Shown here: piece after piece, positions 1-64,000 of the stretch | How positions within the stretch are numbered: position 1 is the stretch's first letter | Layout: each line of letters starts with the position of its first letter | Virus record (IMG/VR): IMGVR_UViG_3300044712_002668 | Span: 1-64,000 of that record | Reading direction: 5' to 3' (one strand) | DNA length: 64,000 nucleotides | Notes under the pieces: generated by a model | What the model was told of the DNA's origin: nothing | The model's input: only the letters and a program-made list of their open reading frames with translations | Databases searched by the model: none | Translations under genes and position numbers: made by a program

Positions 1-450
1 AATGTATTTTCTTTTGTTGTAAAGAAAGAAGATTCAAAAATCTTTGGCCAAGAAATGGCCAGGTTGTTATTGAGGGATCCTTGGGGAACAGAAATTTCAA
101 TGGTTTGCTTCCCAGAAGCCTGGGAAGGAATGAAGAACCGTATTGAAAAGCAGTTATCTGGTGGAAAGCAGAAGATTGAACCAGGGGTTGCAATCAAATG
201 CTTGGCGTTATTTCAATGGGAAACAGAAAGTACATATTCTTTGATATTAGATGATATATTGTCATATAAAGCACCTCCCAGCTTACCAGTTGAACGCAAG
301 TCAAAAAAGGTAAAAATGCCAAGAACTACCAAGGTTAGTATCAAAGATATAGAAGACTCTTCAAAGGAGGAGTTGGTTGAAAAGCTGGAGGAAGAGGTGT
401 TGGAGATTGGAATGTCTCCAATTGATGATGATAACGATGATTTATGGTGA
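1..450 (+). CDS. dnaE: DNA polymerase III alpha-type (family C) C-terminal OB-fold, 5'-truncated by the window
   Basis: Frame 1 is open from base 1 (NVFSFVVKKEDSKIFGQEMARLLLRDPWGTEISMVCFPEAW), matching the DnaE OB-fold pattern G..MAF.TLED..G.+E+..FP..Y. Confidence 0.7.
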   Translation, partial: NVFSFVVKKEDSKIFGQEMARLLLRDPWGTEISMVCFPEAWEGMKNRIEKQLSGGKQKIEPGVAIKCLALFQWETESTYSLILDDILSYKAPPSLPVERKSKKVKMPRTTKVSIKDIEDSSKEELVEKLEEEVLEIGMSPIDDDNDDLW

Positions 451-453
451 AAT

Positions 454-1215
454 ATGAAATGCATAACATGTAGTGCAGAAATACCCCCAGCCTTTGTCCA
501 TGCAATAGAAACCAACGTCTGTCCTGGTTGCGCAGGCCCTATCATGTCAGATGATAGTAAAACCTTGATGACAGAATTGGCAGAAGCTATGCAAAGAATG
601 CCTAATGATCCTCAAGGATTAGCAGGATGGATTTTATCAAACTATAAAATAAAGAAGATTGGTGCTGCAGAACCTGTTGAAAAGTTTCATAGAAAAGGTT
701 CAAAGTCTAAATCTGATGAGGACATTGATACTTCAAATTTAAAGATAGATCCAACATATAACAATTTCTTGAAGAGAACGGATCAGTATAATGCTGTAAC
801 AGATCAAAAACGCATTGCAAAATTGAAAAATATAAAAGATGGTAAGATGTCAGAGTTGGCAAAAACCATCACAACAATGGAAGATCCTTATGGGGATGAC
901 ACCGTTTCCTCAATCGCTGAAGAGGATGGTGTAGTGGATCCAGAGGATCAAAAAGTATATAATGAAATGAAAAAGTCTGGTCTTGACATCTTTGCAAGTC
1001 AAAAGATGCCATCTACTGGAATAACTGATTTATCAGAGGTCATATCTTCAAATGATATTCTTTCTCTTCAACAAGAAAATGATTCAGATTTAATTAAAGC
1101 TGAAAAAGAATTGGCCAGAACAAAAGAGGGAATGGCTGTATTACAAACTAATAGACTCAAGAAAATAAAAGCTCAAGATGCATTAGAAAGTGGTGGTGGA
1201 TCTTTCAGGAGATAA
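454..1215 (+). CDS. Hypothetical protein with N-terminal zinc ribbon
   Basis: CITC...CPGC at N-terminus; 253-aa ORF in operon. Confidence 0.75.
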   Translation: MKCITCSAEIPPAFVHAIETNVCPGCAGPIMSDDSKTLMTELAEAMQRMPNDPQGLAGWILSNYKIKKIGAAEPVEKFHRKGSKSKSDEDIDTSNLKIDPTYNNFLKRTDQYNAVTDQKRIAKLKNIKDGKMSELAKTITTMEDPYGDDTVSSIAEEDGVVDPEDQKVYNEMKKSGLDIFASQKMPSTGITDLSEVISSNDILSLQQENDSDLIKAEKELARTKEGMAVLQTNRLKKIKAQDALESGGGSFRR

Positions 1216-1216
1216 T

Positions 1217-1486
1217 ATGGCAAAAGATATTGATTTGGTATCAAAATTAAAACTTGCGGCTGCTTATCAAGAAGAAGAATGTGAAGAAAAAGAAGATATT
1301 TTTGATGATGATAAAATTACAGTTGATATGCTGAATACGGCAGAACTATTGAACCAAGCCAAAGAAGCTGGAAAAATTCCTATTAATAAAGATACTATAA
1401 AAATACAAGCAAAACAAGAGAATGCTAAAGCCATTTTGGATGGTGATAAACCCATGCCTGAAGGTGGTTTCAGGAGGAGATCCTGA
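1217..1486 (+). CDS. Hypothetical acidic protein
   Basis: AGGAG at 1207-1211 supports ATG at 1217 rather than 1190. Confidence 0.7.
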   Translation: MAKDIDLVSKLKLAAAYQEEECEEKEDIFDDDKITVDMLNTAELLNQAKEAGKIPINKDTIKIQAKQENAKAILDGDKPMPEGGFRRRS

Positions 1487-1860
1487 TGGGTGATGAACGC
1501 ATTAGAATTATAGATCATAAAAAAATACTCTTAACAAATGATGAGTTTACTGCTTATCAGAATTTGTGTAGAGAGTATGATAGACCTAATTTTAAGGGTG
1601 AAGCTTTATTCCAAGATCATTTTGAAACAAATGATGAAGGTATAATTCTTTTCGTTAGACCACCAAGTAAGAAATACTCTTCATTAGAGGTTTTTTGTTT
1701 TCTGATTAGTTTACAAGTTAACCAACATCTTAGAGTTTCTCAGAATCAAGTAGATTCACTTGTTAGGGAAGCTACCATAAAGTATAAAGAAATGATTGCT
1801 GATTTAGAAAGTAAGAATAAAATACTTGAAGAAAAGCTGAAAGTGGTCGAGGCGGTCTAG
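1486..1860 (+). CDS. Hypothetical protein
   Basis: TGATG-coupled to upstream ORF; 124 aa. Confidence 0.7.
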   Translation: MGDERIRIIDHKKILLTNDEFTAYQNLCREYDRPNFKGEALFQDHFETNDEGIILFVRPPSKKYSSLEVFCFLISLQVNQHLRVSQNQVDSLVREATIKYKEMIADLESKNKILEEKLKVVEAV

Positions 1861-1888
1861 TGAAGCTTCTACTAAAAGTAGAGGTTTT

Positions 1889-2332
1889 ATGATTGAACAA
1901 CCGACTAAAGAAGAAATTGATTCTTTGACAACAGACTTTGAAAGTAAATACCATAAGGTATTAAAAGCTTTAGATTCATTATCCAATGGAACATTCCATG
2001 AAGATGATGCATCTTCTTTAGCAGCTTTTTGTTTGATTACTCAAGCCGCTTTGAACGCAGAGCTGAGTTCTGCGGAATTCAAGGTCAGAGCAATCAAACG
2101 TGATATAGATTTTGCTAAAGCGGAAGCTTATATTAAGCTTAAATCCGATAAAAAAGAGGGTAAGAGGATGACGGAAGTAGAACTTTCTCAGCTTCTTGTT
2201 CTTGATCCTGAAGTACAAAAATTAAGTAAAGAGCAAAATACAGCCGAAAAGGATGCAAAAGACTTGGCTACAATATACGCTCTATTGAAAGAAGCACATT
2301 TGACATTTAGATCAATTAAAAAGGGAGTATAA
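1889..2332 (+). CDS. UvsY-like recombination mediator (putative)
   Basis: Helical 147-aa protein with KAEAYIKLK...MTEVELSQLLVLDPEV, immediately upstream of the RecA-like gene. Confidence 0.45.
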   Translation: MIEQPTKEEIDSLTTDFESKYHKVLKALDSLSNGTFHEDDASSLAAFCLITQAALNAELSSAEFKVRAIKRDIDFAKAEAYIKLKSDKKEGKRMTEVELSQLLVLDPEVQKLSKEQNTAEKDAKDLATIYALLKEAHLTFRSIKKGV

Positions 2333-3373
2333 ATGGGTAGAAAAAGATTAGAAGACAGTGAACTTGATGGAGCTATGATTCCATCACCAGAAGATGACGA
2401 GGTTATTGCAAGCACGCCATTGAAGTTAGATGTAAGCAAACTGGTTGAAAAGGCCAGGGGTAGATTTTCAAAAGATAAAAATAAAGCCAGTCTTGCTAAA
2501 TTCATGCAGCAAGGCAGCGGGATTGCATTATCAAACAATCCAAGTGATTATATTACATCTACTAAGATTCAAGAATTCTGGAAGCCATTGACTGGCATTC
2601 TGGGAGCGCCATTTGGACGCATAATTCAAATTGCAGGACGCCCTGATAGTGGAAAATCCACAATTGGCATGCTTTTTATGAAGGCTGCGCAAGATGCAGG
2701 GTATTTAGTTATATTATGGGATGCTGAAGGTAAGTTTGATTCTGTACGTTTCAAGGAGCGTATGGGTGGAGATCCTGCCCAATTGGTAGTGGCTCCAAGC
2801 CGTAATATTCTGGATGGTGTAGCTCAGGTTGTAGCTTATGTCAGGGCTGCAAAAGAGATGAATCCTGATCAAAAGATTTTGATTGTTTGGGATTCTGTTG
2901 GAGCTTCTATAAACTCTGCAGAAGATGAAGAGAATGATGATTATTCTAAACAGCCTGGTGTAACAGCCAAGGAAGTATCATTTGGAATAAGAAGATTCAA
3001 TCAGATAATTGAAAAGACAAGAAACCTTGAAACTGGAGAGTATACAATAGCTTGTATTTGCATAAATCAAGTTTATGCAAAGATTGGGTTTATGGCTAAG
3101 GGCTATCAACAAAAGGGTGGTTCTGAGCTTGAGTATCTTAGTTCATTAATTCTTGAAATGACAAGTAAAGGAGCTTTGACCAAGCAACGTCAGGGTAAAA
3201 AGATTAAATTTGGAATTACTACACGAGCCAAGGTATCAAAGAATCATTTATTTGGTGGTGAGGATTGTGTAGCAGAGTTAGAGTTGGTAGTTTCTTCTGG
3301 AGGAATTTCTCTAGCTAAGGAAATTAAAATGGTCGAGCCTGACATTGAGGGCTGGTCTGAAGAAGAGGAATAA
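2333..3373 (+). CDS. recA: RecA/UvsX-like recombinase
   Basis: Walker A GRPDSGKST, WDAEG, Walker B IVWDSV, INQ motif, KGG..LEY.SS, KVSKNHL. Confidence 0.9.
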   Translation: MGRKRLEDSELDGAMIPSPEDDEVIASTPLKLDVSKLVEKARGRFSKDKNKASLAKFMQQGSGIALSNNPSDYITSTKIQEFWKPLTGILGAPFGRIIQIAGRPDSGKSTIGMLFMKAAQDAGYLVILWDAEGKFDSVRFKERMGGDPAQLVVAPSRNILDGVAQVVAYVRAAKEMNPDQKILIVWDSVGASINSAEDEENDDYSKQPGVTAKEVSFGIRRFNQIIEKTRNLETGEYTIACICINQVYAKIGFMAKGYQQKGGSELEYLSSLILEMTSKGALTKQRQGKKIKFGITTRAKVSKNHLFGGEDCVAELELVVSSGGISLAKEIKMVEPDIEGWSEEEE

Positions 3374-3375
3374 AA

Positions 3376-3687
3376 ATGTCACAATTTACAGGTAAGCCTG
3401 TTGATCGGTCTGCTGTTAAGTCGATATATATACTTGTAGCAGAAGATCCTACAACAAAAGAAAAAGTGCAGTATTATAAAACTGATTCATTATCAACTAT
3501 AGAAACTGCAGGTTTTTTTGAGTTCAGGGGTTTTTTGCTAACAAAAGCGCAAGCAGATAACTTAGTAAAACAAAGTGCAGCAACAAGTGTGGGAATTGAA
3601 GTTAATAGAAAAATTCCAGTACACAGAATAATCCGCATAGAAAACGTTACGTATACAAAAGTTAAAACAGAAGCGCAAGGAGAATAA
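3376..3687 (+). CDS. Hypothetical protein
   Basis: 103-aa ORF with GAGGA RBS between recA and ssb. Confidence 0.7.
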   Translation: MSQFTGKPVDRSAVKSIYILVAEDPTTKEKVQYYKTDSLSTIETAGFFEFRGFLLTKAQADNLVKQSAATSVGIEVNRKIPVHRIIRIENVTYTKVKTEAQGE

Positions 3688-3689
3688 TT

Positions 3690-4457
3690 ATGAGTGAAAA
3701 CAAAGTATCAGTTGGTTTGATTCCGTGGGGAACTCGTCAGAAGCCTGCTAGTCAGAATTTCAATAACGAGGATTTGCCCAAACTTCCTTACTTACGCTTG
3801 AAGGATGGAAGCAATATTGTTCGTGTAGTTACGCCAAGTGCAAACTATTACCATATTCGCTATCTGCCAAAGGATAGCAAAAAGAATTTTGGAGATCGTG
3901 TTCGTACAGCGTATCCTACATATGGACAAGAGTGTCCGGTACTCAAGGATCTCAAGTTGACAGAAAAAGACATCAAGGAAAGGTTTATGACAGTTGTTAT
4001 TGATCGTTCCGATGGTCAACTGAAGCTTTTTGATATGAGTGTTCTTGTTCAAGAGCAAGTGGAAGGAATTTTGCTTGATAAGAATGAGGGGAAGTCACCT
4101 GAGAAGCGTGTAACCCCAAGTGATTTTGATATCAATATTCGTTTCAATTCCAAGTCCAACAAGCCAACTGGGTTTTATAACGTGGTTCCTCGTGATTCTG
4201 AGGCTCTTAGCGAAGAGGATATTCAAACAATAAACTCTGCTGGAGGTCAAGAAATGCTGGCCAAGGTTCTACAAAGAGCAGTGGCCTGTCCTAAGCCAGA
4301 ATTCGTCCGTAAGCGTCTTATGGAGCTGGGTTGGGATGGTGTATCAGCAGCTACCCCAGCCCAAGCTAAAAGTGAAGTGGGCGAGGATATTGCAGAGCCT
4401 AAGGAGGCTGATTATTCTTTCGATAGAAAGAATAAGGCCGCGGCGGCTTCGGCATGA
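3690..4457 (+). CDS. Single-stranded DNA-binding protein, gp32-like
   Basis: YLRLKDGSNIVRVV start motif, DFDINI..YNVVP core, acidic C-terminal region, strongly biased codon use, position next to recA. Confidence 0.7.
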   Translation: MSENKVSVGLIPWGTRQKPASQNFNNEDLPKLPYLRLKDGSNIVRVVTPSANYYHIRYLPKDSKKNFGDRVRTAYPTYGQECPVLKDLKLTEKDIKERFMTVVIDRSDGQLKLFDMSVLVQEQVEGILLDKNEGKSPEKRVTPSDFDINIRFNSKSNKPTGFYNVVPRDSEALSEEDIQTINSAGGQEMLAKVLQRAVACPKPEFVRKRLMELGWDGVSAATPAQAKSEVGEDIAEPKEADYSFDRKNKAAAASA

Positions 4458-4506
4458 AGATGATATAATCATAATGCCAGAAGAAGAGTTCTTCCACTGA
4501 ACTCAG

Positions 4507-4545
4507 ATAAAGCCTGTACAATAAAATGTACGGGCTTTATTGTTA
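4507..4545 (+). terminator. Intrinsic terminator after ssb
   Basis: Stem ATAAAGCCTGTACA (4507-4520) / TGTACGGGCTTTAT (4527-4540), one G-U pair, T-rich tail. Confidence 0.7.
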
Positions 4546-4556
4546 TATGTATATAC

Positions 4557-5120
4557 ATGAGAGTAATTGGTCTTGATGCTAGTACCACTACTATAGGTAT
4601 TTCAATTATAGATTTTGATGGTTATAATTTAACCTTGGTTTATAATGATTTTTATAAACCTGATAAAGATGATGACTTGCTTTTTAAGATAAAAAAAGCT
4701 AAAATGCATGTAGGTAATTTATGTTCTTTATATTCTCCTGACGTATTTGTAATAGAGGATTATGTAAAATTCATGAAAGGTGCGAGTTCAGCCGCTACCA
4801 CAATACCATTAGCAGTCATGAATATGACTCTGAGATTGATGGCAAATGAACTATATGAATTGACACCACAATGTTTAAATGTTCTTAAAATAAGACATGC
4901 ATTAAAGCTAACCAATGAATTGCCAGAAAAACATGAAATGCCTGAGATTGTAGCGTATCATCTTGGATTGAAAGAGTTTCCATGGAGAAAGAAAATCAAC
5001 CGTAAAAAAGAAGAGGTTATCATGGAAGAGTCTTATGATATGGCTGACGCAATGGCAGTAGCATTGGCCTGGATCAAAACTACTCAAACACCAAAAATTA
5101 AGAAGAGCAGGAAGAAATGA
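4557..5120 (+). CDS. ruvC: RuvC-like Holliday junction resolvase
   Basis: MRVIGLDASTTTIG (first Asp), PDVFVIEDY (Glu), DMADAMAVAL (last two Asp). Confidence 0.85.
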   Translation: MRVIGLDASTTTIGISIIDFDGYNLTLVYNDFYKPDKDDDLLFKIKKAKMHVGNLCSLYSPDVFVIEDYVKFMKGASSAATTIPLAVMNMTLRLMANELYELTPQCLNVLKIRHALKLTNELPEKHEMPEIVAYHLGLKEFPWRKKINRKKEEVIMEESYDMADAMAVALAWIKTTQTPKIKKSRKK

Positions 5121-6169
5121 ATACAATAGAGGCTTGTCAATTATTGGGAATTGAACCTGGTGCATCTGATGATGATGTTGCCAAAGCTTTTCGTAAGAAA
5201 GCCAGTGAGCTTCACCCAGATCGAAACAAGGCGGAAGATGCTGAAATTCAATTCAAAAAGATGAATGAGGCTTATCAGTTTTTAAAACAGTATGGAACAA
5301 CTCCAAGAAATGATGTTTCAGCAAACAATTATAATCATTCTGATGATTTAGCTGAAGAATTAAGACGAAAAATGTCTGAGATGTTCGGGGGTGGAATTGG
5401 TAATTTTTTCAACTTTGGAATGAATTTTAGACAATCTAAAGCTGTACCAATTACAATATCATTTAAAGATTCTATTTTAGGTTGTTCAACACCAATAACT
5501 TATGTTCGCAAAATACGGTGTGAAAACTGTAAGGGTCTTGGTAAGACAATTGGTAAAAACAAAATATTATGTCAAAAATGTGCTGGTAAAGGTAAGAGAG
5601 AATATCATGGTTCTAATAGAGAGTTACCATGTACAACATGTAAAGGACAGGGCTTTATAGGAACTGAGATTCCATGTGAAGTTTGCAAGGGATCTTGTTC
5701 CAGTTTGAAAAATGAAAACATTACTGTAAACATACAGCCTGGAATTCAACATGGTGCATCTGTATCATTACGTGGTGCTGGTGATTGGGTTAGTGAGAAT
5801 TTTTTTGGAGATATTCAGCTTATTGTTTCAGTAAAACCAGAAGAAAATATGTATCTTGAAGGTTTAGATGTTATATCAAGAATTGATATAACTTTGTTGG
5901 AGGCCCTTAAAGGTACAAAAAAGAAAGTTCAAACCATTCGTGGTGAGAAGGTTCTTACACTGTCATCAAAAATAAGACATCGAGATACGGTAAGGGTGGC
6001 TGGTTTTGGAGTGCCACCACACGGATCTCATGTATTTATAGTAAACGTATCTTATCCGGAAAACGTTGATAAGATTATTGAGGTATTGGATGAAGGGGCG
6101 AAAAAAGAGGTTGTTGCCGAACCTGTTATAGAGGCAAATAATATAGAAGGAGATTCAAGTGGCGTTTAG
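5117..6169 (+). CDS. dnaJ: DnaJ-family chaperone
   Basis: J domain with HPD, four CxxCxGxG-type repeats, C-terminal domain (GDIQL, ITLLEALKG). Confidence 0.92.
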   Translation: MNTIEACQLLGIEPGASDDDVAKAFRKKASELHPDRNKAEDAEIQFKKMNEAYQFLKQYGTTPRNDVSANNYNHSDDLAEELRRKMSEMFGGGIGNFFNFGMNFRQSKAVPITISFKDSILGCSTPITYVRKIRCENCKGLGKTIGKNKILCQKCAGKGKREYHGSNRELPCTTCKGQGFIGTEIPCEVCKGSCSSLKNENITVNIQPGIQHGASVSLRGAGDWVSENFFGDIQLIVSVKPEENMYLEGLDVISRIDITLLEALKGTKKKVQTIRGEKVLTLSSKIRHRDTVRVAGFGVPPHGSHVFIVNVSYPENVDKIIEVLDEGAKKEVVAEPVIEANNIEGDSSGV

Positions 6170-6518
6170 AACTTTTTGTGATCAGGGCTGTAAAAAAGAG
6201 ATTGAGCCCGTAGTTGATAAAGAAACTTTAATTGCATATTGTACCGAATGTAATAAACCATTAAGTAATGTTTCGGTTTTTATGCGCAGACAGCTTATTG
6301 CAATGAATCAGGTACGAAGAACTGTTAAAAAGAAATTTGCTTGGTCAGTTAAGTGTGCCAAGTGTGATAAGGAAAACCCTCCCGAACTAAGTAAAGATGG
6401 AAATGCCATTTTATGTTCTTATTGTCATGAGGAGTTGACTGGTTTGAGTAAACCATTTGCTCAAATGGTCAAGGTGAATCTTCAAGCCCAACGAAGGGCA
6501 GAAGGGCCATCTGAATAA
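6159..6518 (+). CDS. Double zinc-ribbon protein
   Basis: CDQGC/CTEC and CAKC/CSYC pairs; GTG start overlapping dnaJ end. Confidence 0.7.
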   Translation: MAFRTFCDQGCKKEIEPVVDKETLIAYCTECNKPLSNVSVFMRRQLIAMNQVRRTVKKKFAWSVKCAKCDKENPPELSKDGNAILCSYCHEELTGLSKPFAQMVKVNLQAQRRAEGPSE

Positions 6519-7318
6519 TGGATCTGTTAAATAAACATAAAAAAACTCAAAGTATTTTAAAAAAATTCATATCTGCTTGTAGATATTTATTAAATCATGA
6601 CAAGGTCGGAAAACAGGCAAAAGAATATCTGAATGATAGAATAAACAAGAACATTCAAAAAACTTTTGGATTTGGATATTTTCCTGAAGATCAAAAACTG
6701 GATTTATTGACATCTATTATAAGCAAAGAAGAGCTTGAATTTATTGGGATGTGTTATCCTAAATTCATATCAGGCAACCCTATTAACCATGGACATTTTT
6801 CTGATCATAATTTGATTATGCCATTTACCAATGTGCATGGTGATATAGTGTCCTTAGTAGGAAGAACATTACTGTCAGATGATGAACGCGGTGATTTACA
6901 GAAATACAAATATAATGTAGGGTGTAAAAAAGAAAAGTATGTATATGGCTTGAATTTCTCAAAAGACTCAATAATCAAAAAAGATTATGTTATATGTGTA
7001 GAAGGTCAGTTTGATTGCTTAAGTCTATTTAGTGAAGGTATTCATAATGCAATAGCAGTAGGTTGTGCTGAGTTATCAAAATATCAAATGTTTCAGATAT
7101 TAAGATATACAAAAAATATTTTTATTATGTTTGATAATGATGAGGCAGGATCAAAAGGAAAGCAAAAAGCTAAAGATCAATTTGGTAAGTACGCAAATAT
7201 AAAAACAATTGATTCTCCTAAAGAGTTTAAAGATATAGATGAATTTTTCCGTAAAACAACAGATTCAGAATATAAATCTTATGTAGTAGAAAGTCTTAAT
7301 AATATGTATGGAGCTTGA
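6518..7318 (+). CDS. dnaG: DnaG-type primase catalytic core (TOPRIM) lacking the N-terminal zinc-binding domain
   Basis: AKEYLNDR..FGFGYFP, IMPFTNVHGDIVSLVGR, KYKYN, ICVEGQFD, MFDNDEAG. Confidence 0.88.
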   Translation: MDLLNKHKKTQSILKKFISACRYLLNHDKVGKQAKEYLNDRINKNIQKTFGFGYFPEDQKLDLLTSIISKEELEFIGMCYPKFISGNPINHGHFSDHNLIMPFTNVHGDIVSLVGRTLLSDDERGDLQKYKYNVGCKKEKYVYGLNFSKDSIIKKDYVICVEGQFDCLSLFSEGIHNAIAVGCAELSKYQMFQILRYTKNIFIMFDNDEAGSKGKQKAKDQFGKYANIKTIDSPKEFKDIDEFFRKTTDSEYKSYVVESLNNMYGA

Positions 7319-7756
7319 ATGGATAGAAAAACGAATAGATCTAATAAGTATCAAAATCTTTTTGCTGAATTACAGTATTCCAATGATATGATGAGTGAAT
7401 TTGCGGAAAGTCAGGGTTTGTTTGAAAATTATAAACCTGAAGACCGTGAAAAGCTTATGGATCTTCGTGATGAATTGAAAATCGAATTCTGGAAGCTTGT
7501 AGATACGGAATTAACCGCTAGACAAAGACAAGTTATAAAACTATATGCTCAAGGTTATACTCAGATTGAAATTGCTAAACAATTGAATGTTAATCAGAGT
7601 TCTATTACCAAATCGATAAATGGCAATTGTGATTATAGAAATGGTCGTAAGATTTACGGCGGAGCAAGCAAGAAACTTAAAAGATTAGCGTATTCAAATA
7701 TAAAAATAATAGATATTCTTCGTCAAATAGCTGAAATTCATGCCGAATACAACTAA
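7319..7756 (+). CDS. Sigma70-region-4/LuxR-like HTH transcription regulator
   Basis: ELTARQRQVIKLYAQGYTQIEIAKQLNVNQSSITKSING. Confidence 0.7.
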   Translation: MDRKTNRSNKYQNLFAELQYSNDMMSEFAESQGLFENYKPEDREKLMDLRDELKIEFWKLVDTELTARQRQVIKLYAQGYTQIEIAKQLNVNQSSITKSINGNCDYRNGRKIYGGASKKLKRLAYSNIKIIDILRQIAEIHAEYN

Positions 7757-7826
7757 GAATTATTATATAATCAGATATTGAGATTGATTATTATCATGCA
7801 AAATACGTTATAATAAGGACAAACTA

Positions 7827-7840
7827 ATATCAGCTGATAT
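7827..7840. promoter_or_regulatory. Perfect 14-bp palindrome, candidate operator
   Basis: ATATCAGCTGATAT is its own reverse complement; intergenic, just downstream of the HTH gene. Confidence 0.35.
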
Positions 7841-7844
7841 AAAG

Positions 7845-7876
7845 AAATCCAGAGGAAGCTCTGGATTTTCTTTTTT
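7845..7876 (+). terminator. Intrinsic terminator ending the replication module
   Basis: AAATCCAGAG-GAAG-CTCTGGATTT followed by TCTTTTTT. Confidence 0.85.
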
Positions 7877-7951
7877 AAGACCTATCATTTATTCCGTATC
7901 ACTTTAGCGCAGTAATTGAAACGCTAACTATTATTTGTGGAGTTGTTCTAA

Positions 7952-8434
7952 ATGGATAAGTATTCAATAGATTTTGAGTCTTTAGGGGACCAGCTGAATA
8001 AAAAGAAAAGCTATCGTTTGGAGGATGTCAAAGACAAGATTGAGAAAGTGGCCTTTGACGTTGTTCGTTTCAGGGACAACCAGGATACCAATCTTTTATG
8101 GAAGATTGAAAATACCAATGAAGGACCAGTCATTATGGCGTTATATGATGAAGATACTGGTTCTTTAAAGGATGGTGATTGGTCGGTTATTCCTGATAAG
8201 AAAATAGCTAGTGTACATGTTTTCTATAAAGGAGAGCCTATTGCCAAGGTGGCAAGCTCTGAACTGGGCATTCCTGATAGTGAATTGGAAACATTGGCCA
8301 GGTGGTTACCTGAAAAATTACAGACCAGTGTAGAAATTCAGTCAGCAGTGCTGCAAAAAGTTGCATATATGTATAGGGAAGATCTTGTTCATAGATTCCC
8401 AGAATTAAAAAAGGCCGCTGCGCAGAAAAAATAA
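7952..8434 (+). CDS. Hypothetical protein, first gene of head module
   Basis: 160-aa ORF after terminator. Confidence 0.75.
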   Translation: MDKYSIDFESLGDQLNKKKSYRLEDVKDKIEKVAFDVVRFRDNQDTNLLWKIENTNEGPVIMALYDEDTGSLKDGDWSVIPDKKIASVHVFYKGEPIAKVASSELGIPDSELETLARWLPEKLQTSVEIQSAVLQKVAYMYREDLVHRFPELKKAAAQKK

Positions 8435-8449
8435 ATCGAGGACTTCAGT

Positions 8450-9976
8450 ATGAATATACAGAAATTATCTTCTCTTATACAAGGTACCGCTAAACAACTT
8501 CACAATAGCGAGAAATTACCTTTACCGCTTTTAGCAGTTAAAGCTCGTAAAGCTGCTGAAAGCCGTCCAATGGATATTCCAATTGTCAGTACCGCTCAGG
8601 TATTAACAAAAATGGCATCCAATCAAACGTTTATCAGTAGATCCGAGTTTGCTGAAGTTCTAAATAGCTTTAAAACACCAAGTTCAAAGTTGGCTGATGT
8701 ATTCGCTGAAGAACTAGGACAGAATGAACTTGATAAACCAAAGTTGTTTCAACGCGATTCAAATGAAGGTATGTCATTGGACCGTGATTATGATCGTTTG
8801 GCAGATCCTGTTTTAGCAAACGCTTTGAGCGGTGCTTTTTCAGAAACAAGAGAAGCTAAATTATATTCAAATGCAGAAGCTGAGAAGGCGCATAAATCCT
8901 GTTATGCACAGTTGCTAAGTGTTGGTTTGCCATCTCGTAGCATTACAACGTTTGCTGGTAGAAATGATATAATCATATGCCAAGCTTCCTATGAGAGTCC
9001 AAAGGGACAAGCTCATGTTTTGGTGCCAGTTGAAATCAAAGAAGGAAAAGCACTTCTACCATCAATGTTTTTGACAAGATTTGGATTCCGTGAGATCACC
9101 AAGGAAAATGTAGCGGCGCATGTTTTTGATGTTGCTGGAAAATCTTTCAAGGTAGATGGCGAGAATTTATTGAATGTTATAGCTGAGGCTAAACATGGAG
9201 TAAGAAAAGTTGCCAGCGATGTAGAGATGGCGGCAATCAAGCTGGCTTCTGAGAAGGGTAGAGCAGCTTTGGATCCAAGCCATGTTGTGTATGCAGAGCT
9301 TGATACTGATAAGCCTGCGGGCGTTCAGTTACCACAAATACCACTTACACAAGAAGAGGATACGTTTGCTAGTAAACTAAGTAATCCTGATGGTGTAGCA
9401 CGTTTTGTACATGGGGATAAGCTGGTTGAAGCTGCCAGACACATGCTGGTTTCTAAATTGGCAGGAATGTCATACAGGAACGTACAGGTAAAGGTAGCAG
9501 ATGTTGAGGATAAGAAGATATTCTTCAATGTGGCTATTGGCACTCATACTGGTTTGAAGGTACCTGTTGATATAAAGGGTGGAAACGCGATGCCACCAAA
9601 GGTAGTTATTGCTGATGGGCAGATTAAAGGGTTTTCTGCAACAGCAATCAATGATTTCGTTCAAAGCGGTCATGGTGGAGATAAGAGGGCTCTTGCAGCA
9701 GCATCTCCTACTTATGATATGAAACCAACAGAGCTTTTGGATGTTGTAAAACAATCAGTAGCCGAGGGTAATTATTTGAGAGCTGAGGAGGCTATAAATG
9801 TGCTTGGAGAGATTGATACTTCAGCCCAGCAGGTAGCATTGGCTCATTTTATGTCAAACATATACGAACCAGGAAAAGAACCTTCAAAACAAATCAAGGT
9901 TGCTGCATCAAAACCGGTGCAAGATCTTCCTGTTACATTTATGACTCACAAGATTTTCTTTCCTGAAGGAGAATAA
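8450..9976 (+). CDS. Putative virion (head) protein
   Basis: 508 aa; contains RKVA-S and IKVA-A motifs; no recognised family. Confidence 0.7.
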   Translation: MNIQKLSSLIQGTAKQLHNSEKLPLPLLAVKARKAAESRPMDIPIVSTAQVLTKMASNQTFISRSEFAEVLNSFKTPSSKLADVFAEELGQNELDKPKLFQRDSNEGMSLDRDYDRLADPVLANALSGAFSETREAKLYSNAEAEKAHKSCYAQLLSVGLPSRSITTFAGRNDIIICQASYESPKGQAHVLVPVEIKEGKALLPSMFLTRFGFREITKENVAAHVFDVAGKSFKVDGENLLNVIAEAKHGVRKVASDVEMAAIKLASEKGRAALDPSHVVYAELDTDKPAGVQLPQIPLTQEEDTFASKLSNPDGVARFVHGDKLVEAARHMLVSKLAGMSYRNVQVKVADVEDKKIFFNVAIGTHTGLKVPVDIKGGNAMPPKVVIADGQIKGFSATAINDFVQSGHGGDKRALAAASPTYDMKPTELLDVVKQSVAEGNYLRAEEAINVLGEIDTSAQQVALAHFMSNIYEPGKEPSKQIKVAASKPVQDLPVTFMTHKIFFPEGE

Positions 9977-10905
9977 TGGCTATTTCAATGGATTTAAGAG
10001 TTCTAGCTCGCAAGCTGGAGAAGAGCAGTGATGACTTATTGGTTAATGCGGCAGCAAAAGATCCTAATATTTTTGATAAAGTTGCCCAGGCTGTAGCCGC
10101 TGCTTCAACCTTACTTGAAGAAGTTGCAAATGATTTGGATGCCTCTCAATCTAATGAAATAAAACCAGAACAACTGGATGAAATAGCAGCATTAGCTTCT
10201 TCATTTTATGAGAGTGGAAATCCATTATTGAAAAAGCAGGCTTCTGTATTGGATGAGATATTGCTGTCTATTGCAGCTCCAAAAAACGCTATAGCTGAAT
10301 CTAAGAGAGTTAGTGAAGATGAGATTAATAAACTCAGAGCAAAGCGCAGGGGAGAGGCTGTTAAGGAGTTATATCAAGATCCAAAAGAAGCTCTTGATAA
10401 GATGAACCTTGTAAAAGAGCAAACTGATGCGGTCAAGAAGCAGGTAAAGCGTTATGCCCCATTGGAGGCTCCATTACAGACACGGTATGCACCTGATATG
10501 CCAGGTGTTATGATGACAAGAATTTCTGATCATATTTACCAAGATTTAGTTACTGGTAAGATTTATGACTTCAAGGCTGGATATACAACAGTTAAGGGAA
10601 ATAAAATTCCAGGTTCTTCTGTTGAAAATCAAACCGCTGCTCTGGGAGATCAGCGTCATGGCAATGCCATGTTTGAAACTCGTGAAAGTATTATGAATAG
10701 AATGGCTTCTGATGAAATTGACTTTATAAAACAGGCTGGTGATAAGATAAATATTGCCAAACAATTTTTGAAAGATGCCTCTGAGTTTTATCCTGAGAAG
10801 AAAGCGTTGGCAATCGAAGTGGTAGATAAATATCTATCAAATGATGATATGACACTTTCTTTGGACCTCTTGGATGGTCCAAAAAAAAAACTCATGAGGT
10901 GGTAG
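9976..10905 (+). CDS. Putative head protein/leader; 0-frame product ending just after an A10 slippery run
   Basis: 309 aa; KKQA-S, NRMA-S and IKQA-G motifs; ends ...GPKKKLMRW*. Confidence 0.75.
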   Translation: MAISMDLRVLARKLEKSSDDLLVNAAAKDPNIFDKVAQAVAAASTLLEEVANDLDASQSNEIKPEQLDEIAALASSFYESGNPLLKKQASVLDEILLSIAAPKNAIAESKRVSEDEINKLRAKRRGEAVKELYQDPKEALDKMNLVKEQTDAVKKQVKRYAPLEAPLQTRYAPDMPGVMMTRISDHIYQDLVTGKIYDFKAGYTTVKGNKIPGSSVENQTAALGDQRHGNAMFETRESIMNRMASDEIDFIKQAGDKINIAKQFLKDASEFYPEKKALAIEVVDKYLSNDDMTLSLDLLDGPKKKLMRW

Positions 10906-10951
10906 GTTTAAGCAGTTATGCTGCTTTCTTCCCTCCAACAGCACAACCTCA
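10879..10951 (+). other. Candidate -1 ribosomal frameshift / slippage site
   Basis: CCA AAA AAA AAA CTC (A10 at 10881-10890); -1 frame is open from the run into the 2096-aa ORF; downstream pairings AAGCAG/CTGCTT and TGAGGT/ACCTCA. Confidence 0.6.
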
Positions 10952-13900
10952 AATTGATGAGATACTTGATAAATACAAGGCTTTATCAATTTCATATGAG
11001 GAATGCAAAAAGCAATTAATAGAGCTTGGACGTTCTCTTAAGTTGCCAGAGGCTTTGCTGGAACATGAAGTGAAGCTTTTGATTCAAAACGATAGTCAAA
11101 ATAATTTCCCACCAGAAGCCACTAAGGCAGTTAATGATATTTTAGAGTGGTATAAGAAAGATCCAATGAATAAAGCGAAAGCTATTAGCGCTTTATATCA
11201 TTTAGCAGCCGAATATAATGTACCTAATGTTAATTATATAGTACATCGTATTATTAAAGAGTTTGAAGCTGAAAACTCTCTTGTACCACAATTGCCAGCT
11301 ATACCAGGAAGAGAGTCATTTGTTGGGGTGGAAAATGAATTTGATAGTACCATAATAGATTTATGGCAAGGTATTGAAACACCAGAAACAGCCTTTATAA
11401 TATTAGACCGTTTATTAATTCATAATCCACAATATACTAAAAATGAAAAAGCAAGAGAAAAGGTTATAAATCCGATAATTGAGTATGTTGAAGGAATGCG
11501 TGGGCACACAGCATTTACACCAGAAACAGAAAGTACTTTTTCTGAGCAAATTCCAACAGAGATAAATAGTGATTTATTGAGCCCTGAAGTTCAGGCTACC
11601 AAGAAATTCCGTGCCCACCAGATTGGTCTTGAAAGATATGACTCAGAAACACTGAAACACATTGAAAATGTGTTTGATTTATTGAGAAGCTCTACTATCT
11701 CAAAGGAAGAAGCTTTTAATAAATTGTTCTTGGTTATTAAGAAATTCTTATCTACAAAGAAGAATTATACGGAGATTCCTGGCGAATTGGATGCTTGGTC
11801 AGAACAGCATACAAGAGCTCTACTTAATGCTGAGTATAATAGGATTCAGCAACAAAAAAAGAAAGAGATGGCTGATAATAGGCTTAAAGAGTGTTCTCCA
11901 AGACATATTCTTGGAGCGCCAATTAATTTTTCAGACCCAGCAGTAGCTAATAAAGTAAGGAGATTATATCATCTGTTTACTAATGGTAAATTACCATGGA
12001 AAACATATCGTGCTGAGTTATTAAAAATTGGTATTGATGGTGATACACTTCCTGAAGAGAATGATATTCAAAATGCTGTAGAAGAGTTGATAACTCGTGT
12101 ATATAGTTTCAGTATAACATGGAGTGATTTTACCAGGAACATGATATTGCTTGGCAAAAATCGTAAAGATATACTTGAAATTGCAGAGAATCTGTTCAAG
12201 GACAATCAAATTACCGAGCATCAATTAACAGAGAGAACTTTGTTTGTTCTTTTGGCTTTGAAAGGATATGAACAAGGAGCCTGGAAAGCTTTTGAAAATT
12301 TCATGAAGGCAAAGGATCTTCCAGATGGAGATGAAAATAAACAGACAATACAACGGTTTGAGAGTAAGCTTGAAACAATGGGTCTCAACAAAAACGAGAT
12401 TGAAATGTTTATCAAGCTATCAGGTGTAACAACTTTTTATGAGTTGGTTCCAAAACTTACAGGTAATAATATCCTTGTAAGAATAGAAATTGATAGAAAA
12501 CTAACCGGTGAACCTGAATGGTCAAGGGTAATTATAAACGGTGCAAGAGAGTCTTTACCCCTAAAGAGCAAGACACTTAAAACTGGTATTTACAACATTG
12601 TTTTTGATGTTTGTGGTTATAAACAATTATCTCAAATTTTCAATCTTGATTTGCCAGAGTCTATGCCAGCGGAGTCTCCAAAGAAAGAACACTGCGTTGA
12701 TATTTGGGTTGCCAATCCATTATTTCCTGAGAAATGGTTGTTTTTCAAATCTGTACCACTTGAGGTGGATGCTAGCCAAGCAAAAATTGTACGTAGATTT
12801 GTAAAGCAAATTGAAAGTGTAACTGACACGGTTGAAGCTAGAACCAATCTATTAGTCAAATACAGTGCAATTGAGTTTTTGAAAACTCTGGATATTGCAG
12901 AGGAAGCAAAAGCTCTTGGATCTGATTATGGAAAGCTAACGCCAGAGGTATTATCTGGTATTTTAGGTTGCTTCAAACAAGCCAGGGATACAACTCATCC
13001 AGGTGATAAGCCTGGTGTTCAATGGGATTTGACCAATGAAGATCATGTAAATGACCTCATTGCTAAAGCCAATAATTTATGGAATGATCGCTTTTTGAGC
13101 GCAAATGTAGGCGAAAATCTTAATAAGATGATTTCCTTGGATACTTTCAAGGTTATATTCTCCTTGTTCAATAAAATAACGTCAACTGTAGATCCTCCAG
13201 AGGGAGATACATGGAATGTTGAAGACAAGGAACAAGCTGGTACTTTAGCGTCCAAGATAAAAGAAAGCATAGATCAAACTTATACAACTCGTAAGATTTA
13301 TAGCCTTGATAAGACTGTTATTACAAGTATTATTACAAGAATATATAATGATATAATGCATAACACAATGCCATTGGATATGGCATTGCCAGAATCTACT
13401 GAGAGTGTTGAACAGGATCTTTCAAAATTCTGGGATTTATCAAACCCTGATCATGTTGCATATCTTACAGAGAAAGCCAAGCAAAAATGGGATGATTTGA
13501 TAACACAGATAATATCAGCTCCAGCAATAAAGGATCCTGAGAATCCAGATATCAAAACAAGAAATGATTTATATCTTGAATTTATGTTATATGGTTTTCC
13601 TAAGTTGAAAGAACAGATGGAAAATGAGAAGAAAGAAGAACAAGTTGTGGTAGAACCCGCAACACCTTCTGCACCAGCAAAGGCTAGAAGATTAACAAAA
13701 GAGGAAAAAGCAGCTAAAGAAGCATCTCAAAAGAGAAATATTGATATTATCAAACAAATGACTGAAAGAAGCTTTGTTGCCAGAAGTATGTTTGGTAATT
13801 TCTCAAGAGAGCAACGTGAAAAAGAATGGAACAAAATTTGGCAAGAGATGTGTGCCGAAAGTCGTGATTGGATTCTTTTATCAGCGGTTGAGGAAAAGGG

Positions 13901-16900
13901 CACACAAATTGATGGTAAAAAGCTTGTATCAGAAGAAATACAACGCAGACTTGCTGAAAAGATGAAGCTTGGAACACTTTCTCCAGAAACGCTTGATTTA
14001 GACAAGATTTCTGAAGAAATCTTGAGCAATCCTGAGTATGATACATTATTCAATTTCATAAAGAAAAACTGGGTAAGATCATCTGGTGATTTGAATGCAA
14101 AGGGACTATCTGACGATGACCTTCAGAGAGAAACTTTGCGTTGGTTTAAGGAAAGCGGAGATGCCTTATTGTTATTGGCTGTTTTGAAATATTGGTATAT
14201 GGGTGTTCATAATGAGCGTATCAAAAAGAATGTTCAAGCCAAGAGCGCTGGAGCGCAAAAATTGGTAGCAGCTCAAGGTGTTACACTTGATAAAATGCAT
14301 TTATGGATGCAAAAAATCCAAGATTTGGCAGCCTATGCTCCAACACATTATCACGCAGTATATAAATGTATCATTGCATTGGTAGCTAAAGCTGTAAAAT
14401 TGTTGAGTATTGCAATTGATATAGCAAATCCTGAAAAAATTAAAACGGAACAATCCTTTTCTTTATCGAAAGAATTGAAGAGTGAAATGACAGTTGTTTC
14501 ACCTGATGATCCTGAGTTGTTTGCGGAAGCTGAGCGTCTTGGTGATTATGGTCATTTCTTACCAATGATGTTGAAGATAACAGATAATGGTAAGCTACCT
14601 GTAGAAATTCATGCACCTGTAGAACATATGAAAGACATTACTTCATTGGATTCTTCTGTTCAAAAAGTAATAAGAAACCCAGCGCTTGGAGGCGATTTAC
14701 GAACTGAAGAGGGTTTGAAGATCAAGGTACGTAATTTATATGAAGGTATAAATGCCATGTTGAGAATCATGGTCAATGTACAGGCTAGATTAACATCTCC
14801 AGTTCAAGACATTTCTAATCTTGTAGCTTTGAAATTGTACTCAATCCACAAGAAACTTGATGAAATGTTAAAACCAGTAGTGTTCTTGTGTGAAAATGCA
14901 TTGCGTAAACTTCTTACAAAAGAAGTGGTAATTAGAAATGTTGTTGGCAGGTCTCAAATGCAAGGAAATCAGGCGTATTATAATGCGCTTGGTTCTGCAG
15001 AATTAGGTAAAAAGACATTTGATCCAGTAGAAGGTGTAAGTAGCCGAGTATTGGGTATTGCCAACGCATACCTGAGTGATCAGCCAATTCGTTTGCAAAA
15101 ACTGGATGAAAAAATCAATCTGAGTGATGCTCAAGAGGCTGCTTTATATCCAGCTCAAGTTATGAGAATTTGGAAGAGAGATGAGTTACAACAGGATGGC
15201 TCTACCAAAACAATGGTAACTGAGGAATATATAAATGTTTATGAATACTATAATGTGTTCGATAAAATTAAAAAAGATGAAGATTTCCAGACTTTTGATA
15301 AGACCAGATCTGCAAAGATTATCAAAACAATGAAAGAACATTATTGTCAGAATCCATATCTTCGTAGAGAATTTGAAAATGGTAGAACCACTACATGGAA
15401 AGATGTATGTGATAATTATAGAAAAGATCCAGCAATGTCACCTCCAATGTTGACTTTGAAACAAATTGAGGATCTTGACGCTGGAAAGTTAGTTTATAAT
15501 GGAAAACAAGTTGGACCTTATGCGGTTTATAGAAAGCAGGTAAAACCAGATTTAACTAATCTAAGGGTTGACTTCAAAACTGATACTGACTTTTCAAGAT
15601 TGAAAGGACCTTGGTGTGTAAGCAATGATTGTCAAAATGATTTGTTTATTTGGAGCCGTTTGGTTGGTCAATGGTATTTGAAGCAAAAAGGTATTGAACC
15701 AACTTCAGAGAAAGAGCTTGATAAGGCTTATCAAGAATGCAAAAAAGTGTGGGCAAAATTGATTGTTGCTTCAAAGGGTAAAGTTCAATCAGGTAAGGAA
15801 GATAAAGAAATTACCGCTGATTTGCGTGCCGTATTTGAACAACAGAATGCTGTCAGCGCTTCTATGCATGCCTTTGGATTGGTAAGTCCATTTGATTATA
15901 ACCCTGGTAGCAGACAGGCCGTATATATAATAAACATTCCAATGGTTGATTGGGCCATAGAGCGTGAACTTGCTAAGCGTAAGGGTCTTCCTATGCCCAA
16001 GAAAGAAGAGGAAGATGAGTTGCCAAGTGGTGGTGATGAAGGTGAAGAGGATTTGCCAGAAGGTGATTGGACTGAGGAAGGAAGTGATCTTGAACATAAG
16101 TACAGGGATATAGAGCCTGGTCATTATGTAGGACAAGCAGGAGGAGAGGCTAAGTATCTTTCAAATGAAGAGATAAAGGCACGCAGGCAGGCAAGAAAGG
16201 ATTTAGAAAAGGCACAGGTTCAACTTGAGGAGGAAGATGATATTCCGGAAGAAACTGGACCAGCGGTAAGATTAACTGGTGAAAAACCAGCTTTACCAGA
16301 ACCTAAGCCTGGAACTTTTAAGGATACACAGAAGGCATTCCCATCTAAATTGAAGAGTGTTTTAACTACAGTACCATCTTCAATTTTGGGAATTGATGAA
16401 CCACCAGTACCTAAATTGCCAGAAAGAAGTTTATCACGTTTTGATAAACCTGTTGAAATTAAACAAGAAGAAGAGCCAGAAACAGCATTGGTACCATCTA
16501 GTGAAGACGAATCATTAGAGTCTTTATTGGCTGATTTACCAGAGGGTGATGGTGGAGAAGGTGGTGGAGAGAGTGGGGCTGCTAAAAAGATTCTACATCC
16601 CGTTCAACAAGTAAGACAGGTACATAGAAATTTTCTTGATGATTTCGGTAATGTTTCTGGTGCAGGTCCTATATCACCAAATGCTTTACAAGACACTAGA
16701 AAGTTTAGCGTATCTTCTTGGATTGAAATGGTAGCAAAGGAGTTTGGTAACGATCCAGATATTACTCCTGAAAAACCATTACACTCCCCTCTTACTAAAC
16801 CTTTGGCTTGGGAAAGATTAACTAATTCTGTATCTATTGGGGCAGCATCTGATGATATAAAGAAAGGTTTGACTCCAGAACAAAGTAAAGAATTTGATAT

Positions 16901-17189
16901 TATCATGGCTTTGAAAGCAGATCCTGCAAAGAAAGAAGAGTATGCTCAAAAGTATAAGCTGTACATAAGTAGATTCTTCTTGAAGAAGGGTTTTGTACCA
17001 CCTGCTGCATTGAATTATGTTGCAATTCAATTGAAGAAAATGGCTTCTGAAGTGGAAGACAATCCAGTTAGAGCCGGAATTTTGAATGAAGAAGCAAAGT
17101 ATGCCAATGAATTATTCGGTGATAAAAAGTGGTCTGAAGTTGGAGCAATGATAATTTCAAATCAAAAGTCTATTGGAACAAGGAAGTAA
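10899..17189 (+). CDS. Giant hypothetical protein, probably made as a -1 fusion to the upstream ORF
   Basis: 2096-aa ORF; GTG start has no upstream SD; helical repeats and acidic linkers. Confidence 0.8.
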   Translation: MVGLSSYAAFFPPTAQPQIDEILDKYKALSISYEECKKQLIELGRSLKLPEALLEHEVKLLIQNDSQNNFPPEATKAVNDILEWYKKDPMNKAKAISALYHLAAEYNVPNVNYIVHRIIKEFEAENSLVPQLPAIPGRESFVGVENEFDSTIIDLWQGIETPETAFIILDRLLIHNPQYTKNEKAREKVINPIIEYVEGMRGHTAFTPETESTFSEQIPTEINSDLLSPEVQATKKFRAHQIGLERYDSETLKHIENVFDLLRSSTISKEEAFNKLFLVIKKFLSTKKNYTEIPGELDAWSEQHTRALLNAEYNRIQQQKKKEMADNRLKECSPRHILGAPINFSDPAVANKVRRLYHLFTNGKLPWKTYRAELLKIGIDGDTLPEENDIQNAVEELITRVYSFSITWSDFTRNMILLGKNRKDILEIAENLFKDNQITEHQLTERTLFVLLALKGYEQGAWKAFENFMKAKDLPDGDENKQTIQRFESKLETMGLNKNEIEMFIKLSGVTTFYELVPKLTGNNILVRIEIDRKLTGEPEWSRVIINGARESLPLKSKTLKTGIYNIVFDVCGYKQLSQIFNLDLPESMPAESPKKEHCVDIWVANPLFPEKWLFFKSVPLEVDASQAKIVRRFVKQIESVTDTVEARTNLLVKYSAIEFLKTLDIAEEAKALGSDYGKLTPEVLSGILGCFKQARDTTHPGDKPGVQWDLTNEDHVNDLIAKANNLWNDRFLSANVGENLNKMISLDTFKVIFSLFNKITSTVDPPEGDTWNVEDKEQAGTLASKIKESIDQTYTTRKIYSLDKTVITSIITRIYNDIMHNTMPLDMALPESTESVEQDLSKFWDLSNPDHVAYLTEKAKQKWDDLITQIISAPAIKDPENPDIKTRNDLYLEFMLYGFPKLKEQMENEKKEEQVVVEPATPSAPAKARRLTKEEKAAKEASQKRNIDIIKQMTERSFVARSMFGNFSREQREKEWNKIWQEMCAESRDWILLSAVEEKGTQIDGKKLVSEEIQRRLAEKMKLGTLSPETLDLDKISEEILSNPEYDTLFNFIKKNWVRSSGDLNAKGLSDDDLQRETLRWFKESGDALLLLAVLKYWYMGVHNERIKKNVQAKSAGAQKLVAAQGVTLDKMHLWMQKIQDLAAYAPTHYHAVYKCIIALVAKAVKLLSIAIDIANPEKIKTEQSFSLSKELKSEMTVVSPDDPELFAEAERLGDYGHFLPMMLKITDNGKLPVEIHAPVEHMKDITSLDSSVQKVIRNPALGGDLRTEEGLKIKVRNLYEGINAMLRIMVNVQARLTSPVQDISNLVALKLYSIHKKLDEMLKPVVFLCENALRKLLTKEVVIRNVVGRSQMQGNQAYYNALGSAELGKKTFDPVEGVSSRVLGIANAYLSDQPIRLQKLDEKINLSDAQEAALYPAQVMRIWKRDELQQDGSTKTMVTEEYINVYEYYNVFDKIKKDEDFQTFDKTRSAKIIKTMKEHYCQNPYLRREFENGRTTTWKDVCDNYRKDPAMSPPMLTLKQIEDLDAGKLVYNGKQVGPYAVYRKQVKPDLTNLRVDFKTDTDFSRLKGPWCVSNDCQNDLFIWSRLVGQWYLKQKGIEPTSEKELDKAYQECKKVWAKLIVASKGKVQSGKEDKEITADLRAVFEQQNAVSASMHAFGLVSPFDYNPGSRQAVYIINIPMVDWAIERELAKRKGLPMPKKEEEDELPSGGDEGEEDLPEGDWTEEGSDLEHKYRDIEPGHYVGQAGGEAKYLSNEEIKARRQARKDLEKAQVQLEEEDDIPEETGPAVRLTGEKPALPEPKPGTFKDTQKAFPSKLKSVLTTVPSSILGIDEPPVPKLPERSLSRFDKPVEIKQEEEPETALVPSSEDESLESLLADLPEGDGGEGGGESGAAKKILHPVQQVRQVHRNFLDDFGNVSGAGPISPNALQDTRKFSVSSWIEMVAKEFGNDPDITPEKPLHSPLTKPLAWERLTNSVSIGAASDDIKKGLTPEQSKEFDIIMALKADPAKKEEYAQKYKLYISRFFLKKGFVPPAALNYVAIQLKKMASEVEDNPVRAGILNEEAKYANELFGDKKWSEVGAMIISNQKSIGTRK

Positions 17190-17954
17190 ATGGCAGATTT
17201 CAAGAAAATTGTTGATCATCCAGAAAAACAAACGATTATAACAAAGCTGGTAAGCGGAGACAGCCCCAAAGCTGTCTCCAAATACCTCAAAGATAAATAT
17301 GAACAACCAGATGAGGCGCATTTAAGACTTTCAGCTACACTTTTACAAGAATTTATTGATACATATGCAGATCATCACGGCTATATAAAAAAAATTATAT
17401 CAGATGATCTATCTACCAAACTTGATAAAAAAATAGCAGAATCTCTCTTGAATAACAAGGAGTGGAGAAAGCGTCTTGAAGAGACAGCAGAAGAACATAT
17501 TGATTTTAAAAAGAAGCTAGCCCATTTATTGACTATTCTTGAAGCTCGTGCAGAGCAGTTGTTTGATTTGATTCAGTCAAACCCTGAAGGAATAAAAACA
17601 GATTATATATTTACCAAGTATATGGAACTGCTTATGCAGGCTATAGAAAAGGGAGATAAGATAGTCAATGAAAAAGCTGATATCAAGATTGAACATTCTT
17701 ATACAGTTCAAATGGTTGAACAACAATCCATTATATTTCAGCAAGCCATTAAACGGAGCCTGGAACGTCTTGGTCCAAAATATGCTTCCATGTTTATGGA
17801 TATTTTACAAGAGGAAATAGCAAAAATAAACCCACAAAGTATTTCACAGGCAATTCCTGTCATTAACTTAGAAAAGGATAATAAAGCAGTTGATAAGTTG
17901 CTTGACTCTGCAACAAATTTAACTGATAAATTTTTAGATGATGAGGATGAATGA
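17190..17954 (+). CDS. Hypothetical helical protein (possible small terminase-like)
   Basis: 254 aa; N-terminal HTH-like block followed by coiled coil; function call weak. Confidence 0.6.
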   Translation: MADFKKIVDHPEKQTIITKLVSGDSPKAVSKYLKDKYEQPDEAHLRLSATLLQEFIDTYADHHGYIKKIISDDLSTKLDKKIAESLLNNKEWRKRLEETAEEHIDFKKKLAHLLTILEARAEQLFDLIQSNPEGIKTDYIFTKYMELLMQAIEKGDKIVNEKADIKIEHSYTVQMVEQQSIIFQQAIKRSLERLGPKYASMFMDILQEEIAKINPQSISQAIPVINLEKDNKAVDKLLDSATNLTDKFLDDEDE

Positions 17955-19924
17955 TAAACAATTTCTTTAAAAAGAAATTAGATAGCGATAGGTTTTTGCT
18001 TTTACCAGATGATGTGAAGGAAAAACTTATATCTGATTTTAATTTAATGTCTTCTTTGGGTATAGAGAATGAAGACGATCAAAGGAAGTTTTATTACATA
18101 TCATTACATACACCTAGAATAATCAAGGATTTATTTAAAAATCAAATTCCACATCATATGTATGGAAAAATTATTGAAGAGGTTTATAGTAACCGTGAAA
18201 ATAAGCCTGTTAATTCTTTATTGGCTTTAATGGAAGCTATTGATGGAGCCATAAAGAAAATGTTACCGGAACGTATGAAACTTGCTTATCCACAAGGGGA
18301 ACCAATTTTAAACCAAAGACCAACCTATAATCTTGAGAAATGGGTAGGGGCAACTAGAGATATTTACGCATTAATATCGAAGGGCAACAAAGAAAAGGAA
18401 GCCTTTGAAGAAGTAACCAAAAATTGGCAGGAAAGGGAAAAAATGAATTACGAAAAATGGTTGAATTTCTATAGAGAAAGGGTTCCAGAGAAATATACTA
18501 AGATGGCTAATTTATTTGTCACACCTAACGGTATATCTTTTGACGGTATTAATTATGATAGTTTGAAGTCAAAAATTCCAAATCCTATTTCTGTAACGAA
18601 TACTCCTGGTCATCCAAAAGACGTTCATGACACAGATGATAAATCTGATCAAAATGATGTAAGAGAACGTATTGATAGACAACGTACAAAGATTATTGGA
18701 CGTTTGCGCTCTGCTGAAAAATTGCTTGAAAGCAATGATGGTCAGTTATTTGCTGGTGACGATTTAGAGTTGATGTTGCGTTTACTACAAGATTTAAAAC
18801 GTAAAGTACAAACAGCTACTAAAAGGACAGTAAAATCATCATTATTTGACGATTATATAATTCGTACTGCGAATTATTTATCTTCTCTTGGTAAAGAACA
18901 AGCGGCTGACTTTTTTATAAAAGTAGCAGGCCCTCCAGGAATGCCTGAGATTCCTTCTCCATTAACTGGTCCATTGCCAGGTCCTAATGACCCTGTTGGC
19001 GGTAGTAGTGGAGGTGACGGAACAGGAGATAAGAATGATACTGAAGAGTTGTTAAAAGAGTTTTTTGACAATCTTTCCAGAGGTGTTCAGGACCCTGATA
19101 ATGAAGCCAGAGAGCGTAATCGTATTTTTGAAGACAAGAAACGTCCTCCTCATGGTCATGGCAGATATTCTGCTGGAAAACTTGATGTAAGGCCACCACA
19201 TGGTCAGGGTAGATATTCAAAAAAGAAAGCAGATGAAGAGTTTGAATTGGTTGTTGAAGCTCAAGAGGCTATACCAGCACAAGAGGTAGCGCCAGCTAAA
19301 GCACCTATTCCTGCCCCGGAAGCCATTCCAGAACCTGTTTCTGAGGCTCCTGCTGTGGAGGGTGCCATTGAGGATATAGAGCCCTCTGCGCCTAAGGTAG
19401 TAGAAGATAAAACCGATGACGTTATTGATGCTGCATTGAAAAATATCAGTATTGGAGATGTTGTAAAGCGTTTGGAGATGTTGGTTTCCATTTATAATCA
19501 ACGTGAGATTTCACGTCAATTATCAATTCTTGATATTATGATGGATAGGGTTGGTTTAGCATCATTTTTCCCAAGTCTTGGAGAGGCAATGGCTAAGGCA
19601 TTGGAGGCCAATCAATACATCGGTAGTCGTTTGGAAGATGTGTTGACAAAAGTAAAGGGTTCAATGCAAATACCTGGAGCTGATCAATGGACAGAGATTA
19701 AGCAAGATACAGCACCGGAAACAATGGCTATCAGACAAAATCTTGAAAACCAAGAGGCTGAGGAACAAAAGAGAAAAGACCTAAGAAAACAAAAGGAGCT
19801 TAGCAGGCTTGAAGGAAAGGAACCGGCAGCAGCACCTGCTGCACCCCCACCACCATCTATCGAACCACAAGAGTTGGAAAGACCAGCACGCGTTGAAACC
19901 ACACCACCAATTCAAACTAGATAA
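17951..19924 (+). CDS. Putative multi-segment head protein
   Basis: 657 aa; MKLA-Y, TKMA-N, IKVA-G and KKA-D motifs, Pro-rich linkers, RPPHG(H/Q)GRYS duplicate. Confidence 0.75.
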   Translation: MINNFFKKKLDSDRFLLLPDDVKEKLISDFNLMSSLGIENEDDQRKFYYISLHTPRIIKDLFKNQIPHHMYGKIIEEVYSNRENKPVNSLLALMEAIDGAIKKMLPERMKLAYPQGEPILNQRPTYNLEKWVGATRDIYALISKGNKEKEAFEEVTKNWQEREKMNYEKWLNFYRERVPEKYTKMANLFVTPNGISFDGINYDSLKSKIPNPISVTNTPGHPKDVHDTDDKSDQNDVRERIDRQRTKIIGRLRSAEKLLESNDGQLFAGDDLELMLRLLQDLKRKVQTATKRTVKSSLFDDYIIRTANYLSSLGKEQAADFFIKVAGPPGMPEIPSPLTGPLPGPNDPVGGSSGGDGTGDKNDTEELLKEFFDNLSRGVQDPDNEARERNRIFEDKKRPPHGHGRYSAGKLDVRPPHGQGRYSKKKADEEFELVVEAQEAIPAQEVAPAKAPIPAPEAIPEPVSEAPAVEGAIEDIEPSAPKVVEDKTDDVIDAALKNISIGDVVKRLEMLVSIYNQREISRQLSILDIMMDRVGLASFFPSLGEAMAKALEANQYIGSRLEDVLTKVKGSMQIPGADQWTEIKQDTAPETMAIRQNLENQEAEEQKRKDLRKQKELSRLEGKEPAAAPAAPPPPSIEPQELERPARVETTPPIQTR

Positions 19925-19926
19925 TT

Positions 19927-20664
19927 ATGAAAATACGTGATGTATTACTCAATGTCAAGATACTGGCAAATGAAAACAATTTGTCAGAGCCTTTTATTGT
20001 TGGTGGTTTGCCACGTGATAAAGTCTTGAAAAGATCAAGAATGGTTGATGATGTTGATATTACTACTGGAGATGATACCATACAACAGCTTGCAATATTA
20101 ACATCTCAAAAATATAAAGCTTATCCAGTAAATTTCCCAGATGGTCATTATCAAGTTGCGATTGGACAAGTGCGCTTTGATTTTTCTTCAAATTACAGAT
20201 CTCCTGATGTTGAATATTTTCTTGAAAGAGCAGGGGTAAAAAATCCTACTCCAATGCAGCTTGAATTATTCAGTCGTGATTTTACATGCAATACACTTAC
20301 TATTGCTATGAATTTGCGAGTGATTGAGGATCAAACAGGCTTGGGATTGAATGATATAAATAAAAAAATTCTAAGGACACCATTGCCTCCAAGAATTACT
20401 CTTAGAGATGATCCTAGAAGGGTTATACGAGCTATCTATCTTGCTGCAAAGCTTGGGTTTACAATAGAGGAAGACATAATAGAATGGGCTAAAAGTAATC
20501 CTGATAGAATAAAGGAAAAAGTAAAACCTGGATTTTCAAGAAATAAGTTATTATCAGCTTTCAGATATAATTCAAAAAATACTTTAAATTATATAACAAG
20601 TATGAATTTGTGGGATGTGGTGATTATACCAAAAGATTTACTTCCTTATAGGGTGTCAAGATGA
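19927..20664 (+). CDS. Class II tRNA nucleotidyltransferase / poly(A) polymerase family protein
   Basis: FIVGGLPRD, DVD catalytic pair, SRDFTCN, DDPRRVIRAIYLAAKLGF; 245 aa, shorter than typical full-length CCA enzymes. Confidence 0.88.
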   Translation: MKIRDVLLNVKILANENNLSEPFIVGGLPRDKVLKRSRMVDDVDITTGDDTIQQLAILTSQKYKAYPVNFPDGHYQVAIGQVRFDFSSNYRSPDVEYFLERAGVKNPTPMQLELFSRDFTCNTLTIAMNLRVIEDQTGLGLNDINKKILRTPLPPRITLRDDPRRVIRAIYLAAKLGFTIEEDIIEWAKSNPDRIKEKVKPGFSRNKLLSAFRYNSKNTLNYITSMNLWDVVIIPKDLLPYRVSR

Positions 20665-20921
20665 CAAAGAAAAAAGATTCAAGAATCAATATGGATACAA
20701 GACCTACATCCGTATTTATCGGAAGAACAAATTATGATTATACCTCAGATGGTCCTGATGAGACTAGCCCTGGAGGTGGTTTATATCATGGTCCAATGGA
20801 TAAATATAAAAGTGTAATGGATTTCAGAAAGAAAAGAAAAAATCAAAATGAAAGAGTTAAAAGGAGATTGAAAAGAAAACAAGCGTGGGATATATTGATT
20901 AATATGATAAAGGCATCATAA
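20661..20921 (+). CDS. Hypothetical basic protein
   Basis: 86 aa, ATGA-coupled. Confidence 0.65.
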   Translation: MTKKKDSRINMDTRPTSVFIGRTNYDYTSDGPDETSPGGGLYHGPMDKYKSVMDFRKKRKNQNERVKRRLKRKQAWDILINMIKAS

Positions 20922-21424
20922 TGACAAAAAGACACTTGAAATTGGCAGCAATAAGAAAAAATGATGATAATCCATGTCCGTATGGATTACCAATTCCATT
21001 TGGCTGTCAATATTCTGGTGGTGTAATTGATCGTATGGCTACTTTTGATATGATGGGCAAAGAAGTCACAGATGAGGAAAAACAAGAAATTGCAGATGCA
21101 AACGTAAAACTACTTGCGTGGAGTATTACAAACGAAGAGCATGAAATAAAAAAATGCCCTTATGCAGCTAAGATTTTTGAAGAGAAGAATTCATCAGAGT
21201 GTAATTATGATGATACAGCTCCTGGTGAGGGTCAGAAATCAACTTTGATGGCTGCTCCCTTTTATTCTCAGATTTTCAGTGGTATTGCATTGAATGGTTT
21301 ATATTCTTATCCCATTGGATATTATGCAGATTATAATATAAGTAGAAACTTGTTTTACGGTATTTTCTCATTACAAGGTGGAATAGTCTTACACGATACA
21401 GTTATTAAGGTTGGTAGAAAGTAA
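20921..21424 (+). CDS. Hypothetical Cys-containing protein
   Basis: CPYGLPIPFGC, KCPYA, ECNY; TAATG-coupled. Confidence 0.7.
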   Translation: MTKRHLKLAAIRKNDDNPCPYGLPIPFGCQYSGGVIDRMATFDMMGKEVTDEEKQEIADANVKLLAWSITNEEHEIKKCPYAAKIFEEKNSSECNYDDTAPGEGQKSTLMAAPFYSQIFSGIALNGLYSYPIGYYADYNISRNLFYGIFSLQGGIVLHDTVIKVGRK

Positions 21425-21469
21425 TTGTTACGCATAAACATGCAGATATGTATATTTTGGGGTTAACTT

Positions 21470-22339
21470 ATGACCAAGACAGCACAACACATACATGAAT
21501 TTCAACTTCCAGAGTTTCTGGAAGTTCATCTTGATGAACCCATGGTTTTTGATACTGAGGAAAATGGAGAGCCAGAGTTTTCTCTTAGTATACATGACGT
21601 TCCTGGGGCTCCCGATGCCACAGAAATTGAAGAGCCAGTAGAAGATCCTGAAGACAGTGATGTTGAAATTGAGGAAGAAGGAGAGCCTGGCGAAGGCAAT
21701 ATCTGGGATTGGGGTGCAGCCGGTGGCCATAAAGGATTCTTGGCTTGGCTCAAAAAAATGATTGAAAACATTCCGCGTCATAGTGGTCATGATACTACTG
21801 GATTGGAAAAGGCTATTGCTTATTTTGAAAGTATTGACCGTGAGATCAGTAAAGCAATGCGTACCGATTTCAAGGATGAAATCAACTCTGCACACGCTGA
21901 AAAAGCCCGTGAAGAAATTGAGAATGGTTTGGAGCGCTTGGTAGAACGTCTTGAGAAGGTCAGGACAACAAAATATAAGAGACACCAGAAGAAAACCAAG
22001 AAAAAGGCTTGGTATGATGTTGGTACTGAAGATGGGTTTATAAAAGAGGCTCAGAAGGCTACCAAGATAACTGGTATTACAATTACAGTACCTTTAATTA
22101 TTTCTCTTGCTGCTAGAGTTGTTATCAATGGAGTTGTTTCTGCTGGTCATGATTTAGAAGAGCTTTTTGATGGTCAAGTAAAAGAGTGGAATTTTGATAA
22201 GCGTGAAAAAGCCGAGTTGGCACAGTTATTAGCTGATATGGGTTATGCAATGCGTAGAGATCGTGGATTTGAAGTTGGCAAGGAAGTTGACCAGACACGT
22301 TCTGATAACAGAGACTGGGCTGCTTCTTATTATGGATAA
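21470..22339 (+). CDS. Putative head protein with acidic N-terminal region
   Basis: 289 aa; starts MTKTA-Q; internal KKKA-W and IKEA-Q; biased codon use. Confidence 0.75.
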   Translation: MTKTAQHIHEFQLPEFLEVHLDEPMVFDTEENGEPEFSLSIHDVPGAPDATEIEEPVEDPEDSDVEIEEEGEPGEGNIWDWGAAGGHKGFLAWLKKMIENIPRHSGHDTTGLEKAIAYFESIDREISKAMRTDFKDEINSAHAEKAREEIENGLERLVERLEKVRTTKYKRHQKKTKKKAWYDVGTEDGFIKEAQKATKITGITITVPLIISLAARVVINGVVSAGHDLEELFDGQVKEWNFDKREKAELAQLLADMGYAMRRDRGFEVGKEVDQTRSDNRDWAASYYG

Positions 22340-22350
22340 CAGGTGAAAAC

Positions 22351-22683
22351 ATGAGAGATATGTCTAAATTTTATCGTACAGATGAGGTATCAAGAACAAC
22401 AACTGGTTGTCCATTGTGGCTTGAGCGTTTTGCTGAACAAATGGCAGTACAAGATGCCAAGACTGCTGTAGAAGTTGCCAGAGATCGTTCTCGTACTCCT
22501 TCTGTATTTGAACAAATGAGTTCTATTGTCAGTGGAGCCGCTCCAAGAGCAGGATCAGTAGAAGATGTTGTAAAGGAATATCAAAAACGTACCGGTCTTG
22601 ATTCTTACATTAAATCTTCAAGCTTACAAAGCGCTGCCCAGTCAATTATTGCAAACGCTGAGGCTGAAGAAAAAAAAGTATAA
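22351..22683 (+). CDS. Hypothetical protein; 0-frame product of frameshift cassette
   Basis: AGGTG RBS; ends GAA AAA AAA GTA TAA. Confidence 0.75.
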   Translation: MRDMSKFYRTDEVSRTTTGCPLWLERFAEQMAVQDAKTAVEVARDRSRTPSVFEQMSSIVSGAAPRAGSVEDVVKEYQKRTGLDSYIKSSSLQSAAQSIIANAEAEEKKV

Positions 22684-22716
22684 TGACCAATAACGAGAAA
22701 CCTACGTTATTGGTCA
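22671..22716 (+). other. Programmed -1 ribosomal frameshift signal
   Basis: Heptamer A AAA AAA (22671-22677), 6-nt spacer GTATAA, perfect 12-bp hairpin TGACCAATAACG/CGTTATTGGTCA; -1 frame open into the next ORF. Confidence 0.75.
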
Positions 22717-23018
22717 ACCATCCTGAAATAGAGAGTTTTATAAATAATTTGATTGATACTAATCATGGTATTCAAATACCAGCTATATTACATTCTATTC
22801 GTGAAATGTTTTCGCGAGATGGTGTAACTCAACAATATCTTGATGATGTTGAATTAAAAACATATATAAGTAATATTTTGATGCAAAAAAATCCAATTGA
22901 TATTGGAGTTTCCAACAATATCGGACGTGGAGTTGGAACAGTAATCGAGAATACACACGGACAAGATCAGAACAAAGAATGGTCTACTAATCTTCAGCCT
23001 GTAAAATCTGCTACTTAA
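22683..23018 (+). CDS. Hypothetical protein; -1 frame extension of 22351 ORF
   Basis: 111 aa; no clear SD; start codon lies at the base of the hairpin. Confidence 0.7.
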   Translation: MTNNEKPTLLVNHPEIESFINNLIDTNHGIQIPAILHSIREMFSRDGVTQQYLDDVELKTYISNILMQKNPIDIGVSNNIGRGVGTVIENTHGQDQNKEWSTNLQPVKSAT

Positions 23019-23076
23019 TCTACTCATTCATCTGTATATTATATGATATATGCATATTTAAACAGATGGAGATTTA

Positions 23077-24957
23077 GTGGCAAGTAGACATCAAGTTGTA
23101 GATGGGTTTTCACATTTATTTAATAGTTTCAAGGATAGTGTTCTAAATACAGATCCTGTTTATTTTGTTGAAAATAATTTAAATGTAGATGGAAATCCTT
23201 TAAAATTAAGAGGTAATGGTTATAAACCATTCGTTGATATTTATAGATACATAGCCCTTACAGCTCTTGAGCCAACCTCAAAGCCAATTGTGCTTGTTAA
23301 GGGCAGACAAGTAGGGGCTACAACTATGGCTGCAGCGTTAGAGTCATACTTTGTAGCCTGTGGTTTATTTGGAACAAATGGTCGCCCACCAATGCGTATC
23401 ATGCATTTGTTTCCAACATTATCATTAGCAGCCGCTTATACTAAAGATAAACTTGATCCTATAATAACAGCATCCAGACCAATGCCTGGAGAAATGAAAT
23501 CTAATGGGTTATTGAAATCATTTTTGGAAACCAAGCTTGATTCTTCAAACAGTTCTTATAACAATACTCACTTTAAAAAGTTTGTAAACAATAACCAGGT
23601 TTGGATTGAGTCGACTGGTTTAGATGGCGATAGGGTGCGCGGTCGCACCTGTGATCTTGCTATGTTCGACGAAGTTCAAGATATTTCAGATTTAGCTATG
23701 GGTGCTGTATCAAAAATACTTACCCAAGCAAAGTATGGTCCACCTGAAGGTGTTCAAGTATATTTTGGAACACCAAAGCAAAAAGGAGGATCATATTGGA
23801 AAATGTGGCAACATTCTACTCAGAATTATTATCACCTTCGCTGTGAGAAATGTGGTGAGTATTTCCCGTTGTACAGACCAGATGTTAACTGGGAGGATGT
23901 GTGGGTTTATTTTAAAACCGTAAAGTGTCCTACATGTGGTTGTGAACAAGATAAAATTGAAGCCGCAGAACGTGGAAAGTGGATTCCAATGAATGATGAA
24001 AATGATCCCGATATCACATTCGTTGGTTTTCATATAAATCAATTATATATTCCAAAGTTTTCAAGAGAAGATATTGAGAAGACAAAGCCTGAGAAAAGCC
24101 CAGTAAATACTGAGCGTATTTATATGAATGAGGTTATTGGAGAGTTTTATGATGGAGAGGGAGGCACTCTTTCAATAGAACAAATTCACGAGAAATGCGC
24201 TGATAAGGATAGGGCTTTTGCAACTCAAATATCTCCAGCAGAAGGTAAACGTGTTTATGTAGGGTTTGACTGGGGACAAAGAGGTGAGCTGGATGCTCGT
24301 GCAGGACGTCGTGTAGGACGTTCTTATAGCTGTGCTGTGGTTCTTACAGCAGATGGCCCAAACCTTTTCAATATTGAATTTGCTACTCGCTTGATGCGTA
24401 ATGATGATGAAACAAAAATTGAAATTGTAGAAGAGATGTTTAGACGCTACAGTATTTCATTAGCTGTAGGCGATATCGGTGATGCTTTCGGTTTGACTCA
24501 AAAATTACAAAGAATGTATGATGATAAATTCTTGGCCAGCCGTTCTTCTCATAAAGTAAATGGTCATATAAAATATTCTTCTGATGAATTTCCAAAAATA
24601 ATTGTATTTGAAAAAGATTTTTATATAGGAGAAATAATAGGATTATTAAAAAATGGAAATGTAAAATTTCCTTATAAAAGCTTTAATAGAATTGATTGGT
24701 TGGTAAATCATTGTGCAAGCATGGACATAAAAGTTACTAAAGATAAGTCTGGAGAGTCAATAAAGCATTATGTTAAAGGTAGCAGTCCAAACGATGGTTT
24801 GATGGCATTGCTGAATGCTTATTTGGCTTGGAAGTTTGATGTAACCCAAGGTTTCAAGATTCACAATCCAATGCATATGAAATATGATGTAGCAACGACA
24901 GGAAAAGAGGTACAAGCTGTACTTGGTTATTTGCCACGTTTCTCTAATAAAATTTGA
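23077..24957 (+). CDS. terL: Terminase large subunit
   Basis: Walker A region VKGRQVGATT, Walker B RGRTCDLAMFDEVQD, coupling motif FGTP, lambda-gpA-like zinc finger CEKC...CPTC, nuclease YVGFDWG. Confidence 0.9.
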   Translation: MASRHQVVDGFSHLFNSFKDSVLNTDPVYFVENNLNVDGNPLKLRGNGYKPFVDIYRYIALTALEPTSKPIVLVKGRQVGATTMAAALESYFVACGLFGTNGRPPMRIMHLFPTLSLAAAYTKDKLDPIITASRPMPGEMKSNGLLKSFLETKLDSSNSSYNNTHFKKFVNNNQVWIESTGLDGDRVRGRTCDLAMFDEVQDISDLAMGAVSKILTQAKYGPPEGVQVYFGTPKQKGGSYWKMWQHSTQNYYHLRCEKCGEYFPLYRPDVNWEDVWVYFKTVKCPTCGCEQDKIEAAERGKWIPMNDENDPDITFVGFHINQLYIPKFSREDIEKTKPEKSPVNTERIYMNEVIGEFYDGEGGTLSIEQIHEKCADKDRAFATQISPAEGKRVYVGFDWGQRGELDARAGRRVGRSYSCAVVLTADGPNLFNIEFATRLMRNDDETKIEIVEEMFRRYSISLAVGDIGDAFGLTQKLQRMYDDKFLASRSSHKVNGHIKYSSDEFPKIIVFEKDFYIGEIIGLLKNGNVKFPYKSFNRIDWLVNHCASMDIKVTKDKSGESIKHYVKGSSPNDGLMALLNAYLAWKFDVTQGFKIHNPMHMKYDVATTGKEVQAVLGYLPRFSNKI

Positions 24958-24971
24958 TATATAGGTATTTG

Positions 24972-26903
24972 ATGGTAAACTTCATTAATAATAACAAAAC
25001 TAGAGCTGAAGAGCTGATTGAAAAAAATGGTCATATCGTGACTAGATCTGATACTTTTTCTAAAACAGCAACAGCTAATGTACTTCCTGAAATTTCCAGT
25101 AGAGCTGCAAAAGGAGTAAGTGAACAGCGGCGTGAGATGATGGAGCTGCAATTTGAAGCAGGGGAGTTCAGAGAAAAGGGGACTTCAAATTACAACCCAG
25201 GAAGGAGAGGTTCATCAAACAATGAAGAAAATATGATGAGACAAACCCAAGCTGGATTTGTTTCAAAGGCTTCAAAACCATTATATAAACAAGCTGATGG
25301 AACGTCCCCTATGTCTGGAGCCAGTAGTGCTACCAGTAGTGGTTGGAGAGGTTCCAATGATAGCGGCAGGCAAATTCCAGAAGTTTACTCGCCACTTTGG
25401 TTGAATTCAAACCTCAACCTTCCAAGAGATAGAGCTACCATCAATGCTTGGAGCAGATCGTTTTTTGCTTTGAACCCAATCGTTCACAACGCGATTACTT
25501 TACATTCAACATATCCAATTGCAAAATTAAATATCAAATGTAAAAACTCAAAGGTTGAGAAGTTTTTCAATCAAATGATGGATGAGATTGATTTGATGAA
25601 TATGTGTGTACAAATCGCTCAAGAATATTGGACTCTTGGAGAAGCATTTGTATATGGTGAATTGGATGAGGGCAAAGGGCGTTGGAGCCGTTTGATGATT
25701 TTGAATCCCGATTATGTAAACGTACAGCGTTCTGTAATTGCTGCAGAACCTATTATCAGTTTACGTCCTGATGAGAATTTGAAGCGTGTTGTTTTTGGTA
25801 ATAAGCCACCGGATATTCAACAGAGAAAACAGCTTGAACCATCCATTATAGAACACGTTAGAAGAAATGAAAATATACCATTGAATAATTTTTACGTTTC
25901 TCATATTGCCAGGAGAATAAGCCCTTATGAAATAAGAGGCACTGGTCTTATTGTTAGTTGTTTTAGAGCCTTGATGCTTATGGATAAATTCCGTGAGTGT
26001 AAGTATGTACAAGCGGATAACATGGTTAATCCGCTCACATTGGTAAAGATTGGAAATCAGGATTTCAGACCAACACCAGTAGATCTGGAGCATTGGAGAA
26101 ATGTATTTGAAGAAGCTCAATTTGATAAGGATTTCAAAATCTTTACACATGATGCAATTGCGGTTGAGCGTGTAGGCTATGGACAGGGTATTTATGATAC
26201 TAACAATGATGTAGATAAGCTTATAAAAGAAATCTATGTAGGTTTGATGGTACCATCTGTAATCATGGATGGTAGTGATACTACATATGCAACTGGTAGC
26301 GTGGCTTTGGATGTACTTAGACAGCGTTACATGCAATTCCGAAACTATATGTCATCTTGGTTGAGAACCAGGATTTTTGCACCAATTGCTCAAATTAATG
26401 ATTTTTATGAGCGCGTTGATGGTGAAAAAGTACTGATAGTACCAGATGTAGATTGGAATCATATGTCATTATTTGACATGGATTCTTATATAAACAACCT
26501 TGTAAACCTATCTACAGGTGAAGGTCCAGCCAAGCGTGTTTCTGTACAAACATTATATCGCAGTTTGGGTCTTGAATTTGAGGATGAGCGCAGGAAAATA
26601 CGATATGAAGATATAAATGATGCTATTCGTGCTAGGGAGATCGCTGCAATGTCTCGTTATTCTTTGCATGAATTGAAGTCATTGACAATCAATGATGAAA
26701 TTGAAGAGGCAGGTGATGAGCCAGTACCTGGTCAAAGTCCATATGTTTCTGGCGCAGGAGCCCCACCACCAGGAGGTGGAATGGGAGGCATGCCACCGGG
26801 AATGGGTGCGCCACCAGGAATGGGTCCAACTCCAGGAGCACCACCACCAGGACCAATTGGTGGGGGAGGCCCACCAGCTGGAGGCCCTCCACCATCACCT
26901 TGA
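24972..26903 (+). CDS. Portal protein with N-terminal extension and Pro/Gly-rich tail
   Basis: Follows terL; NPIVHNAI, YWTLGEAF, LNPDYV, PYEIRGTGLIVSCFRALM portal-like blocks. Confidence 0.75.
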   Translation: MVNFINNNKTRAEELIEKNGHIVTRSDTFSKTATANVLPEISSRAAKGVSEQRREMMELQFEAGEFREKGTSNYNPGRRGSSNNEENMMRQTQAGFVSKASKPLYKQADGTSPMSGASSATSSGWRGSNDSGRQIPEVYSPLWLNSNLNLPRDRATINAWSRSFFALNPIVHNAITLHSTYPIAKLNIKCKNSKVEKFFNQMMDEIDLMNMCVQIAQEYWTLGEAFVYGELDEGKGRWSRLMILNPDYVNVQRSVIAAEPIISLRPDENLKRVVFGNKPPDIQQRKQLEPSIIEHVRRNENIPLNNFYVSHIARRISPYEIRGTGLIVSCFRALMLMDKFRECKYVQADNMVNPLTLVKIGNQDFRPTPVDLEHWRNVFEEAQFDKDFKIFTHDAIAVERVGYGQGIYDTNNDVDKLIKEIYVGLMVPSVIMDGSDTTYATGSVALDVLRQRYMQFRNYMSSWLRTRIFAPIAQINDFYERVDGEKVLIVPDVDWNHMSLFDMDSYINNLVNLSTGEGPAKRVSVQTLYRSLGLEFEDERRKIRYEDINDAIRAREIAAMSRYSLHELKSLTINDEIEEAGDEPVPGQSPYVSGAGAPPPGGGMGGMPPGMGAPPGMGPTPGAPPPGPIGGGGPPAGGPPPSP

Positions 26904-26961
26904 TAATGGGCTATAATTAACACGCATATTTTGGCTTCTTATAAGAAGCATTTGGAGAGCT

Positions 26962-28647
26962 ATGTCCATTGAAAAAGAAGCACAAGAACGCTCAATATTC
27001 AACAGAATGTATGGGGCTTTAAATCTTACTAAACATTTGCGTAAATTGTGGAGTTCCAGGTATTCACGTTTGATATCATACATGGAATATGTAGATAATC
27101 GTTTGAGACAGGTTGCTGTACACTCTACCCCTAATATACGTAAGTTATTACATATGGCCAGAATGGCACATAAGCGCTACCAAACTCCTTCTGTTATGTT
27201 GCATGCTTATCAAGCAATGGAATTGATGAAGAAAATATTTTCTAGCGATCATAATCAAATAGAAAAATTTATAGATTTGAGAAATAAAACTATTGAAGAG
27301 TTTTATAAACATAATATGAATGTTAATAAACAGGATTTGGCTAAAATGCATCAGGCATTATATCAAGCTCCTGAACCTGCTGCTGCCACTTCTGCTCCCG
27401 CTGCTGCAAACCCTTCACCAGAACAACCGAATATACCAAGAAGGAACGTAGAGCAAACTGCTAATGCCTCCAAAGAAAGAGCACAGCTTATATCTGAGGC
27501 AAAAGGTTTGACAACTCAAGTTTGGGAAGGTTTGAGATATGGTATTCCTGAAATCATGCCTACTCAAAGAGGATTTGAGGGAGGTGTATTGAGTGGTGTA
27601 TCTGGAGATAGTATGCGTCAACAGGTTGAATCTGCTGATGATGCGTTGAATTTGGTTCAAAGTATATTTGATTCAATGACTGCAGTATTCAATCAGTTGG
27701 ATGAAGAAAGAGCCAAGGGTGAAGTAGATGCGTTTATAAAGACGCTTACTGATTTCAAGAATACTGTAGATAATGCCGATAAAGAAATAAAAACAGTATA
27801 TAATAAACATTTTGCTACTCTTATTTCTGGTTTATCGGGACAAACTCCTGGTGCAGAATCAACGCCAACTGGTCCAGCTTCTCTGGAAACTCAACCAGGG
27901 GTTGAGTTGAATCCTGAGGGTGGGGAAATACAACTGGAAGAACAACCTGAAAAGAATAATGGAATTACACCAGAGAATATAAATAAAGAGGTTTTAGCCG
28001 ATTTCAGATCTCTAATACAGCCATTATATGAGGCTCAGGCTCTTTTCAATAGTGCAAACGATCCAAATGTAACACTTACAAAATACACAAGTATAGCTGA
28101 AAATATACAGGCAACATTTGAGGATATAAACCACAGCGATTTATTTTCCAGTGGTGTGAAAGCATTATTGGTTCCTGGTGGTAAAATTACAAAATTAGAT
28201 TTGAATAATCTTGATAACATTACAATATCTGATGTATCAAGGCAAATTTTATATATACTTGATGGTTTGAAAAAAGAATTCATACCAAAAATATTAGTGG
28301 CTTTTGGTAATGAACAACTACAATCTGATTTCATAAATGAAATGCTGGCCGGATATGATGTGTGGAGTTTGTTTCTGAAGCTGCCACAAGAACAAGACAT
28401 TAAAGATGCGGTATCAGATCCTGTAAAGATAAAAACATTATCAGAAAATATAATCAAAGATAATCAAGAAGATATTGTTGCAAAGTCAATGGATTACATT
28501 AGGGAGTTGATTTCATTATCACATGAATATGTAAATACAAACAAGGGCTTGTCAATAAGGTTGTTATGCGAAGCTTCTGAGATGTGTGAGAAGATTGGCA
28601 TGCATAAACAAAGCGAAATTATTCTAAAGCAAGCGCAGAGGATATAA
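26962..28647 (+). CDS. Putative head/internal protein
   Basis: 561 aa; starts MSIEKEA-Q, ends with helical module plus LKQA-Q. Confidence 0.7.
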   Translation: MSIEKEAQERSIFNRMYGALNLTKHLRKLWSSRYSRLISYMEYVDNRLRQVAVHSTPNIRKLLHMARMAHKRYQTPSVMLHAYQAMELMKKIFSSDHNQIEKFIDLRNKTIEEFYKHNMNVNKQDLAKMHQALYQAPEPAAATSAPAAANPSPEQPNIPRRNVEQTANASKERAQLISEAKGLTTQVWEGLRYGIPEIMPTQRGFEGGVLSGVSGDSMRQQVESADDALNLVQSIFDSMTAVFNQLDEERAKGEVDAFIKTLTDFKNTVDNADKEIKTVYNKHFATLISGLSGQTPGAESTPTGPASLETQPGVELNPEGGEIQLEEQPEKNNGITPENINKEVLADFRSLIQPLYEAQALFNSANDPNVTLTKYTSIAENIQATFEDINHSDLFSSGVKALLVPGGKITKLDLNNLDNITISDVSRQILYILDGLKKEFIPKILVAFGNEQLQSDFINEMLAGYDVWSLFLKLPQEQDIKDAVSDPVKIKTLSENIIKDNQEDIVAKSMDYIRELISLSHEYVNTNKGLSIRLLCEASEMCEKIGMHKQSEIILKQAQRI

Positions 28648-30203
28648 TGATTGACGAAGGCTTTTTAAAAACAGCATCAGATCAATTACGTACTGCCAGT
28701 AAAGAGCATGATTTTGTAAGTATAGCTTCTGTTATTGATAAGTGGCAAGGTTGGATTGCAAGCAATTGGCGTGCAATTTTTGACAGTGAATTTCGTAAAA
28801 ACAAAGCAGAAGCATCCAGGGTATATCTAAAACTTAAACACCCATTGAAAGAATTGATAAAACATTTCAATGCTTTAGAGAACTCTTTTGAAACAGGGGA
28901 TGTTGATTCATCAATCAAGCTAGCGCGTGTAACTCCTGCAATTATAGATCAGGTTTCTTTATTGCTTGCTGAAATGAATCAAGGTTTGAAAAAAGTGGAT
29001 CAATCGGTTCCAAGTATTACTGTTACCGATTTAGGTCTTACAGTTACTGATGAAGCTGTATCTAATGTTCAACAGGGATACAAACAAAACAAAGAGTTAT
29101 TGGCGCAGTTAGCCAAGCAACTACCAGAACGTTTACAAAAAGAATTTTCTGAAAAAAACATTATTGTTGGTGGCGATTGTGGTAAAATACCAATTGCCAA
29201 TATTCATTGGTTTCAGCAATTCAATACTGAAAATATGCCAATTCCAACCAAAACTGAAATTGAGGCTGGAAACAGAATAAATAAACTTTTGAAACGTACT
29301 ACATTTACAAATGGATTTAAAATTCCAGAAAATGAAGTAGATCAAATTGTCAGTGAAGGTTTACATGATTTCATGTATAAGGTAGTACGTCCAAACATTC
29401 TTAAATATGGTGTTTTGATAGCGTACAAATTTCCACCTGTTTCACAGACGGTCAAGAACAGAAATGTAAATGAAATGTATGCTGAAGTGCAGCTTGGTGC
29501 ATTAAAATTTCCATGTAAAAAATATAACATTTTATTAGATGTTACTTTTATATTGAATGATTTGGCAGCGCGCAGAGATCCTACTCATAAACTTATTATT
29601 GCAATGACTAAGAACATTACTTTGAATACAATGTCAACTGGTAATGTAAAAACAAGAAAGGAATCAGTTTACGAAGTTCCAGAAGAGGAAATTACGTATC
29701 TTGATAAGACAAAGCCGCCTCCACCTCCATCTGCACAGAAACCAGAGGTAGAAGAGGAGGAAGATGAAGATCTTGAAGAGGTTACGGCAACAGAAGGTAT
29801 TCTTACAAGGCTTGTCAAGAGAGCAATTATAAATGAATCGTTACCTATGAGTAGAATATTGGTGTCTATTTCTGAAGCGCCACTTCATTATCGTTTGAAG
29901 TTTGCAAAGGTTTTGACCAGTGCTTTAAGGGGTGAGTTGGATGCTGATGTTTGTTCTATTCACAATGAATCGAATAATGTTGAGGTTGAGTGTGATTTGA
30001 GGGGTTCTGTTTCGGCTTGCCATGAAGCTGTTGAAATTATTTCTAAAGCAACCGCAGATGCTTTTGAAGACGCTACCAGTATAAAAATATCTGTTGGATT
30101 CAAGAAAAACGCATCCTCAATATATAAACTGGCAGAACCAGATGTATTAGAGGAAAGTTTCAGGAAAGTGGCAATGGAGGTATGGCATGCAAACACGAGA
30201 TAA
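28647..30203 (+). CDS. Putative head/internal protein
   Basis: 518 aa; MIDEGFLKTA-S, LVKRA-I, FRKVA-M. Confidence 0.7.
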   Translation: MIDEGFLKTASDQLRTASKEHDFVSIASVIDKWQGWIASNWRAIFDSEFRKNKAEASRVYLKLKHPLKELIKHFNALENSFETGDVDSSIKLARVTPAIIDQVSLLLAEMNQGLKKVDQSVPSITVTDLGLTVTDEAVSNVQQGYKQNKELLAQLAKQLPERLQKEFSEKNIIVGGDCGKIPIANIHWFQQFNTENMPIPTKTEIEAGNRINKLLKRTTFTNGFKIPENEVDQIVSEGLHDFMYKVVRPNILKYGVLIAYKFPPVSQTVKNRNVNEMYAEVQLGALKFPCKKYNILLDVTFILNDLAARRDPTHKLIIAMTKNITLNTMSTGNVKTRKESVYEVPEEEITYLDKTKPPPPPSAQKPEVEEEEDEDLEEVTATEGILTRLVKRAIINESLPMSRILVSISEAPLHYRLKFAKVLTSALRGELDADVCSIHNESNNVEVECDLRGSVSACHEAVEIISKATADAFEDATSIKISVGFKKNASSIYKLAEPDVLEESFRKVAMEVWHANTR

Positions 30204-30498
30204 TATCTTAAAAGTATTTGGCTCTGTGTGTAAAGAGCTTCGTCTTTTGGGTGATAAAGATTTGCTTGATAAGGCTTTATGTGCTTTTGCTGCGGTAACC
30301 GATGTTGAGAGGCCAAGAATTGATCTTAGTTACAGTTATGTTATGAGAGAGTTAAGGAAAGAAAAAGATAATGATAAAATAAAACTATTTCAAAAAACAT
30401 TCAAAGATACTTTTGAAAAGGCACTATTGAATAATTTGAAAAATCCAGATAATATTGCACTAATGGCTGCTATAAAGATTATTGATTTTGAGGAATGA
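30187..30498 (+). CDS. Hypothetical protein
   Basis: 103 aa, GGAGG RBS. Confidence 0.65.
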   Translation: MQTRDNILKVFGSVCKELRLLGDKDLLDKALCAFAAVTDVERPRIDLSYSYVMRELRKEKDNDKIKLFQKTFKDTFEKALLNNLKNPDNIALMAAIKIIDFEE

Positions 30499-30499
30499 T

Positions 30500-31591
30500 A
30501 TGCCTGATAGATTTGCTGAGGTAGTAAAGGGTCAATTATACAGGGGTGGAGCACCTACACCGGCTGATTTGCAAATGTTGAAAAATTTATTTGGCATTAA
30601 AAAGGTTGTGAGTTTGGATGACGAAATCGGTCATGCGATTCATAATGATGTAAAGGCTTTGGGTATGAAGCATGTAATAATACCATTGACTACGGGATTT
30701 GATCCAAGGGTTAGATGGTTGAAGAGTGCCTTACCAAAGCTTTTAAAAGATGGTCCTGTTTATATTCATTGTAAACATGGTAAAGATAGAACGGGTATGG
30801 CAGTGGCCATGTTCAAGGTATTGAATGGAACTAATGTTACAGACGCACTGGCTGAGGCTCAAGGTTTTGGAATGGGTGAAGGTTTATCTGATGATGTTCA
30901 CGATTCGTATTATGAAGCGGTAATAAATTTTGCAAAACAAATTCAAAATGATATATCTGATGCTAGTGATGTTGTTGAGATGACAAGAGAAAACAATAAT
31001 ATGTCATTGAATGAGCCCGGTCCAAGAAATTCTTTTATGCCAGGAACAGATCCTGAAAATAACAGATTGAATCGTGTAGCATCAAACAATAAAATCTATT
31101 GTAAATGTAACATTGATGATGTAAGTAAATCAAAAACTATATGGTTTTTTGATAAAGAAAAAGCAATAGAGCATGGTAATAGTTCTGGAAAATTATATTC
31201 TGCAAACTTGAATCCAGAATATAAAATTGTTGAATTGGATACTATTCCAAATAAAGAGCAGATAAATAATATTTTGACAAAAGACATTGCTGCTGCAATA
31301 TTTCAAAAAACAACTATTTTAGTGGTATATTATAAAGTTTTAGATAATTTGAAAGAAGAAGGGGATAATAATTATGTGTTTGATGTAGGTTCAACAGGAC
31401 CTACACAAATAGATAGTGTCAATAATAATGTTCCCACAAGTGGTGGTTTTGCAGGAATGGACGCTCAATTTACCTACATGGGAACACCTATTGGCGGAGA
31501 AGAAGGCGTCTCAATGGATAATGAAATGTTCCCAATAAACATAGATAGAGCTATCCCTGCAAGTTATATTCCTAATTCTACAGGATTATAA
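30500..31591 (+). CDS. Cys-based protein tyrosine/dual-specificity phosphatase fused to an unknown C-terminal domain
   Basis: LYRGGAP and HCKHGKDRTG (CX5R loop, 30767-30796); GAGGA RBS supports ATG at 30500. Confidence 0.85.
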   Translation: MPDRFAEVVKGQLYRGGAPTPADLQMLKNLFGIKKVVSLDDEIGHAIHNDVKALGMKHVIIPLTTGFDPRVRWLKSALPKLLKDGPVYIHCKHGKDRTGMAVAMFKVLNGTNVTDALAEAQGFGMGEGLSDDVHDSYYEAVINFAKQIQNDISDASDVVEMTRENNNMSLNEPGPRNSFMPGTDPENNRLNRVASNNKIYCKCNIDDVSKSKTIWFFDKEKAIEHGNSSGKLYSANLNPEYKIVELDTIPNKEQINNILTKDIAAAIFQKTTILVVYYKVLDNLKEEGDNNYVFDVGSTGPTQIDSVNNNVPTSGGFAGMDAQFTYMGTPIGGEEGVSMDNEMFPINIDRAIPASYIPNSTGL

Positions 31592-31622
31592 GGTAATATA
31601 AAGATATACTTATTAGGTTGAT

Positions 31623-32252
31623 ATGCACAAGAGAGCTTATTCTATACAGATGAATTTTGCTGTACCTGACTCTGAAAAAAGAGTTGCGGAAAAAGCAGAA
31701 GAGCAGTTTGAAAATTTATTAGCTCGCCTGAAAGTAAACTCTGAATTTTTAGGTGCTATATATGAGCCTTTTAAACGTCATCAAAATATAGACTCTGATA
31801 TATTATTGAAATATCGCAAAACATTCAGAGATTATCGTGATGAAGTGCAAGTCAAATATGAAAAGGCATTAAAAAGTGCAAATAAATGCATGGTTTTGAT
31901 GAGTGAGTTTGGAACGGATACGGTCATTGAGAAAATGATGGACTCTTTCATATCACTTATTAAAGAAATCGAAAAAGATGTTAATGCTTTTTTGTCAATA
32001 TTCTCGAATATAGATGATCCGGAATTTAAAACATATGTAATTACTTGTGTTGATGCGATAAGAAAGAGATCAAATCAAGTGAAGCAAATAGTCAATGATA
32101 GAATTCTTGATCATATAGAAACTAATATTCTGGCAAAGAATTGGGCAGACAATTTATCAGAGCGTTTTCAAGAGAAAATAAAAGAGAAAGTACCATTGGT
32201 AGTACAGTTATTTCATGAAAGGCAGAAAGCTCTGAAAGAAAGCAAGATTTAG
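31623..32252 (+). CDS. Hypothetical helical protein
   Basis: 209 aa; starts MHKRA-Y. Confidence 0.7.
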   Translation: MHKRAYSIQMNFAVPDSEKRVAEKAEEQFENLLARLKVNSEFLGAIYEPFKRHQNIDSDILLKYRKTFRDYRDEVQVKYEKALKSANKCMVLMSEFGTDTVIEKMMDSFISLIKEIEKDVNAFLSIFSNIDDPEFKTYVITCVDAIRKRSNQVKQIVNDRILDHIETNILAKNWADNLSERFQEKIKEKVPLVVQLFHERQKALKESKI

Positions 32253-32264
32253 GTTGGAGATCCT

Positions 32265-32423
32265 ATGTTAATAAAAACAGGTGATGCACAGATAATTGGT
32301 GTTGTGAAAGAAGCCAATAATGATGCGTTGGAAGACAAAGAAAGGGAAAAGATTTTAAAGCAAGCCCTGGAACAGGCTAAAAATTCACCAAGACCAATTA
32401 AAAAAACGAGTTCGGAGATCTAA
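32265..32423 (+). CDS. 52-aa ORF missed by the ORF track; N-terminus duplicates that of the protease gene
   Basis: GGAG RBS; MLIKTGDAQII...; TAATG-coupled to 32423. Confidence 0.65.
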   Translation: MLIKTGDAQIIGVVKEANNDALEDKEREKILKQALEQAKNSPRPIKKTSSEI

Positions 32424-35400
32424 TGTTAATAAAACTGGGAGAATCACAAATTCGTTCTGGAGATATACAATCTATTGAAAAAATATCAAATGATATAGAT
32501 TTGGATATTGAAAACAGAATGACTAAGTTTGCAAAACAATTAAAAGTTATAGCACCTCAGGCCAAAGATTTCTTATATTTTACCTGTGTTATGATGCACG
32601 CTGCCGAGGCTTCATTATTAAATGATGACGGTTCCTTGAAGAAGCATGCAGATGGAAGTCCGGTAAGAGCACAATGGGAAAAGGTTGGGGATCATGGAAT
32701 AAAATGGATATGTTCTGATAGGAATGTAAAACCATATAAAAATAATAATAATGATATTTTCCCTGAGAAGGAACTAAAGGTAGCTTACAAGAAATGGGTT
32801 GGACGTCCATTATGCCTCGATCATCAATCACAATCAGTTGATAAGATTCGAGGCGTTATTGTAGATACAGTTTGGGATGAGAAAAGAAAAAGAGTTATTG
32901 CACTATGTGCTTTGGATAAAAAGAATTATCCAGATCTTGCGCATAAAGTTGCATCAGGAGTAGCAACCAATGTTTCAATGGGTACTGCCGTAGGTCGTGC
33001 AGTATGTACTGAAGATGGTTGTCATCGTGTAGCGAAGACAGAACGTGATTTTTGTCAGCACATGAGAAATAAAAGCTGTTATGGTGAGATTAATCTTGAT
33101 TTATCTCCTATAGAGCTTTCATTAGTTGTTAGCGGTGCAGATCCAAAAGCCAAGGTAAAACATATTATTGCCAAGGATTTGGGGAAAGCAGCCGAAACAC
33201 TCACTGATTACCTTGGAATGAAAGAAGGTGATGGTGATATTACGAAAGACGATTTAAAGGAAGTTCAGAAAGATCTTGAACAATTGACCAAAAAAATCAG
33301 TAAGTTGACTGGCGAATTGGACGAGATAACGGAAGAAACCGATATACACGATGCGAGCGCTTATCCAGCTACTCGCTCAACATATGAGGTATCTGATGTT
33401 GAGACATCGGGAGTTAATTTAAGAGCGCCGGAGCAAATTCCATTATATGCTTCGGACTTACAAAAGGCAATAATGGGAGCGCAAGAAAAGATTGCGCAGC
33501 TTCAGGAGAATTATAACAGACTTTCTTCTTTGTTAAAGAGCGAGGAATCAATGACTAGAAAAAATGCATATTTTCAAGGAACAGTTGAGCCAAAACCAGG
33601 CGAGACAATGTATACACCAGATCCCTTGGCAGACAAGGCAAGGCTCATGGATAAGCATCTTCATGGTCCTGGCGATTTCCCAGACGTAGGTAATGTCGAG
33701 GGAATGTATCCAGGTATTACTCAGGATGACGAGGAGCTTAAAAAGAAGCTCCAACGTTTGGCAGAGGAGGAAGAGCGCGCGTTATTCCGTGAGGCTGCGC
33801 TAAAGAAAGCCAAGGAAAACCTGCTAAAGCGTCAAGCTGAATTAAAGAGCGAAGCTTATTGGCAGGGCACCACTGAGCCAAAACCTGGCCAGACCACATA
33901 TAAGCCAGATCCATTGAACAATGAAGCTCGTGAAGATGACAAACATCTTCAGGGTCAGAAACCATTCCCAGATGTGGGTAATGTTGATGGATTGTATGGC
34001 GATGACATGAAGACCAAAGAGAAACTTTCTCGTGCTTCATTGAATGCTAAATTCCGTAAGGCAGCCGGTTCTGATGGTCGTTTGGATAAGGCCGCATCTC
34101 GTTGGGAGGTCTATGCCAATGATACCCTTATTTTGACAGCTTCCGTTGATCAAATTACCAAGGGTAATGCTGACGTATTGTTTGAATCCGTTGCTACAAA
34201 GAGATTTGGAAAGAGTCTTTTGGACAGGATTCAATCAGAAGGTTTCGAGGCTACTCGTGCAGCTCTTCTAAAGACTGCCGGCGCCCCTCCAGCACCTCCA
34301 GCAATGCCTGAAATGCCTCCAGCAGCTCCTCCAGCAGGCGCTCCTCCAGCCCCTCCAGTTGGTGCTGAAGAGCCTCCACAGGCTCCAGAAAAGGGTGGGG
34401 ATCGTGTAAAGGAGATTATAAACGATCTTCGTGATCTTCTTGATGAGATTGATAATAAGATCAGCGATCTTGAAGAGCATTGTCTTGGACCAGTTGAAGA
34501 GGACGCCACTCATGTAGAGAATGTGGAACCAGCTCCAGAGCATGATTTCGCAGGTGAGGCTCCAAAGACAGCGTCTCAGTTACAGAGAATGCGTAAGACT
34601 GTAAATGGTATGTTGCGTGATGGAATCCATGAGATGATGTCAGATCTCAGTGCTCATGCAAAGGAAATCAAGACAGCAAGTGAGTTATATAAGCGCAGCT
34701 ATGATACAATGACTCCAGAGCAGCGCAAGTATTTGAATGCATTGGCAGCAGACGCCGTTACTGATGCAAAGTCTGCATTAAGAGAGTCTGTTCGTTTGAT
34801 GGGCGCAGTAGTAAAGTATGCTCATGGAACAGCAGAATTGGAGAAACGCGCTATGAAATCAGAAAAAGAAGAAGAGGATTGTAATGCAGCTGAGGATCCA
34901 ATGGGCGATCCAATGGGTGAGCTAACTGAGCTGACTCCAGAGACTTTGGGTGAGATTGGTGGTGAGGAAGAGATTCCTGGCCCAGAAGAGACAGAAGAAG
35001 CTGGTGTACCAACAGATGTAACAGAGAGTATTGAACAGGCTTTGGAGGAAGAGGCTGGTGATTTGCCAGAAGAGGAAGAGGAAGAGCTTGAGGAAGAGGA
35101 TGTTGGTAATGCTCCAGGTGATATTGTAAATCAGAATGGAAAAACAACAGTTGAATTGAATCCTCAAAATATGAAATTCCCAGGACCTGTACAAGCTTCT
35201 CTTAACACCAAGGAATCACGCGCACAAGCTCGTATGAAATTGGCAGAGAAGGCAGTTGAACTCGGTTTCAACGATCTTTCTGGCAAGGCCCATCCAAAGG
35301 GCAGCGTAGACGCTCCAAATGTTGAGACAAAGCCAAGTGTTGATGCCAAGTTCCATGTTCCACAAGATCTCAAGTCTTTGATGTTGGATCTTGCAAACCT

Positions 35401-35938
35401 TCCTCCAAAGGTTCGCAAGCAGGCTGAAGAGATTCACAATCTTGTAACCGCAGGACAGCTCGATCCAACAGACGTTGATGGATTGGTTGCTCATGGGGTA
35501 GATCCAGCGGCTGTAAAGTACTGGAAGGAAATGTGGGGTGCTGCTGGAGACTCTGAGTCAAAGGAATTTGCTACCAAGATGGTTGCAGAGCATCAGGCAT
35601 TCAAGGCAGCCGAGGACATGACATCTCATAAGGCTCGTATCAAGCAGGCTTATGAGTTAGCTTATGACATGGAAAGAAAGGGTATGATTGATCATGGACA
35701 GATTGATGATCAGGTCAATGAGATCATGAACTGGAATGAGGCTGGTTTCAACAGCGTCAAGAACATGATTGGACGTAAGCCTGTCGTAAAGCAAGCTTCT
35801 ATTCCAAATGTTGGCTTGTTACACTCCGGAGATGTAATACTTCCATCTGCACAGTTTGCAGGTGTTGAGTCCGTATCTTCTAATGGATCCGAAATCAAGA
35901 ACTACTTCGAGAGTTATTTTGCAAACAAGAGACTGTAA
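32423..35938 (+). CDS. Prohead (maturation) protease fused to scaffold-like region
   Basis: N-terminal domain with LCLDH, NVSMG and IELSLVVSGADPKA typical of phage prohead serine proteases; then coiled-coil, repeat, Pro-rich and acidic segments; lies between portal and capsid genes. Confidence 0.75.
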   Translation: MLIKLGESQIRSGDIQSIEKISNDIDLDIENRMTKFAKQLKVIAPQAKDFLYFTCVMMHAAEASLLNDDGSLKKHADGSPVRAQWEKVGDHGIKWICSDRNVKPYKNNNNDIFPEKELKVAYKKWVGRPLCLDHQSQSVDKIRGVIVDTVWDEKRKRVIALCALDKKNYPDLAHKVASGVATNVSMGTAVGRAVCTEDGCHRVAKTERDFCQHMRNKSCYGEINLDLSPIELSLVVSGADPKAKVKHIIAKDLGKAAETLTDYLGMKEGDGDITKDDLKEVQKDLEQLTKKISKLTGELDEITEETDIHDASAYPATRSTYEVSDVETSGVNLRAPEQIPLYASDLQKAIMGAQEKIAQLQENYNRLSSLLKSEESMTRKNAYFQGTVEPKPGETMYTPDPLADKARLMDKHLHGPGDFPDVGNVEGMYPGITQDDEELKKKLQRLAEEEERALFREAALKKAKENLLKRQAELKSEAYWQGTTEPKPGQTTYKPDPLNNEAREDDKHLQGQKPFPDVGNVDGLYGDDMKTKEKLSRASLNAKFRKAAGSDGRLDKAASRWEVYANDTLILTASVDQITKGNADVLFESVATKRFGKSLLDRIQSEGFEATRAALLKTAGAPPAPPAMPEMPPAAPPAGAPPAPPVGAEEPPQAPEKGGDRVKEIINDLRDLLDEIDNKISDLEEHCLGPVEEDATHVENVEPAPEHDFAGEAPKTASQLQRMRKTVNGMLRDGIHEMMSDLSAHAKEIKTASELYKRSYDTMTPEQRKYLNALAADAVTDAKSALRESVRLMGAVVKYAHGTAELEKRAMKSEKEEEDCNAAEDPMGDPMGELTELTPETLGEIGGEEEIPGPEETEEAGVPTDVTESIEQALEEEAGDLPEEEEEELEEEDVGNAPGDIVNQNGKTTVELNPQNMKFPGPVQASLNTKESRAQARMKLAEKAVELGFNDLSGKAHPKGSVDAPNVETKPSVDAKFHVPQDLKSLMLDLANLPPKVRKQAEEIHNLVTAGQLDPTDVDGLVAHGVDPAAVKYWKEMWGAAGDSESKEFATKMVAEHQAFKAAEDMTSHKARIKQAYELAYDMERKGMIDHGQIDDQVNEIMNWNEAGFNSVKNMIGRKPVVKQASIPNVGLLHSGDVILPSAQFAGVESVSSNGSEIKNYFESYFANKRL
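33557..34003 (+). repeat. Two copies of a ~53-aa unit in the scaffold region
   Basis: RKNAYFQGTVEPKPGETMYTPDPL...DKHLHG..FPDVGNVEGMY vs KSEAYWQGTTEPKPGQTTYKPDPL...DKHLQG..FPDVGNVDGLY. Confidence 0.9.
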
Positions 35939-35953
35939 TTAAAACAGCAAATG

Positions 35954-35983
35954 AGGGGCAGGTGTTTGCCTGCCCCTTGTTTT
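35954..35983 (+). terminator. Intrinsic terminator after protease/scaffold
   Basis: AGGGGCAGG/CCTGCCCCT stem followed by TGTTTT. Confidence 0.75.
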
Positions 35984-36001
35984 AAATCTTTAGAGGTATA
36001 T

Positions 36002-36685
36002 ATGACAAAATTTGATATCGCAAGTAGTATGGATTCTATTATAAGTAGCGAAAGTCATCAAAAAATCTTTACCAGGACCCCTATCACAAAGAAGGCTTCT
36101 TTTGAGAGAGAGGCATCTATTGAAGTTGATCCATCCACATCAGCTATCAAAGATTGCTTTGAGACTCTTAATACCATTTCTGAGATTCTTGATGATGCTG
36201 GGCACTTTGAAGCTTCTGCTTTTGCCATTCAAGCTATGGCTGCTTTAACAAAGCAGGCAAAAGAAAAGTGCGATGAAGAGTGTGAAGAAGAAAAAGAAGA
36301 AAAGAAAGAAAAAGAAGAGGAGGAGGAAGAAGAGGAAGAAGAGGAGGAGGAAGAAGAAGACGATGATGAAAATGATGCATTTGATTTAGCTTCAGTTTTC
36401 GCTTCCCTTGAATCTTTTGCTGCCAAGGATGAGGATCCAAAAGCCAAGGTGAGGAACCGTCCAGAGCCAATTTTTCCTGCCAATAGTCCAAAGGTAAAAG
36501 ACAAGAAGGATCATTTCCCAATCAATACCAAGGGGCGTGCTCGCAATGCTTTGGCCAGAGCCGGAGCATTCAAAGAGCCACCAGCATGGTATAAGGGTTC
36601 TTTATCATCTTTTCAAAAAGCAGTTAGAAGTGCCGTAAAGAAAGCATTTCCAGACATCAAAATTGAAAAGGAAAAGAAGGATTGA
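36002..36685 (+). CDS. Putative head protein with poly-Glu tract and DUF6582-like C-terminal domain
   Basis: GAGG RBS supports ATG at 36002; E/D run; HFPINTKGRARNALARA resembles DUF6582-type phage head motifs (from memory). Confidence 0.7.
   Translation: MTKFDIASSMDSIISSESHQKIFTRTPITKKASFEREASIEVDPSTSAIKDCFETLNTISEILDDAGHFEASAFAIQAMAALTKQAKEKCDEECEEEKEEKKEKEEEEEEEEEEEEEEEDDDENDAFDLASVFASLESFAAKDEDPKAKVRNRPEPIFPANSPKVKDKKDHFPINTKGRARNALARAGAFKEPPAWYKGSLSSFQKAVRSAVKKAFPDIKIEKEKKD
36275..36376 (+). repeat. GAA/GAG low-complexity tract (poly-Glu)
   Basis: Encodes EECEEEKEEKKEKEEEEEEEEEEEEEEEDDDEND. Confidence 0.9.
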
Positions 36686-36686
36686 T

Positions 36687-36872
36687 ATGGAAAAAATCGC
36701 GCTTGATGTATTAATGAATTCATATTTGAATGGAAAGATAGAAAAGGTTGCTCATGAAAAAACAGCAATTGATTCTTTAGCCAAAGCTCAAAGTCTATTG
36801 GTGAAAGCCAATGATGACGAGCATGCGGATATGATAAGTGAAATATTGAATAGTTATGCTGAGGATATATGA
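36687..36872 (+). CDS. Small putative head protein
   Basis: Starts MEKIA-L; AGGA RBS. Confidence 0.65.
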   Translation: MEKIALDVLMNSYLNGKIEKVAHEKTAIDSLAKAQSLLVKANDDEHADMISEILNSYAEDI

Positions 36873-37174
36873 CATTATTTAAACAGGCATCTACTGAAAA
36901 AGAGTTATATGATGGTATGAGTGAAAATATTGATCATGTATATGATAGTATACCAAATCAAAATGTTGATTTAGTGGATCAAGCGATTACTGAACTGGAA
37001 ATTGCGGCGAAAGCATTTCAAACTTCTGGTTTGATTGTTCAAGCCGCAAAGACAGAAAAAGTAGTAAAATCTTTAAAAAAGAAAAAGAATAAAAAACCAA
37101 CTAAAGAAGAGGTCAAAGGATTCAAACCATTTGGCTTCAAGAAAAAAGATTTAGTGAAGGGAGATGATAAATGA
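36869..37174 (+). CDS. Small putative head protein
   Basis: Starts MTLFKQA-S; Lys-rich tail. Confidence 0.65.
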   Translation: MTLFKQASTEKELYDGMSENIDHVYDSIPNQNVDLVDQAITELEIAAKAFQTSGLIVQAAKTEKVVKSLKKKKNKKPTKEEVKGFKPFGFKKKDLVKGDDK

Positions 37175-37449
37175 AAAATATAAAAAAGATTGCTATGCAG
37201 GCGGCAAAAGCTGCAGCAATTAATACTTATAAAAGTATTATGAAAGCAGCTGATTTAACAAATAAATTTACACCACAACAAATTGATGCGTTTCCATTTA
37301 TTTTGGCTAATACAGCTACACAATTAGGTTGGAAAAAGATAGGGCAAGGATCTGGAACTGATAAGAAAACATATGATATTTATGAAAACAACAAGTCAGA
37401 TCAAAGATATCAAGAGCCTTTCTATAAAGCAATACCAAACGCTCTATAA
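37171..37449 (+). CDS. Small putative head protein
   Basis: Starts MKNIKKIA-M. Confidence 0.6.
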   Translation: MKNIKKIAMQAAKAAAINTYKSIMKAADLTNKFTPQQIDAFPFILANTATQLGWKKIGQGSGTDKKTYDIYENNKSDQRYQEPFYKAIPNAL

Positions 37450-37480
37450 ACCACGCACATAATTGGAAATTCTAAAAATA

Positions 37481-37512
37481 AAAACCCCTGTACTCAAATA
37501 CGGGGGTTTTTT
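37481..37512 (+). terminator. Intrinsic terminator
   Basis: AAAACCCCTGTA/TACGGGGGTTTT stem with T tail. Confidence 0.75.
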
Positions 37513-37520
37513 GTTATATA
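37512..37520 (+). promoter_or_regulatory. TG(A/T)TATAT(A/G) candidate phage promoter motif
   Basis: TGTTATATA; related copies at 4541, 23044, 24955, 46042, 50890 and 53922, all upstream of gene starts. Confidence 0.5.
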
Positions 37521-37540
37521 TGTATAGTAAAGGAGAATGA

Positions 37541-38230
37541 ATGCTTAAATTAGTACAAGTTGGAAATGCTCTTCCAGTATCTTATCCAGTAGACCCTACC
37601 GCTGAATTTGAACCCGGAACTATCGCTCAATTCAAGGTTATGGGTAATAATATTGTTGTTGGTGTTAGTGATGGTAGAGCACCTTTCGGAATAATAGATG
37701 ATTATAAAACAAGAGCATATACAGCGCCATCTATTGATGAAGAGGTTGTAGCTGAGGTTCCCACGGTAGAACAGAATGGAAGGCTGGTATCTGCTGTGGA
37801 TGTAAAATGGGAACTAGCTAATCCTAATGTTATTCCCACTAGCTTTGTTACTAGTCCGGTGGATGTGGCTTTGATTCCACGTAATGGTGTAATTGTATTT
37901 CCGGCTGGCACACCTTTGAATTTTGATAGTACTGGTAGTGGAACTCCTGACTCTATAAGAACCGTAGTAAGTTATACATATCAGATTCCTAATATTTCTG
38001 GAGATGATTCTACAGCAGGAAGCGGTAAAGTTACAATATGGTTTCAAAGAGGTATATTTCAAACTGATAAATATGAAACAAATCAAAGATATCCAGTTAA
38101 TGCTATTTTATTTGTTTCTGAGAATGGTTTATTGACTACACAGCAACCAAGTGAGGAACATCCTGGTGTAGCTGTGGTTACCGGCCCTCCTACAGCCTTA
38201 TATAGCACATTAGAATTTTGCTGGTTGTAA
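37541..38230 (+). CDS. Capsid decoration-like protein, paralogue 1
   Basis: Shares N- and C-terminal blocks with 38240 and 46117 (LKLVQVG; ILFVSENGLLTT). Confidence 0.55.
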   Translation: MLKLVQVGNALPVSYPVDPTAEFEPGTIAQFKVMGNNIVVGVSDGRAPFGIIDDYKTRAYTAPSIDEEVVAEVPTVEQNGRLVSAVDVKWELANPNVIPTSFVTSPVDVALIPRNGVIVFPAGTPLNFDSTGSGTPDSIRTVVSYTYQIPNISGDDSTAGSGKVTIWFQRGIFQTDKYETNQRYPVNAILFVSENGLLTTQQPSEEHPGVAVVTGPPTALYSTLEFCWL

Positions 38231-38239
38231 GAGATATAA

Positions 38240-38644
38240 ATGTTCAAGATAGTTGAGAGTATAAACAAGGCACCAATCAGATTTCCAATAAAACCTGGTG
38301 TCAAGATAGTTCCGGGTTGTGTGGTACGTTTAAATGAATTGGATGGAAATATTGTAGTTGATATAAGTGATGGTGAGAATGTCTTTGGGATAGCATCAAA
38401 TGCTTGTAAGAATATTTCTGGTAGATTATGCTTTGGTGATATTGTAAATGTGCATGTACAAAGGATGATTATACGAACTGACCGTTTTGATAAAAAGTAT
38501 GATATAGATATAGGTTCTTCTTTATATGTGAATAAATATGGAATATTGACTTCATTAAAACCATTTGATAAATCCTATATTGTAGCAAAGGTAATAACTC
38601 CGGCATCAGAACAAAAGCAGTTTATTGAAGCATTATGGTTATGA
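38240..38644 (+). CDS. Capsid decoration-like protein, paralogue 2
   Basis: FKIVES; NIVVDISDG; SLYVNKYGILTS; matches 37541 minus its central insert. Confidence 0.55.
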   Translation: MFKIVESINKAPIRFPIKPGVKIVPGCVVRLNELDGNIVVDISDGENVFGIASNACKNISGRLCFGDIVNVHVQRMIIRTDRFDKKYDIDIGSSLYVNKYGILTSLKPFDKSYIVAKVITPASEQKQFIEALWL

Positions 38645-38706
38645 AATACAATGCATAACCAGATATTCTTATAGCTTTAGTGAAAGCTATGGGCAAAAGG
38701 TGAATA

Positions 38707-39054
38707 ATGGTAGCTGATGAGATTTGGAAGGATTTTTTTACTGATTATCAGACTCGTAGAGTTTTAGATAGTTCTGAGGTATTCAGGGAATATGCGCGAG
38801 CTGAACTTGAGAGGGATGCAGCCAGAAAAGCGCGTGAGCCCATAGAAGCATTAGAGAAAGCGGCAGCAATCAAGGATCAAGAGGAAGCATATTTGAATGA
38901 GATATATTCCCTCAACAAAAAAATTGCTGAAAATCCGGTATTGAAGGCGAAATTCAAGCAAGCGAAAGCGGCATTAGAGGCGCATCCGGAATTGATACAG
39001 AAGGTTGATCCTAATTTTATATATGGTTTGGACTTATTGGATCTAGGTGAATAA
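38707..39054 (+). CDS. Putative internal head protein
   Basis: 115 aa; DSSEVFREYAR leader motif. Confidence 0.7.
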   Translation: MVADEIWKDFFTDYQTRRVLDSSEVFREYARAELERDAARKAREPIEALEKAAAIKDQEEAYLNEIYSLNKKIAENPVLKAKFKQAKAALEAHPELIQKVDPNFIYGLDLLDLGE

Positions 39055-40794
39055 ATGAAAATAGCTAAGCAATCATTTAGTAATCTGTATACTTCTGAGG
39101 TGTATCGTGAGCTTGAGCGTAAAGCTGTCAAGAAGGGTTTTTTCGAACCTACAGCCAAGCAGGTAGTGGAGCATGCCATTCAGAAGAAAGCCTCTCCTAA
39201 AGAGGATTTAGAGGCTACAGGGGATGTTACTCAGGACATTGGCAAGTTGGTTGAAGCCTGTCGTAGGAAGGGTTATATAAAATTTGCTGATGATATTGAG
39301 AGCAAATTTGTTTTATATAAGCAGGCTGAATCTCAACTATACAATCTGAATGTGGACAAGATCAAGGACATTGAGGATTTTGCACATAAGGATGGAGATG
39401 TTGATATTGTAGATGCTGGTGACTTGGGAATGGTAGAAACCATTGAGAGTGCTGCACAGAAGATCTTGAGTGTAGTAAAGACTGAGCCAACTGGAAAGTT
39501 GGCGGCTTTTTCTGCGCATATTTTGAAGACTGCAGAACAACCAGCTATAACTATAAAACCTCCAGAGGGGCTTACAAATATATTGGCAAATGTTGGAAAC
39601 AAAACTGCAGATAGTATCTGGGTTGAAACAAAGAATAACATTGCAAAATATAAAAACTCTTTACAACCTATAAATATTACGTTTCCAGACTTTAAACTTT
39701 GGAATAATGATATTATAAAAATGTATAGTAAATATTCTAATATAAAAACAGAACGTATAATAATGTTTTTATCGTTATATACATCTTTGGGGGCTCAATT
39801 AAATGATATAAAGCCAATTGTTGCTGCCATATATAACAACCCAGAAAATATTAGAGGTATTTGTAAGCAATTAAGTATGACAGATTCTGATAATTATTTT
39901 ACAGGGGTTTCTAGAATAGAACTTCCAACTGATACAGGGGAACGTGAAGATCGTGGAAACACCAGTGTAGATAGACCAAACACTTACCTTGGTTGGTGGG
40001 CAAACAGAATAAAAGGTAATGTAGGAGAATTTTTTGCAGGCTCTCCAACAACAAAAGGTCAGGAAAATCCAAAATCAATTTATACAAAAGGATTAGATCA
40101 GCAAATAAGAGTTGGAGCTGTTGAAAACATTCAAGAATTGGCTGGTAAGATATTAATAGAGTGGAAAAAATTATATGATGATGTTGTAGGGCCAAATCAA
40201 TCTAAAATATCAGAAGCAAATACTGCGGTTTCAAACAAAATAAATGAGTTTACTGGACAAATAAAAACACTTAATTTGAGTGAAGATATAAAAAATGCAA
40301 ATGGATCAATTAATCCAAAACTTTGCTATGATTCTTTGAAGTCTTTTTCAGATAAATTAAACGGCATTATAAAAACAGCTGTAGAATTACAAAATGAGCT
40401 TAAAACATTATCTTCAGAAAATTATAAAGGACTTTCTGATACTGTTAATGGACTAACAGGAGAATTAAAATCAGATAAAATTGCCGTTCTTATGCAGGAT
40501 CCTAATGGTAAGAAAAATGTAGAAGAGAAAATATATGTTGCTCCCATGATGGTTAAACTTGGTAAAGTAAAAGTTTATCTTGAATCAATGGTAGATAATG
40601 CTTCCGATGAAATTAAACCAAAAATAAAAGAAAACATAGAAAAAGTAGACATTTTAATAGATTTGATTAATCAAGCAAAAGGTAAACCATTTGCAGAGTT
40701 GAAGGTAAATTTAGCCCAATATGATGTTGATTTTAATTCAATAGATCAGTTGTTAGGATGGGTAAACGCTACAGCGTCTAAAATGGGCTTATAA
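39055..40794 (+). CDS. Putative internal/ejection protein (conserved leader plus AT-rich cargo)
   Basis: 579 aa; TSEVYRELER, helical module, LKTA-E, then composition shift. Confidence 0.7.
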   Translation: MKIAKQSFSNLYTSEVYRELERKAVKKGFFEPTAKQVVEHAIQKKASPKEDLEATGDVTQDIGKLVEACRRKGYIKFADDIESKFVLYKQAESQLYNLNVDKIKDIEDFAHKDGDVDIVDAGDLGMVETIESAAQKILSVVKTEPTGKLAAFSAHILKTAEQPAITIKPPEGLTNILANVGNKTADSIWVETKNNIAKYKNSLQPINITFPDFKLWNNDIIKMYSKYSNIKTERIIMFLSLYTSLGAQLNDIKPIVAAIYNNPENIRGICKQLSMTDSDNYFTGVSRIELPTDTGEREDRGNTSVDRPNTYLGWWANRIKGNVGEFFAGSPTTKGQENPKSIYTKGLDQQIRVGAVENIQELAGKILIEWKKLYDDVVGPNQSKISEANTAVSNKINEFTGQIKTLNLSEDIKNANGSINPKLCYDSLKSFSDKLNGIIKTAVELQNELKTLSSENYKGLSDTVNGLTGELKSDKIAVLMQDPNGKKNVEEKIYVAPMMVKLGKVKVYLESMVDNASDEIKPKIKENIEKVDILIDLINQAKGKPFAELKVNLAQYDVDFNSIDQLLGWVNATASKMGL

Positions 40795-40807
40795 TAGTAG
40801 GTGTATC

Positions 40808-42793
40808 ATGCTTTCTAAATTTGCAAAAATGATAATAAACAAAACAGGTGGTTTAGATTTTTCTGAAGGTGTTGGAAAACAAAATCCATCTCAAAAAACA
40901 CCAGCGGTTGTTCCTTCTGCGCCAGGAGCTGTATCACCACCAGCTTCTGGAACTGTATCACCAACTTCAACATCACAACAAACAACTGGTGATGTAAAAC
41001 AACGCGAAAATATAATCCGTGGTATGCAGTTTGCTATGTCAAAACTTCAAGATGAGGTTTATGCTAAAGAAGACGTCGCAAAAACCATAATGGGACTTAG
41101 AAAGCAATCCGGTGATACCATTGAATCTGTTCAAAAGAAAATAAATGAATTGTCTGCTCAGTTTGGCAGAACTGCTAAACAAAAACAATATACAGCCGCA
41201 AACCTCGATGGAGTTTGGGGTTCTGCTACAGAAACAGCCTTGAAGAAAATTCAGGAGTTTATGGTGTATGCAAACATAACAGGCATACCAGCCATATCTC
41301 CTGATAGAGTCAAATCAAACGATGCAAATTCTATTTCAAAAGACATTGAAAGGGCTGAAAATAATACCAGAACCCTGGAATTGTTATTTCAACAATTGGG
41401 AATTAAATTCCAGTCTGGACTGGGTGGTTCTAGTCAAATTTTTGATCAAATTAAACAAGATCTCCTTGAGGAAGATACAAGAAATCCATTACAAGCACAG
41501 GCTCGTGGTAATGTTGCTGTTACAGCAGATAACTTAAAAGATATATATTCTTTTATATATTTTGCTGTTAGTGCTGAGTTGAAGATTAATGGTATTGTAC
41601 CAAATCCAGAAGAAAAAAATGGTAAAATTGGTAGCAGCATACAAAGTAAAGGAACACCACCAACGGCAAGAGTAGGAAACCAAGAAGTTGTAGATCCTTG
41701 GACTCATCCTTCTTATCGCAAAGCTCAAAAAGAAGAAGTTTTAAAATCATTGGCTGAATTGATTAAATCTTCCACAATTGTACGTTTATCTGAGAATAAA
41801 CCAGGTTGGGGAGTACGTTTTCCAGATGTACCAGAGGGTACAAATACTACGAAAGTTGAAGAAACTGATGCTGACGAAGAGGCTGGAGTTTTAGCTGATG
41901 ATCCTTATTCTGGAGCTGATATTCCTGATGATGAGTATCAGGTTGCACCACCAACTGGTATGAGTGGTGGTGTGATTTGTATTGCTCAGATTGATGCTAT
42001 GTTGACATGGTTTCAAAAAAGATCTTTCTTTGTTGAAAGTTATTTTGGTATTGGTTTAAATAAAAGAGATAAACACCCAATAGAAACAAACCGTTTTATA
42101 ACAAATGCTGATGTTCAACTAGCAAGAACTTATAGACAAATGGTTGAGAATCTTATTAGAATGTGGGGTGTGGTAAAGAAGGCATTGATGGATGATGGAT
42201 TTACCCCATATCAACCATTTAGTTTGAGTGATTTAGCAGATTTATATAGATTACACGGCTGGTCCACATATGGCTCTGGTGGAGGAATAATACCCGGACG
42301 TGGTGGCCCTGGATATGGACAATCCGGACGATATGGAAGAGGTCGTAGGGGGCCTGGTGGGCAGATTATTGAAGGATTACCAGAAACAACATCAGACCCT
42401 CCTTTTGGAGGAAAATATCTTGATATGAATCGTTTGATTAGTGTTTTCGGACCATCTGTTTCACGAGTAAAACCTGATCTTGTAAATGGTATTAAAGAGT
42501 ATTTTATTCAAGGAAGCATACCTTATAATGCGTTTACAAATATGGAAGTAAATACTTTTAGACGTGCCTTTACTTATTGTAAAGATGATAATGATTTAGC
42601 TTTGGCTATGCAAGATTTAAGTGCTTTCTTGCAAGGTGTATATGCTACCTGGGCAAAACGCAATCAACCACAGGCTTTGATACAAAGACAATCTGATTTT
42701 CATAGTTTATGGCAACAACAAATATGGTCTTTGCAACAGGGTGCAGAGTGGAAGCCAGTATATGAAAGGGCATTACCACACCTAAGACACTAA
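40808..42793 (+). CDS. Putative ejection protein with peptidoglycan-binding-like motif
   Basis: 661 aa; LDGVWGSATETALKKIQEF (41204-41260) resembles PG_binding_1. Confidence 0.6.
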   Translation: MLSKFAKMIINKTGGLDFSEGVGKQNPSQKTPAVVPSAPGAVSPPASGTVSPTSTSQQTTGDVKQRENIIRGMQFAMSKLQDEVYAKEDVAKTIMGLRKQSGDTIESVQKKINELSAQFGRTAKQKQYTAANLDGVWGSATETALKKIQEFMVYANITGIPAISPDRVKSNDANSISKDIERAENNTRTLELLFQQLGIKFQSGLGGSSQIFDQIKQDLLEEDTRNPLQAQARGNVAVTADNLKDIYSFIYFAVSAELKINGIVPNPEEKNGKIGSSIQSKGTPPTARVGNQEVVDPWTHPSYRKAQKEEVLKSLAELIKSSTIVRLSENKPGWGVRFPDVPEGTNTTKVEETDADEEAGVLADDPYSGADIPDDEYQVAPPTGMSGGVICIAQIDAMLTWFQKRSFFVESYFGIGLNKRDKHPIETNRFITNADVQLARTYRQMVENLIRMWGVVKKALMDDGFTPYQPFSLSDLADLYRLHGWSTYGSGGGIIPGRGGPGYGQSGRYGRGRRGPGGQIIEGLPETTSDPPFGGKYLDMNRLISVFGPSVSRVKPDLVNGIKEYFIQGSIPYNAFTNMEVNTFRRAFTYCKDDNDLALAMQDLSAFLQGVYATWAKRNQPQALIQRQSDFHSLWQQQIWSLQQGAEWKPVYERALPHLRH

Positions 42794-42804
42794 TCAGGAA
42801 ATAA

Positions 42805-44091
42805 ATGAACGGAGATATTCAATACATATCAGATACACTGCTTCTGGAGAAGACATTTAAAATACTGTCTTCTCTGGAAGCTGATCCGTTTAATAAAAAA
42901 GCCGGTATTATAGATAATTTAAAATCCTCAATTGGTTCTGGTATTGATGAAGCTATCAAACAACATGTTAGTTTTGATTCGCCAGAATCTACCATTCATA
43001 CTGTGATTGGCATTCTTCAAGGACCAGTTTTATGGGCAATTGGTGGTTGGCAGATTTCTTTATTGGCCACTGCCGCTCAAGTTCTTTGGGGTATTGATAT
43101 TTATACCATTATCAAGAAGCTTGTCCAAATAATATCAGGCATGTTGCAGGTAAAGAAACAATTGTCATTTGATGATGTTACAAACGCAATTAGAAGTGTA
43201 ATGCCAGCTGGATTGATGGAAGAAAAAAAGACAGCCGGTGATTTTTTGTTTGGTTTGAGAGAACTTGAAGAACAAGGTAAAATCTTAAAAGCTGCTTCTT
43301 ATAAAATACCAAAAGAGCAAGATAGATTGATTGTTCTAGCTGCTGGAGCCTCTACTCAACCAGCCGCTGGAAATATAAAAAACCTATTATCATTCATGGG
43401 AAAGGCCAGAGGCATGTTCCTGATTATGGGTATTTTCAGATGGATAATTGTAACACTATTAATGGGAACTGGCTTATTGGCCGGTGGTCATATTTTGAAG
43501 AAGTTTGTTGGTAAAGAACTGGCTGAAACTGGAATTCAAGATAAATGGAATAAGCTTATTCAAGGAGATGTCAGTGGGCTTTGGGGAGCAAAACCAGAGG
43601 CCAAGCCTGATGCAAAGCCAGAAACCAAAACTGATACTAAAGCTGCTCCATCTATTTGGTCAAAAATATTCGGGGATGGAACTTCTACGGTTCCATCTGC
43701 ACCTGATATAAAAACAAAACAACCATCTTTATTATCAAGGCTGTATTCTAATATCGTAGGAAAGCCAGAAAAAAGTTCAGACATGGTATATGAACCATTG
43801 AGAGATAATTATGGTAAATTAAGAACTATTGCTGAGTTGATTTGGGATTGGATTATGGATGAGTTTGAGGATCAATATCCAAAGCTTGAATCTTTCAAAG
43901 AAAAAATAACAAGCTCACAATATTTTAAGAAAGTAGAGCTTACGCTTAAAGCAGCATACAATAAGGGAAAATCTGATAATAGAAGTCCTGAAGGACTTAT
44001 TATGCCAGATGAATTACCAAATCGTGAAGCGGTTTTTAACTATATGAAGCCAATATTGGATCCAATATTCGCACAGGCAAAAAGAGGTTGA
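42805..44091 (+). CDS. Putative membrane-active ejection protein
   Basis: 428 aa; long hydrophobic segments (VIGILQGPVLWAIGGWQISLLATAAQVLWG; GMFLIMGIFRWIIVTLLMGTGLLAGG). Confidence 0.55.
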   Translation: MNGDIQYISDTLLLEKTFKILSSLEADPFNKKAGIIDNLKSSIGSGIDEAIKQHVSFDSPESTIHTVIGILQGPVLWAIGGWQISLLATAAQVLWGIDIYTIIKKLVQIISGMLQVKKQLSFDDVTNAIRSVMPAGLMEEKKTAGDFLFGLRELEEQGKILKAASYKIPKEQDRLIVLAAGASTQPAAGNIKNLLSFMGKARGMFLIMGIFRWIIVTLLMGTGLLAGGHILKKFVGKELAETGIQDKWNKLIQGDVSGLWGAKPEAKPDAKPETKTDTKAAPSIWSKIFGDGTSTVPSAPDIKTKQPSLLSRLYSNIVGKPEKSSDMVYEPLRDNYGKLRTIAELIWDWIMDEFEDQYPKLESFKEKITSSQYFKKVELTLKAAYNKGKSDNRSPEGLIMPDELPNREAVFNYMKPILDPIFAQAKRG

Positions 44092-44094
44092 AAA

Positions 44095-45345
44095 ATGTTT
44101 GAGGATAGTGAAATTTTTGACGAATATGCAAAAATAGCATTCGCACAGGGCCTGGTTGCCGAAGCGGAAGAGGATAAAGAGGCACCAAAACCAAAAACGC
44201 GCAACAAAGATACTGATGAATCAATTCAGTTGCTGTATGGAATCAATCCAGAGAGTATTTTTAAAGAGGATTGTATTTTGGATGCAGCTCATCCTGAATC
44301 AAAATCAGTTGGCAGATCTTATGATGCCATGAACTCAATTGTTGAGAATCTTCATGAAAGACAAGATATTATGGCTTATATAGCTCAGAAAGTACCGAGA
44401 GGTGTGCTGACTATGGAGCGTTATGTCAAGGCCAAGGAAGAACTTGTCAATTCTATCATCAGAGCAGCGTTTCTATTTGATAATAGAAATGAAACAGCGT
44501 TGATGTCATTGGCTGATAAGTGTGCTGAACAAGTAGCATCTCAAAGAGTAAAGAACGCTGCTGCTGGTATTCTGCCTGCATTGGTTCCCGCTGCAGGTAC
44601 TGCACTGGTTGGAACCGGAGTTGCTGCAGGAGCAGTGCTTGCTGGCTATTTGGCATGGGGGCCAACTTTAGCTGTGGGCGTTAAAAACAACGGACAGCAA
44701 GTGATTGATGCTTTGATCAATTTGCAGGGAGAAGAATATTTCTCCACTTTATTACAATCTGTTTACGATACAGTTTTGGATTTGATGGAAATAACTGGTA
44801 AAGTATCAGCTTATAAAATCAAAATCGATCAAGATCAGATGACAAATCCTGATAATACACAATTGAGTCCTAGTTTTTTTGCGGAGGCAAATAATGCCCT
44901 TACCATATATACAAGGGCATTAGGAATTGTAAAAGAAAATATTCCAAAGTGGGTATCAACTTTACAAAGAGCACATACAACAGCAAAAATGCTTGAATCT
45001 CAAGATAACACTGATATTTCAAATAAATTCTATTATGTTCTTGGAATGGTAAAATGGGATCAAGTTGATATAGTGATAGATAAACTTACAGGGCGCAAGA
45101 TATTCAGTGGTTTATCAGAATCATTCATGAAGAAAAGAGAACCAACTATCGGTGGTTTATATGGAGCTATAAAGCTTGAAGAGGAGTCCGCAAAGAAATA
45201 TATTGAGGTTACCTCTCAAATATCAAGGCAAGCACCAATAACACCTGGAATTTCACAACCAATAACACCTGGAATTTCCCAAAAACCTGAAGCTGGAAAA
45301 TCAACTCCTAAATCTGGAATCAAGAAACCAGAATTTTATTTCTAA
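44095..45345 (+). CDS. Putative membrane-active ejection protein
   Basis: 416 aa; EDSEIFDEYAK leader, VKNA-A followed by a ~40-aa Gly/Ala hydrophobic stretch. Confidence 0.55.
   Translation: MFEDSEIFDEYAKIAFAQGLVAEAEEDKEAPKPKTRNKDTDESIQLLYGINPESIFKEDCILDAAHPESKSVGRSYDAMNSIVENLHERQDIMAYIAQKVPRGVLTMERYVKAKEELVNSIIRAAFLFDNRNETALMSLADKCAEQVASQRVKNAAAGILPALVPAAGTALVGTGVAAGAVLAGYLAWGPTLAVGVKNNGQQVIDALINLQGEEYFSTLLQSVYDTVLDLMEITGKVSAYKIKIDQDQMTNPDNTQLSPSFFAEANNALTIYTRALGIVKENIPKWVSTLQRAHTTAKMLESQDNTDISNKFYYVLGMVKWDQVDIVIDKLTGRKIFSGLSESFMKKREPTIGGLYGAIKLEEESAKKYIEVTSQISRQAPITPGISQPITPGISQKPEAGKSTPKSGIKKPEFYF
45234..45278 (+). repeat. 21-bp direct repeat with 24-bp period (PITPGISQ x2)
   Basis: ACCAATAACACCTGGAATTTC at 45234 and 45258. 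Confidence 0.9.
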
Positions 45346-45346
45346 T

Positions 45347-46021
45347 ATGAAACAAAATCAAGTAAAACTTTCTTCTATAAAGGATTTGCTAATAACAAAT
45401 CCTTTGCTTGATTTAAAAAAATCACAAGAGAAGATAAAAGCTAATGAGGCTAAACCTGCCAATCCAACTATAAAACAATGGAAAGAGTATTTAAAATCAG
45501 ATGGAAAATATACTGGTGATGTAAATTCTCCCGATATTGATAATGACTTTAAAACAGCAATGATAAATGCAGAAAGTGCATTATCAAATGATGTCCCTTC
45601 AATAAAGGGATTGATTTGGACAGGAAATAGTATCAATCCTGCAATTTCTATTACAGATTATCAACAGGCATTAAAGCTTTTAATCGAGAAAAAGAAGCCG
45701 AATTCTGAAAAAGAAAGTACATCTCAAAAAACTTCAAGCAGAATTGAAATTCTTAAAAAAATGGCCCATGCAACAATGGATGCAATTGGCCCGATTACCG
45801 AGGCAATGCAAGATGCTCCTAATGCTACAAAGATGCAAAAAGATCCGGGAGCTGCCGCTGCAGAAACGGGAAATCCAGAAACTTCTCCAATTCAAAACGT
45901 AATGATAAATAAACTGCCTCAAAAAAAGCAAAAACAAGAAGATAAGCTGCTTCAAAATAAGCCTAATATTGACGACAGAATGCTTCAACTTGTAGATTTA
46001 ATAGAAAAAACACAACATTGA
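45347..46021 (+). CDS. Hypothetical virion protein, possible degenerate PG-binding motif
   Basis: IKQWKEYLKSDGKYTGDVNSPDIDNDFKTAM; KKMA-H. Confidence 0.6.
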   Translation: MKQNQVKLSSIKDLLITNPLLDLKKSQEKIKANEAKPANPTIKQWKEYLKSDGKYTGDVNSPDIDNDFKTAMINAESALSNDVPSIKGLIWTGNSINPAISITDYQQALKLLIEKKKPNSEKESTSQKTSSRIEILKKMAHATMDAIGPITEAMQDAPNATKMQKDPGAAAAETGNPETSPIQNVMINKLPQKKQKQEDKLLQNKPNIDDRMLQLVDLIEKTQH

Positions 46022-46116
46022 TAAAAATTCTATTACTACTTTGTTATATATTTTGAAAGACCTATAGATGCAAGACAAAACGCGTACCACGTTATTCGGT
46101 ACAAAGGATATACACT

Positions 46117-46779
46117 ATGGCATTAGAATTAGTTCAACCAGGTATTCAATCACTTGGTCAGTTTGATGGTTATGATAACGTTTACTTAACTGTTAAGGGT
46201 GGAGAAGTTGCCACAATCGTACAAGCGGCTGTTAAGGGCGCTGATTTGGCATCTTGGGATGTAAACAATGACGGATATGTTTCTCCAGCTGGAAAGGGTC
46301 AGGCCCGTCCTGCTGCTACAACAAATCTTGTCAGCGGATCCCGTCCATTGTTCCTTGTTGATGACGGTATTGCTGGATATGGAACTCTCTTTGGTTCTGT
46401 TGTTGGTGGGATTGCTGGCCAGTTAACTACTGGACAGGTTCTTGGACCACACAGTGCCACAGGTTCTGGTAAACTCACACTCTGGGACAAACCAGGAACA
46501 TATGCAGTAACACTTGATGCAGTTGACACCACTGCAGGTACTGGCTTGATTCCAAGCAATACCACATTGCAGATTGGTGACAAGCTCTATGCAACCAGCG
46601 CAGGTCTTTTGACCCCAACACTCGGTTCTGCTTTCGAGAACGTTGTTATCGGACGTTTCCTTAATTTCGAGACCAATAAGGGTGGTGCTCTTGTCAACAC
46701 CCCAGTTACCTTGGCTACTACAACCCAGGTACAGCAAATGGCTCGTGCCCTCATTTACTTCGCTCCTCCAATTGCGTAA
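46117..46779 (+). CDS. Capsid decoration/cement protein, paralogue 3
   Basis: Directly upstream of the capsid gene, strong codon bias, LELVQPG and LQIGDKLYATSAGLLTP blocks. Confidence 0.6.
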   Translation: MALELVQPGIQSLGQFDGYDNVYLTVKGGEVATIVQAAVKGADLASWDVNNDGYVSPAGKGQARPAATTNLVSGSRPLFLVDDGIAGYGTLFGSVVGGIAGQLTTGQVLGPHSATGSGKLTLWDKPGTYAVTLDAVDTTAGTGLIPSNTTLQIGDKLYATSAGLLTPTLGSAFENVVIGRFLNFETNKGGALVNTPVTLATTTQVQQMARALIYFAPPIA

Positions 46780-46799
46780 TAATTGAGATATAAAGGTTT

Positions 46800-46822
46800 G
46801 GGGAGTGTTTTTGACACTCCCC
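46800..46822 (+). promoter_or_regulatory. GC-rich stem-loop without U tail between decoration and capsid genes
   Basis: GGGGAGTGT-TTTTG-ACACTCCCC. Confidence 0.5.
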
Positions 46823-46877
46823 GATCCACTAAAGCTGCTGATGGATTTTGGTAGCTTATTTACAGGAGGTTCTTAAT

Positions 46878-47888
46878 ATGAGTTTATTTAGTACACAAGG
46901 CGAAATGAACGCCACTAGTTTGAAGGATGCTTTGCAGACACTTGTAAAGTATGCAGCGATTCTTGAGGAAGGTCAGCCAAGCAATATGCAGCTTGCTGGT
47001 CGTCCAAGTCTCGATGATGGAAAGCGTGATGAGCTTATTGCTCGCGCTATCATGACCCAGGAGGGCAAACTTGCTCTTGCCCAGGCCATGGCGAACCCAA
47101 TTCGCCGCAACTTGGACTACCAAGGTATTGCACGTCGTCTCTTGGTTGTTGACCCTCTTCCACAGGGTGTCAACCCAACCTATGAGCGTGATATTGACGT
47201 AGCCGCTACCGTTATTTCAAGCAACGGTACCGGTGGTGAGAGCCGTGTATTCGGTGATCGTATCACCGTTCCAACATTCGAGCTTTACTCCAACCCAACC
47301 GTTCGTATCTCCGAGGTTCGTCGTCGTAGATTCAACGTCATTGACCGTGCTGTTCAAAAGGCACGTCAGGAGCTTATGGCCCAGGAAGATGCAAACATCT
47401 TCGCAGCCATTGACTCTGCGGCTACAGTAGAGAACGTTGCACAGGATATTGCTGACAGCGGCTTGCTCAAGCGTGACCTTGTTGAAATCAAGGCCCAGAT
47501 TGATCGCTGGGACTTGGTAACAACCAAGTTCTTCATGAACATCAACGAGTTTACTGACATCTTGAACTGGGCATCCGGTGGTGGCCAGGGTCCAGGTGGT
47601 GGTGAAGTTGATCCAGTTACACAGCGTGAAATTCTCCAGACCGGCCTCTATGCCCACATCTGGGGCGCTGACATCATGGTTTCCAAGATTGTTCCACCAG
47701 GAACCGTTTACGGAGCCGCAGACCCAGAGTTCGTTGGTGTTATGCCAATCCGTCAGGACATTGAAGTTCTCCCAGCCGACGAGCCAAAGCAATTGAAGCT
47801 CGGATGGGTTGTTTCTGAGGAGATCGGTATCGGTATCGTCAACCCACGTGGTGTTGCCGTTTCTCGTAAGTCAACTCTCCCAGGATAA
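46878..47888 (+). CDS. Major capsid protein (HK97-like fold)
   Basis: AGGAGG RBS, strongest codon bias in window, LAQAMANPIRRNLDYQGIARRLLVVDPLPQG and VPTFELYSNP..ISEV blocks, strong terminator after it. Confidence 0.85.
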   Translation: MSLFSTQGEMNATSLKDALQTLVKYAAILEEGQPSNMQLAGRPSLDDGKRDELIARAIMTQEGKLALAQAMANPIRRNLDYQGIARRLLVVDPLPQGVNPTYERDIDVAATVISSNGTGGESRVFGDRITVPTFELYSNPTVRISEVRRRRFNVIDRAVQKARQELMAQEDANIFAAIDSAATVENVAQDIADSGLLKRDLVEIKAQIDRWDLVTTKFFMNINEFTDILNWASGGGQGPGGGEVDPVTQREILQTGLYAHIWGADIMVSKIVPPGTVYGAADPEFVGVMPIRQDIEVLPADEPKQLKLGWVVSEEIGIGIVNPRGVAVSRKSTLPG

Positions 47889-47911
47889 TTAGTCCAGTAG
47901 AGTCGTAACAG

Positions 47912-47943
47912 GAGGCGGGATTTAGGTCCCGCCTCTTTTTTTT
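47912..47943 (+). terminator. Intrinsic terminator after capsid gene
   Basis: GAGGCGGGAT-TTAG-GTCCCGCCTC followed by T8. Confidence 0.9.
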
Positions 47944-47995
47944 GCTAAACCCCTGACGCTCTTCTTTTCGGAAGGGCATTTTTTTGTATAGAAAC

Positions 47996-48778
47996 ATGTT
48001 ACCATTAGAAGCAAAAATAAGGCTAATAGCGCGTGTGGTGGATGATTTCACAGAGTTTGCTGCATCAAATAATACACCGCCATCTAATTTTACATATAAA
48101 ATCAATAGCGCCGATGAAGGTTCTGATATTCATCGTCAAGCTCGTTTGGCTGCTTATGCCTCTTTTGAAAAACCTTTAATAAAAAATGCTTTTGATACCA
48201 GGCGTATAAATCAAGAAACAGATCGTAACCCAAGAACCAATCTTCAATATTGGCACCGTACCGATCCTTTCATTGATGATACTGATAAATCAAAGTTGAA
48301 TACTTTTGCTAAACTATTCAATATGCTTGATAATACCAAAAAGAAACTTGGTACTCAACCAGAATGGTTTGAAAGCTATACTCGCCAATTACATGATAAT
48401 GTACACAGAATTTTACGAGTCAAACAAGCGGATCTTGATATATTCAGACCTCAATTATCATACTTGGAACAGTTGATATATGCACGTTATAGATTATCAA
48501 TGGAAGATATTGAAAAGCTATCTGAAGATGAGCTTAGAGATAAAATCCTTGCCAAAGATGAGGGTTTGATAGGAAGAAATAATTATCTTAAAGAGACTAC
48601 AGGTACAGATGAAAACAATTCAAATTCTTTAAAAATAACCAAAGATGGATTGACCAAAACAACTCAGGAATCTATAATAAATGCAATCTTTGGTGCTGAT
48701 GGCAGTTTTAGGAAAGATGGTGAAAAAAATGTTGAGCGTACTATAACCATCACTATAAGAGATAACGTAATTGACTAA
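47996..48778 (+). CDS. Hypothetical protein
   Basis: ~260-aa ORF after capsid terminator; start 47984 or 47996. Confidence 0.7.
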   Translation: MLPLEAKIRLIARVVDDFTEFAASNNTPPSNFTYKINSADEGSDIHRQARLAAYASFEKPLIKNAFDTRRINQETDRNPRTNLQYWHRTDPFIDDTDKSKLNTFAKLFNMLDNTKKKLGTQPEWFESYTRQLHDNVHRILRVKQADLDIFRPQLSYLEQLIYARYRLSMEDIEKLSEDELRDKILAKDEGLIGRNNYLKETTGTDENNSNSLKITKDGLTKTTQESIINAIFGADGSFRKDGEKNVERTITITIRDNVID

Positions 48779-48786
48779 GGAAAATA

Positions 48787-49401
48787 ATGCCTCCTGTTGG
48801 GTTTGAAACATGGTATCCAAAACATTGTCATACTGTTTTTACAGTACGTAATATATGTACTGATAACAGATTGATACATGTATTCCATTATCCTATACCA
48901 CCAGGTAAACAAAGGGATTTGATGGAGATTCCTTATGTATCAGAAGCAGATATCAGACACTCTTTATTGAAGGGTGAACTATATATCAAACTTATTTGTA
49001 GGGATATAAGAGTTGTTGATAGCACTATAGATCTTATACAGTTCGATGCTTGTCATAAGAACTTCTTGCAAGAAGCCGGTATTACAATTGGATTGGATGC
49101 AGGTGGTGGCGGTGGTGGACAAGTTGATTATTTATTCCGTCAAAATGTACAGTTAATTGGTCCTAAGAATGATGCTAATAGAGTTTTTATGACTCCATTC
49201 GGGGAAAAGTTTATAAATGATACGTTTGAAGATAATGATTTTCGTATAATAGTAGAGCATAATGGAAGAAGGTTAATAGAAGATATTGATTATACTGTAT
49301 TAGAATCCATGCCAGGTTTGGGATATGATATGGTACGATTTGATTCTTTTGTACCTAATAAACGTAGTCAGATTATAGCGGATTATGTAATAAAAAGGTG
49401 A
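48787..49401 (+). CDS. Putative virion structural protein
   Basis: 204 aa; C-terminal beta domain VEHNGRRL..DYTV. Confidence 0.6.
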   Translation: MPPVGFETWYPKHCHTVFTVRNICTDNRLIHVFHYPIPPGKQRDLMEIPYVSEADIRHSLLKGELYIKLICRDIRVVDSTIDLIQFDACHKNFLQEAGITIGLDAGGGGGGQVDYLFRQNVQLIGPKNDANRVFMTPFGEKFINDTFEDNDFRIIVEHNGRRLIEDIDYTVLESMPGLGYDMVRFDSFVPNKRSQIIADYVIKR

Positions 49402-49404
49402 TAA

Positions 49405-50892
49405 ATGGCTTCCAGATATAATGCATTAGACCAAGAGTTAGATATTGCGGGTTCACAAACACAATTGGCAACAATGACCTTGGCTGATGAGCCTAGTTTA
49501 CTTGGAAGCCCAGTGGTTGGTCAAACAGGAGCTGTAGGAACTATTACAGCAGCCTCTGGTGGTGTTACAACTCTTGGTGGTTTGACAGGTATGACTGTCA
49601 ATTCTGTTGGTAGGTTTATCACTATAACAGGTGCGGCAAATGCTAATAATAATGGAACTTTTCTTATTATTACATACAACTCAGCTACATCTGTAGATAT
49701 TGCAAATGCAACAGGTGTATTTCCTGATGCAAATAGCGGAACTCTTGGATGGACAGAAAGAGCTCCATATTCATTGCTTGATGATTTGAATTATGAGAGA
49801 ACAGATCGTCAAGCTATCAAGGGTGTTCCATATTATGATCCAATTCCAACATATACCCGCCCTACAGCGACAACAACACCGGTTCCAGCCAATTTATCAA
49901 ATATTGCTGGTAAAACTACCGATGCACAGGCGGTTGTAACAAATAGAAAATATGAAGATGCCAGTGTTAATCTTGGTGATGGTTATGTAATTTTGACAGC
50001 TACAGGTCAATTACAACATGCTGGTACAATTGATAGAACCGGAGTACCAATATGGAGCGGTGCTGATAATGGAAATTGGGAAGCAACTTATTGTGAACTT
50101 GCTTCTGAACTTGAAAGAGAGCTTGTAGTAGTAGGTGGTCCATATGATGGCTATCGTATTTTTGGACGTGCAACGGGAGGATATTCTACATCTCCTGATA
50201 CCGTAGAGGTAGATTTCTTCTGTGTGCAGCGTGGTGCTCCAATAGGTACAGCAGTTCCATATGTTTGGGATGGATATCAACCAACACAGATTGATATTTA
50301 TTATCCATATAGAGTTCGTTTGGATCAAATGCCAGAAACAGCGATGCGTGTTTTGTTGGTAAATGGTTTAGTTAGCGATTCTTTTACACAAGAAATTGAC
50401 CAGATTCTTTCTACTATTGGAACAACTCCTGGTGATACCAGTTTGGCTGGCCTTCTCACCAATCTTACTGCTTATTATCCGTTCTATAATCTTCCAAATG
50501 CAACACCAACAGTTGTTGATGCGTTGAATACTTTGAATGAACAAATTGGAAACCGTGATTATACTGGTCCAATTCTTACAGATGGTTACACAATAACACA
50601 ATCTTTACAACAGTTGGCAAATGCTATTTCAGGTGCAACTTCTCAAAGATATATTGAAAGATTGGGATCTGCAGTAGCAGCAAATACTGCTCATACTCTT
50701 CCAGGTGGTTTGTCATACACTCCAGATGGAACAAATAATGGAAAGAATATGTGGGTATTTACTAGAGGATTGTTGAGAGATCCAGGCCCTGCAAGTGGTG
50801 GTAATGATTATGCTGAAACCAGTTCTACACAAATCACTTTCTATTCAAGATTGAATACAGGGGATCATATAAATTATATCGTATATCTTTGA
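49405..50892 (+). CDS. Putative virion surface/fibre protein
   Basis: 495 aa, Thr/Gly rich; C-terminal VFTRGLL..NDYAE..ITF domain related to that of 48787. Confidence 0.6.
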   Translation: MASRYNALDQELDIAGSQTQLATMTLADEPSLLGSPVVGQTGAVGTITAASGGVTTLGGLTGMTVNSVGRFITITGAANANNNGTFLIITYNSATSVDIANATGVFPDANSGTLGWTERAPYSLLDDLNYERTDRQAIKGVPYYDPIPTYTRPTATTTPVPANLSNIAGKTTDAQAVVTNRKYEDASVNLGDGYVILTATGQLQHAGTIDRTGVPIWSGADNGNWEATYCELASELERELVVVGGPYDGYRIFGRATGGYSTSPDTVEVDFFCVQRGAPIGTAVPYVWDGYQPTQIDIYYPYRVRLDQMPETAMRVLLVNGLVSDSFTQEIDQILSTIGTTPGDTSLAGLLTNLTAYYPFYNLPNATPTVVDALNTLNEQIGNRDYTGPILTDGYTITQSLQQLANAISGATSQRYIERLGSAVAANTAHTLPGGLSYTPDGTNNGKNMWVFTRGLLRDPGPASGGNDYAETSSTQITFYSRLNTGDHINYIVYL

Positions 50893-50905
50893 TATATAGT
50901 GATTT

Positions 50906-51112
50906 GTGCAAAAGACAGATATAACATTCAAGGAAATAACTCCTCCAATTGGTTTATGGTGTGATTCTGGCCATAAAGCTCCGGAGGAGTTTCAACATAA
51001 ACCAATAAGATTTTTCAGTATATCTGGAAAAGTTACGGGTGTATTTTGTGAATGTTGTGTTATAGTTGCAAATTATGTATCTGATCAAAAAAGGAAGTTA
51101 AATGGGATATAA
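50906..51112 (+). CDS. Small Cys/His-containing protein
   Basis: CDSGH...CECC; GTG start. Confidence 0.5.
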   Translation: MQKTDITFKEITPPIGLWCDSGHKAPEEFQHKPIRFFSISGKVTGVFCECCVIVANYVSDQKRKLNGI

Positions 51113-51461
51113 TGAAGACTTGATAAATGTAAGAAAGAGGGTTCTTGATTTATTGGAAAGAGGAGCTGTTACTCCAACAAATAAAGATTTTTTTGAATCA
51201 ACATTGATTCAAATAATGAATGATGCTGAAAGAAACAGGCAAACTTGCATGACAAGTGCTGAAAATCTTAAAAGGCAAGTAAACGTATTAGAAGGACAAG
51301 CTTCTGGTTTTGCTTCTGTAAGCAGTTTGATTCTTGGTGTTTTGAATGGTTTTGTAACCATTCATGATAAGAATGAACAAGAAATAAAAGAACTAAATAA
51401 AGTAAAAGAACAAGACACTCAAGAAGAAGAATCTAAAAAATCAAAACCACGTAAAAAATAA
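51102..51461 (+). CDS. Hypothetical coiled-coil protein
   Basis: 119 aa. Confidence 0.65.
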   Translation: MGYNEDLINVRKRVLDLLERGAVTPTNKDFFESTLIQIMNDAERNRQTCMTSAENLKRQVNVLEGQASGFASVSSLILGVLNGFVTIHDKNEQEIKELNKVKEQDTQEEESKKSKPRKK

Positions 51462-51507
51462 GATTAAACCTGTATTAAGGTATAACCGGTTCTAAAGGCT
51501 ATACCTG

Positions 51508-52626
51508 ATGTCTCAGCTTAATTTAATCCGAAAAGAAGATATTCTGGATTCAGATTTCTTTGATGCTTATGAACTATCTTCCGATGGTTATGAGGTATAT
51601 TTTTCGGGAGCAACCGTTTTATCCACCTCTTCAATAAGTAAAACTGTTGTTGTTTCCGGAATTACACAAACAAATCGTGATAATAACGTAGAAGTAGGCG
51701 ATAGGGTATATCTGTATGGTACTTCTGGTGCTGATGGGTATTACACTATCGCTTCTATTTTAAATGATTATTCTTTTACTACCTTAGAGAATATAGTAAG
51801 TTCTACTGGTGGTAAATGTGATTATATTTATCATTCTGGTGCTTTGAATATTGGTTTTGATCCTACAAGAACCAATAATATTACAGCTCATAATGTTCAA
51901 GATGCCATTGATCAGTTAGATCAAGTAGTTACCAATTGTTGTGCAGGTAAGGGTAATCTTGATGGGTATAAACATGCTGAATTAAGGCAGTTAATTCATT
52001 TGGCAGACGGTATTGGCGGGCCTTTTGAAGGTTTCATTACCGGGGCTTATAGAGAGCTTACAGGTTCCATGATATTTCCAACAACTGTTACCTGGTATGT
52101 TGATTCCGGGAAAACGAAAAAAATTGTTGAAAAGTTTATAACATACGATGCTTTTTTGGCTGTATCTCAAATAACCTGGAATGTATATTTCAATGACGGT
52201 ATAAATGTTGCAGCTACTGCTACAGATATTATTACAAACTCTGGTCCATTTGAAATATCCAGAATAAGAAATATCACAGATTACAGTGTAACCAGCGGAG
52301 CGTTAACAGAAGAAACTCATAAGAGTCTAAGACAGCTTATACATCTGTCAGATGGTGTCGGTGGTCCTTTTGAGACATTTCCAAATGGTGTTTATAGAGA
52401 AATTAATCCAGTGGGTCCATTTCCAACTTCTATTATATGGTATATGGATGCTACCAAGACAAGTAAAATCGTTGAGAAGTTCATTACTTATAATGGTTAT
52501 AAAATGCCTACTCAAGTTTTACGAAACGTTTATGATACAAACGGGGTTACAATTTTGGCAACGGTTATTGATACCATGACATACAGTGGTGCTTTTGAAA
52601 TAAATAGAACAAGAGCAATCATGTAA
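51508..52626 (+). CDS. Putative virion protein with duplicated C-terminal domain
   Basis: Two copies of H..LRQLIHL.DG.GGPFE.F..G.YRE...FPT...WY.D..KT.KIVEKFITY. Confidence 0.7.
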   Translation: MSQLNLIRKEDILDSDFFDAYELSSDGYEVYFSGATVLSTSSISKTVVVSGITQTNRDNNVEVGDRVYLYGTSGADGYYTIASILNDYSFTTLENIVSSTGGKCDYIYHSGALNIGFDPTRTNNITAHNVQDAIDQLDQVVTNCCAGKGNLDGYKHAELRQLIHLADGIGGPFEGFITGAYRELTGSMIFPTTVTWYVDSGKTKKIVEKFITYDAFLAVSQITWNVYFNDGINVAATATDIITNSGPFEISRIRNITDYSVTSGALTEETHKSLRQLIHLSDGVGGPFETFPNGVYREINPVGPFPTSIIWYMDATKTSKIVEKFITYNGYKMPTQVLRNVYDTNGVTILATVIDTMTYSGAFEINRTRAIM

Positions 52627-52666
52627 ATAACGAATATTTAAGTATAAAAAGAGATAAGGAGAAATC

Positions 52667-53914
52667 ATGTCAGCAGAATCACCAGCATCAATTTTGTTTT
52701 CATCGGATGGTATTGAATTAGCCGTTCAAAATGGAGTATCAACTCCGGCTAATACTCGTGGTATCATAGCAACAGGACAAAGCGCAGACGGTTACTCAAG
52801 ATTTATTAAATTAGATACTTTGGGTAATGTTATTGTAGCTGGTTCTGGTACAGCAGGATCTCCAGCCGGTGGAGTTTTGACGATTCAAGGTTCTCCAACA
52901 GGAACTCCTATTCCAATTAGCGGTAGTATTACAGCTACATCAAGTGGTAATGCTACTCCCTCAGATGGTTATGCCAACCCAAGCAATGCATCCCTTGAAT
53001 TTAGTTTATTGGCTGGTTTTAACGGTACAACTTGGGATAGGTTGAGAACCGGAACTACTAATGCTGATGCTGTAGCTAACTTGACTCTGGGTGCATTACA
53101 GACAGGTAGTTATTTATATGGTTATAATGGTGCAACATGGGATAGATTACGTTCATCCACTGCTAATGGTTTGGTGGTTGATGTTACTCGTATTCAAACT
53201 GCTGTTACTGCAAACCAGGGAACTTCAAACACTTTAGCTAATGCTTGGGCAACCAAGATTACAGATACTACAAATGGCCCTGTAGCTGTCAAAGCCGCTT
53301 CTACTGCAGCTATAGCCACTGATCCTGCTTTGGTAGTTGCTATTTCTCCAAATAACTCTGTAACAACCGTTGGTGGTACAACCCCAGCTGATGCTTTTGC
53401 AAACCCAACCACTGCTCAAACAGATTTCAGTTTACAAGCTGGTTTTAACGGTACTACCTGGGACAGGCTCAGAACACAGGGAAGCAATGCTGACGCTATC
53501 TCTGTATTGACACTTGGTGTACAGACCACGGCTGGATATTTATATGGTTTCAACGGAACTACATGGGATAGATTACGTTCATCTACAACCAATGGTCTTG
53601 TTGTTGATGTAAGCCGTGTACAAGGTGTTGTATCCCCTCCGGTTTCAGCCACATCAACTTTATCAAACGTTGCTGCTTCTGCTTCAAACGTTACATTATT
53701 AGCCGCCAACTCTGCTCGTTTAGGAGCTACAATATATAATGACTCAAACAATGTTTTGTATGTCAAGTTGGGAACAACAGCTTCTACTACTAGCTTTACA
53801 ATTAGATTGTTAAGTCAGTCTTATTGGGAGGTTCCATTCAATTACACAGGAAGAATTGATGGAATTTGGAACGGATCTAACGGATCGGCTAGAATGGATG
53901 AATTGACTGCATAA
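52667..53914 (+). CDS. Repeat-rich fibre/spike protein (short form)
   Basis: Four (F/Y)NG(T/A)TWDR units; N- and C-terminal domains shared with 53961. Confidence 0.7.
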   Translation: MSAESPASILFSSDGIELAVQNGVSTPANTRGIIATGQSADGYSRFIKLDTLGNVIVAGSGTAGSPAGGVLTIQGSPTGTPIPISGSITATSSGNATPSDGYANPSNASLEFSLLAGFNGTTWDRLRTGTTNADAVANLTLGALQTGSYLYGYNGATWDRLRSSTANGLVVDVTRIQTAVTANQGTSNTLANAWATKITDTTNGPVAVKAASTAAIATDPALVVAISPNNSVTTVGGTTPADAFANPTTAQTDFSLQAGFNGTTWDRLRTQGSNADAISVLTLGVQTTAGYLYGFNGTTWDRLRSSTTNGLVVDVSRVQGVVSPPVSATSTLSNVAASASNVTLLAANSARLGATIYNDSNNVLYVKLGTTASTTSFTIRLLSQSYWEVPFNYTGRIDGIWNGSNGSARMDELTA

Positions 53915-56900
53915 TTTGGCTTGATATATAGTAAGTTGAGAGTCAGAATATAGGATTTTCATGAGTGGAACATCACCAGCTGTAACTTTATTTAATTCAG
54001 AAGGAACCGAGTTAGCCGTTAAAAGTGGAGATACGATATCTTTAAATTCTCCAGCGTTAATTTTAGCTGGAAAAACCACTGATGGATATGCTTATCCTGT
54101 TTCTGTGGATGGGTATGGACGGCAAGTTATTGTTAGCGATCCTTCTAGTCCATTAGCTATTAGTGGAAACATTACTGCAACAAACCCTTCGGTTGGTACT
54201 AACGATGCAACCGCTCCAACCAGCTCTACACAAATTGCTGGCGTAAATATTGATGGTTATTTAACTGCTGTACAAGTAAGTCGTGAAGGCCACGTAGCAA
54301 TAGCTGGAAATACTTTACAAGGGTATGCTGGTGAGGTTGTTGGTTGGACTACTACTACACACCAATCATTGACAGTTGATGGTATTGGAGCTTTATATAC
54401 TCGTGGTCAGGTGATGACCGATGAAGGATCTTTTACTGATGATTTCCAGGGTTCAGGATTTACTACTAACTTAACTGGTACATTGGAGTTTACCAATGGT
54501 TCAGATCAGGTTGTTGGTACTGGAACTCTATTTTTGACAGAGTTGGATTATTATACTGTCATTAAAAAAAGCACTGATGCTGATACATTGTTTATACAGG
54601 TTTCATCTGTTGAGGATGATACACATTTAACTTTACTTACTCCATATCAAGGAACATCTCAGTCTGGACAGACTGGTGTTAAATCAAAATGGATTACAGC
54701 AGTTGGTACTGGCGGATCAATTTCTGTTGGTAGTTCACTTGTAACAATTGCTGCTGGTACAACCAGCGGTTCTATCACTGGATTCTGGACTGTTCCCGAT
54801 TACATCCCGTTCTTGGGAGCGTTAAAGGTTTCTGTAGATAATAGGCGTTCAAATCAGAATATCTACATTGGATGGTTTGACGTAGCTCAGAATGCTCAAC
54901 CAAACCTTTTGGCAGCATTTTTATTGGATGGAACAACCAATACAGCGGCAAAATGTGTATCTGGTACGTCTACTGCTGCTGCAGATACTCAAACAACAAG
55001 CATTACAATACCAAACGGCGCTAACAGTACAGCATCAAACATATATCGTGTAGCTCCTTGGCAAGGCCAGGTTGCATTTTATATCAATGATTCTCTAGTT
55101 GCAGTAAATACACAACATATTGTTCCACCATATGCTGATATAAGGTTTGGTGTATATGTTGTAAATACCGGAATTCCTGCAGGCGCTACCAGCATTGTTA
55201 CTGATTCGGCAATTTACGAAAGCATTGACAGATTTGATGTTCGTTGCTATAATACGAACGCTGATTTGTTACAGGTTACAGCTAATGGTCGTACCACCAC
55301 AGGTGTTCCTGTTCCCCTTCAGGTTAGCTCTGCTGGTATTGCAGTAGTATCTGGTGCTGTGACGCTATCTGGTACCGCAAATACTATACGTGGCAACGTT
55401 ACACAATATACTGCTGATGGTACGGCTGCTGCTGCTAACTCACTACCAGTGATTGCGCAGATGCTCGCAAAGAAGGAAGGTGCCAATACTCTTGACCGTT
55501 TAGTAGCTGGTCCAACCAATGCTGATGGTGAGGCTGTAGAAACTGTAGGCGCTCTTGTAACCAAATCCAGACTTTATGGGTTCAATGGTACAACGTGGGA
55601 TCGTTTAGACAGTTCTACTGCTAATGGTCTTATAGTTGATGTTAGTCGTGTTCAGGGAACTGTAACAGTTGGCGGTATCAACGCCAATGGTGGTGGTATA
55701 ACCGGAAACCCGGTTCGTATTGGAGGCTCATCTGGAGCTGCTACTTATGATATCAAGTGTGATACCAGCGGTAACCTTTATATGCAAGGCATGGGTACTG
55801 CTGGAGCTGCCTCTGGTGGAGTGCTTACCATTCAGGGCGATCCCAGTGGTACTCCAATACCTATCAGCGGATCAATTACTGCTACAAATCCGTCAGTTTC
55901 TATTGTAAACACAACACCTCCTGGTTCAGCCACTTATATTGGTGCCAAAGCCAATACAAACGCTCCAACAATGACTGATGGGTATATAGCTCCGTTGTCA
56001 TTGACAACTGGTGGAAGGTTGAGAGTTGAATCTCAATTCTTGAACGTTGTTGATTCTGGAAACTCTACTACAACTCCTCTTGGTGCGGGTGCTACATTTA
56101 CTGGAACAGCGGTAGATTTATTATCATATGCTAGCATTACATATTCTGTATTTACAGACCAGGATAGTGCTGCAAATGGAGTTGTATGTCAGTTCAGTCC
56201 TGATAATGTAAACTGGGATGACCGTATAACTAATAGTAAAACTGCAGACGGAACAGTTAGCGATTTTTCGGCTCGTCCACATGATAGGTATTTCAGAATC
56301 AAGTATACCAACGGAGCTACACCTCAAACTACATTCCGTTTTTATACTATCTTGAAGCGTATCATGCCGGCTGGTGATACTACAGGAGTTGATCATCCAC
56401 CACATTCTGGTGATGATGCTCTTCTGGTAAAAGCTGTCATGTCTGGTAAATCCACTGGTGGTGGCGGTTCATATGTTGACGTGAAAGTGAATCCATCTGG
56501 GACAATCCAGATTGGAGGTGGAGATACGCCTGCCGAAGGTCATGCAAACCCAACAGACGCGCAGCTTTCAACGGCGTTTAATATGGGCTGGAACGGTACG
56601 ACATGGGACCGTATTCAAACTCACGGAAATGATGTTGATGCTGATACCGTTGAAAGCACAGGATCACTAGCTGTTTGCTCACACAATATGGTTTTCAATG
56701 GTACAACATGGGATCGTATACGTGGAACTATTGCAAACGGACAGCTCGTTGATGTCTCTAGGGTGCAGGGAAATGTCACGGTTACTCAAGCAACAGCTTC
56801 TAATTTGAATGCTGCTGTTGTTGGTACTGGTGTGGCTGGTACACCTGCGGGTGGAGTTCTTACTGTCCAAGGATCTCCAACTGGAACTCCAATACCAATT

Positions 56901-58390
56901 TCCGGCAGCATTACAGCAACAAACCCGAGCGTTGGAAGCATCGGTGCTTCAGTACCAACAAGCGGCACTTTTATAGCTGGCACAGACGGATCTTTGCTTA
57001 GGGGTATTCAGTCTGTACAAGTACAAACAGCTCCAAATGGCAGCGATTATGCATTAGTTACAAAGAATGCTTATCAATCAACTATAGGAGCCTCAGTACC
57101 GAGTTATGCTGCTTTCATGTCTGGTACTGACGGGTCACTTGCTCGTGCAGTATATTTGGCCACTGCTGGAACGGCCGTTTCTGGTTCAGAGTATGCAGTG
57201 CTTGTAAGAAATGGTTTTCAAGCACAAACAGGACAGAGCCCGCCGTCTTATGCAGCATTAATAGGTGGTAGTGATGGCTCTCTAACAAGGGTGTTAAGAA
57301 CCGCAGCTGATGGAACATTAAGAGTTGATCCAACTGGCACAACCACACAACCTGTTTCTGGAACAGTTACAGCTGCACAAGCTACCGCTGCCAACCTGAA
57401 TGCAACTGTGGTTCAAGGCAATGCGGGAACAGCAGCTCAAGGTTGGTTTGCAAGAATTACTGATGGAACCAATACTGCTGCTGTGAAAGGCGCATCAACT
57501 GCTGCAATAGCTACAGATCCTGCTTTGGTAGTTGCAATATCTCCTAATAATTCGTTAACAATTTCTGGTAATATCACTCCAGCAGATGCATTTGCTAATC
57601 CAACAACAGCACAAACCGGCTGGAGTTTGCAGGCAGTGTTCAATGGTACTACTTGGGATAGAGCAAGAGGAACAGCGGCTCTTGGAACCTATGTTTCTGG
57701 CCCGGTAGCATCTGGAAATACAGTGCCTGCAAACCCTGTGTTTGTTGGTGGTTCTGATGGTACAAACGTCAGAGCTATAAGAACTGATACTTCTGGTTAT
57801 GCAGCGGTAAGAGTTACGGATCAAACTAACTTTATGCCAACGATGGACGCGGCAGCGCGTCGTGGTTATGTACAAATAACAGATGGCACCAATAGCATGC
57901 CAACTGCTGATACAGTAGCAAGAAGCAGTTTCCATAGAATTACTGATGGAACCAATACCGCTGCTGTAAAAGCAGCTTCAACAGCGGCAATTGCAACAGA
58001 CCCAGCTTTGGTAGTTGCAATATCACCGAATAATCCTCTCACAATTGGTGGTAGTTCAACACCATCAGATGGATACGCCAACCCAAGCACAGCGTCACAA
58101 TCCCAAGCTTTCAATATGGTATATAATGGCACCACTTGGGATAGACAGCGTGGTACTACCGCATTGGGTACTTATGTATCAGGGCCTGTAGCCTCTGGTA
58201 ATGCGGTTCCAGCAAACCCAATATTTATTGGTGGTTCTGATGGTACAAATATCAGAGCTGTAAAGACTGATGGGTATGGAGATGTATTTACAAGACTTAG
58301 TGACGGTGTCAGCAACGTTGCTATAAAAGCGGCGTCAACAGCAGCGGTTGCCACAGATCCGGCGTTGGTAGTTGCAATATCTCCGAATAA
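53135..58390 (+). repeat. Dispersed DNA direct repeats within and between the two fibre genes
   Basis: Identical 23-mer at 53135 and 53561; identical 20-mer at 53321 and 57516; identical 23-mer at 57453 and 57936. Confidence 0.85.
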
Positions 58391-58688
58391 TTCTCTAACT
58401 GTAAAAGAACCAAGACCTGGGACTGCATCACAAGCTAACGTAGCATTGAGCGCTACTAGCGTTACATTGTTGTCATCAAATTCAAATAGACTAAGATATT
58501 CAGTGATAAACGATACAAATAGACAGGCTTACGTATCGCATAGCGGGGCCGCAAGTACAACAAACTTTAAATATACACTTCAACCTGGTGAATATTATGA
58601 GGATCCCTTCCCATGTTTCACTGGAGCCGTAACCATTATATGGTCAGCTTCTGGAAGCGGATCGGCTAGAGTTTGTGAGGAGACATAA
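53961..58688 (+). CDS. Repeat-rich fibre/spike protein (long form)
   Basis: 1575 aa; five NGTTWDR units, three AVK.ASTAA.ATDPALVVAISPNN units, GGVLT.QG.P.GTPIPISGSITATNPSV units. Confidence 0.75.
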   Translation: MSGTSPAVTLFNSEGTELAVKSGDTISLNSPALILAGKTTDGYAYPVSVDGYGRQVIVSDPSSPLAISGNITATNPSVGTNDATAPTSSTQIAGVNIDGYLTAVQVSREGHVAIAGNTLQGYAGEVVGWTTTTHQSLTVDGIGALYTRGQVMTDEGSFTDDFQGSGFTTNLTGTLEFTNGSDQVVGTGTLFLTELDYYTVIKKSTDADTLFIQVSSVEDDTHLTLLTPYQGTSQSGQTGVKSKWITAVGTGGSISVGSSLVTIAAGTTSGSITGFWTVPDYIPFLGALKVSVDNRRSNQNIYIGWFDVAQNAQPNLLAAFLLDGTTNTAAKCVSGTSTAAADTQTTSITIPNGANSTASNIYRVAPWQGQVAFYINDSLVAVNTQHIVPPYADIRFGVYVVNTGIPAGATSIVTDSAIYESIDRFDVRCYNTNADLLQVTANGRTTTGVPVPLQVSSAGIAVVSGAVTLSGTANTIRGNVTQYTADGTAAAANSLPVIAQMLAKKEGANTLDRLVAGPTNADGEAVETVGALVTKSRLYGFNGTTWDRLDSSTANGLIVDVSRVQGTVTVGGINANGGGITGNPVRIGGSSGAATYDIKCDTSGNLYMQGMGTAGAASGGVLTIQGDPSGTPIPISGSITATNPSVSIVNTTPPGSATYIGAKANTNAPTMTDGYIAPLSLTTGGRLRVESQFLNVVDSGNSTTTPLGAGATFTGTAVDLLSYASITYSVFTDQDSAANGVVCQFSPDNVNWDDRITNSKTADGTVSDFSARPHDRYFRIKYTNGATPQTTFRFYTILKRIMPAGDTTGVDHPPHSGDDALLVKAVMSGKSTGGGGSYVDVKVNPSGTIQIGGGDTPAEGHANPTDAQLSTAFNMGWNGTTWDRIQTHGNDVDADTVESTGSLAVCSHNMVFNGTTWDRIRGTIANGQLVDVSRVQGNVTVTQATASNLNAAVVGTGVAGTPAGGVLTVQGSPTGTPIPISGSITATNPSVGSIGASVPTSGTFIAGTDGSLLRGIQSVQVQTAPNGSDYALVTKNAYQSTIGASVPSYAAFMSGTDGSLARAVYLATAGTAVSGSEYAVLVRNGFQAQTGQSPPSYAALIGGSDGSLTRVLRTAADGTLRVDPTGTTTQPVSGTVTAAQATAANLNATVVQGNAGTAAQGWFARITDGTNTAAVKGASTAAIATDPALVVAISPNNSLTISGNITPADAFANPTTAQTGWSLQAVFNGTTWDRARGTAALGTYVSGPVASGNTVPANPVFVGGSDGTNVRAIRTDTSGYAAVRVTDQTNFMPTMDAAARRGYVQITDGTNSMPTADTVARSSFHRITDGTNTAAVKAASTAAIATDPALVVAISPNNPLTIGGSSTPSDGYANPSTASQSQAFNMVYNGTTWDRQRGTTALGTYVSGPVASGNAVPANPIFIGGSDGTNIRAVKTDGYGDVFTRLSDGVSNVAIKAASTAAVATDPALVVAISPNNSLTVKEPRPGTASQANVALSATSVTLLSSNSNRLRYSVINDTNRQAYVSHSGAASTTNFKYTLQPGEYYEDPFPCFTGAVTIIWSASGSGSARVCEET

Positions 58689-60574
58689 TGCCTATTTATT
58701 CGCAACCTACAGCAAAGAGTGTAGCAACAATTAGTAAAGAGCCTAGTGGATGGGCTGATAGAACAACAGCTACTCTTAGCAGAGTTGATGGTACGCTTAC
58801 ATTCAGCGTCACACCTGTTAGCGGATCTTTTACAATTTATATCAAAGGCGTACCTTTCACTTATACCTCTGCACAATCTATAACCTGGACAGATACAGAG
58901 GGTACTTGGTATTTTTATTTTGATATCAACGGCACTCTTACATCAACACAAGATTCGAATGCGTGGGTTACGGCTTTACTTGGCGATGGTGTATTGGTAG
59001 CATCATTATATTGGGATGCTACAAACAATATAAGCATGATGTTCTCAGAAGAGCGTCATGGTTTTATGCAAGGTGATATTCATCTTGAGATGCATAATGC
59101 ATTTGGTACGCAATGGGTATCTGGTGGTGTACTTTCTCCTACTACTGTTGCTGGTACTGGTGCAAATGCTTCTGATGCTCAACTTGGTGTCAGTACAGTT
59201 ACCATCTACGATGAAGATATCAGGATGACATGGTCTAATGGATCTCCGCAGACCATGAATAACCCTGCTGCTATACCTGTATATTACAAATTAGGCGCTA
59301 ATGGTTATTGGAGAAAGAAAACCGCTGATAGCTGGCCATTTATTTATTCTGGAACAGCAGGATATACAGGAGCGCAGGGACGTATTCCGTATAATCAAAA
59401 TAATGCTGGAACTTGGTCATTGACACAAATAGCGCAAAGCAGCTATGTTTTGATACATATTTACGCTACAAATGATATTATTGAACCTATTATAGCTATA
59501 CATGGTCAAACAGAATATGCAACATTAAATTCAGCTCAGTCTGGAATTACAACTGAATTATTGAGTATTTCTGCCATTGTAAAAGGATTGAATTTTGAAG
59601 TAACTCCACTTGGATCTTTGATAGTGCAATCAAACAGTGGTTATGGAAACACTCCAAAAGCCAGATTTCAACCTGCTACAGCAGCAGGCGCTTCATATAT
59701 AGATTTTCGTGGCAATACTTTTAGAGGTGGTACCAGCTCTGGTGTTACTGCTCACAGCCAGCTAACTGGTCTTGCTAATGATGATCATACAATATATGCG
59801 TTATTGGCTGGTAGGGCTGGTGGTCAAACTTTAATTGGTGGTACTGCTGCTAGTGAAAACTTAACACTTCAATCAACTGCAAACGCTACTCGCGGATATA
59901 TAACCATACCAGATCCATTAACAATAGGATCAAATCCAGATTTCTCTATAATACCAATTTCAAGTAGTCAAGTTGCAATTACATCTCGTAGAGATTTACA
60001 ATTAGTTGGAAATAGACAGGCTGGAGTTAGCTATACACCATCAGTTATAGGTGGAGATGGTTACTATTCAGTTATTATACCATCATCTTCTAACTCCACA
60101 TTAGCTACGGTAGGAATAAGAGCCACTGTAGGTCAAACAATTCCAATGTTAAGATTTGAAGATGGTTATGGAACCAGTGTTGGAACAATAGATTCTAGCG
60201 GAAATATAGCGTTAGTAAACAAGAATGTTAGCGGTGTAAAAACAGCAACATTTAATACACACCAAGCTATTACAGCTTCAACATCAGCAACAACTATAGA
60301 TTTTTCATCATATCAATCGGCAACTGTAACTTTGGTTGGAAGCCAGGCAACAGCATTTACTTTAACATCACCTGCTGGTCCAACAGCATGCAGATTGATT
60401 GTAATACAACCAGCATCAAATATGGTAACACCAACATGGACTACAAAACCATATGCTCCAAGCGGAGCTTTAACAATAGCCACAACAGCCAGTGCAAGAA
60501 CGCTGATTGGTTTGGTATATGATGGAAGCGTTTGGTATGCAGTATCATCTCAACCTATGACACAGTTAGCGTAA
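58688..60574 (+). CDS. Putative fibre/receptor-binding protein
   Basis: 628 aa, Ser/Thr/Gly rich, HSQLTGLANDDH fibre-type motif, C-terminal beta domain. Confidence 0.6.
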   Translation: MPIYSQPTAKSVATISKEPSGWADRTTATLSRVDGTLTFSVTPVSGSFTIYIKGVPFTYTSAQSITWTDTEGTWYFYFDINGTLTSTQDSNAWVTALLGDGVLVASLYWDATNNISMMFSEERHGFMQGDIHLEMHNAFGTQWVSGGVLSPTTVAGTGANASDAQLGVSTVTIYDEDIRMTWSNGSPQTMNNPAAIPVYYKLGANGYWRKKTADSWPFIYSGTAGYTGAQGRIPYNQNNAGTWSLTQIAQSSYVLIHIYATNDIIEPIIAIHGQTEYATLNSAQSGITTELLSISAIVKGLNFEVTPLGSLIVQSNSGYGNTPKARFQPATAAGASYIDFRGNTFRGGTSSGVTAHSQLTGLANDDHTIYALLAGRAGGQTLIGGTAASENLTLQSTANATRGYITIPDPLTIGSNPDFSIIPISSSQVAITSRRDLQLVGNRQAGVSYTPSVIGGDGYYSVIIPSSSNSTLATVGIRATVGQTIPMLRFEDGYGTSVGTIDSSGNIALVNKNVSGVKTATFNTHQAITASTSATTIDFSSYQSATVTLVGSQATAFTLTSPAGPTACRLIVIQPASNMVTPTWTTKPYAPSGALTIATTASARTLIGLVYDGSVWYAVSSQPMTQLA

Positions 60575-60583
60575 AGAGGAATT

Positions 60584-61192
60584 ATGACAACAACTACAAC
60601 TACATTACTTTATCCTTTTAGTGATTTTCCAAATAAAAGCTGTAATCCAGATATTTTAATAAGAGAATTACAAGATGCTTCGGTTTCTGGTGCGGCTGTT
60701 ACTCTTATTGGAAACAATGCACAAATCTCTTTCAACCAATTATTGACAAGCTCTCAAATAGTTTTATGTGATGGGGTTGTATCGGTTCATCAAGGATCTG
60801 TTTTCCAACCACAAATGCAGGGTTGGTTTATACAAGAAGATGGATATACAACAAATTCAGAATGGGTAAATTGTTTTACATTTGATACTGGTGCTCTGCC
60901 TGAATCTTGGTATCAGATTATGTGGTCATGTGAAACTTCTGCAGATGGTGGTGGAATTGCAGAATTCAGGTCACTTATCAATGGTGTAAACTATGTCACT
61001 CCAATGATTGAAGTAAGTTATGATAGCTGGGATAGAAGTACATGGGGCAGTTTAAGTGGTGGTATGTGGGTATACAGGCGTGCTGGTGAAAATGTAGTTA
61101 TTAATTTTGAACACAAAACAAATACAGGAATAGCAAACATTAGAAGAAGAAGATTTTCATTAATCAACGTTGGTAGAAACGTAAATTCATAA
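60584..61192 (+). CDS. Virion-associated protein, tandem paralogue A
   Basis: TLLYPFSDFPNKSCNPDILIRELQDASV aligns by eye with 61200. Confidence 0.6.
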   Translation: MTTTTTTLLYPFSDFPNKSCNPDILIRELQDASVSGAAVTLIGNNAQISFNQLLTSSQIVLCDGVVSVHQGSVFQPQMQGWFIQEDGYTTNSEWVNCFTFDTGALPESWYQIMWSCETSADGGGIAEFRSLINGVNYVTPMIEVSYDSWDRSTWGSLSGGMWVYRRAGENVVINFEHKTNTGIANIRRRRFSLINVGRNVNS

Positions 61193-61199
61193 GGATAAT

Positions 61200-61778
61200 A
61201 TGGCAACTATTACAACTCTTTCATATGATATAGAAGATATTGCTGGTAAAGGGTGCAATCTTCCTGTTTTGCATCGTGAATTAGAAGATGCATCCCTTAA
61301 TCCTGCTGGTGTTAGAAGAGATGGTAACACTATATATGTTGATTTTCAAGATTTGGTTACTCTAGATCAGAAAGCTACATGTGATACTGTTGTTTTAGCC
61401 CATCAGGCTTTAAATTTTTCTCCAACTGTAAACGCTTATAATGATCCAGAAGAACATTCAATACAGCTTGGTGACTGGGTAACGGTAGGAACATTTAATT
61501 CTGGACCATTACCAGAAGGCGTATATATTTTAACATGGTCAGCAGAAGCAAAAATTGATACTGAAGGGTTAGGAAATCGTATAGGGTTAGAGGTATCAAT
61601 GAACGGTTATGAGTGTAGCCGTGATACTTTAGCAGTTCCAGATTGGGCTAAATACCAAGATGGAGAATGGGTTCCAATCAAAGCTGGTCAAAGTTTTATT
61701 CTTGAAATGAAAGCTAAAACAATTGGATGTGCTGGCTCTGTTAGAAGAATACGAGCAGGATTATTAAAGGCAATGTAA
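61200..61778 (+). CDS. Virion-associated protein, tandem paralogue B
   Basis: TLSYDIEDIAGKGCNLPVLHRELEDASL. Confidence 0.6.
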   Translation: MATITTLSYDIEDIAGKGCNLPVLHRELEDASLNPAGVRRDGNTIYVDFQDLVTLDQKATCDTVVLAHQALNFSPTVNAYNDPEEHSIQLGDWVTVGTFNSGPLPEGVYILTWSAEAKIDTEGLGNRIGLEVSMNGYECSRDTLAVPDWAKYQDGEWVPIKAGQSFILEMKAKTIGCAGSVRRIRAGLLKAM

Positions 61779-61798
61779 GATAACGTAGGTAAGTGTAA

Positions 61799-62506
61799 AT
61801 GTCAATATCATTAGGTAATGCTGCGTCTTTAGGTGGATACCCATTAAATAACATGGATGTTAGCCATGTTTTACAATCTGGTTCCAACCGTATGGTTGTG
61901 GCGTTTTTTGCATTACACGGTGCTACATCTTATACTATAAGCACCGCTACGTACAATAGCACTAATATGACCCAGTTGGGTTTTGGAATTTGTCCAGCTT
62001 TATATAGTCGTTCAATTGCTATTTATTGTTACTATATATTAGAAGCATCTCTACCTGCAGCAGGAACGTATACATGTAGGTTCAAATCAAACGCAGGTTA
62101 TGCTGGTGGCGTGGCTGTTTACAGCATGTCCAATGTAGCCCAATCTGCTCCTAATACATTGGCCACTGCTGGTAACTCTCGTAACCCAGACCTTACAGGT
62201 CGTTATACTTTAGCTGATGGTACCAAAACATTTGGATGGACGCCTGGAGGTAGCTATTCACACTATGAACAGGTTGCTACATATATAAGTGAAGTTAGCG
62301 GAGGTGATGGGGATATATTATACCTTGATTCTACAGCTACCGAAATCAATAGTACCAATACACCTGATACACAAACACCAGCACAAACAGATACATATGG
62401 CACAATTAATATGACAGGTAGTACCTATCAATGGGGATCTCGTATTCTAGTAGCTGGAACTGGTGCGGTTGTTGATAACGCAGCAATAATGGGAGCTACT
62501 TTCTAA
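61799..62506 (+). CDS. Hypothetical beta-rich virion-associated protein
   Basis: 235 aa. Confidence 0.6.
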   Translation: MSISLGNAASLGGYPLNNMDVSHVLQSGSNRMVVAFFALHGATSYTISTATYNSTNMTQLGFGICPALYSRSIAIYCYYILEASLPAAGTYTCRFKSNAGYAGGVAVYSMSNVAQSAPNTLATAGNSRNPDLTGRYTLADGTKTFGWTPGGSYSHYEQVATYISEVSGGDGDILYLDSTATEINSTNTPDTQTPAQTDTYGTINMTGSTYQWGSRILVAGTGAVVDNAAIMGATF

Positions 62507-62524
62507 TAGTTTTGCATATGGTTG

Positions 62525-63919
62525 ATGAACATCTTTAGAGCCATATGTTTTTATGTGTTTTTCCTTGCCATAAATGGTCTATTTATATTCTTTGATTTCG
62601 TTGTTAAACAAAGAAAAACAGGTTCATTACGTGAGCGTCTGCAATATTTATTAGAATCTTCTTTAAAACATGAATTCTTTAAAGAAAGAATTGGTAGTTT
62701 TCTTGAAAAGAATAAAGATGTAAATGATGAAGAGTTTTTTAAGAACTGGAAAGAGTTACCAATCTTAACAAAACCAGATTATGTTTATATAAATATTGAA
62801 GGTAAATATCCTAAAATATCAAATAACTTCTTTGTGGCTTTGTATCAACTTTGGAGTGGAAGGTTTACATATCAACTTGCCACTGGTGGTTCTTCAAAGC
62901 TTCCCTTGACTGTAAGCATGGATAAACAACATGCATTTAAAATGGCTTTTTCATTTTTCCTTTGTTGGTATAAAATGGGATGGCGACCTGGCCAAAAAAT
63001 TCTTATATATTATCCTGATAAAATATATGATCTTGAAGTTTTCAAACATTATAGGGTTTTATTTGACTGGATTGGTGTAAGGTTCCATACGTTTTCAAAA
63101 ATAGATGTTGAAGATTTTATTAAACAACTAAACTCATATCAACCAAGTATATTGATAATTTTTCCATCTCCTTTAAATATACTTTCAAATAAAATTCATA
63201 AAAAGAATCTTGCTAGTTTTTGGCAGCCTAAATTTATCAATGTAAGTGGAGAGACATTATTCAAATGTCAAAGAGATAACATTCAGCGTATATTTTATAA
63301 ATCAAAACTAGATGATTCTTATGGTTCTGTAGAATTGGGAGAGATTGCTCATGAAAAATACCCAGGATTATTGGAAGTTTTTGATCATCATGTGTTTGTA
63401 GAGACCATTGATGCTGAAGATGGTAAAAAAGAAATGATTGCTACCGTCTTTGGAAACGGATACTTCCCATTCATTAGATATAAAATGGGCGATTTAATGA
63501 ATATTATTGAAAAAGATGGAAAGCAATATCTTTGCAATATTGATGGAAAAGCTAGTAACAAAATGAAACTTGGAAAAGAGATAATTTATCCTAGAGATCT
63601 TGATAAGTGTATTACAGAGATAAATAAAGTATTGAATCCAAAATATCCTGTTATTATAGATGCTCGCCTCATAAAAGATGAACACACTATAACCTTATCA
63701 ATTATTTTAAGTGGGAAAATACACAAACTATTATTAAATGTTGTAGAACATAAGGCACAGCAGGTGTTTAAAGAAAGGTTTGGAACCCGTCCTAATATAG
63801 ATTTTGTAGAAATTTTCAAGCATGATTATAGATTGAAGTACAGGGCATTGGTAGATAAAAAAGATGAGCACGAATGGGCGGGTGGGATTATAGGACAAGA
63901 GGATAAAATGAGGCTATAA
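62525..63919 (+). CDS. Phenylacetate-CoA ligase / CapK-like adenylate-forming enzyme
   Basis: LPILTK, ATGGSSKLP (P-loop variant), VSGETL, DSYGSVELG, FPFIRYKMGD. Confidence 0.75.
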   Translation: MNIFRAICFYVFFLAINGLFIFFDFVVKQRKTGSLRERLQYLLESSLKHEFFKERIGSFLEKNKDVNDEEFFKNWKELPILTKPDYVYINIEGKYPKISNNFFVALYQLWSGRFTYQLATGGSSKLPLTVSMDKQHAFKMAFSFFLCWYKMGWRPGQKILIYYPDKIYDLEVFKHYRVLFDWIGVRFHTFSKIDVEDFIKQLNSYQPSILIIFPSPLNILSNKIHKKNLASFWQPKFINVSGETLFKCQRDNIQRIFYKSKLDDSYGSVELGEIAHEKYPGLLEVFDHHVFVETIDAEDGKKEMIATVFGNGYFPFIRYKMGDLMNIIEKDGKQYLCNIDGKASNKMKLGKEIIYPRDLDKCITEINKVLNPKYPVIIDARLIKDEHTITLSIILSGKIHKLLLNVVEHKAQQVFKERFGTRPNIDFVEIFKHDYRLKYRALVDKKDEHEWAGGIIGQEDKMRL

Positions 63920-63944
63920 TCAGGTATTATAGCGGAGGAATAAT

Positions 63945-64000
63945 ATGGGTATTACACCGTCAAAATCAAAAAATACATATAATCTTTTTCAGAGGGTTAC
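63945..64000 (+). CDS. Start of next gene (truncated by window end)
   Basis: GGAGG RBS, ATG, open to the end. Confidence 0.55.
   Translation, partial: MGITPSKSKNTYNLFQRV

What the first reader, a model, noticed from the sequence alone, without database searches (positions are those of the whole stretch)
8450..46021. K-x-A motif marks nearly all head-module proteins: a candidate new prohead-protease specificity and polyprotein maturation system
Seen: at least 10 head-module ORFs have K-x-A in their first 10 residues: MTKRHLKLA (20921), MTKTA (21470), MSIEKEA (26962), MIDEGFLKTA (28647), MHKRA (31623), MEKIA (36687), MTLFKQA (36869), MKNIKKIA (37171), MKIA (39055), MLSKFA (40808). It also falls at domain boundaries: RKVA-S 9206, IKVA-G 18920, portal YKQA-D, scaffold LKTA-G/PKTA-S/VKQA-S, LKTA-E 39526, VKNA-A 44551. 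None of the 12 replication ORFs with visible starts, and none of the ORFs from 48787 to 62506, begin this way. Established: T4 gp21 and phiKZ gp175 cleave many head proteins at short Glu-ending motifs. Inference: the protease at 32423 cuts after K-x-A, removing leaders and releasing domains inside the head. That would be an Ala-P1/Lys-P3 specificity, unlike those examples.
Basis: partly seen in the sequence, partly recalled or inferred. Interest (0 to 1): 0.85.

Follow-up and report, generated by a model that had tools for sequence, protein, structure and literature searches.

The report
Conserved K-x-A tag on phage head proteins
Many head-assembly proteins of this uncultivated 336-kb jumbo phage and its relatives carry a conserved Lys-x-Ala motif at or near their start, most likely the cutting site of the phage's own head-maturation protease, but no cleavage has been shown.

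Summary
Ten of 31 ORFs in 8450-46021 have K-x-A in their first 10 residues, against 0 of 29 elsewhere in the window. Only about 0.1% of shuffles reach 10 for any of 1,200 pair motifs. The motif holds at the amino-acid level, since codons vary, and it is conserved in relatives. In 23 related contigs, 53% of genes upstream of the capsid gene have K-x-A in the first 35 residues, against 7% downstream. Three more distant contigs were read with database gene calls; two of them again show starts such as MKKKA, MIIKEA and MNKTA.

ORF 32423-35938 is a T4 gp21/herpes-assemblin-fold protease fused to a scaffold, not a capsid protein. The true capsid gene is 46878-47888, outside the stated range. Conserved K-x-A sites lie before the protease core, before a Pro/Ala linker, and about 45 residues from the C-terminus.

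The best reading is that K-x-A is a P3-x-P1 site for the prohead protease. It would trim short leaders and cut the scaffold and portal, as in T4/phiKZ and herpes UL26, where Ala also sits at P1. Cleavage is inferred only.

The "polyprotein" and "domain boundary" claims lack statistical support. This is a new variant of a known kind, of moderate interest.

The parts
32423..35938 (+). 1171-aa protease-scaffold fusion. The protease core is about aa 50-250 (nt 32570-33172). The rest is coiled-coil scaffold with Pro/Ala- and acid-rich linkers.
   Evidence: phrog_18299 'head maturation protease' at aa 113-217, E 5e-16. tblastn finds phage G gp19 and annotated capsid maturation proteases. AF2 pLDDT 87.3. 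Foldseek top hits are 5JBL (T4 gp21), EBV, VZV, PRV, HSV-1 and HCMV proteases. The alignment shows the scaffold-like remainder.
32822..32824 (+). His134, candidate catalytic His
   Evidence: Invariant in 60 diverse homologues. Assignment to the catalytic position is an inference.
32975..32977 (+). Ser185, candidate catalytic Ser (V-S-M-G)
   Evidence: Invariant in 60 diverse homologues. Assignment is an inference.
32525..32533 (+). K35-F-A37, a site just before the protease core
   Evidence: [KR] and A are jointly kept in 85% of 132 diverse fusions, with a variable middle residue. It aligns with K-T-A of phage G gp19.
33185..33193 (+). K255-A-A257, a candidate release site just after the protease core
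   Evidence: Kept in 9/10 close relatives but in only 8% of the wide family at that column. 59/101 have some K-x-A within 45 aa after the core.
34271..34279 (+). K617-T-A619, immediately before the Pro/Ala-rich linker
   Evidence: Jointly kept in 77% of 132 fusions, with P2 variable and P1' Gln in 103/132.
34565..34573 (+). K715-T-A717|S, immediately after the variable linker
   Evidence: Kept in close relatives. Among the 23 of 133 fusions in which the downstream LQ-x-MRK anchor could be found, many read x-T-A|S-L-Q with Ala-Ser kept and P3 variable.
35789..35797 (+). K1123-Q-A1125|S, 46 aa from the C-terminus (analogue of the herpes M-site)
   Evidence: [KR]-x-A-[SAG] occurs in the last 80 aa of 112/133 diverse fusions, mostly 39-48 aa from the end. 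Joint conservation at the column is 67%.
20939..20947 (+). N-terminal K7-L-A9 of ORF 20921-21424
   Evidence: The orthologue in L103 lacks it.
21476..21484 (+). N-terminal K3-T-A5 of ORF 21470-22339
   Evidence: The gene at the matching position in L103 starts MRRNA; orthology is judged by position only.
26974..26982 (+). N-terminal K5-E-A7|Q of ORF 26962-28647
   Evidence: E-K-E-A-Q is kept in 10/11 orthologues that are only 23-29% identical overall.
28668..28676 (+). N-terminal K8-T-A10|S of ORF 28647-30203
   Evidence: Orthologues have L-R-x-A-A at the same place.
31629..31637 (+). N-terminal K3-R-A5|Y of ORF 31623-32252
   Evidence: Orthologues read [KR]-[KR]-A-Y-S.
36693..36701 (+). N-terminal K3-I-A5 of ORF 36687-36872
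   Evidence: Only one orthologue was found.
36881..36889 (+). N-terminal K5-Q-A7|S of ORF 36869-37174
   Evidence: Orthologues read F-K-x-[AG]-S.
37186..37194 (+). N-terminal K6-I-A8 of ORF 37171-37449
   Evidence: No orthologue was retrieved.
39058..39066 (+). N-terminal K2-I-A4 of ORF 39055-40794. Further sites are K44-K-A46|S (39184-39192) and K158-T-A160 (39526-39534).
   Evidence: The Lys of the N-terminal site is not conserved. K-x-A-[AS] at about aa 45-50 and K-x-A-[QE] at about aa 158 are kept in most orthologues.
40817..40825 (+). N-terminal K4-F-A6 of ORF 40808-42793
   Evidence: Partly kept in orthologues.
42895..42903 (+). K31-K-A33 of ORF 42805-44091
   Evidence: [KR]-x-A is kept in all 17 distinct orthologues within a variable context.
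44131..44139 (+). K13-I-A15 of ORF 44095-45345, and K153-N-A155 (44551-44559)
   Evidence: K-I-A is kept in 96% but lies inside a conserved helix-like segment. K-[EN]-A at about aa 153 is kept after a gap of variable length.
25287..25295 (+). Portal K112-Q-A114 (numbered from 24954), before a Gly/Ser-rich linker and the start of the portal-family match
   Evidence: Y-K-x-[AG]-[STD] is kept in orthologues. The PHROG portal match begins at aa 110.
46947..46955 (+). K24-Y-A26 in the N-terminal extension of the major capsid protein (46878-47888)
   Evidence: phrog_2522 at 8.5e-78. [KR]-[YFL]-A-[AS] is kept across the clade. Phage G's capsid protein lacks the first ~45 residues.
7952..10905 (+). 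Three ORFs (7952, 8450, 9976) unusually rich in K-[VILQ]-A-[SGDA]
   Evidence: Observed 6, 10 and 7 K-x-A against 1.4, 4.9 and 3.7 expected. The sequences are shown. Their function is unknown.
18920..18928 (+). K324-V-A326|G of ORF 17951-19924, before a Pro/Gly-rich linker
   Evidence: No orthologues were retrieved.

Best explanation
K-x-A, more exactly [hydrophobic]-(x)-[K>R]-x-A followed often by S, A, Q or G, is the P3-x-P1 recognition site of the phage's own prohead serine protease, the N-terminal domain of ORF 32423.

Proposed mechanism:
- The protease is made as a protease-scaffold fusion and is built into the procapsid.
- After shell assembly it cuts itself and the scaffold: before the protease core, near the Pro/Ala linker, and about 45 residues from the C-terminus. 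The last cut would free the scaffold from the shell.
- It trims short 4-37-residue leaders from roughly 10-15 proteins encoded between the portal and capsid genes. These are presumed internal or ejection proteins and include a dual-specificity phosphatase.
- It probably also removes about 114 residues from the portal and about 26 from the capsid protein.

Shown here: the motif, its enrichment, its conservation and the protease fold. Inferred: that cutting occurs, where it occurs, and by which enzyme.
For: (1) N-terminal enrichment survives look-elsewhere and lysine-matched controls.

(2) The constraint is on amino acids. The Lys and Ala codons vary synonymously.

(3) Lys and Ala are kept while the middle residue and the surroundings vary, in orthologues only 23-30% identical (ORFs 26962, 28647, 42805).

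(4) The pattern holds across the clade. In 23 relatives, 113/212 genes in the 10 kb upstream of the capsid gene have K-x-A in the first 35 aa, against 17/232 downstream. Lys is followed by Ala at +2 in 20.3% against 3.6% of cases.

(5) Two of three distant contigs read with database gene calls show it again: 6/21 genes in L103 and 4/22 in L105 start with M-x(1-6)-K-x-A. L104, which covers only the region upstream of the protease, shows one such start.

(6) The protease-scaffold protein has twice the expected K-x-A (21 against 10.4, z=3.7). Its sites at aa 35, 617 and 1123 are kept in 67-85% of 132 representatives clustered at 50% identity. A [KR]-x-A-[SAG] lies 39-48 aa from the C-terminus in most of the 112/133 that carry one in their last 80 aa.

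(7) The enzyme has the T4 gp21/assemblin fold. Every known specificity in that clan has the same i/i+2 format, as expected for a substrate bound as an extended strand: T4 I/L-x-E (PMC12991175); phiKZ S/A/G-x-E and herpes (V/L/I)-x-A|S (own knowledge; Ala as the in vivo C-terminal residue of PrV assemblin is in PMC4498786).

(8) Short N-terminal leaders that end in the protease motif are established for T4 internal proteins (capsid targeting sequence; PMC9024508 citing Mullaney and Black 1996).
Against: - There is no proteomic or biochemical evidence of cleavage for this phage or any relative. No paper reporting a K-x-A site was found.
- Leaders of only 4-5 residues (MKIA, MHKRA) are shorter than any documented prohead-protease propeptide that I know of.
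- Some motif copies sit in well-conserved, probably helical segments, for example K13-I-A15 of ORF 44095 and several in the scaffold. These could be structural.
- An unbiased search for conserved 'islands' in variable regions recovered K-x-A only weakly (3 pairs).
- Sites are not enriched next to flexible linkers overall.
- In phage G, the closest cultured relative, K-x-A at N-termini is not significantly enriched (7/57 against 3/50).
- Orthologue counts are not phylogenetically independent.
- Only 64 kb of the 336-kb genome was examined.
Confidence: 0.55

Rival explanations
1. K-x-A is part of a short N-terminal docking or capsid-targeting peptide that binds the scaffold, protease or shell interior to load cargo proteins, and it is not cleaved. 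This would resemble encapsulin cargo-loading peptides or the P1 DarB N-terminal signal.
For: The motif is strongly position-biased to the N-terminus, at 4.2% per position in residues 1-10 against 1-2% later. Several tagged proteins share longer N-terminal helical segments of the type S-E-V-x-R-E-x-x-[KR]-x-A (ORFs 38707, 39055, 44095). N-terminal targeting signals without a known consensus exist in P1 (PMC9024508).
Against: It does not explain conserved internal copies in the scaffold, at the portal linker, or near the scaffold C-terminus. An i/i+2 pattern with a free middle residue fits strand-like protease binding better than a helix face. In T4 the targeting peptide and the cleavage site coincide, so the two readings are not exclusive.
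Confidence: 0.2
2. The sites are cut, but by another enzyme: a host protease (as Prp trims phage 80alpha capsid and scaffold leaders in Staphylococcus) or a second phage protease encoded elsewhere in the 336-kb genome.
For: Very short leaders resemble host-processed N-termini (own knowledge of 80alpha/Prp). Phage G also encodes ClpP/ClpX, both detected in virions (PMC12484599). 272 kb of this genome was not seen.
Against: The protease-scaffold protein itself carries the best-conserved sites, including one before its own core and one near its C-terminus. This is the hallmark of autoprocessing assemblin-type enzymes (PMC4498786). The motif is confined to the head module.
Confidence: 0.07
3. There is no function. 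The pattern would be a by-product of Lys-rich, Ala-rich N-termini of highly expressed late genes or of helical heptad composition, picked out after the fact.
For: Head-module N-termini are Lys-rich (12.5% against 5.7%). K-x-F is conserved about as well as K-x-A across the orthologue alignments. The scaffold is K/A/E-rich. The motif was chosen post hoc.
Against: The family-wise shuffle probability is about 0.001 and the lysine-matched p is 8e-5. Tail genes, which are also late, have none. The pattern recurs in distant genomes with independent gene calls. Spacing 2 is more conserved than spacings 1 and 3-6: 30.6% of K..A pairs at spacing 2 are kept in at least 80% of orthologues, against 17-23% at other spacings.
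Confidence: 0.05

Closest known systems
T4 gp21 / phiKZ gp175 / SPN3US gp245 prohead proteases with motif-directed processing of many head proteins
   Same: The protease fold is the same (Foldseek top hit 5JBL). Both use a three-residue P3-x-P1 motif shared by scaffold, portal-region and internal head proteins. Both have short N-terminal leaders that end in the motif, as in the T4 capsid targeting sequence. In the jumbo-phage cases there are many head-internal proteins.
   Different: P1 would be Ala rather than Glu, and P3 Lys rather than Leu/Ile or Ser/Ala/Gly. Leaders are as short as 4-8 residues. The protease is fused to the scaffold. Nothing has been verified by mass spectrometry.
Herpesvirus UL26 assemblin-scaffold precursor (R-site and M-site, cut after Ala)
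   Same: An N-terminal assemblin-fold protease is fused to a C-terminal scaffold in one ORF. A conserved x-x-A|S site lies a few tens of residues from the scaffold C-terminus. There is a candidate release site after the protease core. Ala is at P1 and often Ser at P1' (PMC4498786).
   Different: P3 is Lys rather than Val/Leu/Ile. Many additional substrates carry N-terminal tags. The third catalytic residue was not examined, and sequence identity is about 10%. A nested scaffold gene like UL26.5 is only hinted at: an in-frame ATG at aa 377 preceded by GAGGA.
Bacillus (Lysinibacillus) phage G head module
   Same: It is the closest cultured relative: protease gp19 32% identical, portal 33%, capsid protein 54%. 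The gene order is the same: portal, then protease, then decoration protein, then capsid protein. K-T-A in gp19 aligns with K35-F-A37. K-V-A-S and K-I-A-S follow its protease core.
   Different: Protease and scaffold are separate genes. Phage G leaders look like M-K-R-L-I-K-K-[AS], and K-x-A alone is not significantly enriched there. Its capsid protein lacks the ~45-residue N-terminal extension.
Phage protease-scaffold fusions or nested genes (P2 gpO, lambda C/Nu3, Mu I/Z)
   Same: Protease and scaffold functions lie on one polypeptide and undergo autoprocessing (own knowledge).
   Different: Those phages are small and have few substrates. No shared multi-protein N-terminal motif is known for them.

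Membership tests
Assemblin / T4 gp21-type prohead serine protease (clan SH) | Characteristic protease fold | tested here: met
   The AF2 model built from 60 sequences has pLDDT 87.3. Foldseek against the PDB gives, at ranks 1-5, T4 gp21 (5JBL; prob 1.00, TM 0.50 on the target), EBV protease and VZV protease. PRV, HSV-1 and HCMV proteases follow. E-values are modest (1.5e-3) and TM-scores are 0.3-0.5.
Assemblin / T4 gp21-type prohead serine protease (clan SH) | Sequence-profile match to annotated head maturation proteases | tested here: met
   phrog_18299 at 5e-16. tblastn finds phage G gp19 (3e-24) and RefSeq 'head/capsid maturation protease' genes. There was no Pfam hit and no PDB sequence hit.
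Assemblin / T4 gp21-type prohead serine protease (clan SH) | Invariant catalytic His and Ser | tested here: inconclusive
   H134 and S185 are invariant in 60 diverse homologues. They were not mapped onto catalytic positions by superposition, and the third triad residue was not identified.
Assemblin / T4 gp21-type prohead serine protease (clan SH) | Gene located between the portal and major capsid genes, next to or fused with the scaffold | tested here: met
   Portal is at 24954, protease-scaffold at 32423 and MCP at 46878.
Assemblin / T4 gp21-type prohead serine protease (clan SH) | Proteolytic activity on head proteins | not testable with these tools
   This needs biochemistry or virion proteomics.
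Motif-directed multi-substrate head maturation (T4 / phiKZ type) | A short P3-x-P1 motif shared by many head proteins and enriched relative to non-head proteins | tested here: met
Motif-directed multi-substrate head maturation (T4 / phiKZ type) | Glu at P1 | tested here: not met
   The conserved residue is Ala.
Motif-directed multi-substrate head maturation (T4 / phiKZ type) | Mature virion N-termini begin immediately after the motif | not testable with these tools
   No proteome exists for this clade. The phage G capsid paper (PMC7316594) is not held.
Herpesvirus UL26-type protease-scaffold precursor | Protease and scaffold in one ORF | tested here: met
   132 of the 150 listed representatives are 1,000-1,700 aa.
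Herpesvirus UL26-type protease-scaffold precursor | Maturation site with Ala-Ser near the scaffold C-terminus | tested here: met
   K1123-Q-A|S is the window's copy. [KR]-x-A-[SAG] occurs in the last 80 aa of 112/133 fusions. This is a sequence-level result only.
Herpesvirus UL26-type protease-scaffold precursor | Release site directly after the protease domain | tested here: inconclusive
   K255-A-A is kept only in close relatives. 59/101 have some K-x-A within 45 aa of the core, where roughly 32% would be expected by chance (my own rough estimate).
Herpesvirus UL26-type protease-scaffold precursor | Hydrophobic P3 (Val/Leu/Ile) | tested here: not met
   P3 is Lys or Arg at most conserved sites.
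T4-type capsid targeting sequence | N-terminal leader of about 20 residues or fewer that ends in the protease motif | tested here: met
   Ten leaders of 4-10 residues in the window and similar ones in relatives.
T4-type capsid targeting sequence | The leader is sufficient to direct a foreign protein into the capsid | not testable with these tools
   This needs a cultured host-phage pair.

The most novel reading that the evidence does not exclude
A minimal 4-10-residue N-terminal M-x(n)-K-x-A tag serves as both the cargo-loading signal and the cleavage site for about 15 or more head-internal proteins, enzymes included. It would operate across a very large clade of uncultivated jumbo phages (over 2,000 protease clusters at 50% identity). 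The protease-scaffold fusion with Ala|Ser cutting would then be a phage-side counterpart of the herpesvirus UL26 system, pointing to an ancestral Ala-P1 specificity in the assemblin clan.
Probability: 0.2. Interest if true: 0.75.

Novelty: new variant of a known kind. Interest (0 to 1): 0.55.

Why it matters
If confirmed, the motif would give a sequence rule for predicting which proteins are packaged and processed in the heads of a large, uncultivated jumbo-phage clade related to phage G. Nearly all proteins in these head modules currently have no annotation.

It would add a third specificity class, Lys-x-Ala, to phage prohead proteases alongside the Glu-P1 enzymes. It would also tie phage enzymes more closely to herpesvirus assemblins, through the shared fold, the shared protease-scaffold fusion and Ala at P1.

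A 4-10-residue loading and cleavage tag would also be of practical use for packaging foreign proteins into capsids.

Tried and rejected
- Megablast of 32423-40794 against cultured phages found no match.
- Pfam found nothing for the protease-scaffold protein or for 18 other module proteins, apart from a phosphatase.
- Sequence and profile searches of the PDB gave nothing useful.
- The first AF2 run with 11 close sequences was too poor to use (pLDDT 45). It was repeated with 60 diverse sequences.
- Scans for relatives with ORF 17951 and with the terminase returned only the window's own contig, so ORFs 8450-22400 have no orthologue test.
- A search for conserved islands in variable regions gave only a weak signal. 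The top pairs were L-xx-A (5), L-K (3) and K-x-A (3).
- The test for association of K-x-A with downstream P/G/S-rich linkers was negative.
- N-terminal K-x-A in phage G was not significant.
- A nucleotide-level explanation was rejected because the codons vary.
- The idea that ORF 32423 contains the capsid protein was rejected.
- Literature searches for a described K-x-A prohead-protease site found none. The key phage G capsid and proteome paper is not in the library.

Full report
**Context.** The window is the first 64 kb of IMG/VR contig IMGVR_UViG_3300044712_002668, which is 335,988 bp long. All genes are on the + strand and GC is about 37%. No cultured phage matches at the DNA level. Profile searches identify:
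- the large terminase at 23077-24957;
- the portal at 24954/24972-26903;
- a head-maturation protease domain at aa 113-217 of the 1171-aa ORF 32423-35938;
- a tRNA nucleotidyltransferase at 19927;
- a dual-specificity phosphatase at 30482;
- a decoration-like protein at 46117;
- the major capsid protein at 46848/46878-47888 (phrog_2522, 8.5e-78).

The ORFs at 8450-23018 have no recognisable function.

**Check of the observation.** All ten quoted N-termini are present. Each follows an ATG with a Shine-Dalgarno-like motif.
- K-x-A occurs in the first 10 residues of 10/31 ORFs in 8450-46021 and of 0/29 ORFs elsewhere (Fisher p=8.5e-4).
- Because the motif was chosen after looking, I counted all 1,200 residue pairs at gaps 0-2. 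K-x-A is the most frequent that does not involve Met1.
- Shuffling residues 2-10 gives a mean of 2.0 K-x-A. Any motif reached 10 in only about 0.1% of 5,000 shuffles.
Of 32 Lys at positions 2-8 in the head set, 10 have Ala at +2, where 7.5% is expected (p=8e-5).
- The Lys and Ala codons vary synonymously, so the constraint is on the protein.
- Across whole proteins, the portal-to-45347 set has 74 K-x-A against 49.3 expected (z=3.85). The excess comes mainly from ORFs 32423, 39055 and 28647.
- ORFs 7952, 8450 and 9976 are also enriched. The 2,096-aa ORF is depleted.

**Conservation.** Fourteen related contigs were fetched with the protease protein, which is 52-64% identical in all but one (33%). 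Eighty more were fetched with the capsid protein, which is about 80-91% identical.

*N-terminal sites.* Lys and Ala are kept while the middle residue and the surroundings vary:
- ORF 26962: E-K-E-A-Q in 10/11 orthologues that are only 23-29% identical overall;
- ORF 28647: L-[KR]-x-A-[AS];
- ORF 31623: [KR]-[KR]-A-Y-S;
- ORF 36869: F-K-x-[AG]-S;
- ORF 42805: [KR]-x-A at about aa 31 in all 17 distinct orthologues;
- ORF 39055: K-x-A-[AS] at about aa 45-50 and K-x-A-[QE] at about aa 158;
- ORF 44095: K-[EN]-A after a gap of variable length;
- portal: Y-K-x-[AG]-[STD] at aa 112, just before a Gly/Ser linker and the start of the portal-family match;
- capsid protein: [KR]-[YFL]-A-[AS] at about aa 25, within an N-terminal extension that phage G's capsid protein lacks.

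*Spacing control.* Pairs of Lys and Ala at spacing 2 are jointly conserved more often than at spacings 1 or 3-6 (30.6% against 17-23%).

*Clade-wide counts.* In 23 relatives, 53% of genes in the 10 kb upstream of the capsid gene have K-x-A in their first 35 residues, against 7% downstream. Lys is followed by Ala at +2 in 20.3% against 3.6% of cases.

*Distant contigs.* Three contigs were reached through representatives of the protease family and read with the database's own gene calls. L103 has starts MSSKKKVA, MLKKKA, MIIKEA, MKKKA, MLLKKA and MRKKA. L105 has MNKTA, MLGRFIKTA and MAFLKTA. L104 covers only the region up to the protease and has just one such start, MNKEA.

These counts are not phylogenetically independent. 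They do show that the feature belongs to the lineage and is not an accident of one genome.

**What ORF 32423 is.** The alignment shows a conserved N-terminal domain followed by coiled-coil segments and Pro/Ala- and acid-rich linkers of variable length. It is a scaffold, not a capsid protein.
- A profile search of 1.84 billion representative proteins finds 2,154 clusters. The best 150 are nearly all fusions of 1,100-1,600 aa.
- A 60-sequence alignment has invariant H134 and S185. It gives an AF2 model with pLDDT 87.3.
- The model's best PDB matches are T4 gp21, then EBV and VZV proteases. PRV, HSV-1 and HCMV proteases come lower in the list, interspersed with weak MCE-domain hits. TM-scores are modest (0.3-0.5).
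- In 132 diverse fusions, [KR]-x-A is kept at aa 35-37 (85%), 617-619 (77%, directly before the Pro/Ala linker), 939-941 (87%) and 1123-1125 (67%).
- A [KR]-x-A-[SAG] occurs in the last 80 residues of 112/133, mostly 39-48 residues from the end.
- The site after the linker (P-K-T-A|S-Q-L-Q) is kept in close relatives. The downstream anchor could be located in only 23 of 133 fusions. Many of those read x-T-A|S-L-Q, with Ala-Ser kept and P3 variable.

**Mechanism proposed.** The layout is an assemblin-fold protease fused to a scaffold, with a conserved Ala|Ser site a few tens of residues from the C-terminus and candidate sites flanking the protease core. This is the layout of herpesvirus UL26, where the R-site releases the protease and the M-site frees the scaffold from the shell. 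The in vivo C-terminal residue of PrV assemblin is Ala (PMC4498786).

The multi-substrate aspect, and the short N-terminal leaders ending in the protease motif, match T4 internal proteins and the phiKZ/SPN3US systems (PMC12991175 for I/L-x-E; PMC10052503; PMC9024508 for the capsid targeting sequence). All known specificities in this clan have the P3-x-P1 form. That is what one expects for a substrate bound as an extended strand, with alternate side chains facing the enzyme. K-x-A has the same form.

I therefore rate the protease-site reading as the best explanation, at about 0.55. The main rival is a docking peptide that is never cut, and the two are not exclusive. Others are cleavage by a different protease and a compositional artefact.

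**What is not supported.** The general statement that K-x-A marks domain boundaries fails a simple test: 5% of sites are followed by P/G/S-rich sequence, against a 5.8% background. The individual examples are real, at 18920, at portal aa 112 and at scaffold aa 617.
- There is no sign that the 2,096-aa ORF is a polyprotein.
- An unbiased search for conserved islands recovered the motif only weakly.
- Phage G is the closest cultured relative, with protease 32%, portal 33% and capsid protein 54% identical. It does not show significant K-x-A enrichment at N-termini.
- Phage G does have a related basic leader, R-[LI]-x-K-[KTA], in 6/57 head-region genes against 0/50 replication genes.
- No paper describing a K-x-A prohead-protease site was found, and the phage G capsid and proteome paper is not in the library.

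**Verdict.** The motif is real, conserved and specific to the head module. Its likely role as a prohead-protease site is a well-founded inference. It would be a new specificity within a known kind of system, with Ala at P1 already known from herpesvirus assemblins. Interest is moderate (0.55). It is testable by re-searching phage G virion mass spectra and by expressing the protease domain.

Noticed in passing
L010:9589-14046 and L012:10001-14458 (relatives); absent from window 32423-35938: An intein of about 370 aa with a LAGLIDADG homing endonuclease interrupts the protease domain at about aa 108 (Pfam Intein_splicing 6.6e-13, LAGLIDADG_3 8e-14). About 20 of the 150 representative homologues show the same split match.
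   Followed up: partly
L016 (Bacillus phage G, bases 1-50000): Several head-region proteins start with a basic leader such as MKRLIKKAS, MKRLISKTAA or LKRLIKKSN. R-[LI]-x-K-[KTA] occurs in the first 14 aa of 6/57 genes there, against 0/50 in a replication region (L106).
   Followed up: partly
window 33005-33061 (aa 195-213 of ORF 32423): C195, C200 and C211 are invariant, with H213 nearby, in an insert of the protease domain. This may be a zinc-binding site, which to my knowledge has not been described for T4 gp21.
   Followed up: no
window 33551-33553 (aa 377 of ORF 32423): An in-frame ATG is preceded by GAGGA 8 nt upstream. It could start a nested scaffold-only product, like herpes UL26.5 or lambda Nu3.
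   Followed up: no
window 46878-47012: The capsid protein has a highly conserved N-terminal extension of about 45 residues that is absent from the phage G capsid protein, which is otherwise 54% identical. It may be a small removable propeptide.
   Followed up: partly
window 30482-31591: A dual-specificity/tyrosine phosphatase-like gene sits inside the head module, and its orthologues begin M-P-x-[RK]-F-[AS]. Distant relatives carry DUF192, NIF phosphatase and ferritin domains at similar positions (L104, L105). These are candidate packaged enzymes.
   Followed up: no
window 38707-39054, 39055-40794, 44095-45345: Three head-module proteins share an N-terminal segment of the type S-E-[VI]-[FYW]-x-E-[YLF]-x-[KRQ]-x-A. 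This suggests a common N-terminal module, possibly a scaffold- or shell-binding helix.
   Followed up: no
window 37541-38230 and 38240-38644: These are two paralogous small proteins (MLKLVQVGNALPVSYPV... and MFKIVESINKAPIRFPI...). The first is 74-83% identical across relatives, making it one of the most conserved in the module after the capsid protein. Neither has any K-x-A, and their function is unknown.
   Followed up: no
window 10899-17189: A 2,096-aa ORF has no Pfam or PHROG match and starts with GTG after an A-rich run. It has fewer K-x-A than expected.
   Followed up: no
L103:3527-5449 (distant relative): The large terminase of this relative also begins with a K-x-A leader (MSSKKKVA), although terminases are not expected inside proheads. 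It may be chance or a caveat for the protease reading.
   Followed up: no

What the first reader, a model, noticed from the sequence alone, without database searches (positions are those of the whole stretch)
10879..10951. -1 frameshift would fuse a 305-aa leader to the giant ORF, giving a ~2404-aa protein
Seen: CCA AAA AAA AAA CTC ATG AGG TGG TAG in the 0 frame; the -1 frame reads ...KKK-THEVVGLSSY... without a stop into the 2096-aa ORF, whose GTG has no upstream SD. Possible stimulators: TGAGGT (10895) with ACCTCA (10946) and AAGCAG/CTGCTT (10910-10926). The leader carries the helical module and K-x-A sites. Inference: recoding sets a low ratio of giant cargo to free leader. A homopolymer assembly error (true A11) is the main alternative; the similar site at 22671 argues for programming.
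Basis: partly seen in the sequence, partly recalled or inferred. Interest (0 to 1): 0.8.

Follow-up and report, generated by a model that had tools for sequence, protein, structure and literature searches.

The report
Conserved poly-A recoding site, huge phage
In a huge soil phage, a run of ten A's joins a conserved 300-residue protein to a 2,100-residue protein of unknown function in the next reading frame. Related phages keep the same slippery run in front of unrelated large proteins, so this looks like a deliberate way to make a short and a giant version of one protein rather than a sequencing error.

Summary
ORF 9976-10905 (309 aa) ends CCA AAA AAA AAA CTC ATG AGG TGG TAG. A10 (10881-10890) is the longest homopolymer in the window. 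The 2096-aa ORF lies in the -1 frame, which is open only from 10848.

Assembly error is unlikely. The sample was sequenced on Illumina NovaSeq and assembled with metaSPAdes, and a second assembly (Logan) gives identical gene calls.

Programmed recoding is well supported:
- This genome avoids long A-runs. Synonymous shuffles give 14.7 runs of 8 or more; 3 are observed.
- Only the junction KKK is encoded AAA-AAA-AAA.
- Closer relatives have an A9 run at the same place: L016 and L017 (two SRA runs) and L015. Each has a 0-frame stop a few codons later and a roughly 1,050-aa ORF in the -1 frame.
- In those relatives, protein conservation (53%) starts at the A-run, 47 codons before the first ATG.

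Other family members stop at about residue 243-260 or carry in-frame extensions, so the leader's C-terminus is a hypervariable attachment point.

What is conserved is an A-run of 9 or more, not a 3' structure. Transcriptional slippage is therefore at least as likely as ribosomal -1 frameshifting.

The second site (A8, 22670) looks like a textbook -1 frameshift cassette with a 12-bp hairpin 6 nt downstream. The function of the leader and of the cargo is unknown.

The parts
9976..10905 (+). Leader ORF, 309 aa. Residues 1 to about 243 are a conserved phage protein family. Residues 243-305 are a helical C-terminal extension that runs into the A-run.
   Evidence: The family was found. The end point of family members is shown. 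The AF2 model has pLDDT 82.
10860..10883 (+). RNA hairpin immediately 5' of the A-run, overlapping its first three A's (UUUGGACC-N8-GGUCCAAA). It is a possible nascent-RNA stimulator of polymerase slippage.
   Evidence: 8 nt, 100% complementary.: -12.2 kcal/mol, z = -4.0 and -3.3, with 0-1 of 200 shuffles folding as well.
10881..10890 (+). A10 slippery run: CCA AAA AAA AAA C in the 0 frame. It holds in-phase A_AAA_AAA heptamers at 10881 and 10884.
   Evidence: The homologous A9 runs are at L016 10928-10936, L017 6385-6393 and L015 10932-10940.
10903..10905 (+). 0-frame stop TAG, four codons after the A-run. It ends the short product (309 aa).
10890..17189 (+). Cargo reading frame (-1 relative to the leader). 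It is 2099 codons from ACT at 10890, or 2096 if counted from GTG 10899. It is an ORFan with no SD and no nearby ATG.
   Evidence: No homologue was found.
10891..10960 (+). Possible 3' RNA structure. An outer stem (10895-10903 / 10943-10951) encloses the hairpin 10910-10926. Support is weak and there is no counterpart in relatives.
   Evidence: z = -1.7 to -2.4. Relatives are shown.
22351..22683 (+). Second site, upstream ORF (110 aa). It corresponds to the N-terminal domain of a protein that is a single ORF in relatives.
   Evidence: 50-53% identity to L015 299-aa residues 8-110 and L018 380-aa residues 9-107, E = 2e-29.
22671..22677 (+). In-phase slippery heptamer A_AAA_AAA, within the A8 run 22670-22677.
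22684..22716 (+). Perfect 12-bp stem-loop 6 nt after the heptamer. It also buries the U and G of the ATG at 22683.
   Evidence: -17 kcal/mol, z = -7.5, 0 of 200 shuffles.
22683..23018 (+). Second site, downstream ORF (111 aa, -1 frame). It corresponds to the C-terminal domain of the same protein in relatives.
   Evidence: 48% identity to L015 residues 191-296 (E = 1e-28) and 41% to L018 residues 272-377.

Best explanation
The A10 run at 10881-10890 is a real, selected recoding site in a huge phage from rice-paddy soil (contig of 336-455 kb).

Standard decoding gives a 309-aa protein: a conserved core of about 243 aa plus a helical tail. In a fraction of expression events the frame moves by -1 within the A-run. 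This happens either because RNA polymerase adds one extra A to the transcript, or because the ribosome slips back one base on A_AAA_AAA. Translation then continues for 2099 more codons and gives a 2404-aa fusion, ...GPKKK-THEVVGLSSY....

Both products share the leader, so the leader's partners or location are imposed on a small number of giant cargo molecules, as with Gag/Gag-Pol or IS OrfA/OrfAB.

Shown:
- the anatomy of the site
- that it does not depend on the assembler
- avoidance of A-runs in this genome
- conservation of the run and of the -1 arrangement in relatives
- coding conservation that starts at the run

Inferred:
- that slippage occurs, and how efficiently
- which machine slips. 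I lean slightly towards transcriptional slippage, because what is conserved is a run of 9 or more A's, about the length of the RNA-DNA hybrid. The only well-supported structure here is a hairpin 5' of the run, and the relatives have no 3' stimulator.
- what the leader and the cargo do. This is unknown. The gene sits in a conserved block just upstream of the terminase, portal and protease genes, so a virion or assembly role is a guess.
For: 1. Real DNA sequence.
- Sample 3300044712 was sequenced on Illumina NovaSeq 2x151 and assembled with metaSPAdes (PMC10734482).
- A Logan assembly of SRR26046407 gives the same 309-aa and 2096-aa calls.
- All 29 runs of A7/T7, and the A8 at 17387, lie in unbroken frames.

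2. Selection on the run.
- Synonymous-codon shuffles of 56 ORFs give 14.7 +/- 2.8 A-runs of 8 or more, against 3 observed. They give 6.2 +/- 2.0 runs of 9 or more, against 1 observed.
- Of 15 Lys stretches of 3 or more, only the junction one is AAA-AAA-AAA.

3. Conservation in relatives.
- L016 and L017 (two SRA runs): leader of 318 aa ending ...EESEKKKVRSTVK*, an A9 run, and a 1031-aa ORF in the -1 frame. That frame is open from just before the run, and the first ATG is 141 nt after it.
- L015: an A9 run, with the -1 frame opening inside the run itself.
- The L015 and L016 cargos align from residue 2-3, immediately after the run. Identity is 53% over the 47 codons before the ATG and 59% overall.

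4. The leader's C-terminus is an attachment point.
- About 30 family members end at window residue 235-260.
- Others carry in-frame extensions: L018 437 aa, L021 417 aa, P0022 583 aa.
- Distant relatives end at residue 243 and have no cargo gene.

5. No independent start for the cargo.
- GTG 10899 has no spaced SD, and the first ATG is codon 90.

6. A second recoding-type cassette lies in the same genome.

7. Precedents from the literature.
- Bacterial RNA polymerase slips efficiently on runs of 9 A or T.
- A hairpin 5' of the slippage motif stimulates slippage in Roseiflexus IS630 (PMC5009743).
- Citrobacter tssM1 uses an A11 run before a stop codon to make two length variants (PMC4256274).
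Against: - There are no reads, transcripts or peptides, so slippage itself is not observed and neither is the product ratio.
- The window's cargo and its leader extension are not detectably similar to those of the relatives. The run could therefore be convergent rather than inherited.
- L015 comes from an assembly with a Flye-style contig name and has another frame break in the same gene. Its A-count is less trustworthy.
- SRR26046407 may be the same reads as the JGI assembly. If so, the two assemblies are independent programs, not independent data.
- 17 of 56 ORF starts in the window also lack my SD motif, so 'no SD' is weak on its own.
- The 3' structure is marginal (z = -1.7 to -2.4).
Confidence: 0.78

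Rival explanations
1. Two separate genes. The giant ORF starts by itself at GTG 10899, or restarts after the leader's stop (the overlap is GTGGTAG). The A10 run is then incidental.
For: - Gene callers in two pipelines called it this way.
- Overlapping stop and start codons are common in this window.
- 17 of 56 ORF starts lack an SD-like motif.
Against: - GTG 10899 has GAG directly abutting it, with no spacing.
- An incidental A10 is unlikely in a genome that otherwise avoids runs of 8 or more.
- In L015 and L016 the homologous large ORF is conserved for 47 codons upstream of its first ATG, back to the A-run. Independent initiation cannot explain that.
- The leader carries 66 extra residues beyond the family's usual end, leading up to the run.
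Confidence: 0.07
2. Sequencing or assembly error. The true sequence is A11 and there is one 2404-aa gene.
For: - Homopolymers are the classic place for indel errors.
- A single extra A restores one ORF.
- The second frame break (22670) would also be mended by +1 A.
Against: - The data are Illumina NovaSeq assembled with metaSPAdes, and a second assembler gives the same calls.
- Every A7/T7 run and the other A8 are in frame.
- Relatives from other samples show the same -1 arrangement at A9.
- Even a true A11 would be slippage-prone and would still give two products.
Confidence: 0.05
3. A genuine frameshift at the DNA level without programming. This would be either a recent inactivating mutation of a formerly single gene, or population-level phase variation of the A-run length through replication slippage.
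For: - Long A-runs mutate quickly by replication slippage.
- A metagenome consensus hides minority alleles.
- The 6.3-kb downstream ORF is intact, which fits a recent event.
Against: - The same out-of-frame arrangement in three other phages, whose cargo proteins are only 59% identical to each other, cannot be a recent accident.
- The 0-frame stop lies only 4-7 codons after the run in every case.
Confidence: 0.06

Closest known systems
Transcriptional slippage on long A/T runs giving two length variants: Citrobacter rodentium tssM1 (A11), Thermus thermophilus dnaX (9 T), Shigella spa13/mxiE (PMC4256274; PMC5009743)
   Same: - A run of 9 or more A's lies a few codons before the 0-frame stop.
- One extra A in the mRNA joins a downstream ORF.
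- Both the short and the long product are expected.
- No strong 3' RNA structure is needed.
   Different: - The setting is a phage gene, not a bacterial secretion or replication gene.
- The appended part is very large (2099 aa) and is an ORFan.
- It is unknown whether the host's polymerase or a phage polymerase transcribes the gene.
- Slippage has not been shown here.
Roseiflexus IS630 hairpin-stimulated transcriptional slippage (PMC5009743)
   Same: A stable RNA hairpin lies immediately 5' of the slippage motif (window 10860-10883, abutting and overlapping the A-run).
   Different: - In Roseiflexus the motif is T5C5 and a base is deleted. Here an A-run would need an insertion.
- The relatives have only 4-5-bp hairpins 2 nt upstream, and these are not significant.
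Programmed -1 ribosomal frameshifting in bacteria and phages: dnaX A_AAA_AAG, IS3/IS911 OrfA-OrfAB, lambda tail chaperone G/GT, T7 gene 10A/10B
   Same: - An in-phase A_AAA_AAA heptamer near the end of ORF1, with ORF2 in the -1 frame.
- The fusion shares the N-terminal protein.
- Site 2 in this window (22671-22716) has the full cassette: heptamer, 6-nt spacer and 12-bp stem-loop.
   Different: - At site 1 the 3' structure is weak and not conserved, and the run is longer than a ribosomal shift needs.
- The genes are not tail chaperones, transposases or capsid proteins as far as can be told.
Gag/Gag-Pol logic and phage polymorphic C-terminal cargo (for example MuF-fused polymorphic toxins of prophages). 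This comparison is from my own knowledge and was not tested here.
   Same: A conserved N-terminal module carries a variable C-terminal cargo. A low-frequency recoding event would set the number of cargo copies.
   Different: - No toxin, enzyme or any known domain was found in any cargo.
- There is no evidence that the leader is a virion protein.

Membership tests
Programmed recoding site (frameshift or slippage) in general | Two long ORFs overlap in a short window that contains a shift-prone sequence in the right phase. | tested here: met
   The overlap window is 10848-10903 and contains A10 with in-phase A_AAA_AAA.
Programmed recoding site (frameshift or slippage) in general | The shift site and the frame arrangement are conserved in homologous genes of diverged relatives. 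| tested here: met
   L016/L017 and L015 have A9 at the homologous position with a -1 large ORF. Coding conservation starts at the run.
Programmed recoding site (frameshift or slippage) in general | The trans-frame product is detected (peptide, reporter or edited mRNA). | not testable with these tools
   No reads, transcriptome or proteome were available.
Canonical -1 ribosomal frameshift cassette | A stimulatory stem-loop or pseudoknot lies 5-9 nt 3' of the heptamer. | tested here: inconclusive
   Site 1: the structure starts 0-7 nt after the run, z = -1.7 to -2.4, and is absent in relatives. Site 2 meets the criterion clearly: 6-nt spacer, 12-bp perfect stem, z = -7.5.
Transcriptional slippage site | A homopolymer of about 9 or more A/T, the length of the RNA-DNA hybrid. 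| tested here: met
   A10 in the window and A9 in L015, L016 and L017. The length criterion is taken from PMC5009743.
Transcriptional slippage site | A heterogeneous mRNA population with extra A's. | not testable with these tools
   No RNA data were available.
Phage tail assembly chaperone G/GT frameshift | Two small ORFs lie between the major tail gene and the tape-measure gene, and belong to a chaperone family. | tested here: not met
   Neither site lies there. Site 1 precedes a 254-aa gene in a block upstream of TerL, and site 2 lies directly upstream of TerL. There are no Pfam or PHROG chaperone hits.
Polymorphic toxin or effector cargo | A recognisable toxin or enzymatic domain in the variable C-terminal part. 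| tested here: not met
   No family reached significance in the window's giant or in the relatives' cargos and extensions. The Atlas gave no lead.

The most novel reading that the evidence does not exclude
The leader family is an assembly or virion protein of a clade of large soil and groundwater phages, and its C-terminus serves as a docking point for hypervariable cargo. When the cargo becomes very large (1,000-2,100 aa), a poly-A slippage site is kept between leader and cargo. Only a few copies per particle then carry the giant, rapidly replaced cargo, which is delivered with the virion. That would be a Gag-Pol-like dosing device for a diversifying phage 'payload' locus, made of proteins with no relatives among the roughly 1.8 billion cluster representatives searched.
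Probability: 0.2. Interest if true: 0.75.

Novelty: new member of a known kind. Interest (0 to 1): 0.55.

Why it matters
It adds a well-supported, conserved recoding site to huge phages, a group in which such sites are hardly charted.

Gene callers split a 2404-aa protein into a 'hypothetical 309 aa' and a start-less 'hypothetical 2096 aa'. The same mis-annotation is present in at least three related phages.

The locus links recoding to a hypervariable attachment point. The conserved leader occurs with no cargo, with an in-frame extension, or with a giant frameshifted cargo. This gives a concrete handle for asking what giant ORFan proteins of huge phages do and how their dose is set.

The same genome also carries a textbook -1 cassette that splits a gene which is intact in relatives. 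That makes it a compact natural system for comparing transcriptional and ribosomal slippage on A-runs.

Tried and rejected
Searches for relatives of the giant ORF all returned only the protein itself or noise:
- word-indexed search of 5.8 billion proteins, on residues 1-500 and 1200-2096
- phmmer of the first 1200 residues against 1.84 billion representatives
- PDB sequences
- Pfam and PHROGs, on the whole protein and in eight pieces at E up to 1
- ESM Atlas, on the first 2046 of its 2096 residues and on residues 1230-1720
- tblastn against all relatives' loci
- hhalign against the relatives' cargo

Other dead ends:
- DNA search of the phage collection found nothing.
- An exact-site scan of IMG/VR allowing A8-A12 found only this contig.
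- The first scans for relatives found only distant phages without any cargo gene. Those could not decide the question. The closer relatives came from the profile search.
- A test for a repeat shared by the leader's tail and the giant was not significant.
- The AF2 model of the leader from 6 sequences was poor (pLDDT 54). With 42 sequences it was good (pLDDT 82), but Foldseek gave no informative fold match.

Hypotheses rejected:
- Stop-codon reassignment. Stop usage is TAA 36, TGA 16, TAG 4, and a TAA follows two codons after the TAG.
- A phage tRNA-Lys in the window. There are no tRNA genes.
- An internal promoter or terminator at the junction. Nothing was found above background.

Procedural points:
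- The two ORFs were never joined. All searches used the pieces separately.
Full report
**1. What is in the sequence**

ORF 9976-10905 (309 aa) ends ...CTC TTG GAT GGT CCA AAA AAA AAA CTC ATG AGG TGG TAG.
- The A-run is A10 at 10881-10890.
- The next ORF, 10899-17189 (2096 aa from a GTG), lies in the -1 frame.
- That frame carries many stops upstream and is open only from 10848. The two frames can therefore be joined only between 10848 and 10903, a 58-nt window centred on the run.
- A -1 shift, or one extra A, gives 305 + 2099 = 2404 aa with the junction ...GPKKK/THEVVGLSSY.

**2. Origin of the window**

The window is the first 64 kb of IMGVR_UViG_3300044712_002668 (336 kb). This corresponds to JGI contig Ga0453684_0000070 (455 kb).

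All genes lie on one strand and GC is about 36%. Recognisable genes include:
- RecA-, DnaJ-, primase- and sigma-like genes upstream
- a gpA-type large terminase at 23077
- a portal gene at 24954
- a protease domain in the gene at 32423

Most other proteins, including all those around the finding, match no Pfam or PHROG family. This is a huge phage of a poorly known lineage.

**3. Is A10 an artefact?**

Metagenome 3300044712 is from rice-paddy soil or rhizosphere. It was sequenced on Illumina NovaSeq (2x151) and assembled with metaSPAdes (PMC10734482). That platform has no strong homopolymer bias.

An independent Logan assembly of SRR26046407 (32-kb contig) carries the identical 309-aa protein. 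Its 2096-aa ORF differs only in how the first codon is written. It also reproduces the 110/111-aa pair at the second site.

Within the window, every A7/T7 run and the A8 at 17387 sit in unbroken frames. Of 33 runs of 7 or more, only A10 and the A8 at 22670 coincide with a switch of the open frame. I put a simple error at about 5%.

**4. Is the run selected?**

Lys is encoded AAA 61.5% of the time, yet the genome avoids long A-runs. I shuffled synonymous codons within the 56 ORFs.

| A-run length | Expected from shuffles | Observed |
|---|---|---|
| 8 or more | 14.7 +/- 2.8 | 3 |
| 9 or more | 6.2 +/- 2.0 | 1 |

None of 300 shuffles had as few runs of 8 or more as the real genome.

Of 15 Lys stretches of three or more, 14 are interrupted by AAG. 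The only AAA-AAA-AAA is the one at the junction. Of the three runs of 8 or more that survive in coding sequence, two sit where a -1 change joins two ORFs. These are also the only gene junctions with an in-phase X_XXY_YYZ heptamer.

**5. No independent start for the cargo**

- 39 of 56 ORF starts have an SD-like tetramer 3-12 nt upstream, against 15% of random positions.
- GTG 10899 has only GAG touching it.
- The first in-frame ATG is codon 90.

On its own this is weak evidence, because 17 ORF starts lack the motif.

**6. Comparative evidence, which decides the case**

Distant relatives came first: three IMG/VR phages of 13-142 kb, a groundwater contig and a 229-kb contig. They keep the gene order 160 aa, 508 aa, leader, 254 aa, 657 aa. 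Their leader homologue ends exactly at window residue 243 (...LSRRK*), and no large gene follows. The window's leader has 66 extra residues running into the A-run.

A profile search then found 42 further family members at 35-67% identity. Most are 235-264 aa and end at residue 240-255. The loci fall into three states.

| State of the leader locus | Examples |
|---|---|
| No cargo | L020 (261 aa), followed directly by the 252-aa gene |
| In-frame extension | L018 (437 aa), L021 (417 aa), P0022 (583 aa) |
| A-run plus -1 large ORF | window; L016/L017; L015 |

Details of the third state:
- **L016 and L017** (Logan assemblies of two runs, SRR29366203 and SRR29366202). The leader is 318 aa and ends ...EESEKKKVRSTVK*. 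The KKK is an A9 run. The stop follows six codons later. A 1031-aa ORF lies in the -1 frame, which is open from just before the run, and its first ATG is 141 nt downstream.
- **L015** (ENA). It has an A9 run...NESDKKKEFRSRVT*, and a 1008-aa ORF in the -1 frame. That frame opens inside the A-run itself, so the join can occur nowhere else.

The L015 and L016 cargos are 59% identical, and their alignment starts at residue 2-3 after the run. The 47 codons upstream of the first ATG are 53% identical. That stretch is therefore translated in the -1 frame, which only a frame change at the A-run can achieve.

P0019 (317 aa) also carries a Lys run near its end (...DSKKKKRTAKE). Its contig stops 3 nt after the ORF's called end, and no DNA could be fetched.

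The same device therefore exists in at least three diverged phages, in front of cargos with no detectable similarity to each other's class. The window's giant against the L015/L016 cargo gives BLASTP E of about 1 and hhalign E of 0.5.

In L016 a copy of the leader's extension module recurs inside the cargo (E = 6e-5 to the P0019 extension). That fits one polypeptide design.

**7. Which machine slips?**

Both routes give the same protein.

*For ribosomal -1 shifting:* A_AAA_AAA is in phase, and a structure can form 3' of the run. That structure is marginal:
- -20.9 kcal/mol, z = -2.4, for 10879-10965
- z = -1.7 for 10891-10960
- the relatives have nothing comparable (z = +1.0 and -0.3)

*For transcriptional slippage:*
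- The conserved feature is a run of 9-10 A's. Bacterial RNA polymerase slips efficiently at that length (PMC5009743).
- The best-supported structure in the window is a hairpin immediately 5' of the run, overlapping its first three A's: 10860-10883, 8 bp, -12.2 kcal/mol, z = -4.0 and -3.3. The position recalls the nascent-RNA hairpin that drives slippage in Roseiflexus IS630.
- L015 and L016 have only 4-5-bp hairpins ending 2 nt before the run, and these are not significant.
- The closest described analogue is Citrobacter tssM1. There an A11 run before a stop yields two length variants by transcriptional slippage, and both variants are needed (PMC4256274).

I lean slightly towards transcription, roughly 50:40, with the remainder for both contributing.

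**8. The second site**

At 22670-22677 the 0 frame reads GAA GAA AAA AAA GTA TAA. The layout is:
- an in-phase A_AAA_AAA heptamer at 22671-22677
- a 6-nt spacer
- a perfect 12-bp stem-loop at 22684-22716 (-17 kcal/mol, z = -7.5)
- the U and G of the ATG at 22683 buried in that stem, and no SD in front of it

The 110-aa and 111-aa ORFs match the N- and C-terminal domains of a single protein in closer relatives: 299 aa in L015 and 380 aa in L018 (E = 2e-29 and 1e-28). In those relatives an acidic linker joins the two domains. In the distant relatives the evidence for a match to a single protein is weak.

This is a canonical -1 frameshift cassette. A gene fission with coupled re-initiation (TAATG) is the alternative. 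I put frameshifting at about 65-70%. The other A8, at 17387, has no structure and no frame switch.

**9. What the proteins are**

*Leader.* With a 42-sequence alignment, AF2 gives pLDDT 82. The model shows:
- long helical hairpins (residues 2-156)
- a small beta motif around the invariant QTRY.PD.PG...R..D..YQ...T.K.YDF..G (residues 169-204)
- a flexible stretch
- a helical hairpin formed by the extension (residues 236-288)

Foldseek finds nothing informative in the PDB (E above 1). In BFVD it finds only a 237-aa family member.

*Giant.* It is an ORFan in every search (see the tried-and-rejected list). By eye it looks mostly helical, with a beta-rich stretch near residues 520-640 and acidic, Pro-rich linkers near 1690-1900. 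No toxin or enzyme signature was seen.

*Role.* The gene block lies just upstream of the terminase, portal and protease genes. The leader tolerates any C-terminal appendage. These two points suggest a Gag/Gag-Pol-like way of bringing a few copies of a large, fast-changing cargo to wherever the leader goes. This is inference only.

**10. Verdict**

| Explanation | Probability |
|---|---|
| Programmed recoding at the A10 run, making a 309-aa and a 2404-aa product | about 0.78 |
| Separate genes | 0.07 |
| Sequencing or assembly error | 0.05 |
| Unprogrammed DNA-level frameshift or phase variation | 0.06 |

The kind of mechanism is known. The gene family, the size and variability of the cargo, and the setting in a huge phage are new. 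Read counts, RNA and peptide data are the missing proof.

Noticed in passing
window 22351-23018 (A8 at 22670-22677; hairpin 22684-22716): A second recoding-type site. An in-phase A_AAA_AAA is followed by a 6-nt spacer and a perfect 12-bp stem-loop (z = -7.5). It lies between two ORFs (110 and 111 aa) that are the N- and C-terminal domains of one 299-380-aa protein in relatives, where an acidic linker joins them.
   Followed up: yes
window, all 56 ORFs: The genome strongly avoids long A-runs in coding sequence. Three runs of 8 or more are observed, against 14.7 expected from synonymous shuffles. Lys triplets are nearly always interrupted by AAG.
   Followed up: yes
window 17387-17394: A third A8 run lies in phase (A_AAA_AAA) inside the 254-aa gene. 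It has no nearby structure and no frame switch. A slip there would end after a few codons. A distant relative (L003 10467-10474) has an A8 about 10 codons away in the homologous gene.
   Followed up: partly
L018 10001-11314; L021 8001-9254; L019 174-1925; L020 8001-8786: The leader family's C-terminus is hypervariable. Some members have no extension (261 aa). Others have unrelated in-frame extensions (417, 437 and 583 aa). This locus is where the large frameshifted cargos sit in the window, L015 and L016.
   Followed up: partly
L016 10936-14169 (cargo residues 114-170): The cargo contains a copy of the helical module that forms the leader's C-terminal extension (31.6% identity over 57 aa to the P0019 extension, E = 6e-5).
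   Followed up: no
L015 10001-10964: In this relative the leader gene has an additional frame break (264 aa plus an overlapping 73 aa) upstream of the A9 run. The contig name looks like a long-read (Flye-style) assembly, so this break may be an error.
   Followed up: no
L003 15900-18812; L020 15067-end; L018 1-70: The large terminase is 970-979 aa in two relatives, against about 620 aa elsewhere, and has a LAGLIDADG hit in L020. A DNA polymerase III alpha gene with a LAGLIDADG hit lies in L018. These are probably inteins or homing endonucleases.
   Followed up: no
L002 10286-10293 (same site as L008 12544-12551): In one distant relative, a GC-rich stretch followed by a T8 run lies about 55 nt after the leader gene's stop. 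It looks like an intrinsic terminator. The window has no such signal after the leader or after the giant ORF.
   Followed up: no
window 32423-35938: A 1171-aa protein whose residues 107-217 match head-maturation protease families. The rest has no match. It may be a protease fused to a large scaffold-like or internal protein.
   Followed up: no
window 34001-36000, 46001-48000, 54001-58000: Islands of higher GC (0.43-0.47 against about 0.36). The last two also show lower GC skew and slightly negative AT skew. No tRNA genes occur anywhere in the window.
   Followed up: no
whole contig: The IMG/VR record is 335,988 bp, but the JGI contig with the same start is 454,833 bp. The reason for the trimming is unknown.
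   Followed up: no

What the first reader, a model, noticed from the sequence alone, without database searches (positions are those of the whole stretch)
10174..44559. Recurrent ~28-aa helical-hairpin module next to K-x-A: a candidate capsid-loading tag
Seen: a loose pattern L..A..L...G....A..+..+ recurs in otherwise unrelated proteins, usually ending in K-x-A. Examples: IIRTANYLSSLGKEQAADFFIKVA (18857-18928), LLCEASEMCEKIGMHKQSEIILKQA (28561), LNTISEILDDAGHFEASAFAIQAMAALTKQA (from ~36167), IGKLVEACRRKGYIKFADDIESKFVLYKQA (39238), IIRAAFLFDNRNETALMSLADKC..VKNA (44455), LDEIAALASSFYESGNPLLKKQA (10174); weaker copies in 36687 and 36869. Established: T4 internal proteins use a cleavable capsid-targeting sequence. 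Inference: a folded, modular tag that recruits cargo into the prohead and is then cut off.
Basis: partly seen in the sequence, partly recalled or inferred. Interest (0 to 1): 0.75.

Follow-up and report, generated by a model that had tools for sequence, protein, structure and literature searches.

The report
Megaphage head-protein cleavage motif and leader
In the head genes of an uncultivated 455-kb phage, the tripeptide Lys-x-Ala is a real, conserved signal that most likely marks where the head protease cuts.

Summary

**K-x-A is real.** In the head-module proteins it occurs 120 times against 87±8.5 expected. K-x-A-S occurs 21 times against 5.5, and KQA 13 against 3.6. The rest of the genome sits at expectation. 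The excess recurs in phage G and in three other related head modules. K-x-A is kept in orthologs about twice as often as other K/A spacings.

**The neighbouring enzyme fits.** The protease next door has the T4 gp21 / herpesvirus assemblin fold and is fused to a roughly 900-residue scaffold-like tail that carries many K-x-A sites.

Profiles built from the segments, with or without orthologs, recover no left-out member and no further copy above shuffled or reversed controls.

**What is modular is a different element.** A 27-residue N-terminal leader ending in K-x-A heads at least eight otherwise unrelated small proteins of this genome. It is always N-terminal in the 15 matches found among 1.84 billion proteins.

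**Best reading:** K-x-A is the prohead-protease site, and the leader is a T4-CTS-like loading tag. Cleavage and loading are inferred, not shown.

The parts
10174..10242 (+).
   Evidence: Translation. No ortholog was found in the sequence fetched from the relative G002.
18857..18928 (+).
   Evidence: The segment and K-x-A (KLA) are kept in the G002 ortholog.
28561..28635 (+).
   Evidence: The ortholog has EEA in place of KQA, while the last residues (..RI) are kept. It is not a removable N-terminal tag.
36167..36259 (+). A second conserved site, KKA followed by S, lies at 36089-36097.
39238..39327 (+). K89-x-A91 lies at 39319-39327.
   Evidence: K89 and A91 are invariant in 15 homologs while the middle residue varies among Q, V, R and K. 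AlphaFold2 gives helix 56-71, a turn at G73 and helix 75-96 with pLDDT about 70, within a model that is otherwise poor.
44455..44559 (+).
   Evidence: KNA is kept in one of two orthologs.
32423..33208 (+). Prohead protease domain (residues 1-262 of the 1171-aa protein); H134 and S185 are invariant
   Evidence: PHROG 18299, head maturation protease, E 5e-16. AlphaFold2 model with pLDDT 78. Best structural matches are T4 gp21 and herpesvirus proteases, Z 9.8-7. Invariant residues in 25 homologs.
33209..35938 (+). Scaffold-like extension of about 900 residues fused to the protease. The whole 1171-aa protein has 21 K-x-A, 14 of them kept as [KR]-x-[AG] in orthologs.
35789..35935 (+). The last K-x-A site (VVKQA followed by S, 35789-35797) and the conserved 46-residue C-terminal tail after it
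   Evidence: Kept in all three phages as KQA-S, KTA-S and KQA-S. The layout matches the herpesvirus M-site followed by a capsid-binding tail (PMC4498786). Binding to the capsid protein is inferred.
37171..37251 (+). The 27-residue N-terminal leader of the 92-aa protein 37171-37449, ending KAA followed by D. This is the window's only copy of the modular leader.
24954..25295 (+). N-terminal extension of the portal protein, up to K112-Q-A114 (25287-25295)
   Evidence: The site is kept as K-x-A or K-x-G in three phages. Phage G's portal also has K-x-A sites ahead of its conserved core.
21470..21484 (+). Short N-terminal peptide MTKTA. The same kind occurs at 20921-20947, 26962-26982, 28647-28676, 31623-31637, 36869-36889, 39055-39066 and 40808-40825.
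   Evidence: 9 of 32 head-region proteins have K-x-A in their first 10-12 residues, against 15-21 of 414 elsewhere (Fisher p about 1e-5). Several are kept in orthologs while the flanking residues differ.
42805..42903 (+). A 33-residue N-terminal peptide ending KKA followed by G, in the 428-aa protein 42805-44091
   Evidence: K-x-A is kept in both orthologs.
46878..47888 (+). Major capsid protein. It has an N-terminal extension of about 50 residues that phage G's capsid protein lacks, with K-D-A at 46923-46931.
   Evidence: PHROG 2522, E 8.5e-78. 54% identity to phage G gp27. N-terminal alignment.

Best explanation
The window is the head-assembly region of an uncultivated megaphage related to Bacillus phage G. 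It lies on a contig of 454,833 bp.

Its prohead protease has the T4 gp21 / herpesvirus assemblin fold and is fused to a long scaffold-like tail. The protease most likely cuts after Lys-x-Ala. The preferred context is a hydrophobic residue two places before the Lys and Ser, Glu, Asp, Gly or Tyr after the Ala. I infer three kinds of substrate piece:
1. Very short N-terminal peptides of the form M-x(1-6)-K-x-A.
2. Long N-terminal regions of the portal and of several internal head proteins.
3. A 27-residue leader (..LKKIA..AAKKAAIETYRSIMK.A) shared by at least eight otherwise unrelated small proteins scattered over the genome.

By analogy with the T4 capsid targeting sequence, the leader would hold its cargo on the scaffold core until the protease removes it. 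The last K-x-A of the scaffold, followed by S, would free a conserved 46-residue C-terminal tail, as the herpesvirus M-site does.

Shown here: the motif statistics, the motif's conservation, the modularity of the leader, and the protease fold. Inferred: that cutting occurs at K-x-A, and that the leader or the tail bind anything.
For: **Motif excess**
- K-x-A, KQA and K-x-A-S are in excess only in head-region proteins.
- The excess recurs independently in phage G gp4-gp23 (56 vs 28.6, P 4e-6, with five control spacings (K..A, KA, A.K, K.S, K.G) near or below expectation, R.A at 1.29 (not significant) and E.A below).
- It recurs in three further head modules that carry the same protease family (57 vs 30.6, 55 vs 42.4, 64 vs 49.4).

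**Conservation**
- K-x-A is kept in orthologs in 29 of 78 cases, against 15-21% for the K+1, K+3, K+4 and K+5 spacings.
- Conserved sites have a hydrophobic residue at P5 in 25 of 36 cases, against 14 of 43 for non-conserved sites.
- K89 and A91 are invariant in 15 homologs of the 39055 protein while the middle residue varies.

**Position in proteins**
- K-x-A is enriched at N-termini and is kept there in orthologs.

**Protease**
- Structural matches to T4 gp21 and VZV protease at Z 9.8; the top 36 rows are all gp21 or herpesvirus assemblins.
- The pseudorabies assemblin's predicted sites end in Gln-Ala (YLQA-T, VQA-S; PMC4498786); that herpesvirus assemblins in general cut after Ala before Ser is my own recollection.

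**Leader**
- Six copies in the held record, 41-53% identical to the first sequence (60% mean column identity), on bodies with no detectable similarity.
- Two more copies elsewhere on the same contig.
- Copies in relatives G001 and G002.
- Only 15 matches in 1.84 billion representative proteins, all at residues 1-32.
- The T4 precedent is described in PMC9026906.
Against: - No proteomic or biochemical evidence of cleavage was available.
- Many K-x-A lie inside predicted helices, for example K89-A91 in helix 75-96 of the 39055 model. Their conservation could therefore be structural.
- A-x-K shows a slight excess too (101 vs 87, p 0.065), so helical composition contributes something.
- The excess is modest, about 1.4-fold, so many K-x-A are surely not sites.
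- The 80-aa leader protein at 305419 matches Pfam HK97-gp10_like just above its cut-off (24.1 vs 21.4 bits). That would make its N-terminal helix part of a fold rather than a tag.
- Phage G has the motif excess but no copy of the leader.
- The one complex prediction gave no answer and is not evidence either way.
Confidence: 0.55

Rival explanations
1. One reading: a folded helical hairpin of about 28 residues is a mobile tag that recruits unrelated cargo proteins into the prohead and is then cut off at K-x-A.
For: - Hand-picked hairpin windows score higher against each other than random windows do.
- In an unbiased full-length profile comparison, the best pairs are among neighbouring hairpin proteins: 36663 vs 36869 at 16% probability, and 35951 vs 36663 at 11%. 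The first of these aligns hairpin to hairpin, as does 35951 vs 36869 (2.7%); 35951 vs 36663 aligns N-terminal regions.
- AlphaFold2 gives a helix-turn-helix at moderate confidence for 39238-39327.
- In a distant relative (L020), two adjacent genes share an 81%-identical 37-residue helix-KG-helix N-terminus on unrelated bodies.
Against: - All HMM tests fail, including leave-one-out.
- No pair exceeds 16% probability.
- The windows were chosen by eye for the pattern.
- The hairpin lies before, after or far from K-x-A depending on the protein.
- The best example is a fixed part of one orthologous family.
Confidence: 0.1
2. The K-x-A excess is a by-product of Lys- and Ala-rich helical or coiled-coil composition in head proteins. 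It is not a protease site.
For: - Head-region proteins are richer in K and A than the rest of the genome.
- A-x-K is slightly high (L020).
- Several sites lie in predicted helices.
Against: - Shuffling within each protein removes composition effects, and the excess remains.
- The KA and K-x-x-A spacings are flat or low in all five phages.
- Spacing-specific conservation.
- Concentration at N-termini.
- A preference for Ser at the next position: 21 vs 5.5.
Confidence: 0.12
3. The shared 27-residue leader is real but serves something other than capsid loading. It could be a docking helix for tail or neck assembly, a membrane or compartment targeting signal, or a regulatory peptide.
For: - One member weakly matches the HK97 gp10-like connector family.
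- Most copies lie far from the head genes.
- No binding partner was identified (one search gave no answer).
Against: - The leader ends in the same K-x-A that marks head-protein termini.
- The copy in the window, and both copies in G001, sit inside the head module between scaffold and capsid genes.
- The T4 internal-protein genes set a precedent for leaders shared by proteins with divergent mature regions (PMC9026906).
Confidence: 0.2
4. Some of the hairpins are permanent binding elements for the capsid protein or scaffold. On this reading they resemble the C-terminal helix-turn-helix of the phage P22 scaffolding protein and are not cleaved tags. The main candidates are the C-terminus of the 26962 protein and the small proteins 36663 and 36869.
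For: - The 26962 hairpin is at the very C-terminus of the gene after the portal, and its last residues are conserved.
- The small hairpin proteins lie between the scaffold and capsid genes.
- The likeness to P22 rests on my recollection of that protein, not on a test.
Against: - No sequence or structure comparison with P22 scaffold was made.
- No complex was predicted for these elements.
- Helix-Gly-helix is a very common arrangement.
Confidence: 0.13

Closest known systems
[quoted passage not shown]
   Same: A short N-terminal propeptide shared by proteins whose mature parts differ. It ends at the prohead protease's recognition motif. The genes are not all in the head cluster. The protease is of the gp21 fold (PMC9026906).
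   Different: The leader here is 27 residues against 10-19 in T4. There is no sequence likeness. The motif is K-x-A rather than Leu/Ile-x-Glu. The lineage is different (phage G-like). Loading and cleavage are not demonstrated here.
Herpesvirus protease-scaffold protein (UL26 / assemblin) with R- and M-sites
   Same: An N-terminal assemblin-fold protease fused to a scaffold. Cutting occurs after Ala, often before Ser. The last site lies a few dozen residues from the C-terminus and frees the capsid-binding tail (PMC4498786).
   Different: Identity in the structural alignments is only 9-16%. Here the third residue before the cut is Lys, where the one herpesvirus M-site read here (pseudorabies, VQA-S) has Val. 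The scaffold part is much longer and carries many candidate sites. Whether the tail binds the capsid protein is untested.
Propeptide processing in giant phages phiKZ, 201phi2-1 and SPN3US
   Same: Many head and ejection proteins, including the portal, lose N-terminal propeptides of 20-250 residues at a three-residue motif. Long propeptides hold several copies of the motif (PMC10052503).
   Different: Their motif ends in Glu (Ala-x-Glu in SPN3US, as I recall it), and no shared leader on unrelated proteins is described in the passages read.
Bacillus phage G (Donellivirus gee) head module
   Same: Closest named relative: capsid protein 54% identical, protease 32%, portal 33%. It shows the same K-x-A excess in head-module proteins and at N-termini.
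   Different: In phage G the protease is a separate 300-aa protein. The capsid protein lacks the 50-residue N-terminal extension. No copy of the KKIA leader is present. Most proteins between portal and capsid genes are not shared.

Membership tests
   Leave-one-out HMMs recover none of the six segments or the five ortholog-enriched families. The best profile-profile probability is 16%.
   The best non-training hit scores 4.2 bits, against 6.1 in shuffled and 7.0 in reversed proteomes. The top hits lie outside the head region.
   True for four segments. One is C-terminal with K not conserved, and two 'weaker copies' lie downstream of the site.
T4-type capsid targeting sequence | A short N-terminal peptide shared by proteins with unrelated mature parts | tested here: met
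   This applies to the KKIA leader. There are six copies in the held record and two more on the same contig. The bodies show no BLAST similarity (E > 0.9). The leader is always at residues 1-32.
T4-type capsid targeting sequence | The peptide ends at the prohead protease's cleavage motif | tested here: inconclusive
   All eight copies in the profile alignment end in K-x-A, as do most database matches, with K-L-G and K-L-N in the most distant. That K-x-A is the cleavage motif is itself inferred from statistics.
T4-type capsid targeting sequence | The peptide is needed and sufficient to load a protein into the prohead, and is removed there | not testable with these tools
   This needs virion proteomics or fusion experiments. 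The complex prediction gave no answer.
T4-type capsid targeting sequence | Sequence relationship to the T4 CTS | not tested
   No comparison was run. The motifs differ: K-x-A here, a glutamyl bond in T4 (PMC9026906). I claim a functional analogy only.
gp21 / assemblin-fold prohead serine protease | The fold | tested here: met
   The model has pLDDT 78. VIA-align gives Z 9.8 to VZV protease and to T4 gp21 (136 of 165 residues aligned). All of the top 36 rows are from this fold family. Foldseek E-values alone are weak, 5e-3 at best.
gp21 / assemblin-fold prohead serine protease | Conserved catalytic His and Ser | tested here: inconclusive
   H134 and S185 are invariant in 25 homologs. I did not check that they superpose on the catalytic residues of gp21.
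gp21 / assemblin-fold prohead serine protease | Self-processing and substrate cleavage at a defined motif | not testable with these tools
   Only indirect evidence exists. Near the protease's own N-terminus, K4 is nearly invariant and followed by x-G in most homologs, and K35-x-A37 is nearly invariant. K-x-A-S sites follow the catalytic domain in phage G gp19.
P22-type scaffold C-terminal helix-turn-helix | A terminal helix-turn-helix that binds the capsid protein | not tested
   This is a resemblance recalled from memory for 28561-28647. No comparison or complex was run for it.

The most novel reading that the evidence does not exclude
A lineage of phage G-like megaphages loads a changeable set of small proteins into the capsid by means of a 27-residue cleavable leader. 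There are at least eight such proteins in this genome, mostly without known relatives. An assemblin-type protease would remove the leader at K-x-A. That would make it a second, independently evolved capsid-targeting system beside T4's. The cargo would probably be ejected into the host.
Probability: 0.4. Interest if true: 0.7.

Novelty: new variant of a known kind. Interest (0 to 1): 0.5.

Why it matters
Capsid loading of proteins through a removable leader is shown experimentally, among the papers I read, only for T4. It has been used there to package foreign enzymes and GFP.

A second system would be of interest for three reasons:
- It has a different leader and a different protease specificity, in a lineage of very large and mostly uncultivated phages.
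- It would point directly to the proteins these phages inject, which are candidate host-takeover or anti-defence factors.
- It would offer a new handle for cargo loading.

The K-x-A rule also gives a way to predict mature protein ends in phage G-like genomes, where most head proteins have no annotation. The parallel with herpesvirus processing is a further link between tailed-phage and herpesvirus capsid maturation. The shared features are cutting after Ala, a protease-scaffold fusion, and a last site that frees a C-terminal tail.

Tried and rejected
I tried a plain HMM, leave-one-out, and ortholog-enriched profiles anchored on the turn. None found anything beyond the training set.
- **Profile-profile comparison of hand-picked windows.** This gave a difference. 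I discount it because the windows were selected for the pattern. The unbiased full-length comparison gave no pair above 16% probability.
- **Complex prediction.** I submitted capsid protein, scaffold C-terminal part and the 37171 leader protein. I resent it with window sequences only. The verdict was 'no answer', so it is not used as evidence.
- **AlphaFold2 of residues 1-175 of the 39055 protein.** Confidence was poor overall, at pLDDT 46.
- **Pattern scan of IMG/VR for the leader.** No confirmed relative was found. The scan for relatives of the 39055 protein also found none.
- **Pfam and PHROGs on hairpin- and leader-bearing proteins.** Nothing informative came back except a borderline HK97-gp10-like match.
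- **Sequence search of the protease against solved structures.** No match.
- **Literature.** The paper most likely to report phage G's processing sites (González et al. 2020, PMC7316594) is not held. Searches for a published phage G cleavage motif found nothing. I therefore cannot say whether K-x-A is already described for phage G.
- **The rest of the 455-kb contig.** A search for more leaders there was not possible, because the record is not held.

Full report
**What the window is**

All long reading frames are on the + strand. The proteins include:
- a lambda gpA-type large terminase (23077-24957);
- a portal (24954-26903);
- a 1171-residue protein whose N-terminal part matches a head maturation protease (32423-35938);
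- a decoration-like protein (46117-46779);
- a major capsid protein (46878-47888).

The closest named relative is Bacillus phage G, with the capsid protein 54% identical, the protease 32% and the portal 33%. Most proteins between portal and capsid genes have no match in any family library.

The held genome record is 335,988 bp at 37.9% G+C. The window's 579-residue protein sits at the same coordinate on a JGI metagenome contig of 454,833 bp. The record is therefore only the first part of a roughly 455-kb genome.

Two syntenic relatives from IMG/VR (G001 and G002, portal 73% and 77% identical) supplied orthologs for most head proteins. Three more distant head modules with the same protease family came from metagenome contigs.

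**Checking the observation**

K-x-A is a real signal:
- Shuffling residues within each protein of the head region gives K-x-A 120 observed against 87.2±8.5. KQA is 13 against 3.6±1.8, and K-x-A-S is 21 against 5.5±2.3.
- A-x-K, KA and K-x-x-A are flat. The 84,000 residues encoded beyond 64 kb are at expectation (first seen).
- The excess recurs in phage G's gp4-gp23 (56 against 28.6, P 4e-6) but not in its gp28-gp60.
- It recurs in the three other head modules (57 vs 30.6, 55 vs 42.4, 64 vs 49.4).
- In ortholog alignments K-x-A is kept in 29 of 78 cases, against 15-21% for Lys and Ala at spacings 1, 3, 4 or 5.
- Sites kept as [KR]-x-[AG] have a hydrophobic residue at P5 in 25 of 36 cases, against 14 of 43 for sites not kept.
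- Nine of 32 head-region proteins have K-x-A within their first 10-12 residues, against 15-21 of 414 elsewhere. In orthologs these N-terminal K-x-A persist while the residues around them change.

**The hairpin pattern does not hold up as a repeated unit**

- An HMM of the six segments finds only its own training sequences. The next hit, at 4.2 bits, is below the best hits in shuffled (6.1) and reversed (7.0) proteomes.
- Leaving one segment out, the other five never recover it.
- With orthologs added and the alignment anchored on the turn glycine, leaving one family out gives at most 0.1 bit, at ranks 17-121.
- Profile-profile scores among eight hand-picked hairpin windows are higher than among random windows of the same alignments (mean 10.2 vs 6.7). 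The windows were chosen for the pattern, so this says little.
- In an unbiased all-against-all comparison of full-length ortholog profiles, no pair exceeds 16% probability. The best few pairs involve neighbouring small proteins (36663 vs 36869, 35951 vs 36663, 39055 vs 36869). That is a hint of local paralogy and nothing more.

Where the hairpin lies relative to K-x-A also varies:
- It lies upstream of K-x-A in four proteins.
- In the 26962 protein it is three residues from the C-terminus, and an ortholog has EEA instead of KQA.
- In 36663 and 36869 it lies downstream of the N-terminal K-x-A.

The best example, 39238-39327, is part of a 170-residue N-terminal domain conserved in 15 homologs, 14 of 531-625 residues and one of 397. 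It is a fixed piece of one family. In that family K89 and A91 are invariant while the residue between them is Q, V, R or K, which is what a K-x-A signal predicts. AlphaFold2 models this stretch as helix-turn-helix with pLDDT about 70, inside a model that is otherwise unreliable.

**What is modular**

While listing KQA sites genome-wide I found proteins that start with nearly the same 27 residues.
- A profile search of all six reading frames gives six such genes in the held record: 37171-37449 in the window, and others near 180, 211, 240.5, 288 and 305 kb.
- The leaders are 41-53% identical to the first sequence, with 12 invariant positions.
- The parts after them, 52-242 residues long, show no similarity to one another (E > 0.9).
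- A further stretch of the same contig holds two more copies.
- G001 has two adjacent copies inside its head module. One has a body homologous to this genome's 211-kb copy. G002 has one gene with a tandem double leader. Phage G has none.
- Against 1.84 billion representative proteins the leader profile finds only 15 proteins. The match is always at residues 1-32, on bodies of 38-268 residues. It ends in K-x-A in all but three: R-L-A in one, and K-L-G and K-L-N in the two most distant.
- A systematic comparison of all N-termini in the genome finds no other shared leader among head proteins.

This is the pattern described for the T4 capsid targeting sequence. There, 10-19-residue propeptides are shared by internal proteins with divergent mature parts, removed by gp21, and sufficient to load foreign proteins (PMC9026906).

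**The protease**

Twenty-five homologs share invariant H134 and S185. The AlphaFold2 model (pLDDT 78) matches T4 gp21 and herpesvirus assemblins. Foldseek gives probability 0.9 and above but weak E-values. VIA-align gives Z 9.8 for both VZV protease and gp21, with all of the top 36 rows from this fold family.

The pseudorabies assemblin's predicted sites are YLQA-T and VQA-S, and it is fused to a scaffold whose last site frees the capsid-binding C-terminal tail (PMC4498786); that cutting after Ala before Ser is general to herpesvirus assemblins is my recollection. The protein here has the same layout:
- a protease domain;
- a roughly 900-residue extension, the whole protein holding 21 K-x-A, 14 of them kept as [KR]-x-[AG] in orthologs;
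- a last site, VVKQA followed by S, that is kept in all three phages, followed by a conserved 46-residue tail.

The portal has K-x-A ahead of its conserved core in this phage, in its relatives and in phage G.

**How it most likely works**

The steps below are inferred unless marked as shown.
1. The protease-scaffold fusion and other internal proteins assemble with the capsid protein into a prohead.
2. Proteins carrying the KKIA leader, or longer N-terminal regions, are held on this core.
3. The activated protease cuts after K-x-A. This removes short N-terminal peptides, leaders and long N-terminal regions, chops the scaffold, and detaches it from the shell at its last site.

Shown: the motif's excess, spacing-specific conservation, N-terminal concentration and recurrence in five phages; the leader's modularity and strict N-terminal position; the protease fold.

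Not shown: any cleavage, any binding, any presence in virions.

**Caveats**

- The excess is about 1.4-fold, so many K-x-A are not sites.
- Some lie in predicted helices.
- A-x-K is slightly raised.
- One leader protein gives a borderline match to the HK97 gp10-like connector family.
- The complex prediction returned no answer.
- I could not read the phage G structural and proteomic paper, so K-x-A may already be known for that phage.

**Verdict**

The 28-residue hairpin module is not supported. The loading-tag role, if it exists, belongs to a different and much clearer element.

The only true modular hairpin I met is in a distant relative. There, two adjacent genes share an 81%-identical 37-residue helix-KG-helix start on unrelated bodies.

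Noticed in passing
Genome beyond the window, about 235.7-316.6 kb (e.g. 247608-250228, 304094-304575, 315078-316645): At least 17 small proteins of 69-115 residues share the start MKV[LI]IL[DN]K[EK][DE]W, followed by variable Gly/Cys/Tyr/Asn-rich sequence. Many stand in tandem. They look like a family of precursor peptides.
   Followed up: partly
JGI contig 3300044712|Ga0453684_0000070; window = its first 64 kb: The held 335,988-bp record is only part of a 454,833-bp contig. The stretch 393,022-413,603 (L017) carries ClpP, ClpX zinc finger, RtcB, HU-like genes and two more leader genes.
   Followed up: partly
L020:787-1083 and L020:1109-1594: In a distant relative, two adjacent genes upstream of the terminase share an 81%-identical 37-residue N-terminal helix-KG-helix segment, and the rest of each protein is unrelated.
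   Followed up: partly
window 30482-31591: A protein inside the head module has an N-terminal dual-specificity/tyrosine phosphatase domain (Pfam Y_phosphatase2/3, PTP-SAK). Two more distant relatives keep a phosphatase-domain gene in the same place. It may be a packaged enzyme.
   Followed up: no
L002:4876-7833, L003:7062-9980; L007:14901-15131 plus 16245-17078: The terminase of G001 and G002 is about 350 residues longer than here, with one insertion between two well-aligned halves, which looks like an intein. The capsid gene of G001 is interrupted by about 1.1 kb. Two protease homologs (P0018, P0083) carry Hint/intein Pfam domains.
   Followed up: no
window 52667-53914 and 53961-58688: The 415- and 1575-residue proteins share their N-termini and a repeated motif (..AVK[AG]ASTAAIA..). 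This accounts for the local K-x-A-S excess downstream of the capsid gene. It is probably a fibre repeat and not a protease site.
   Followed up: no
window 37541-38230 and 38240-38644: Two adjacent paralogous proteins (229 and 134 residues) both end in ..WL. The first is the best-conserved protein of the region after the capsid protein, at 83% and 74% identity to G001 and G002, and has recognisable counterparts in L020-L022. No family match was found.
   Followed up: no
window 10899-17189: A 2096-residue protein of unknown function lies upstream of the terminase. I did not examine it.
   Followed up: no
This is unusual for a head-module protein.
   Followed up: no
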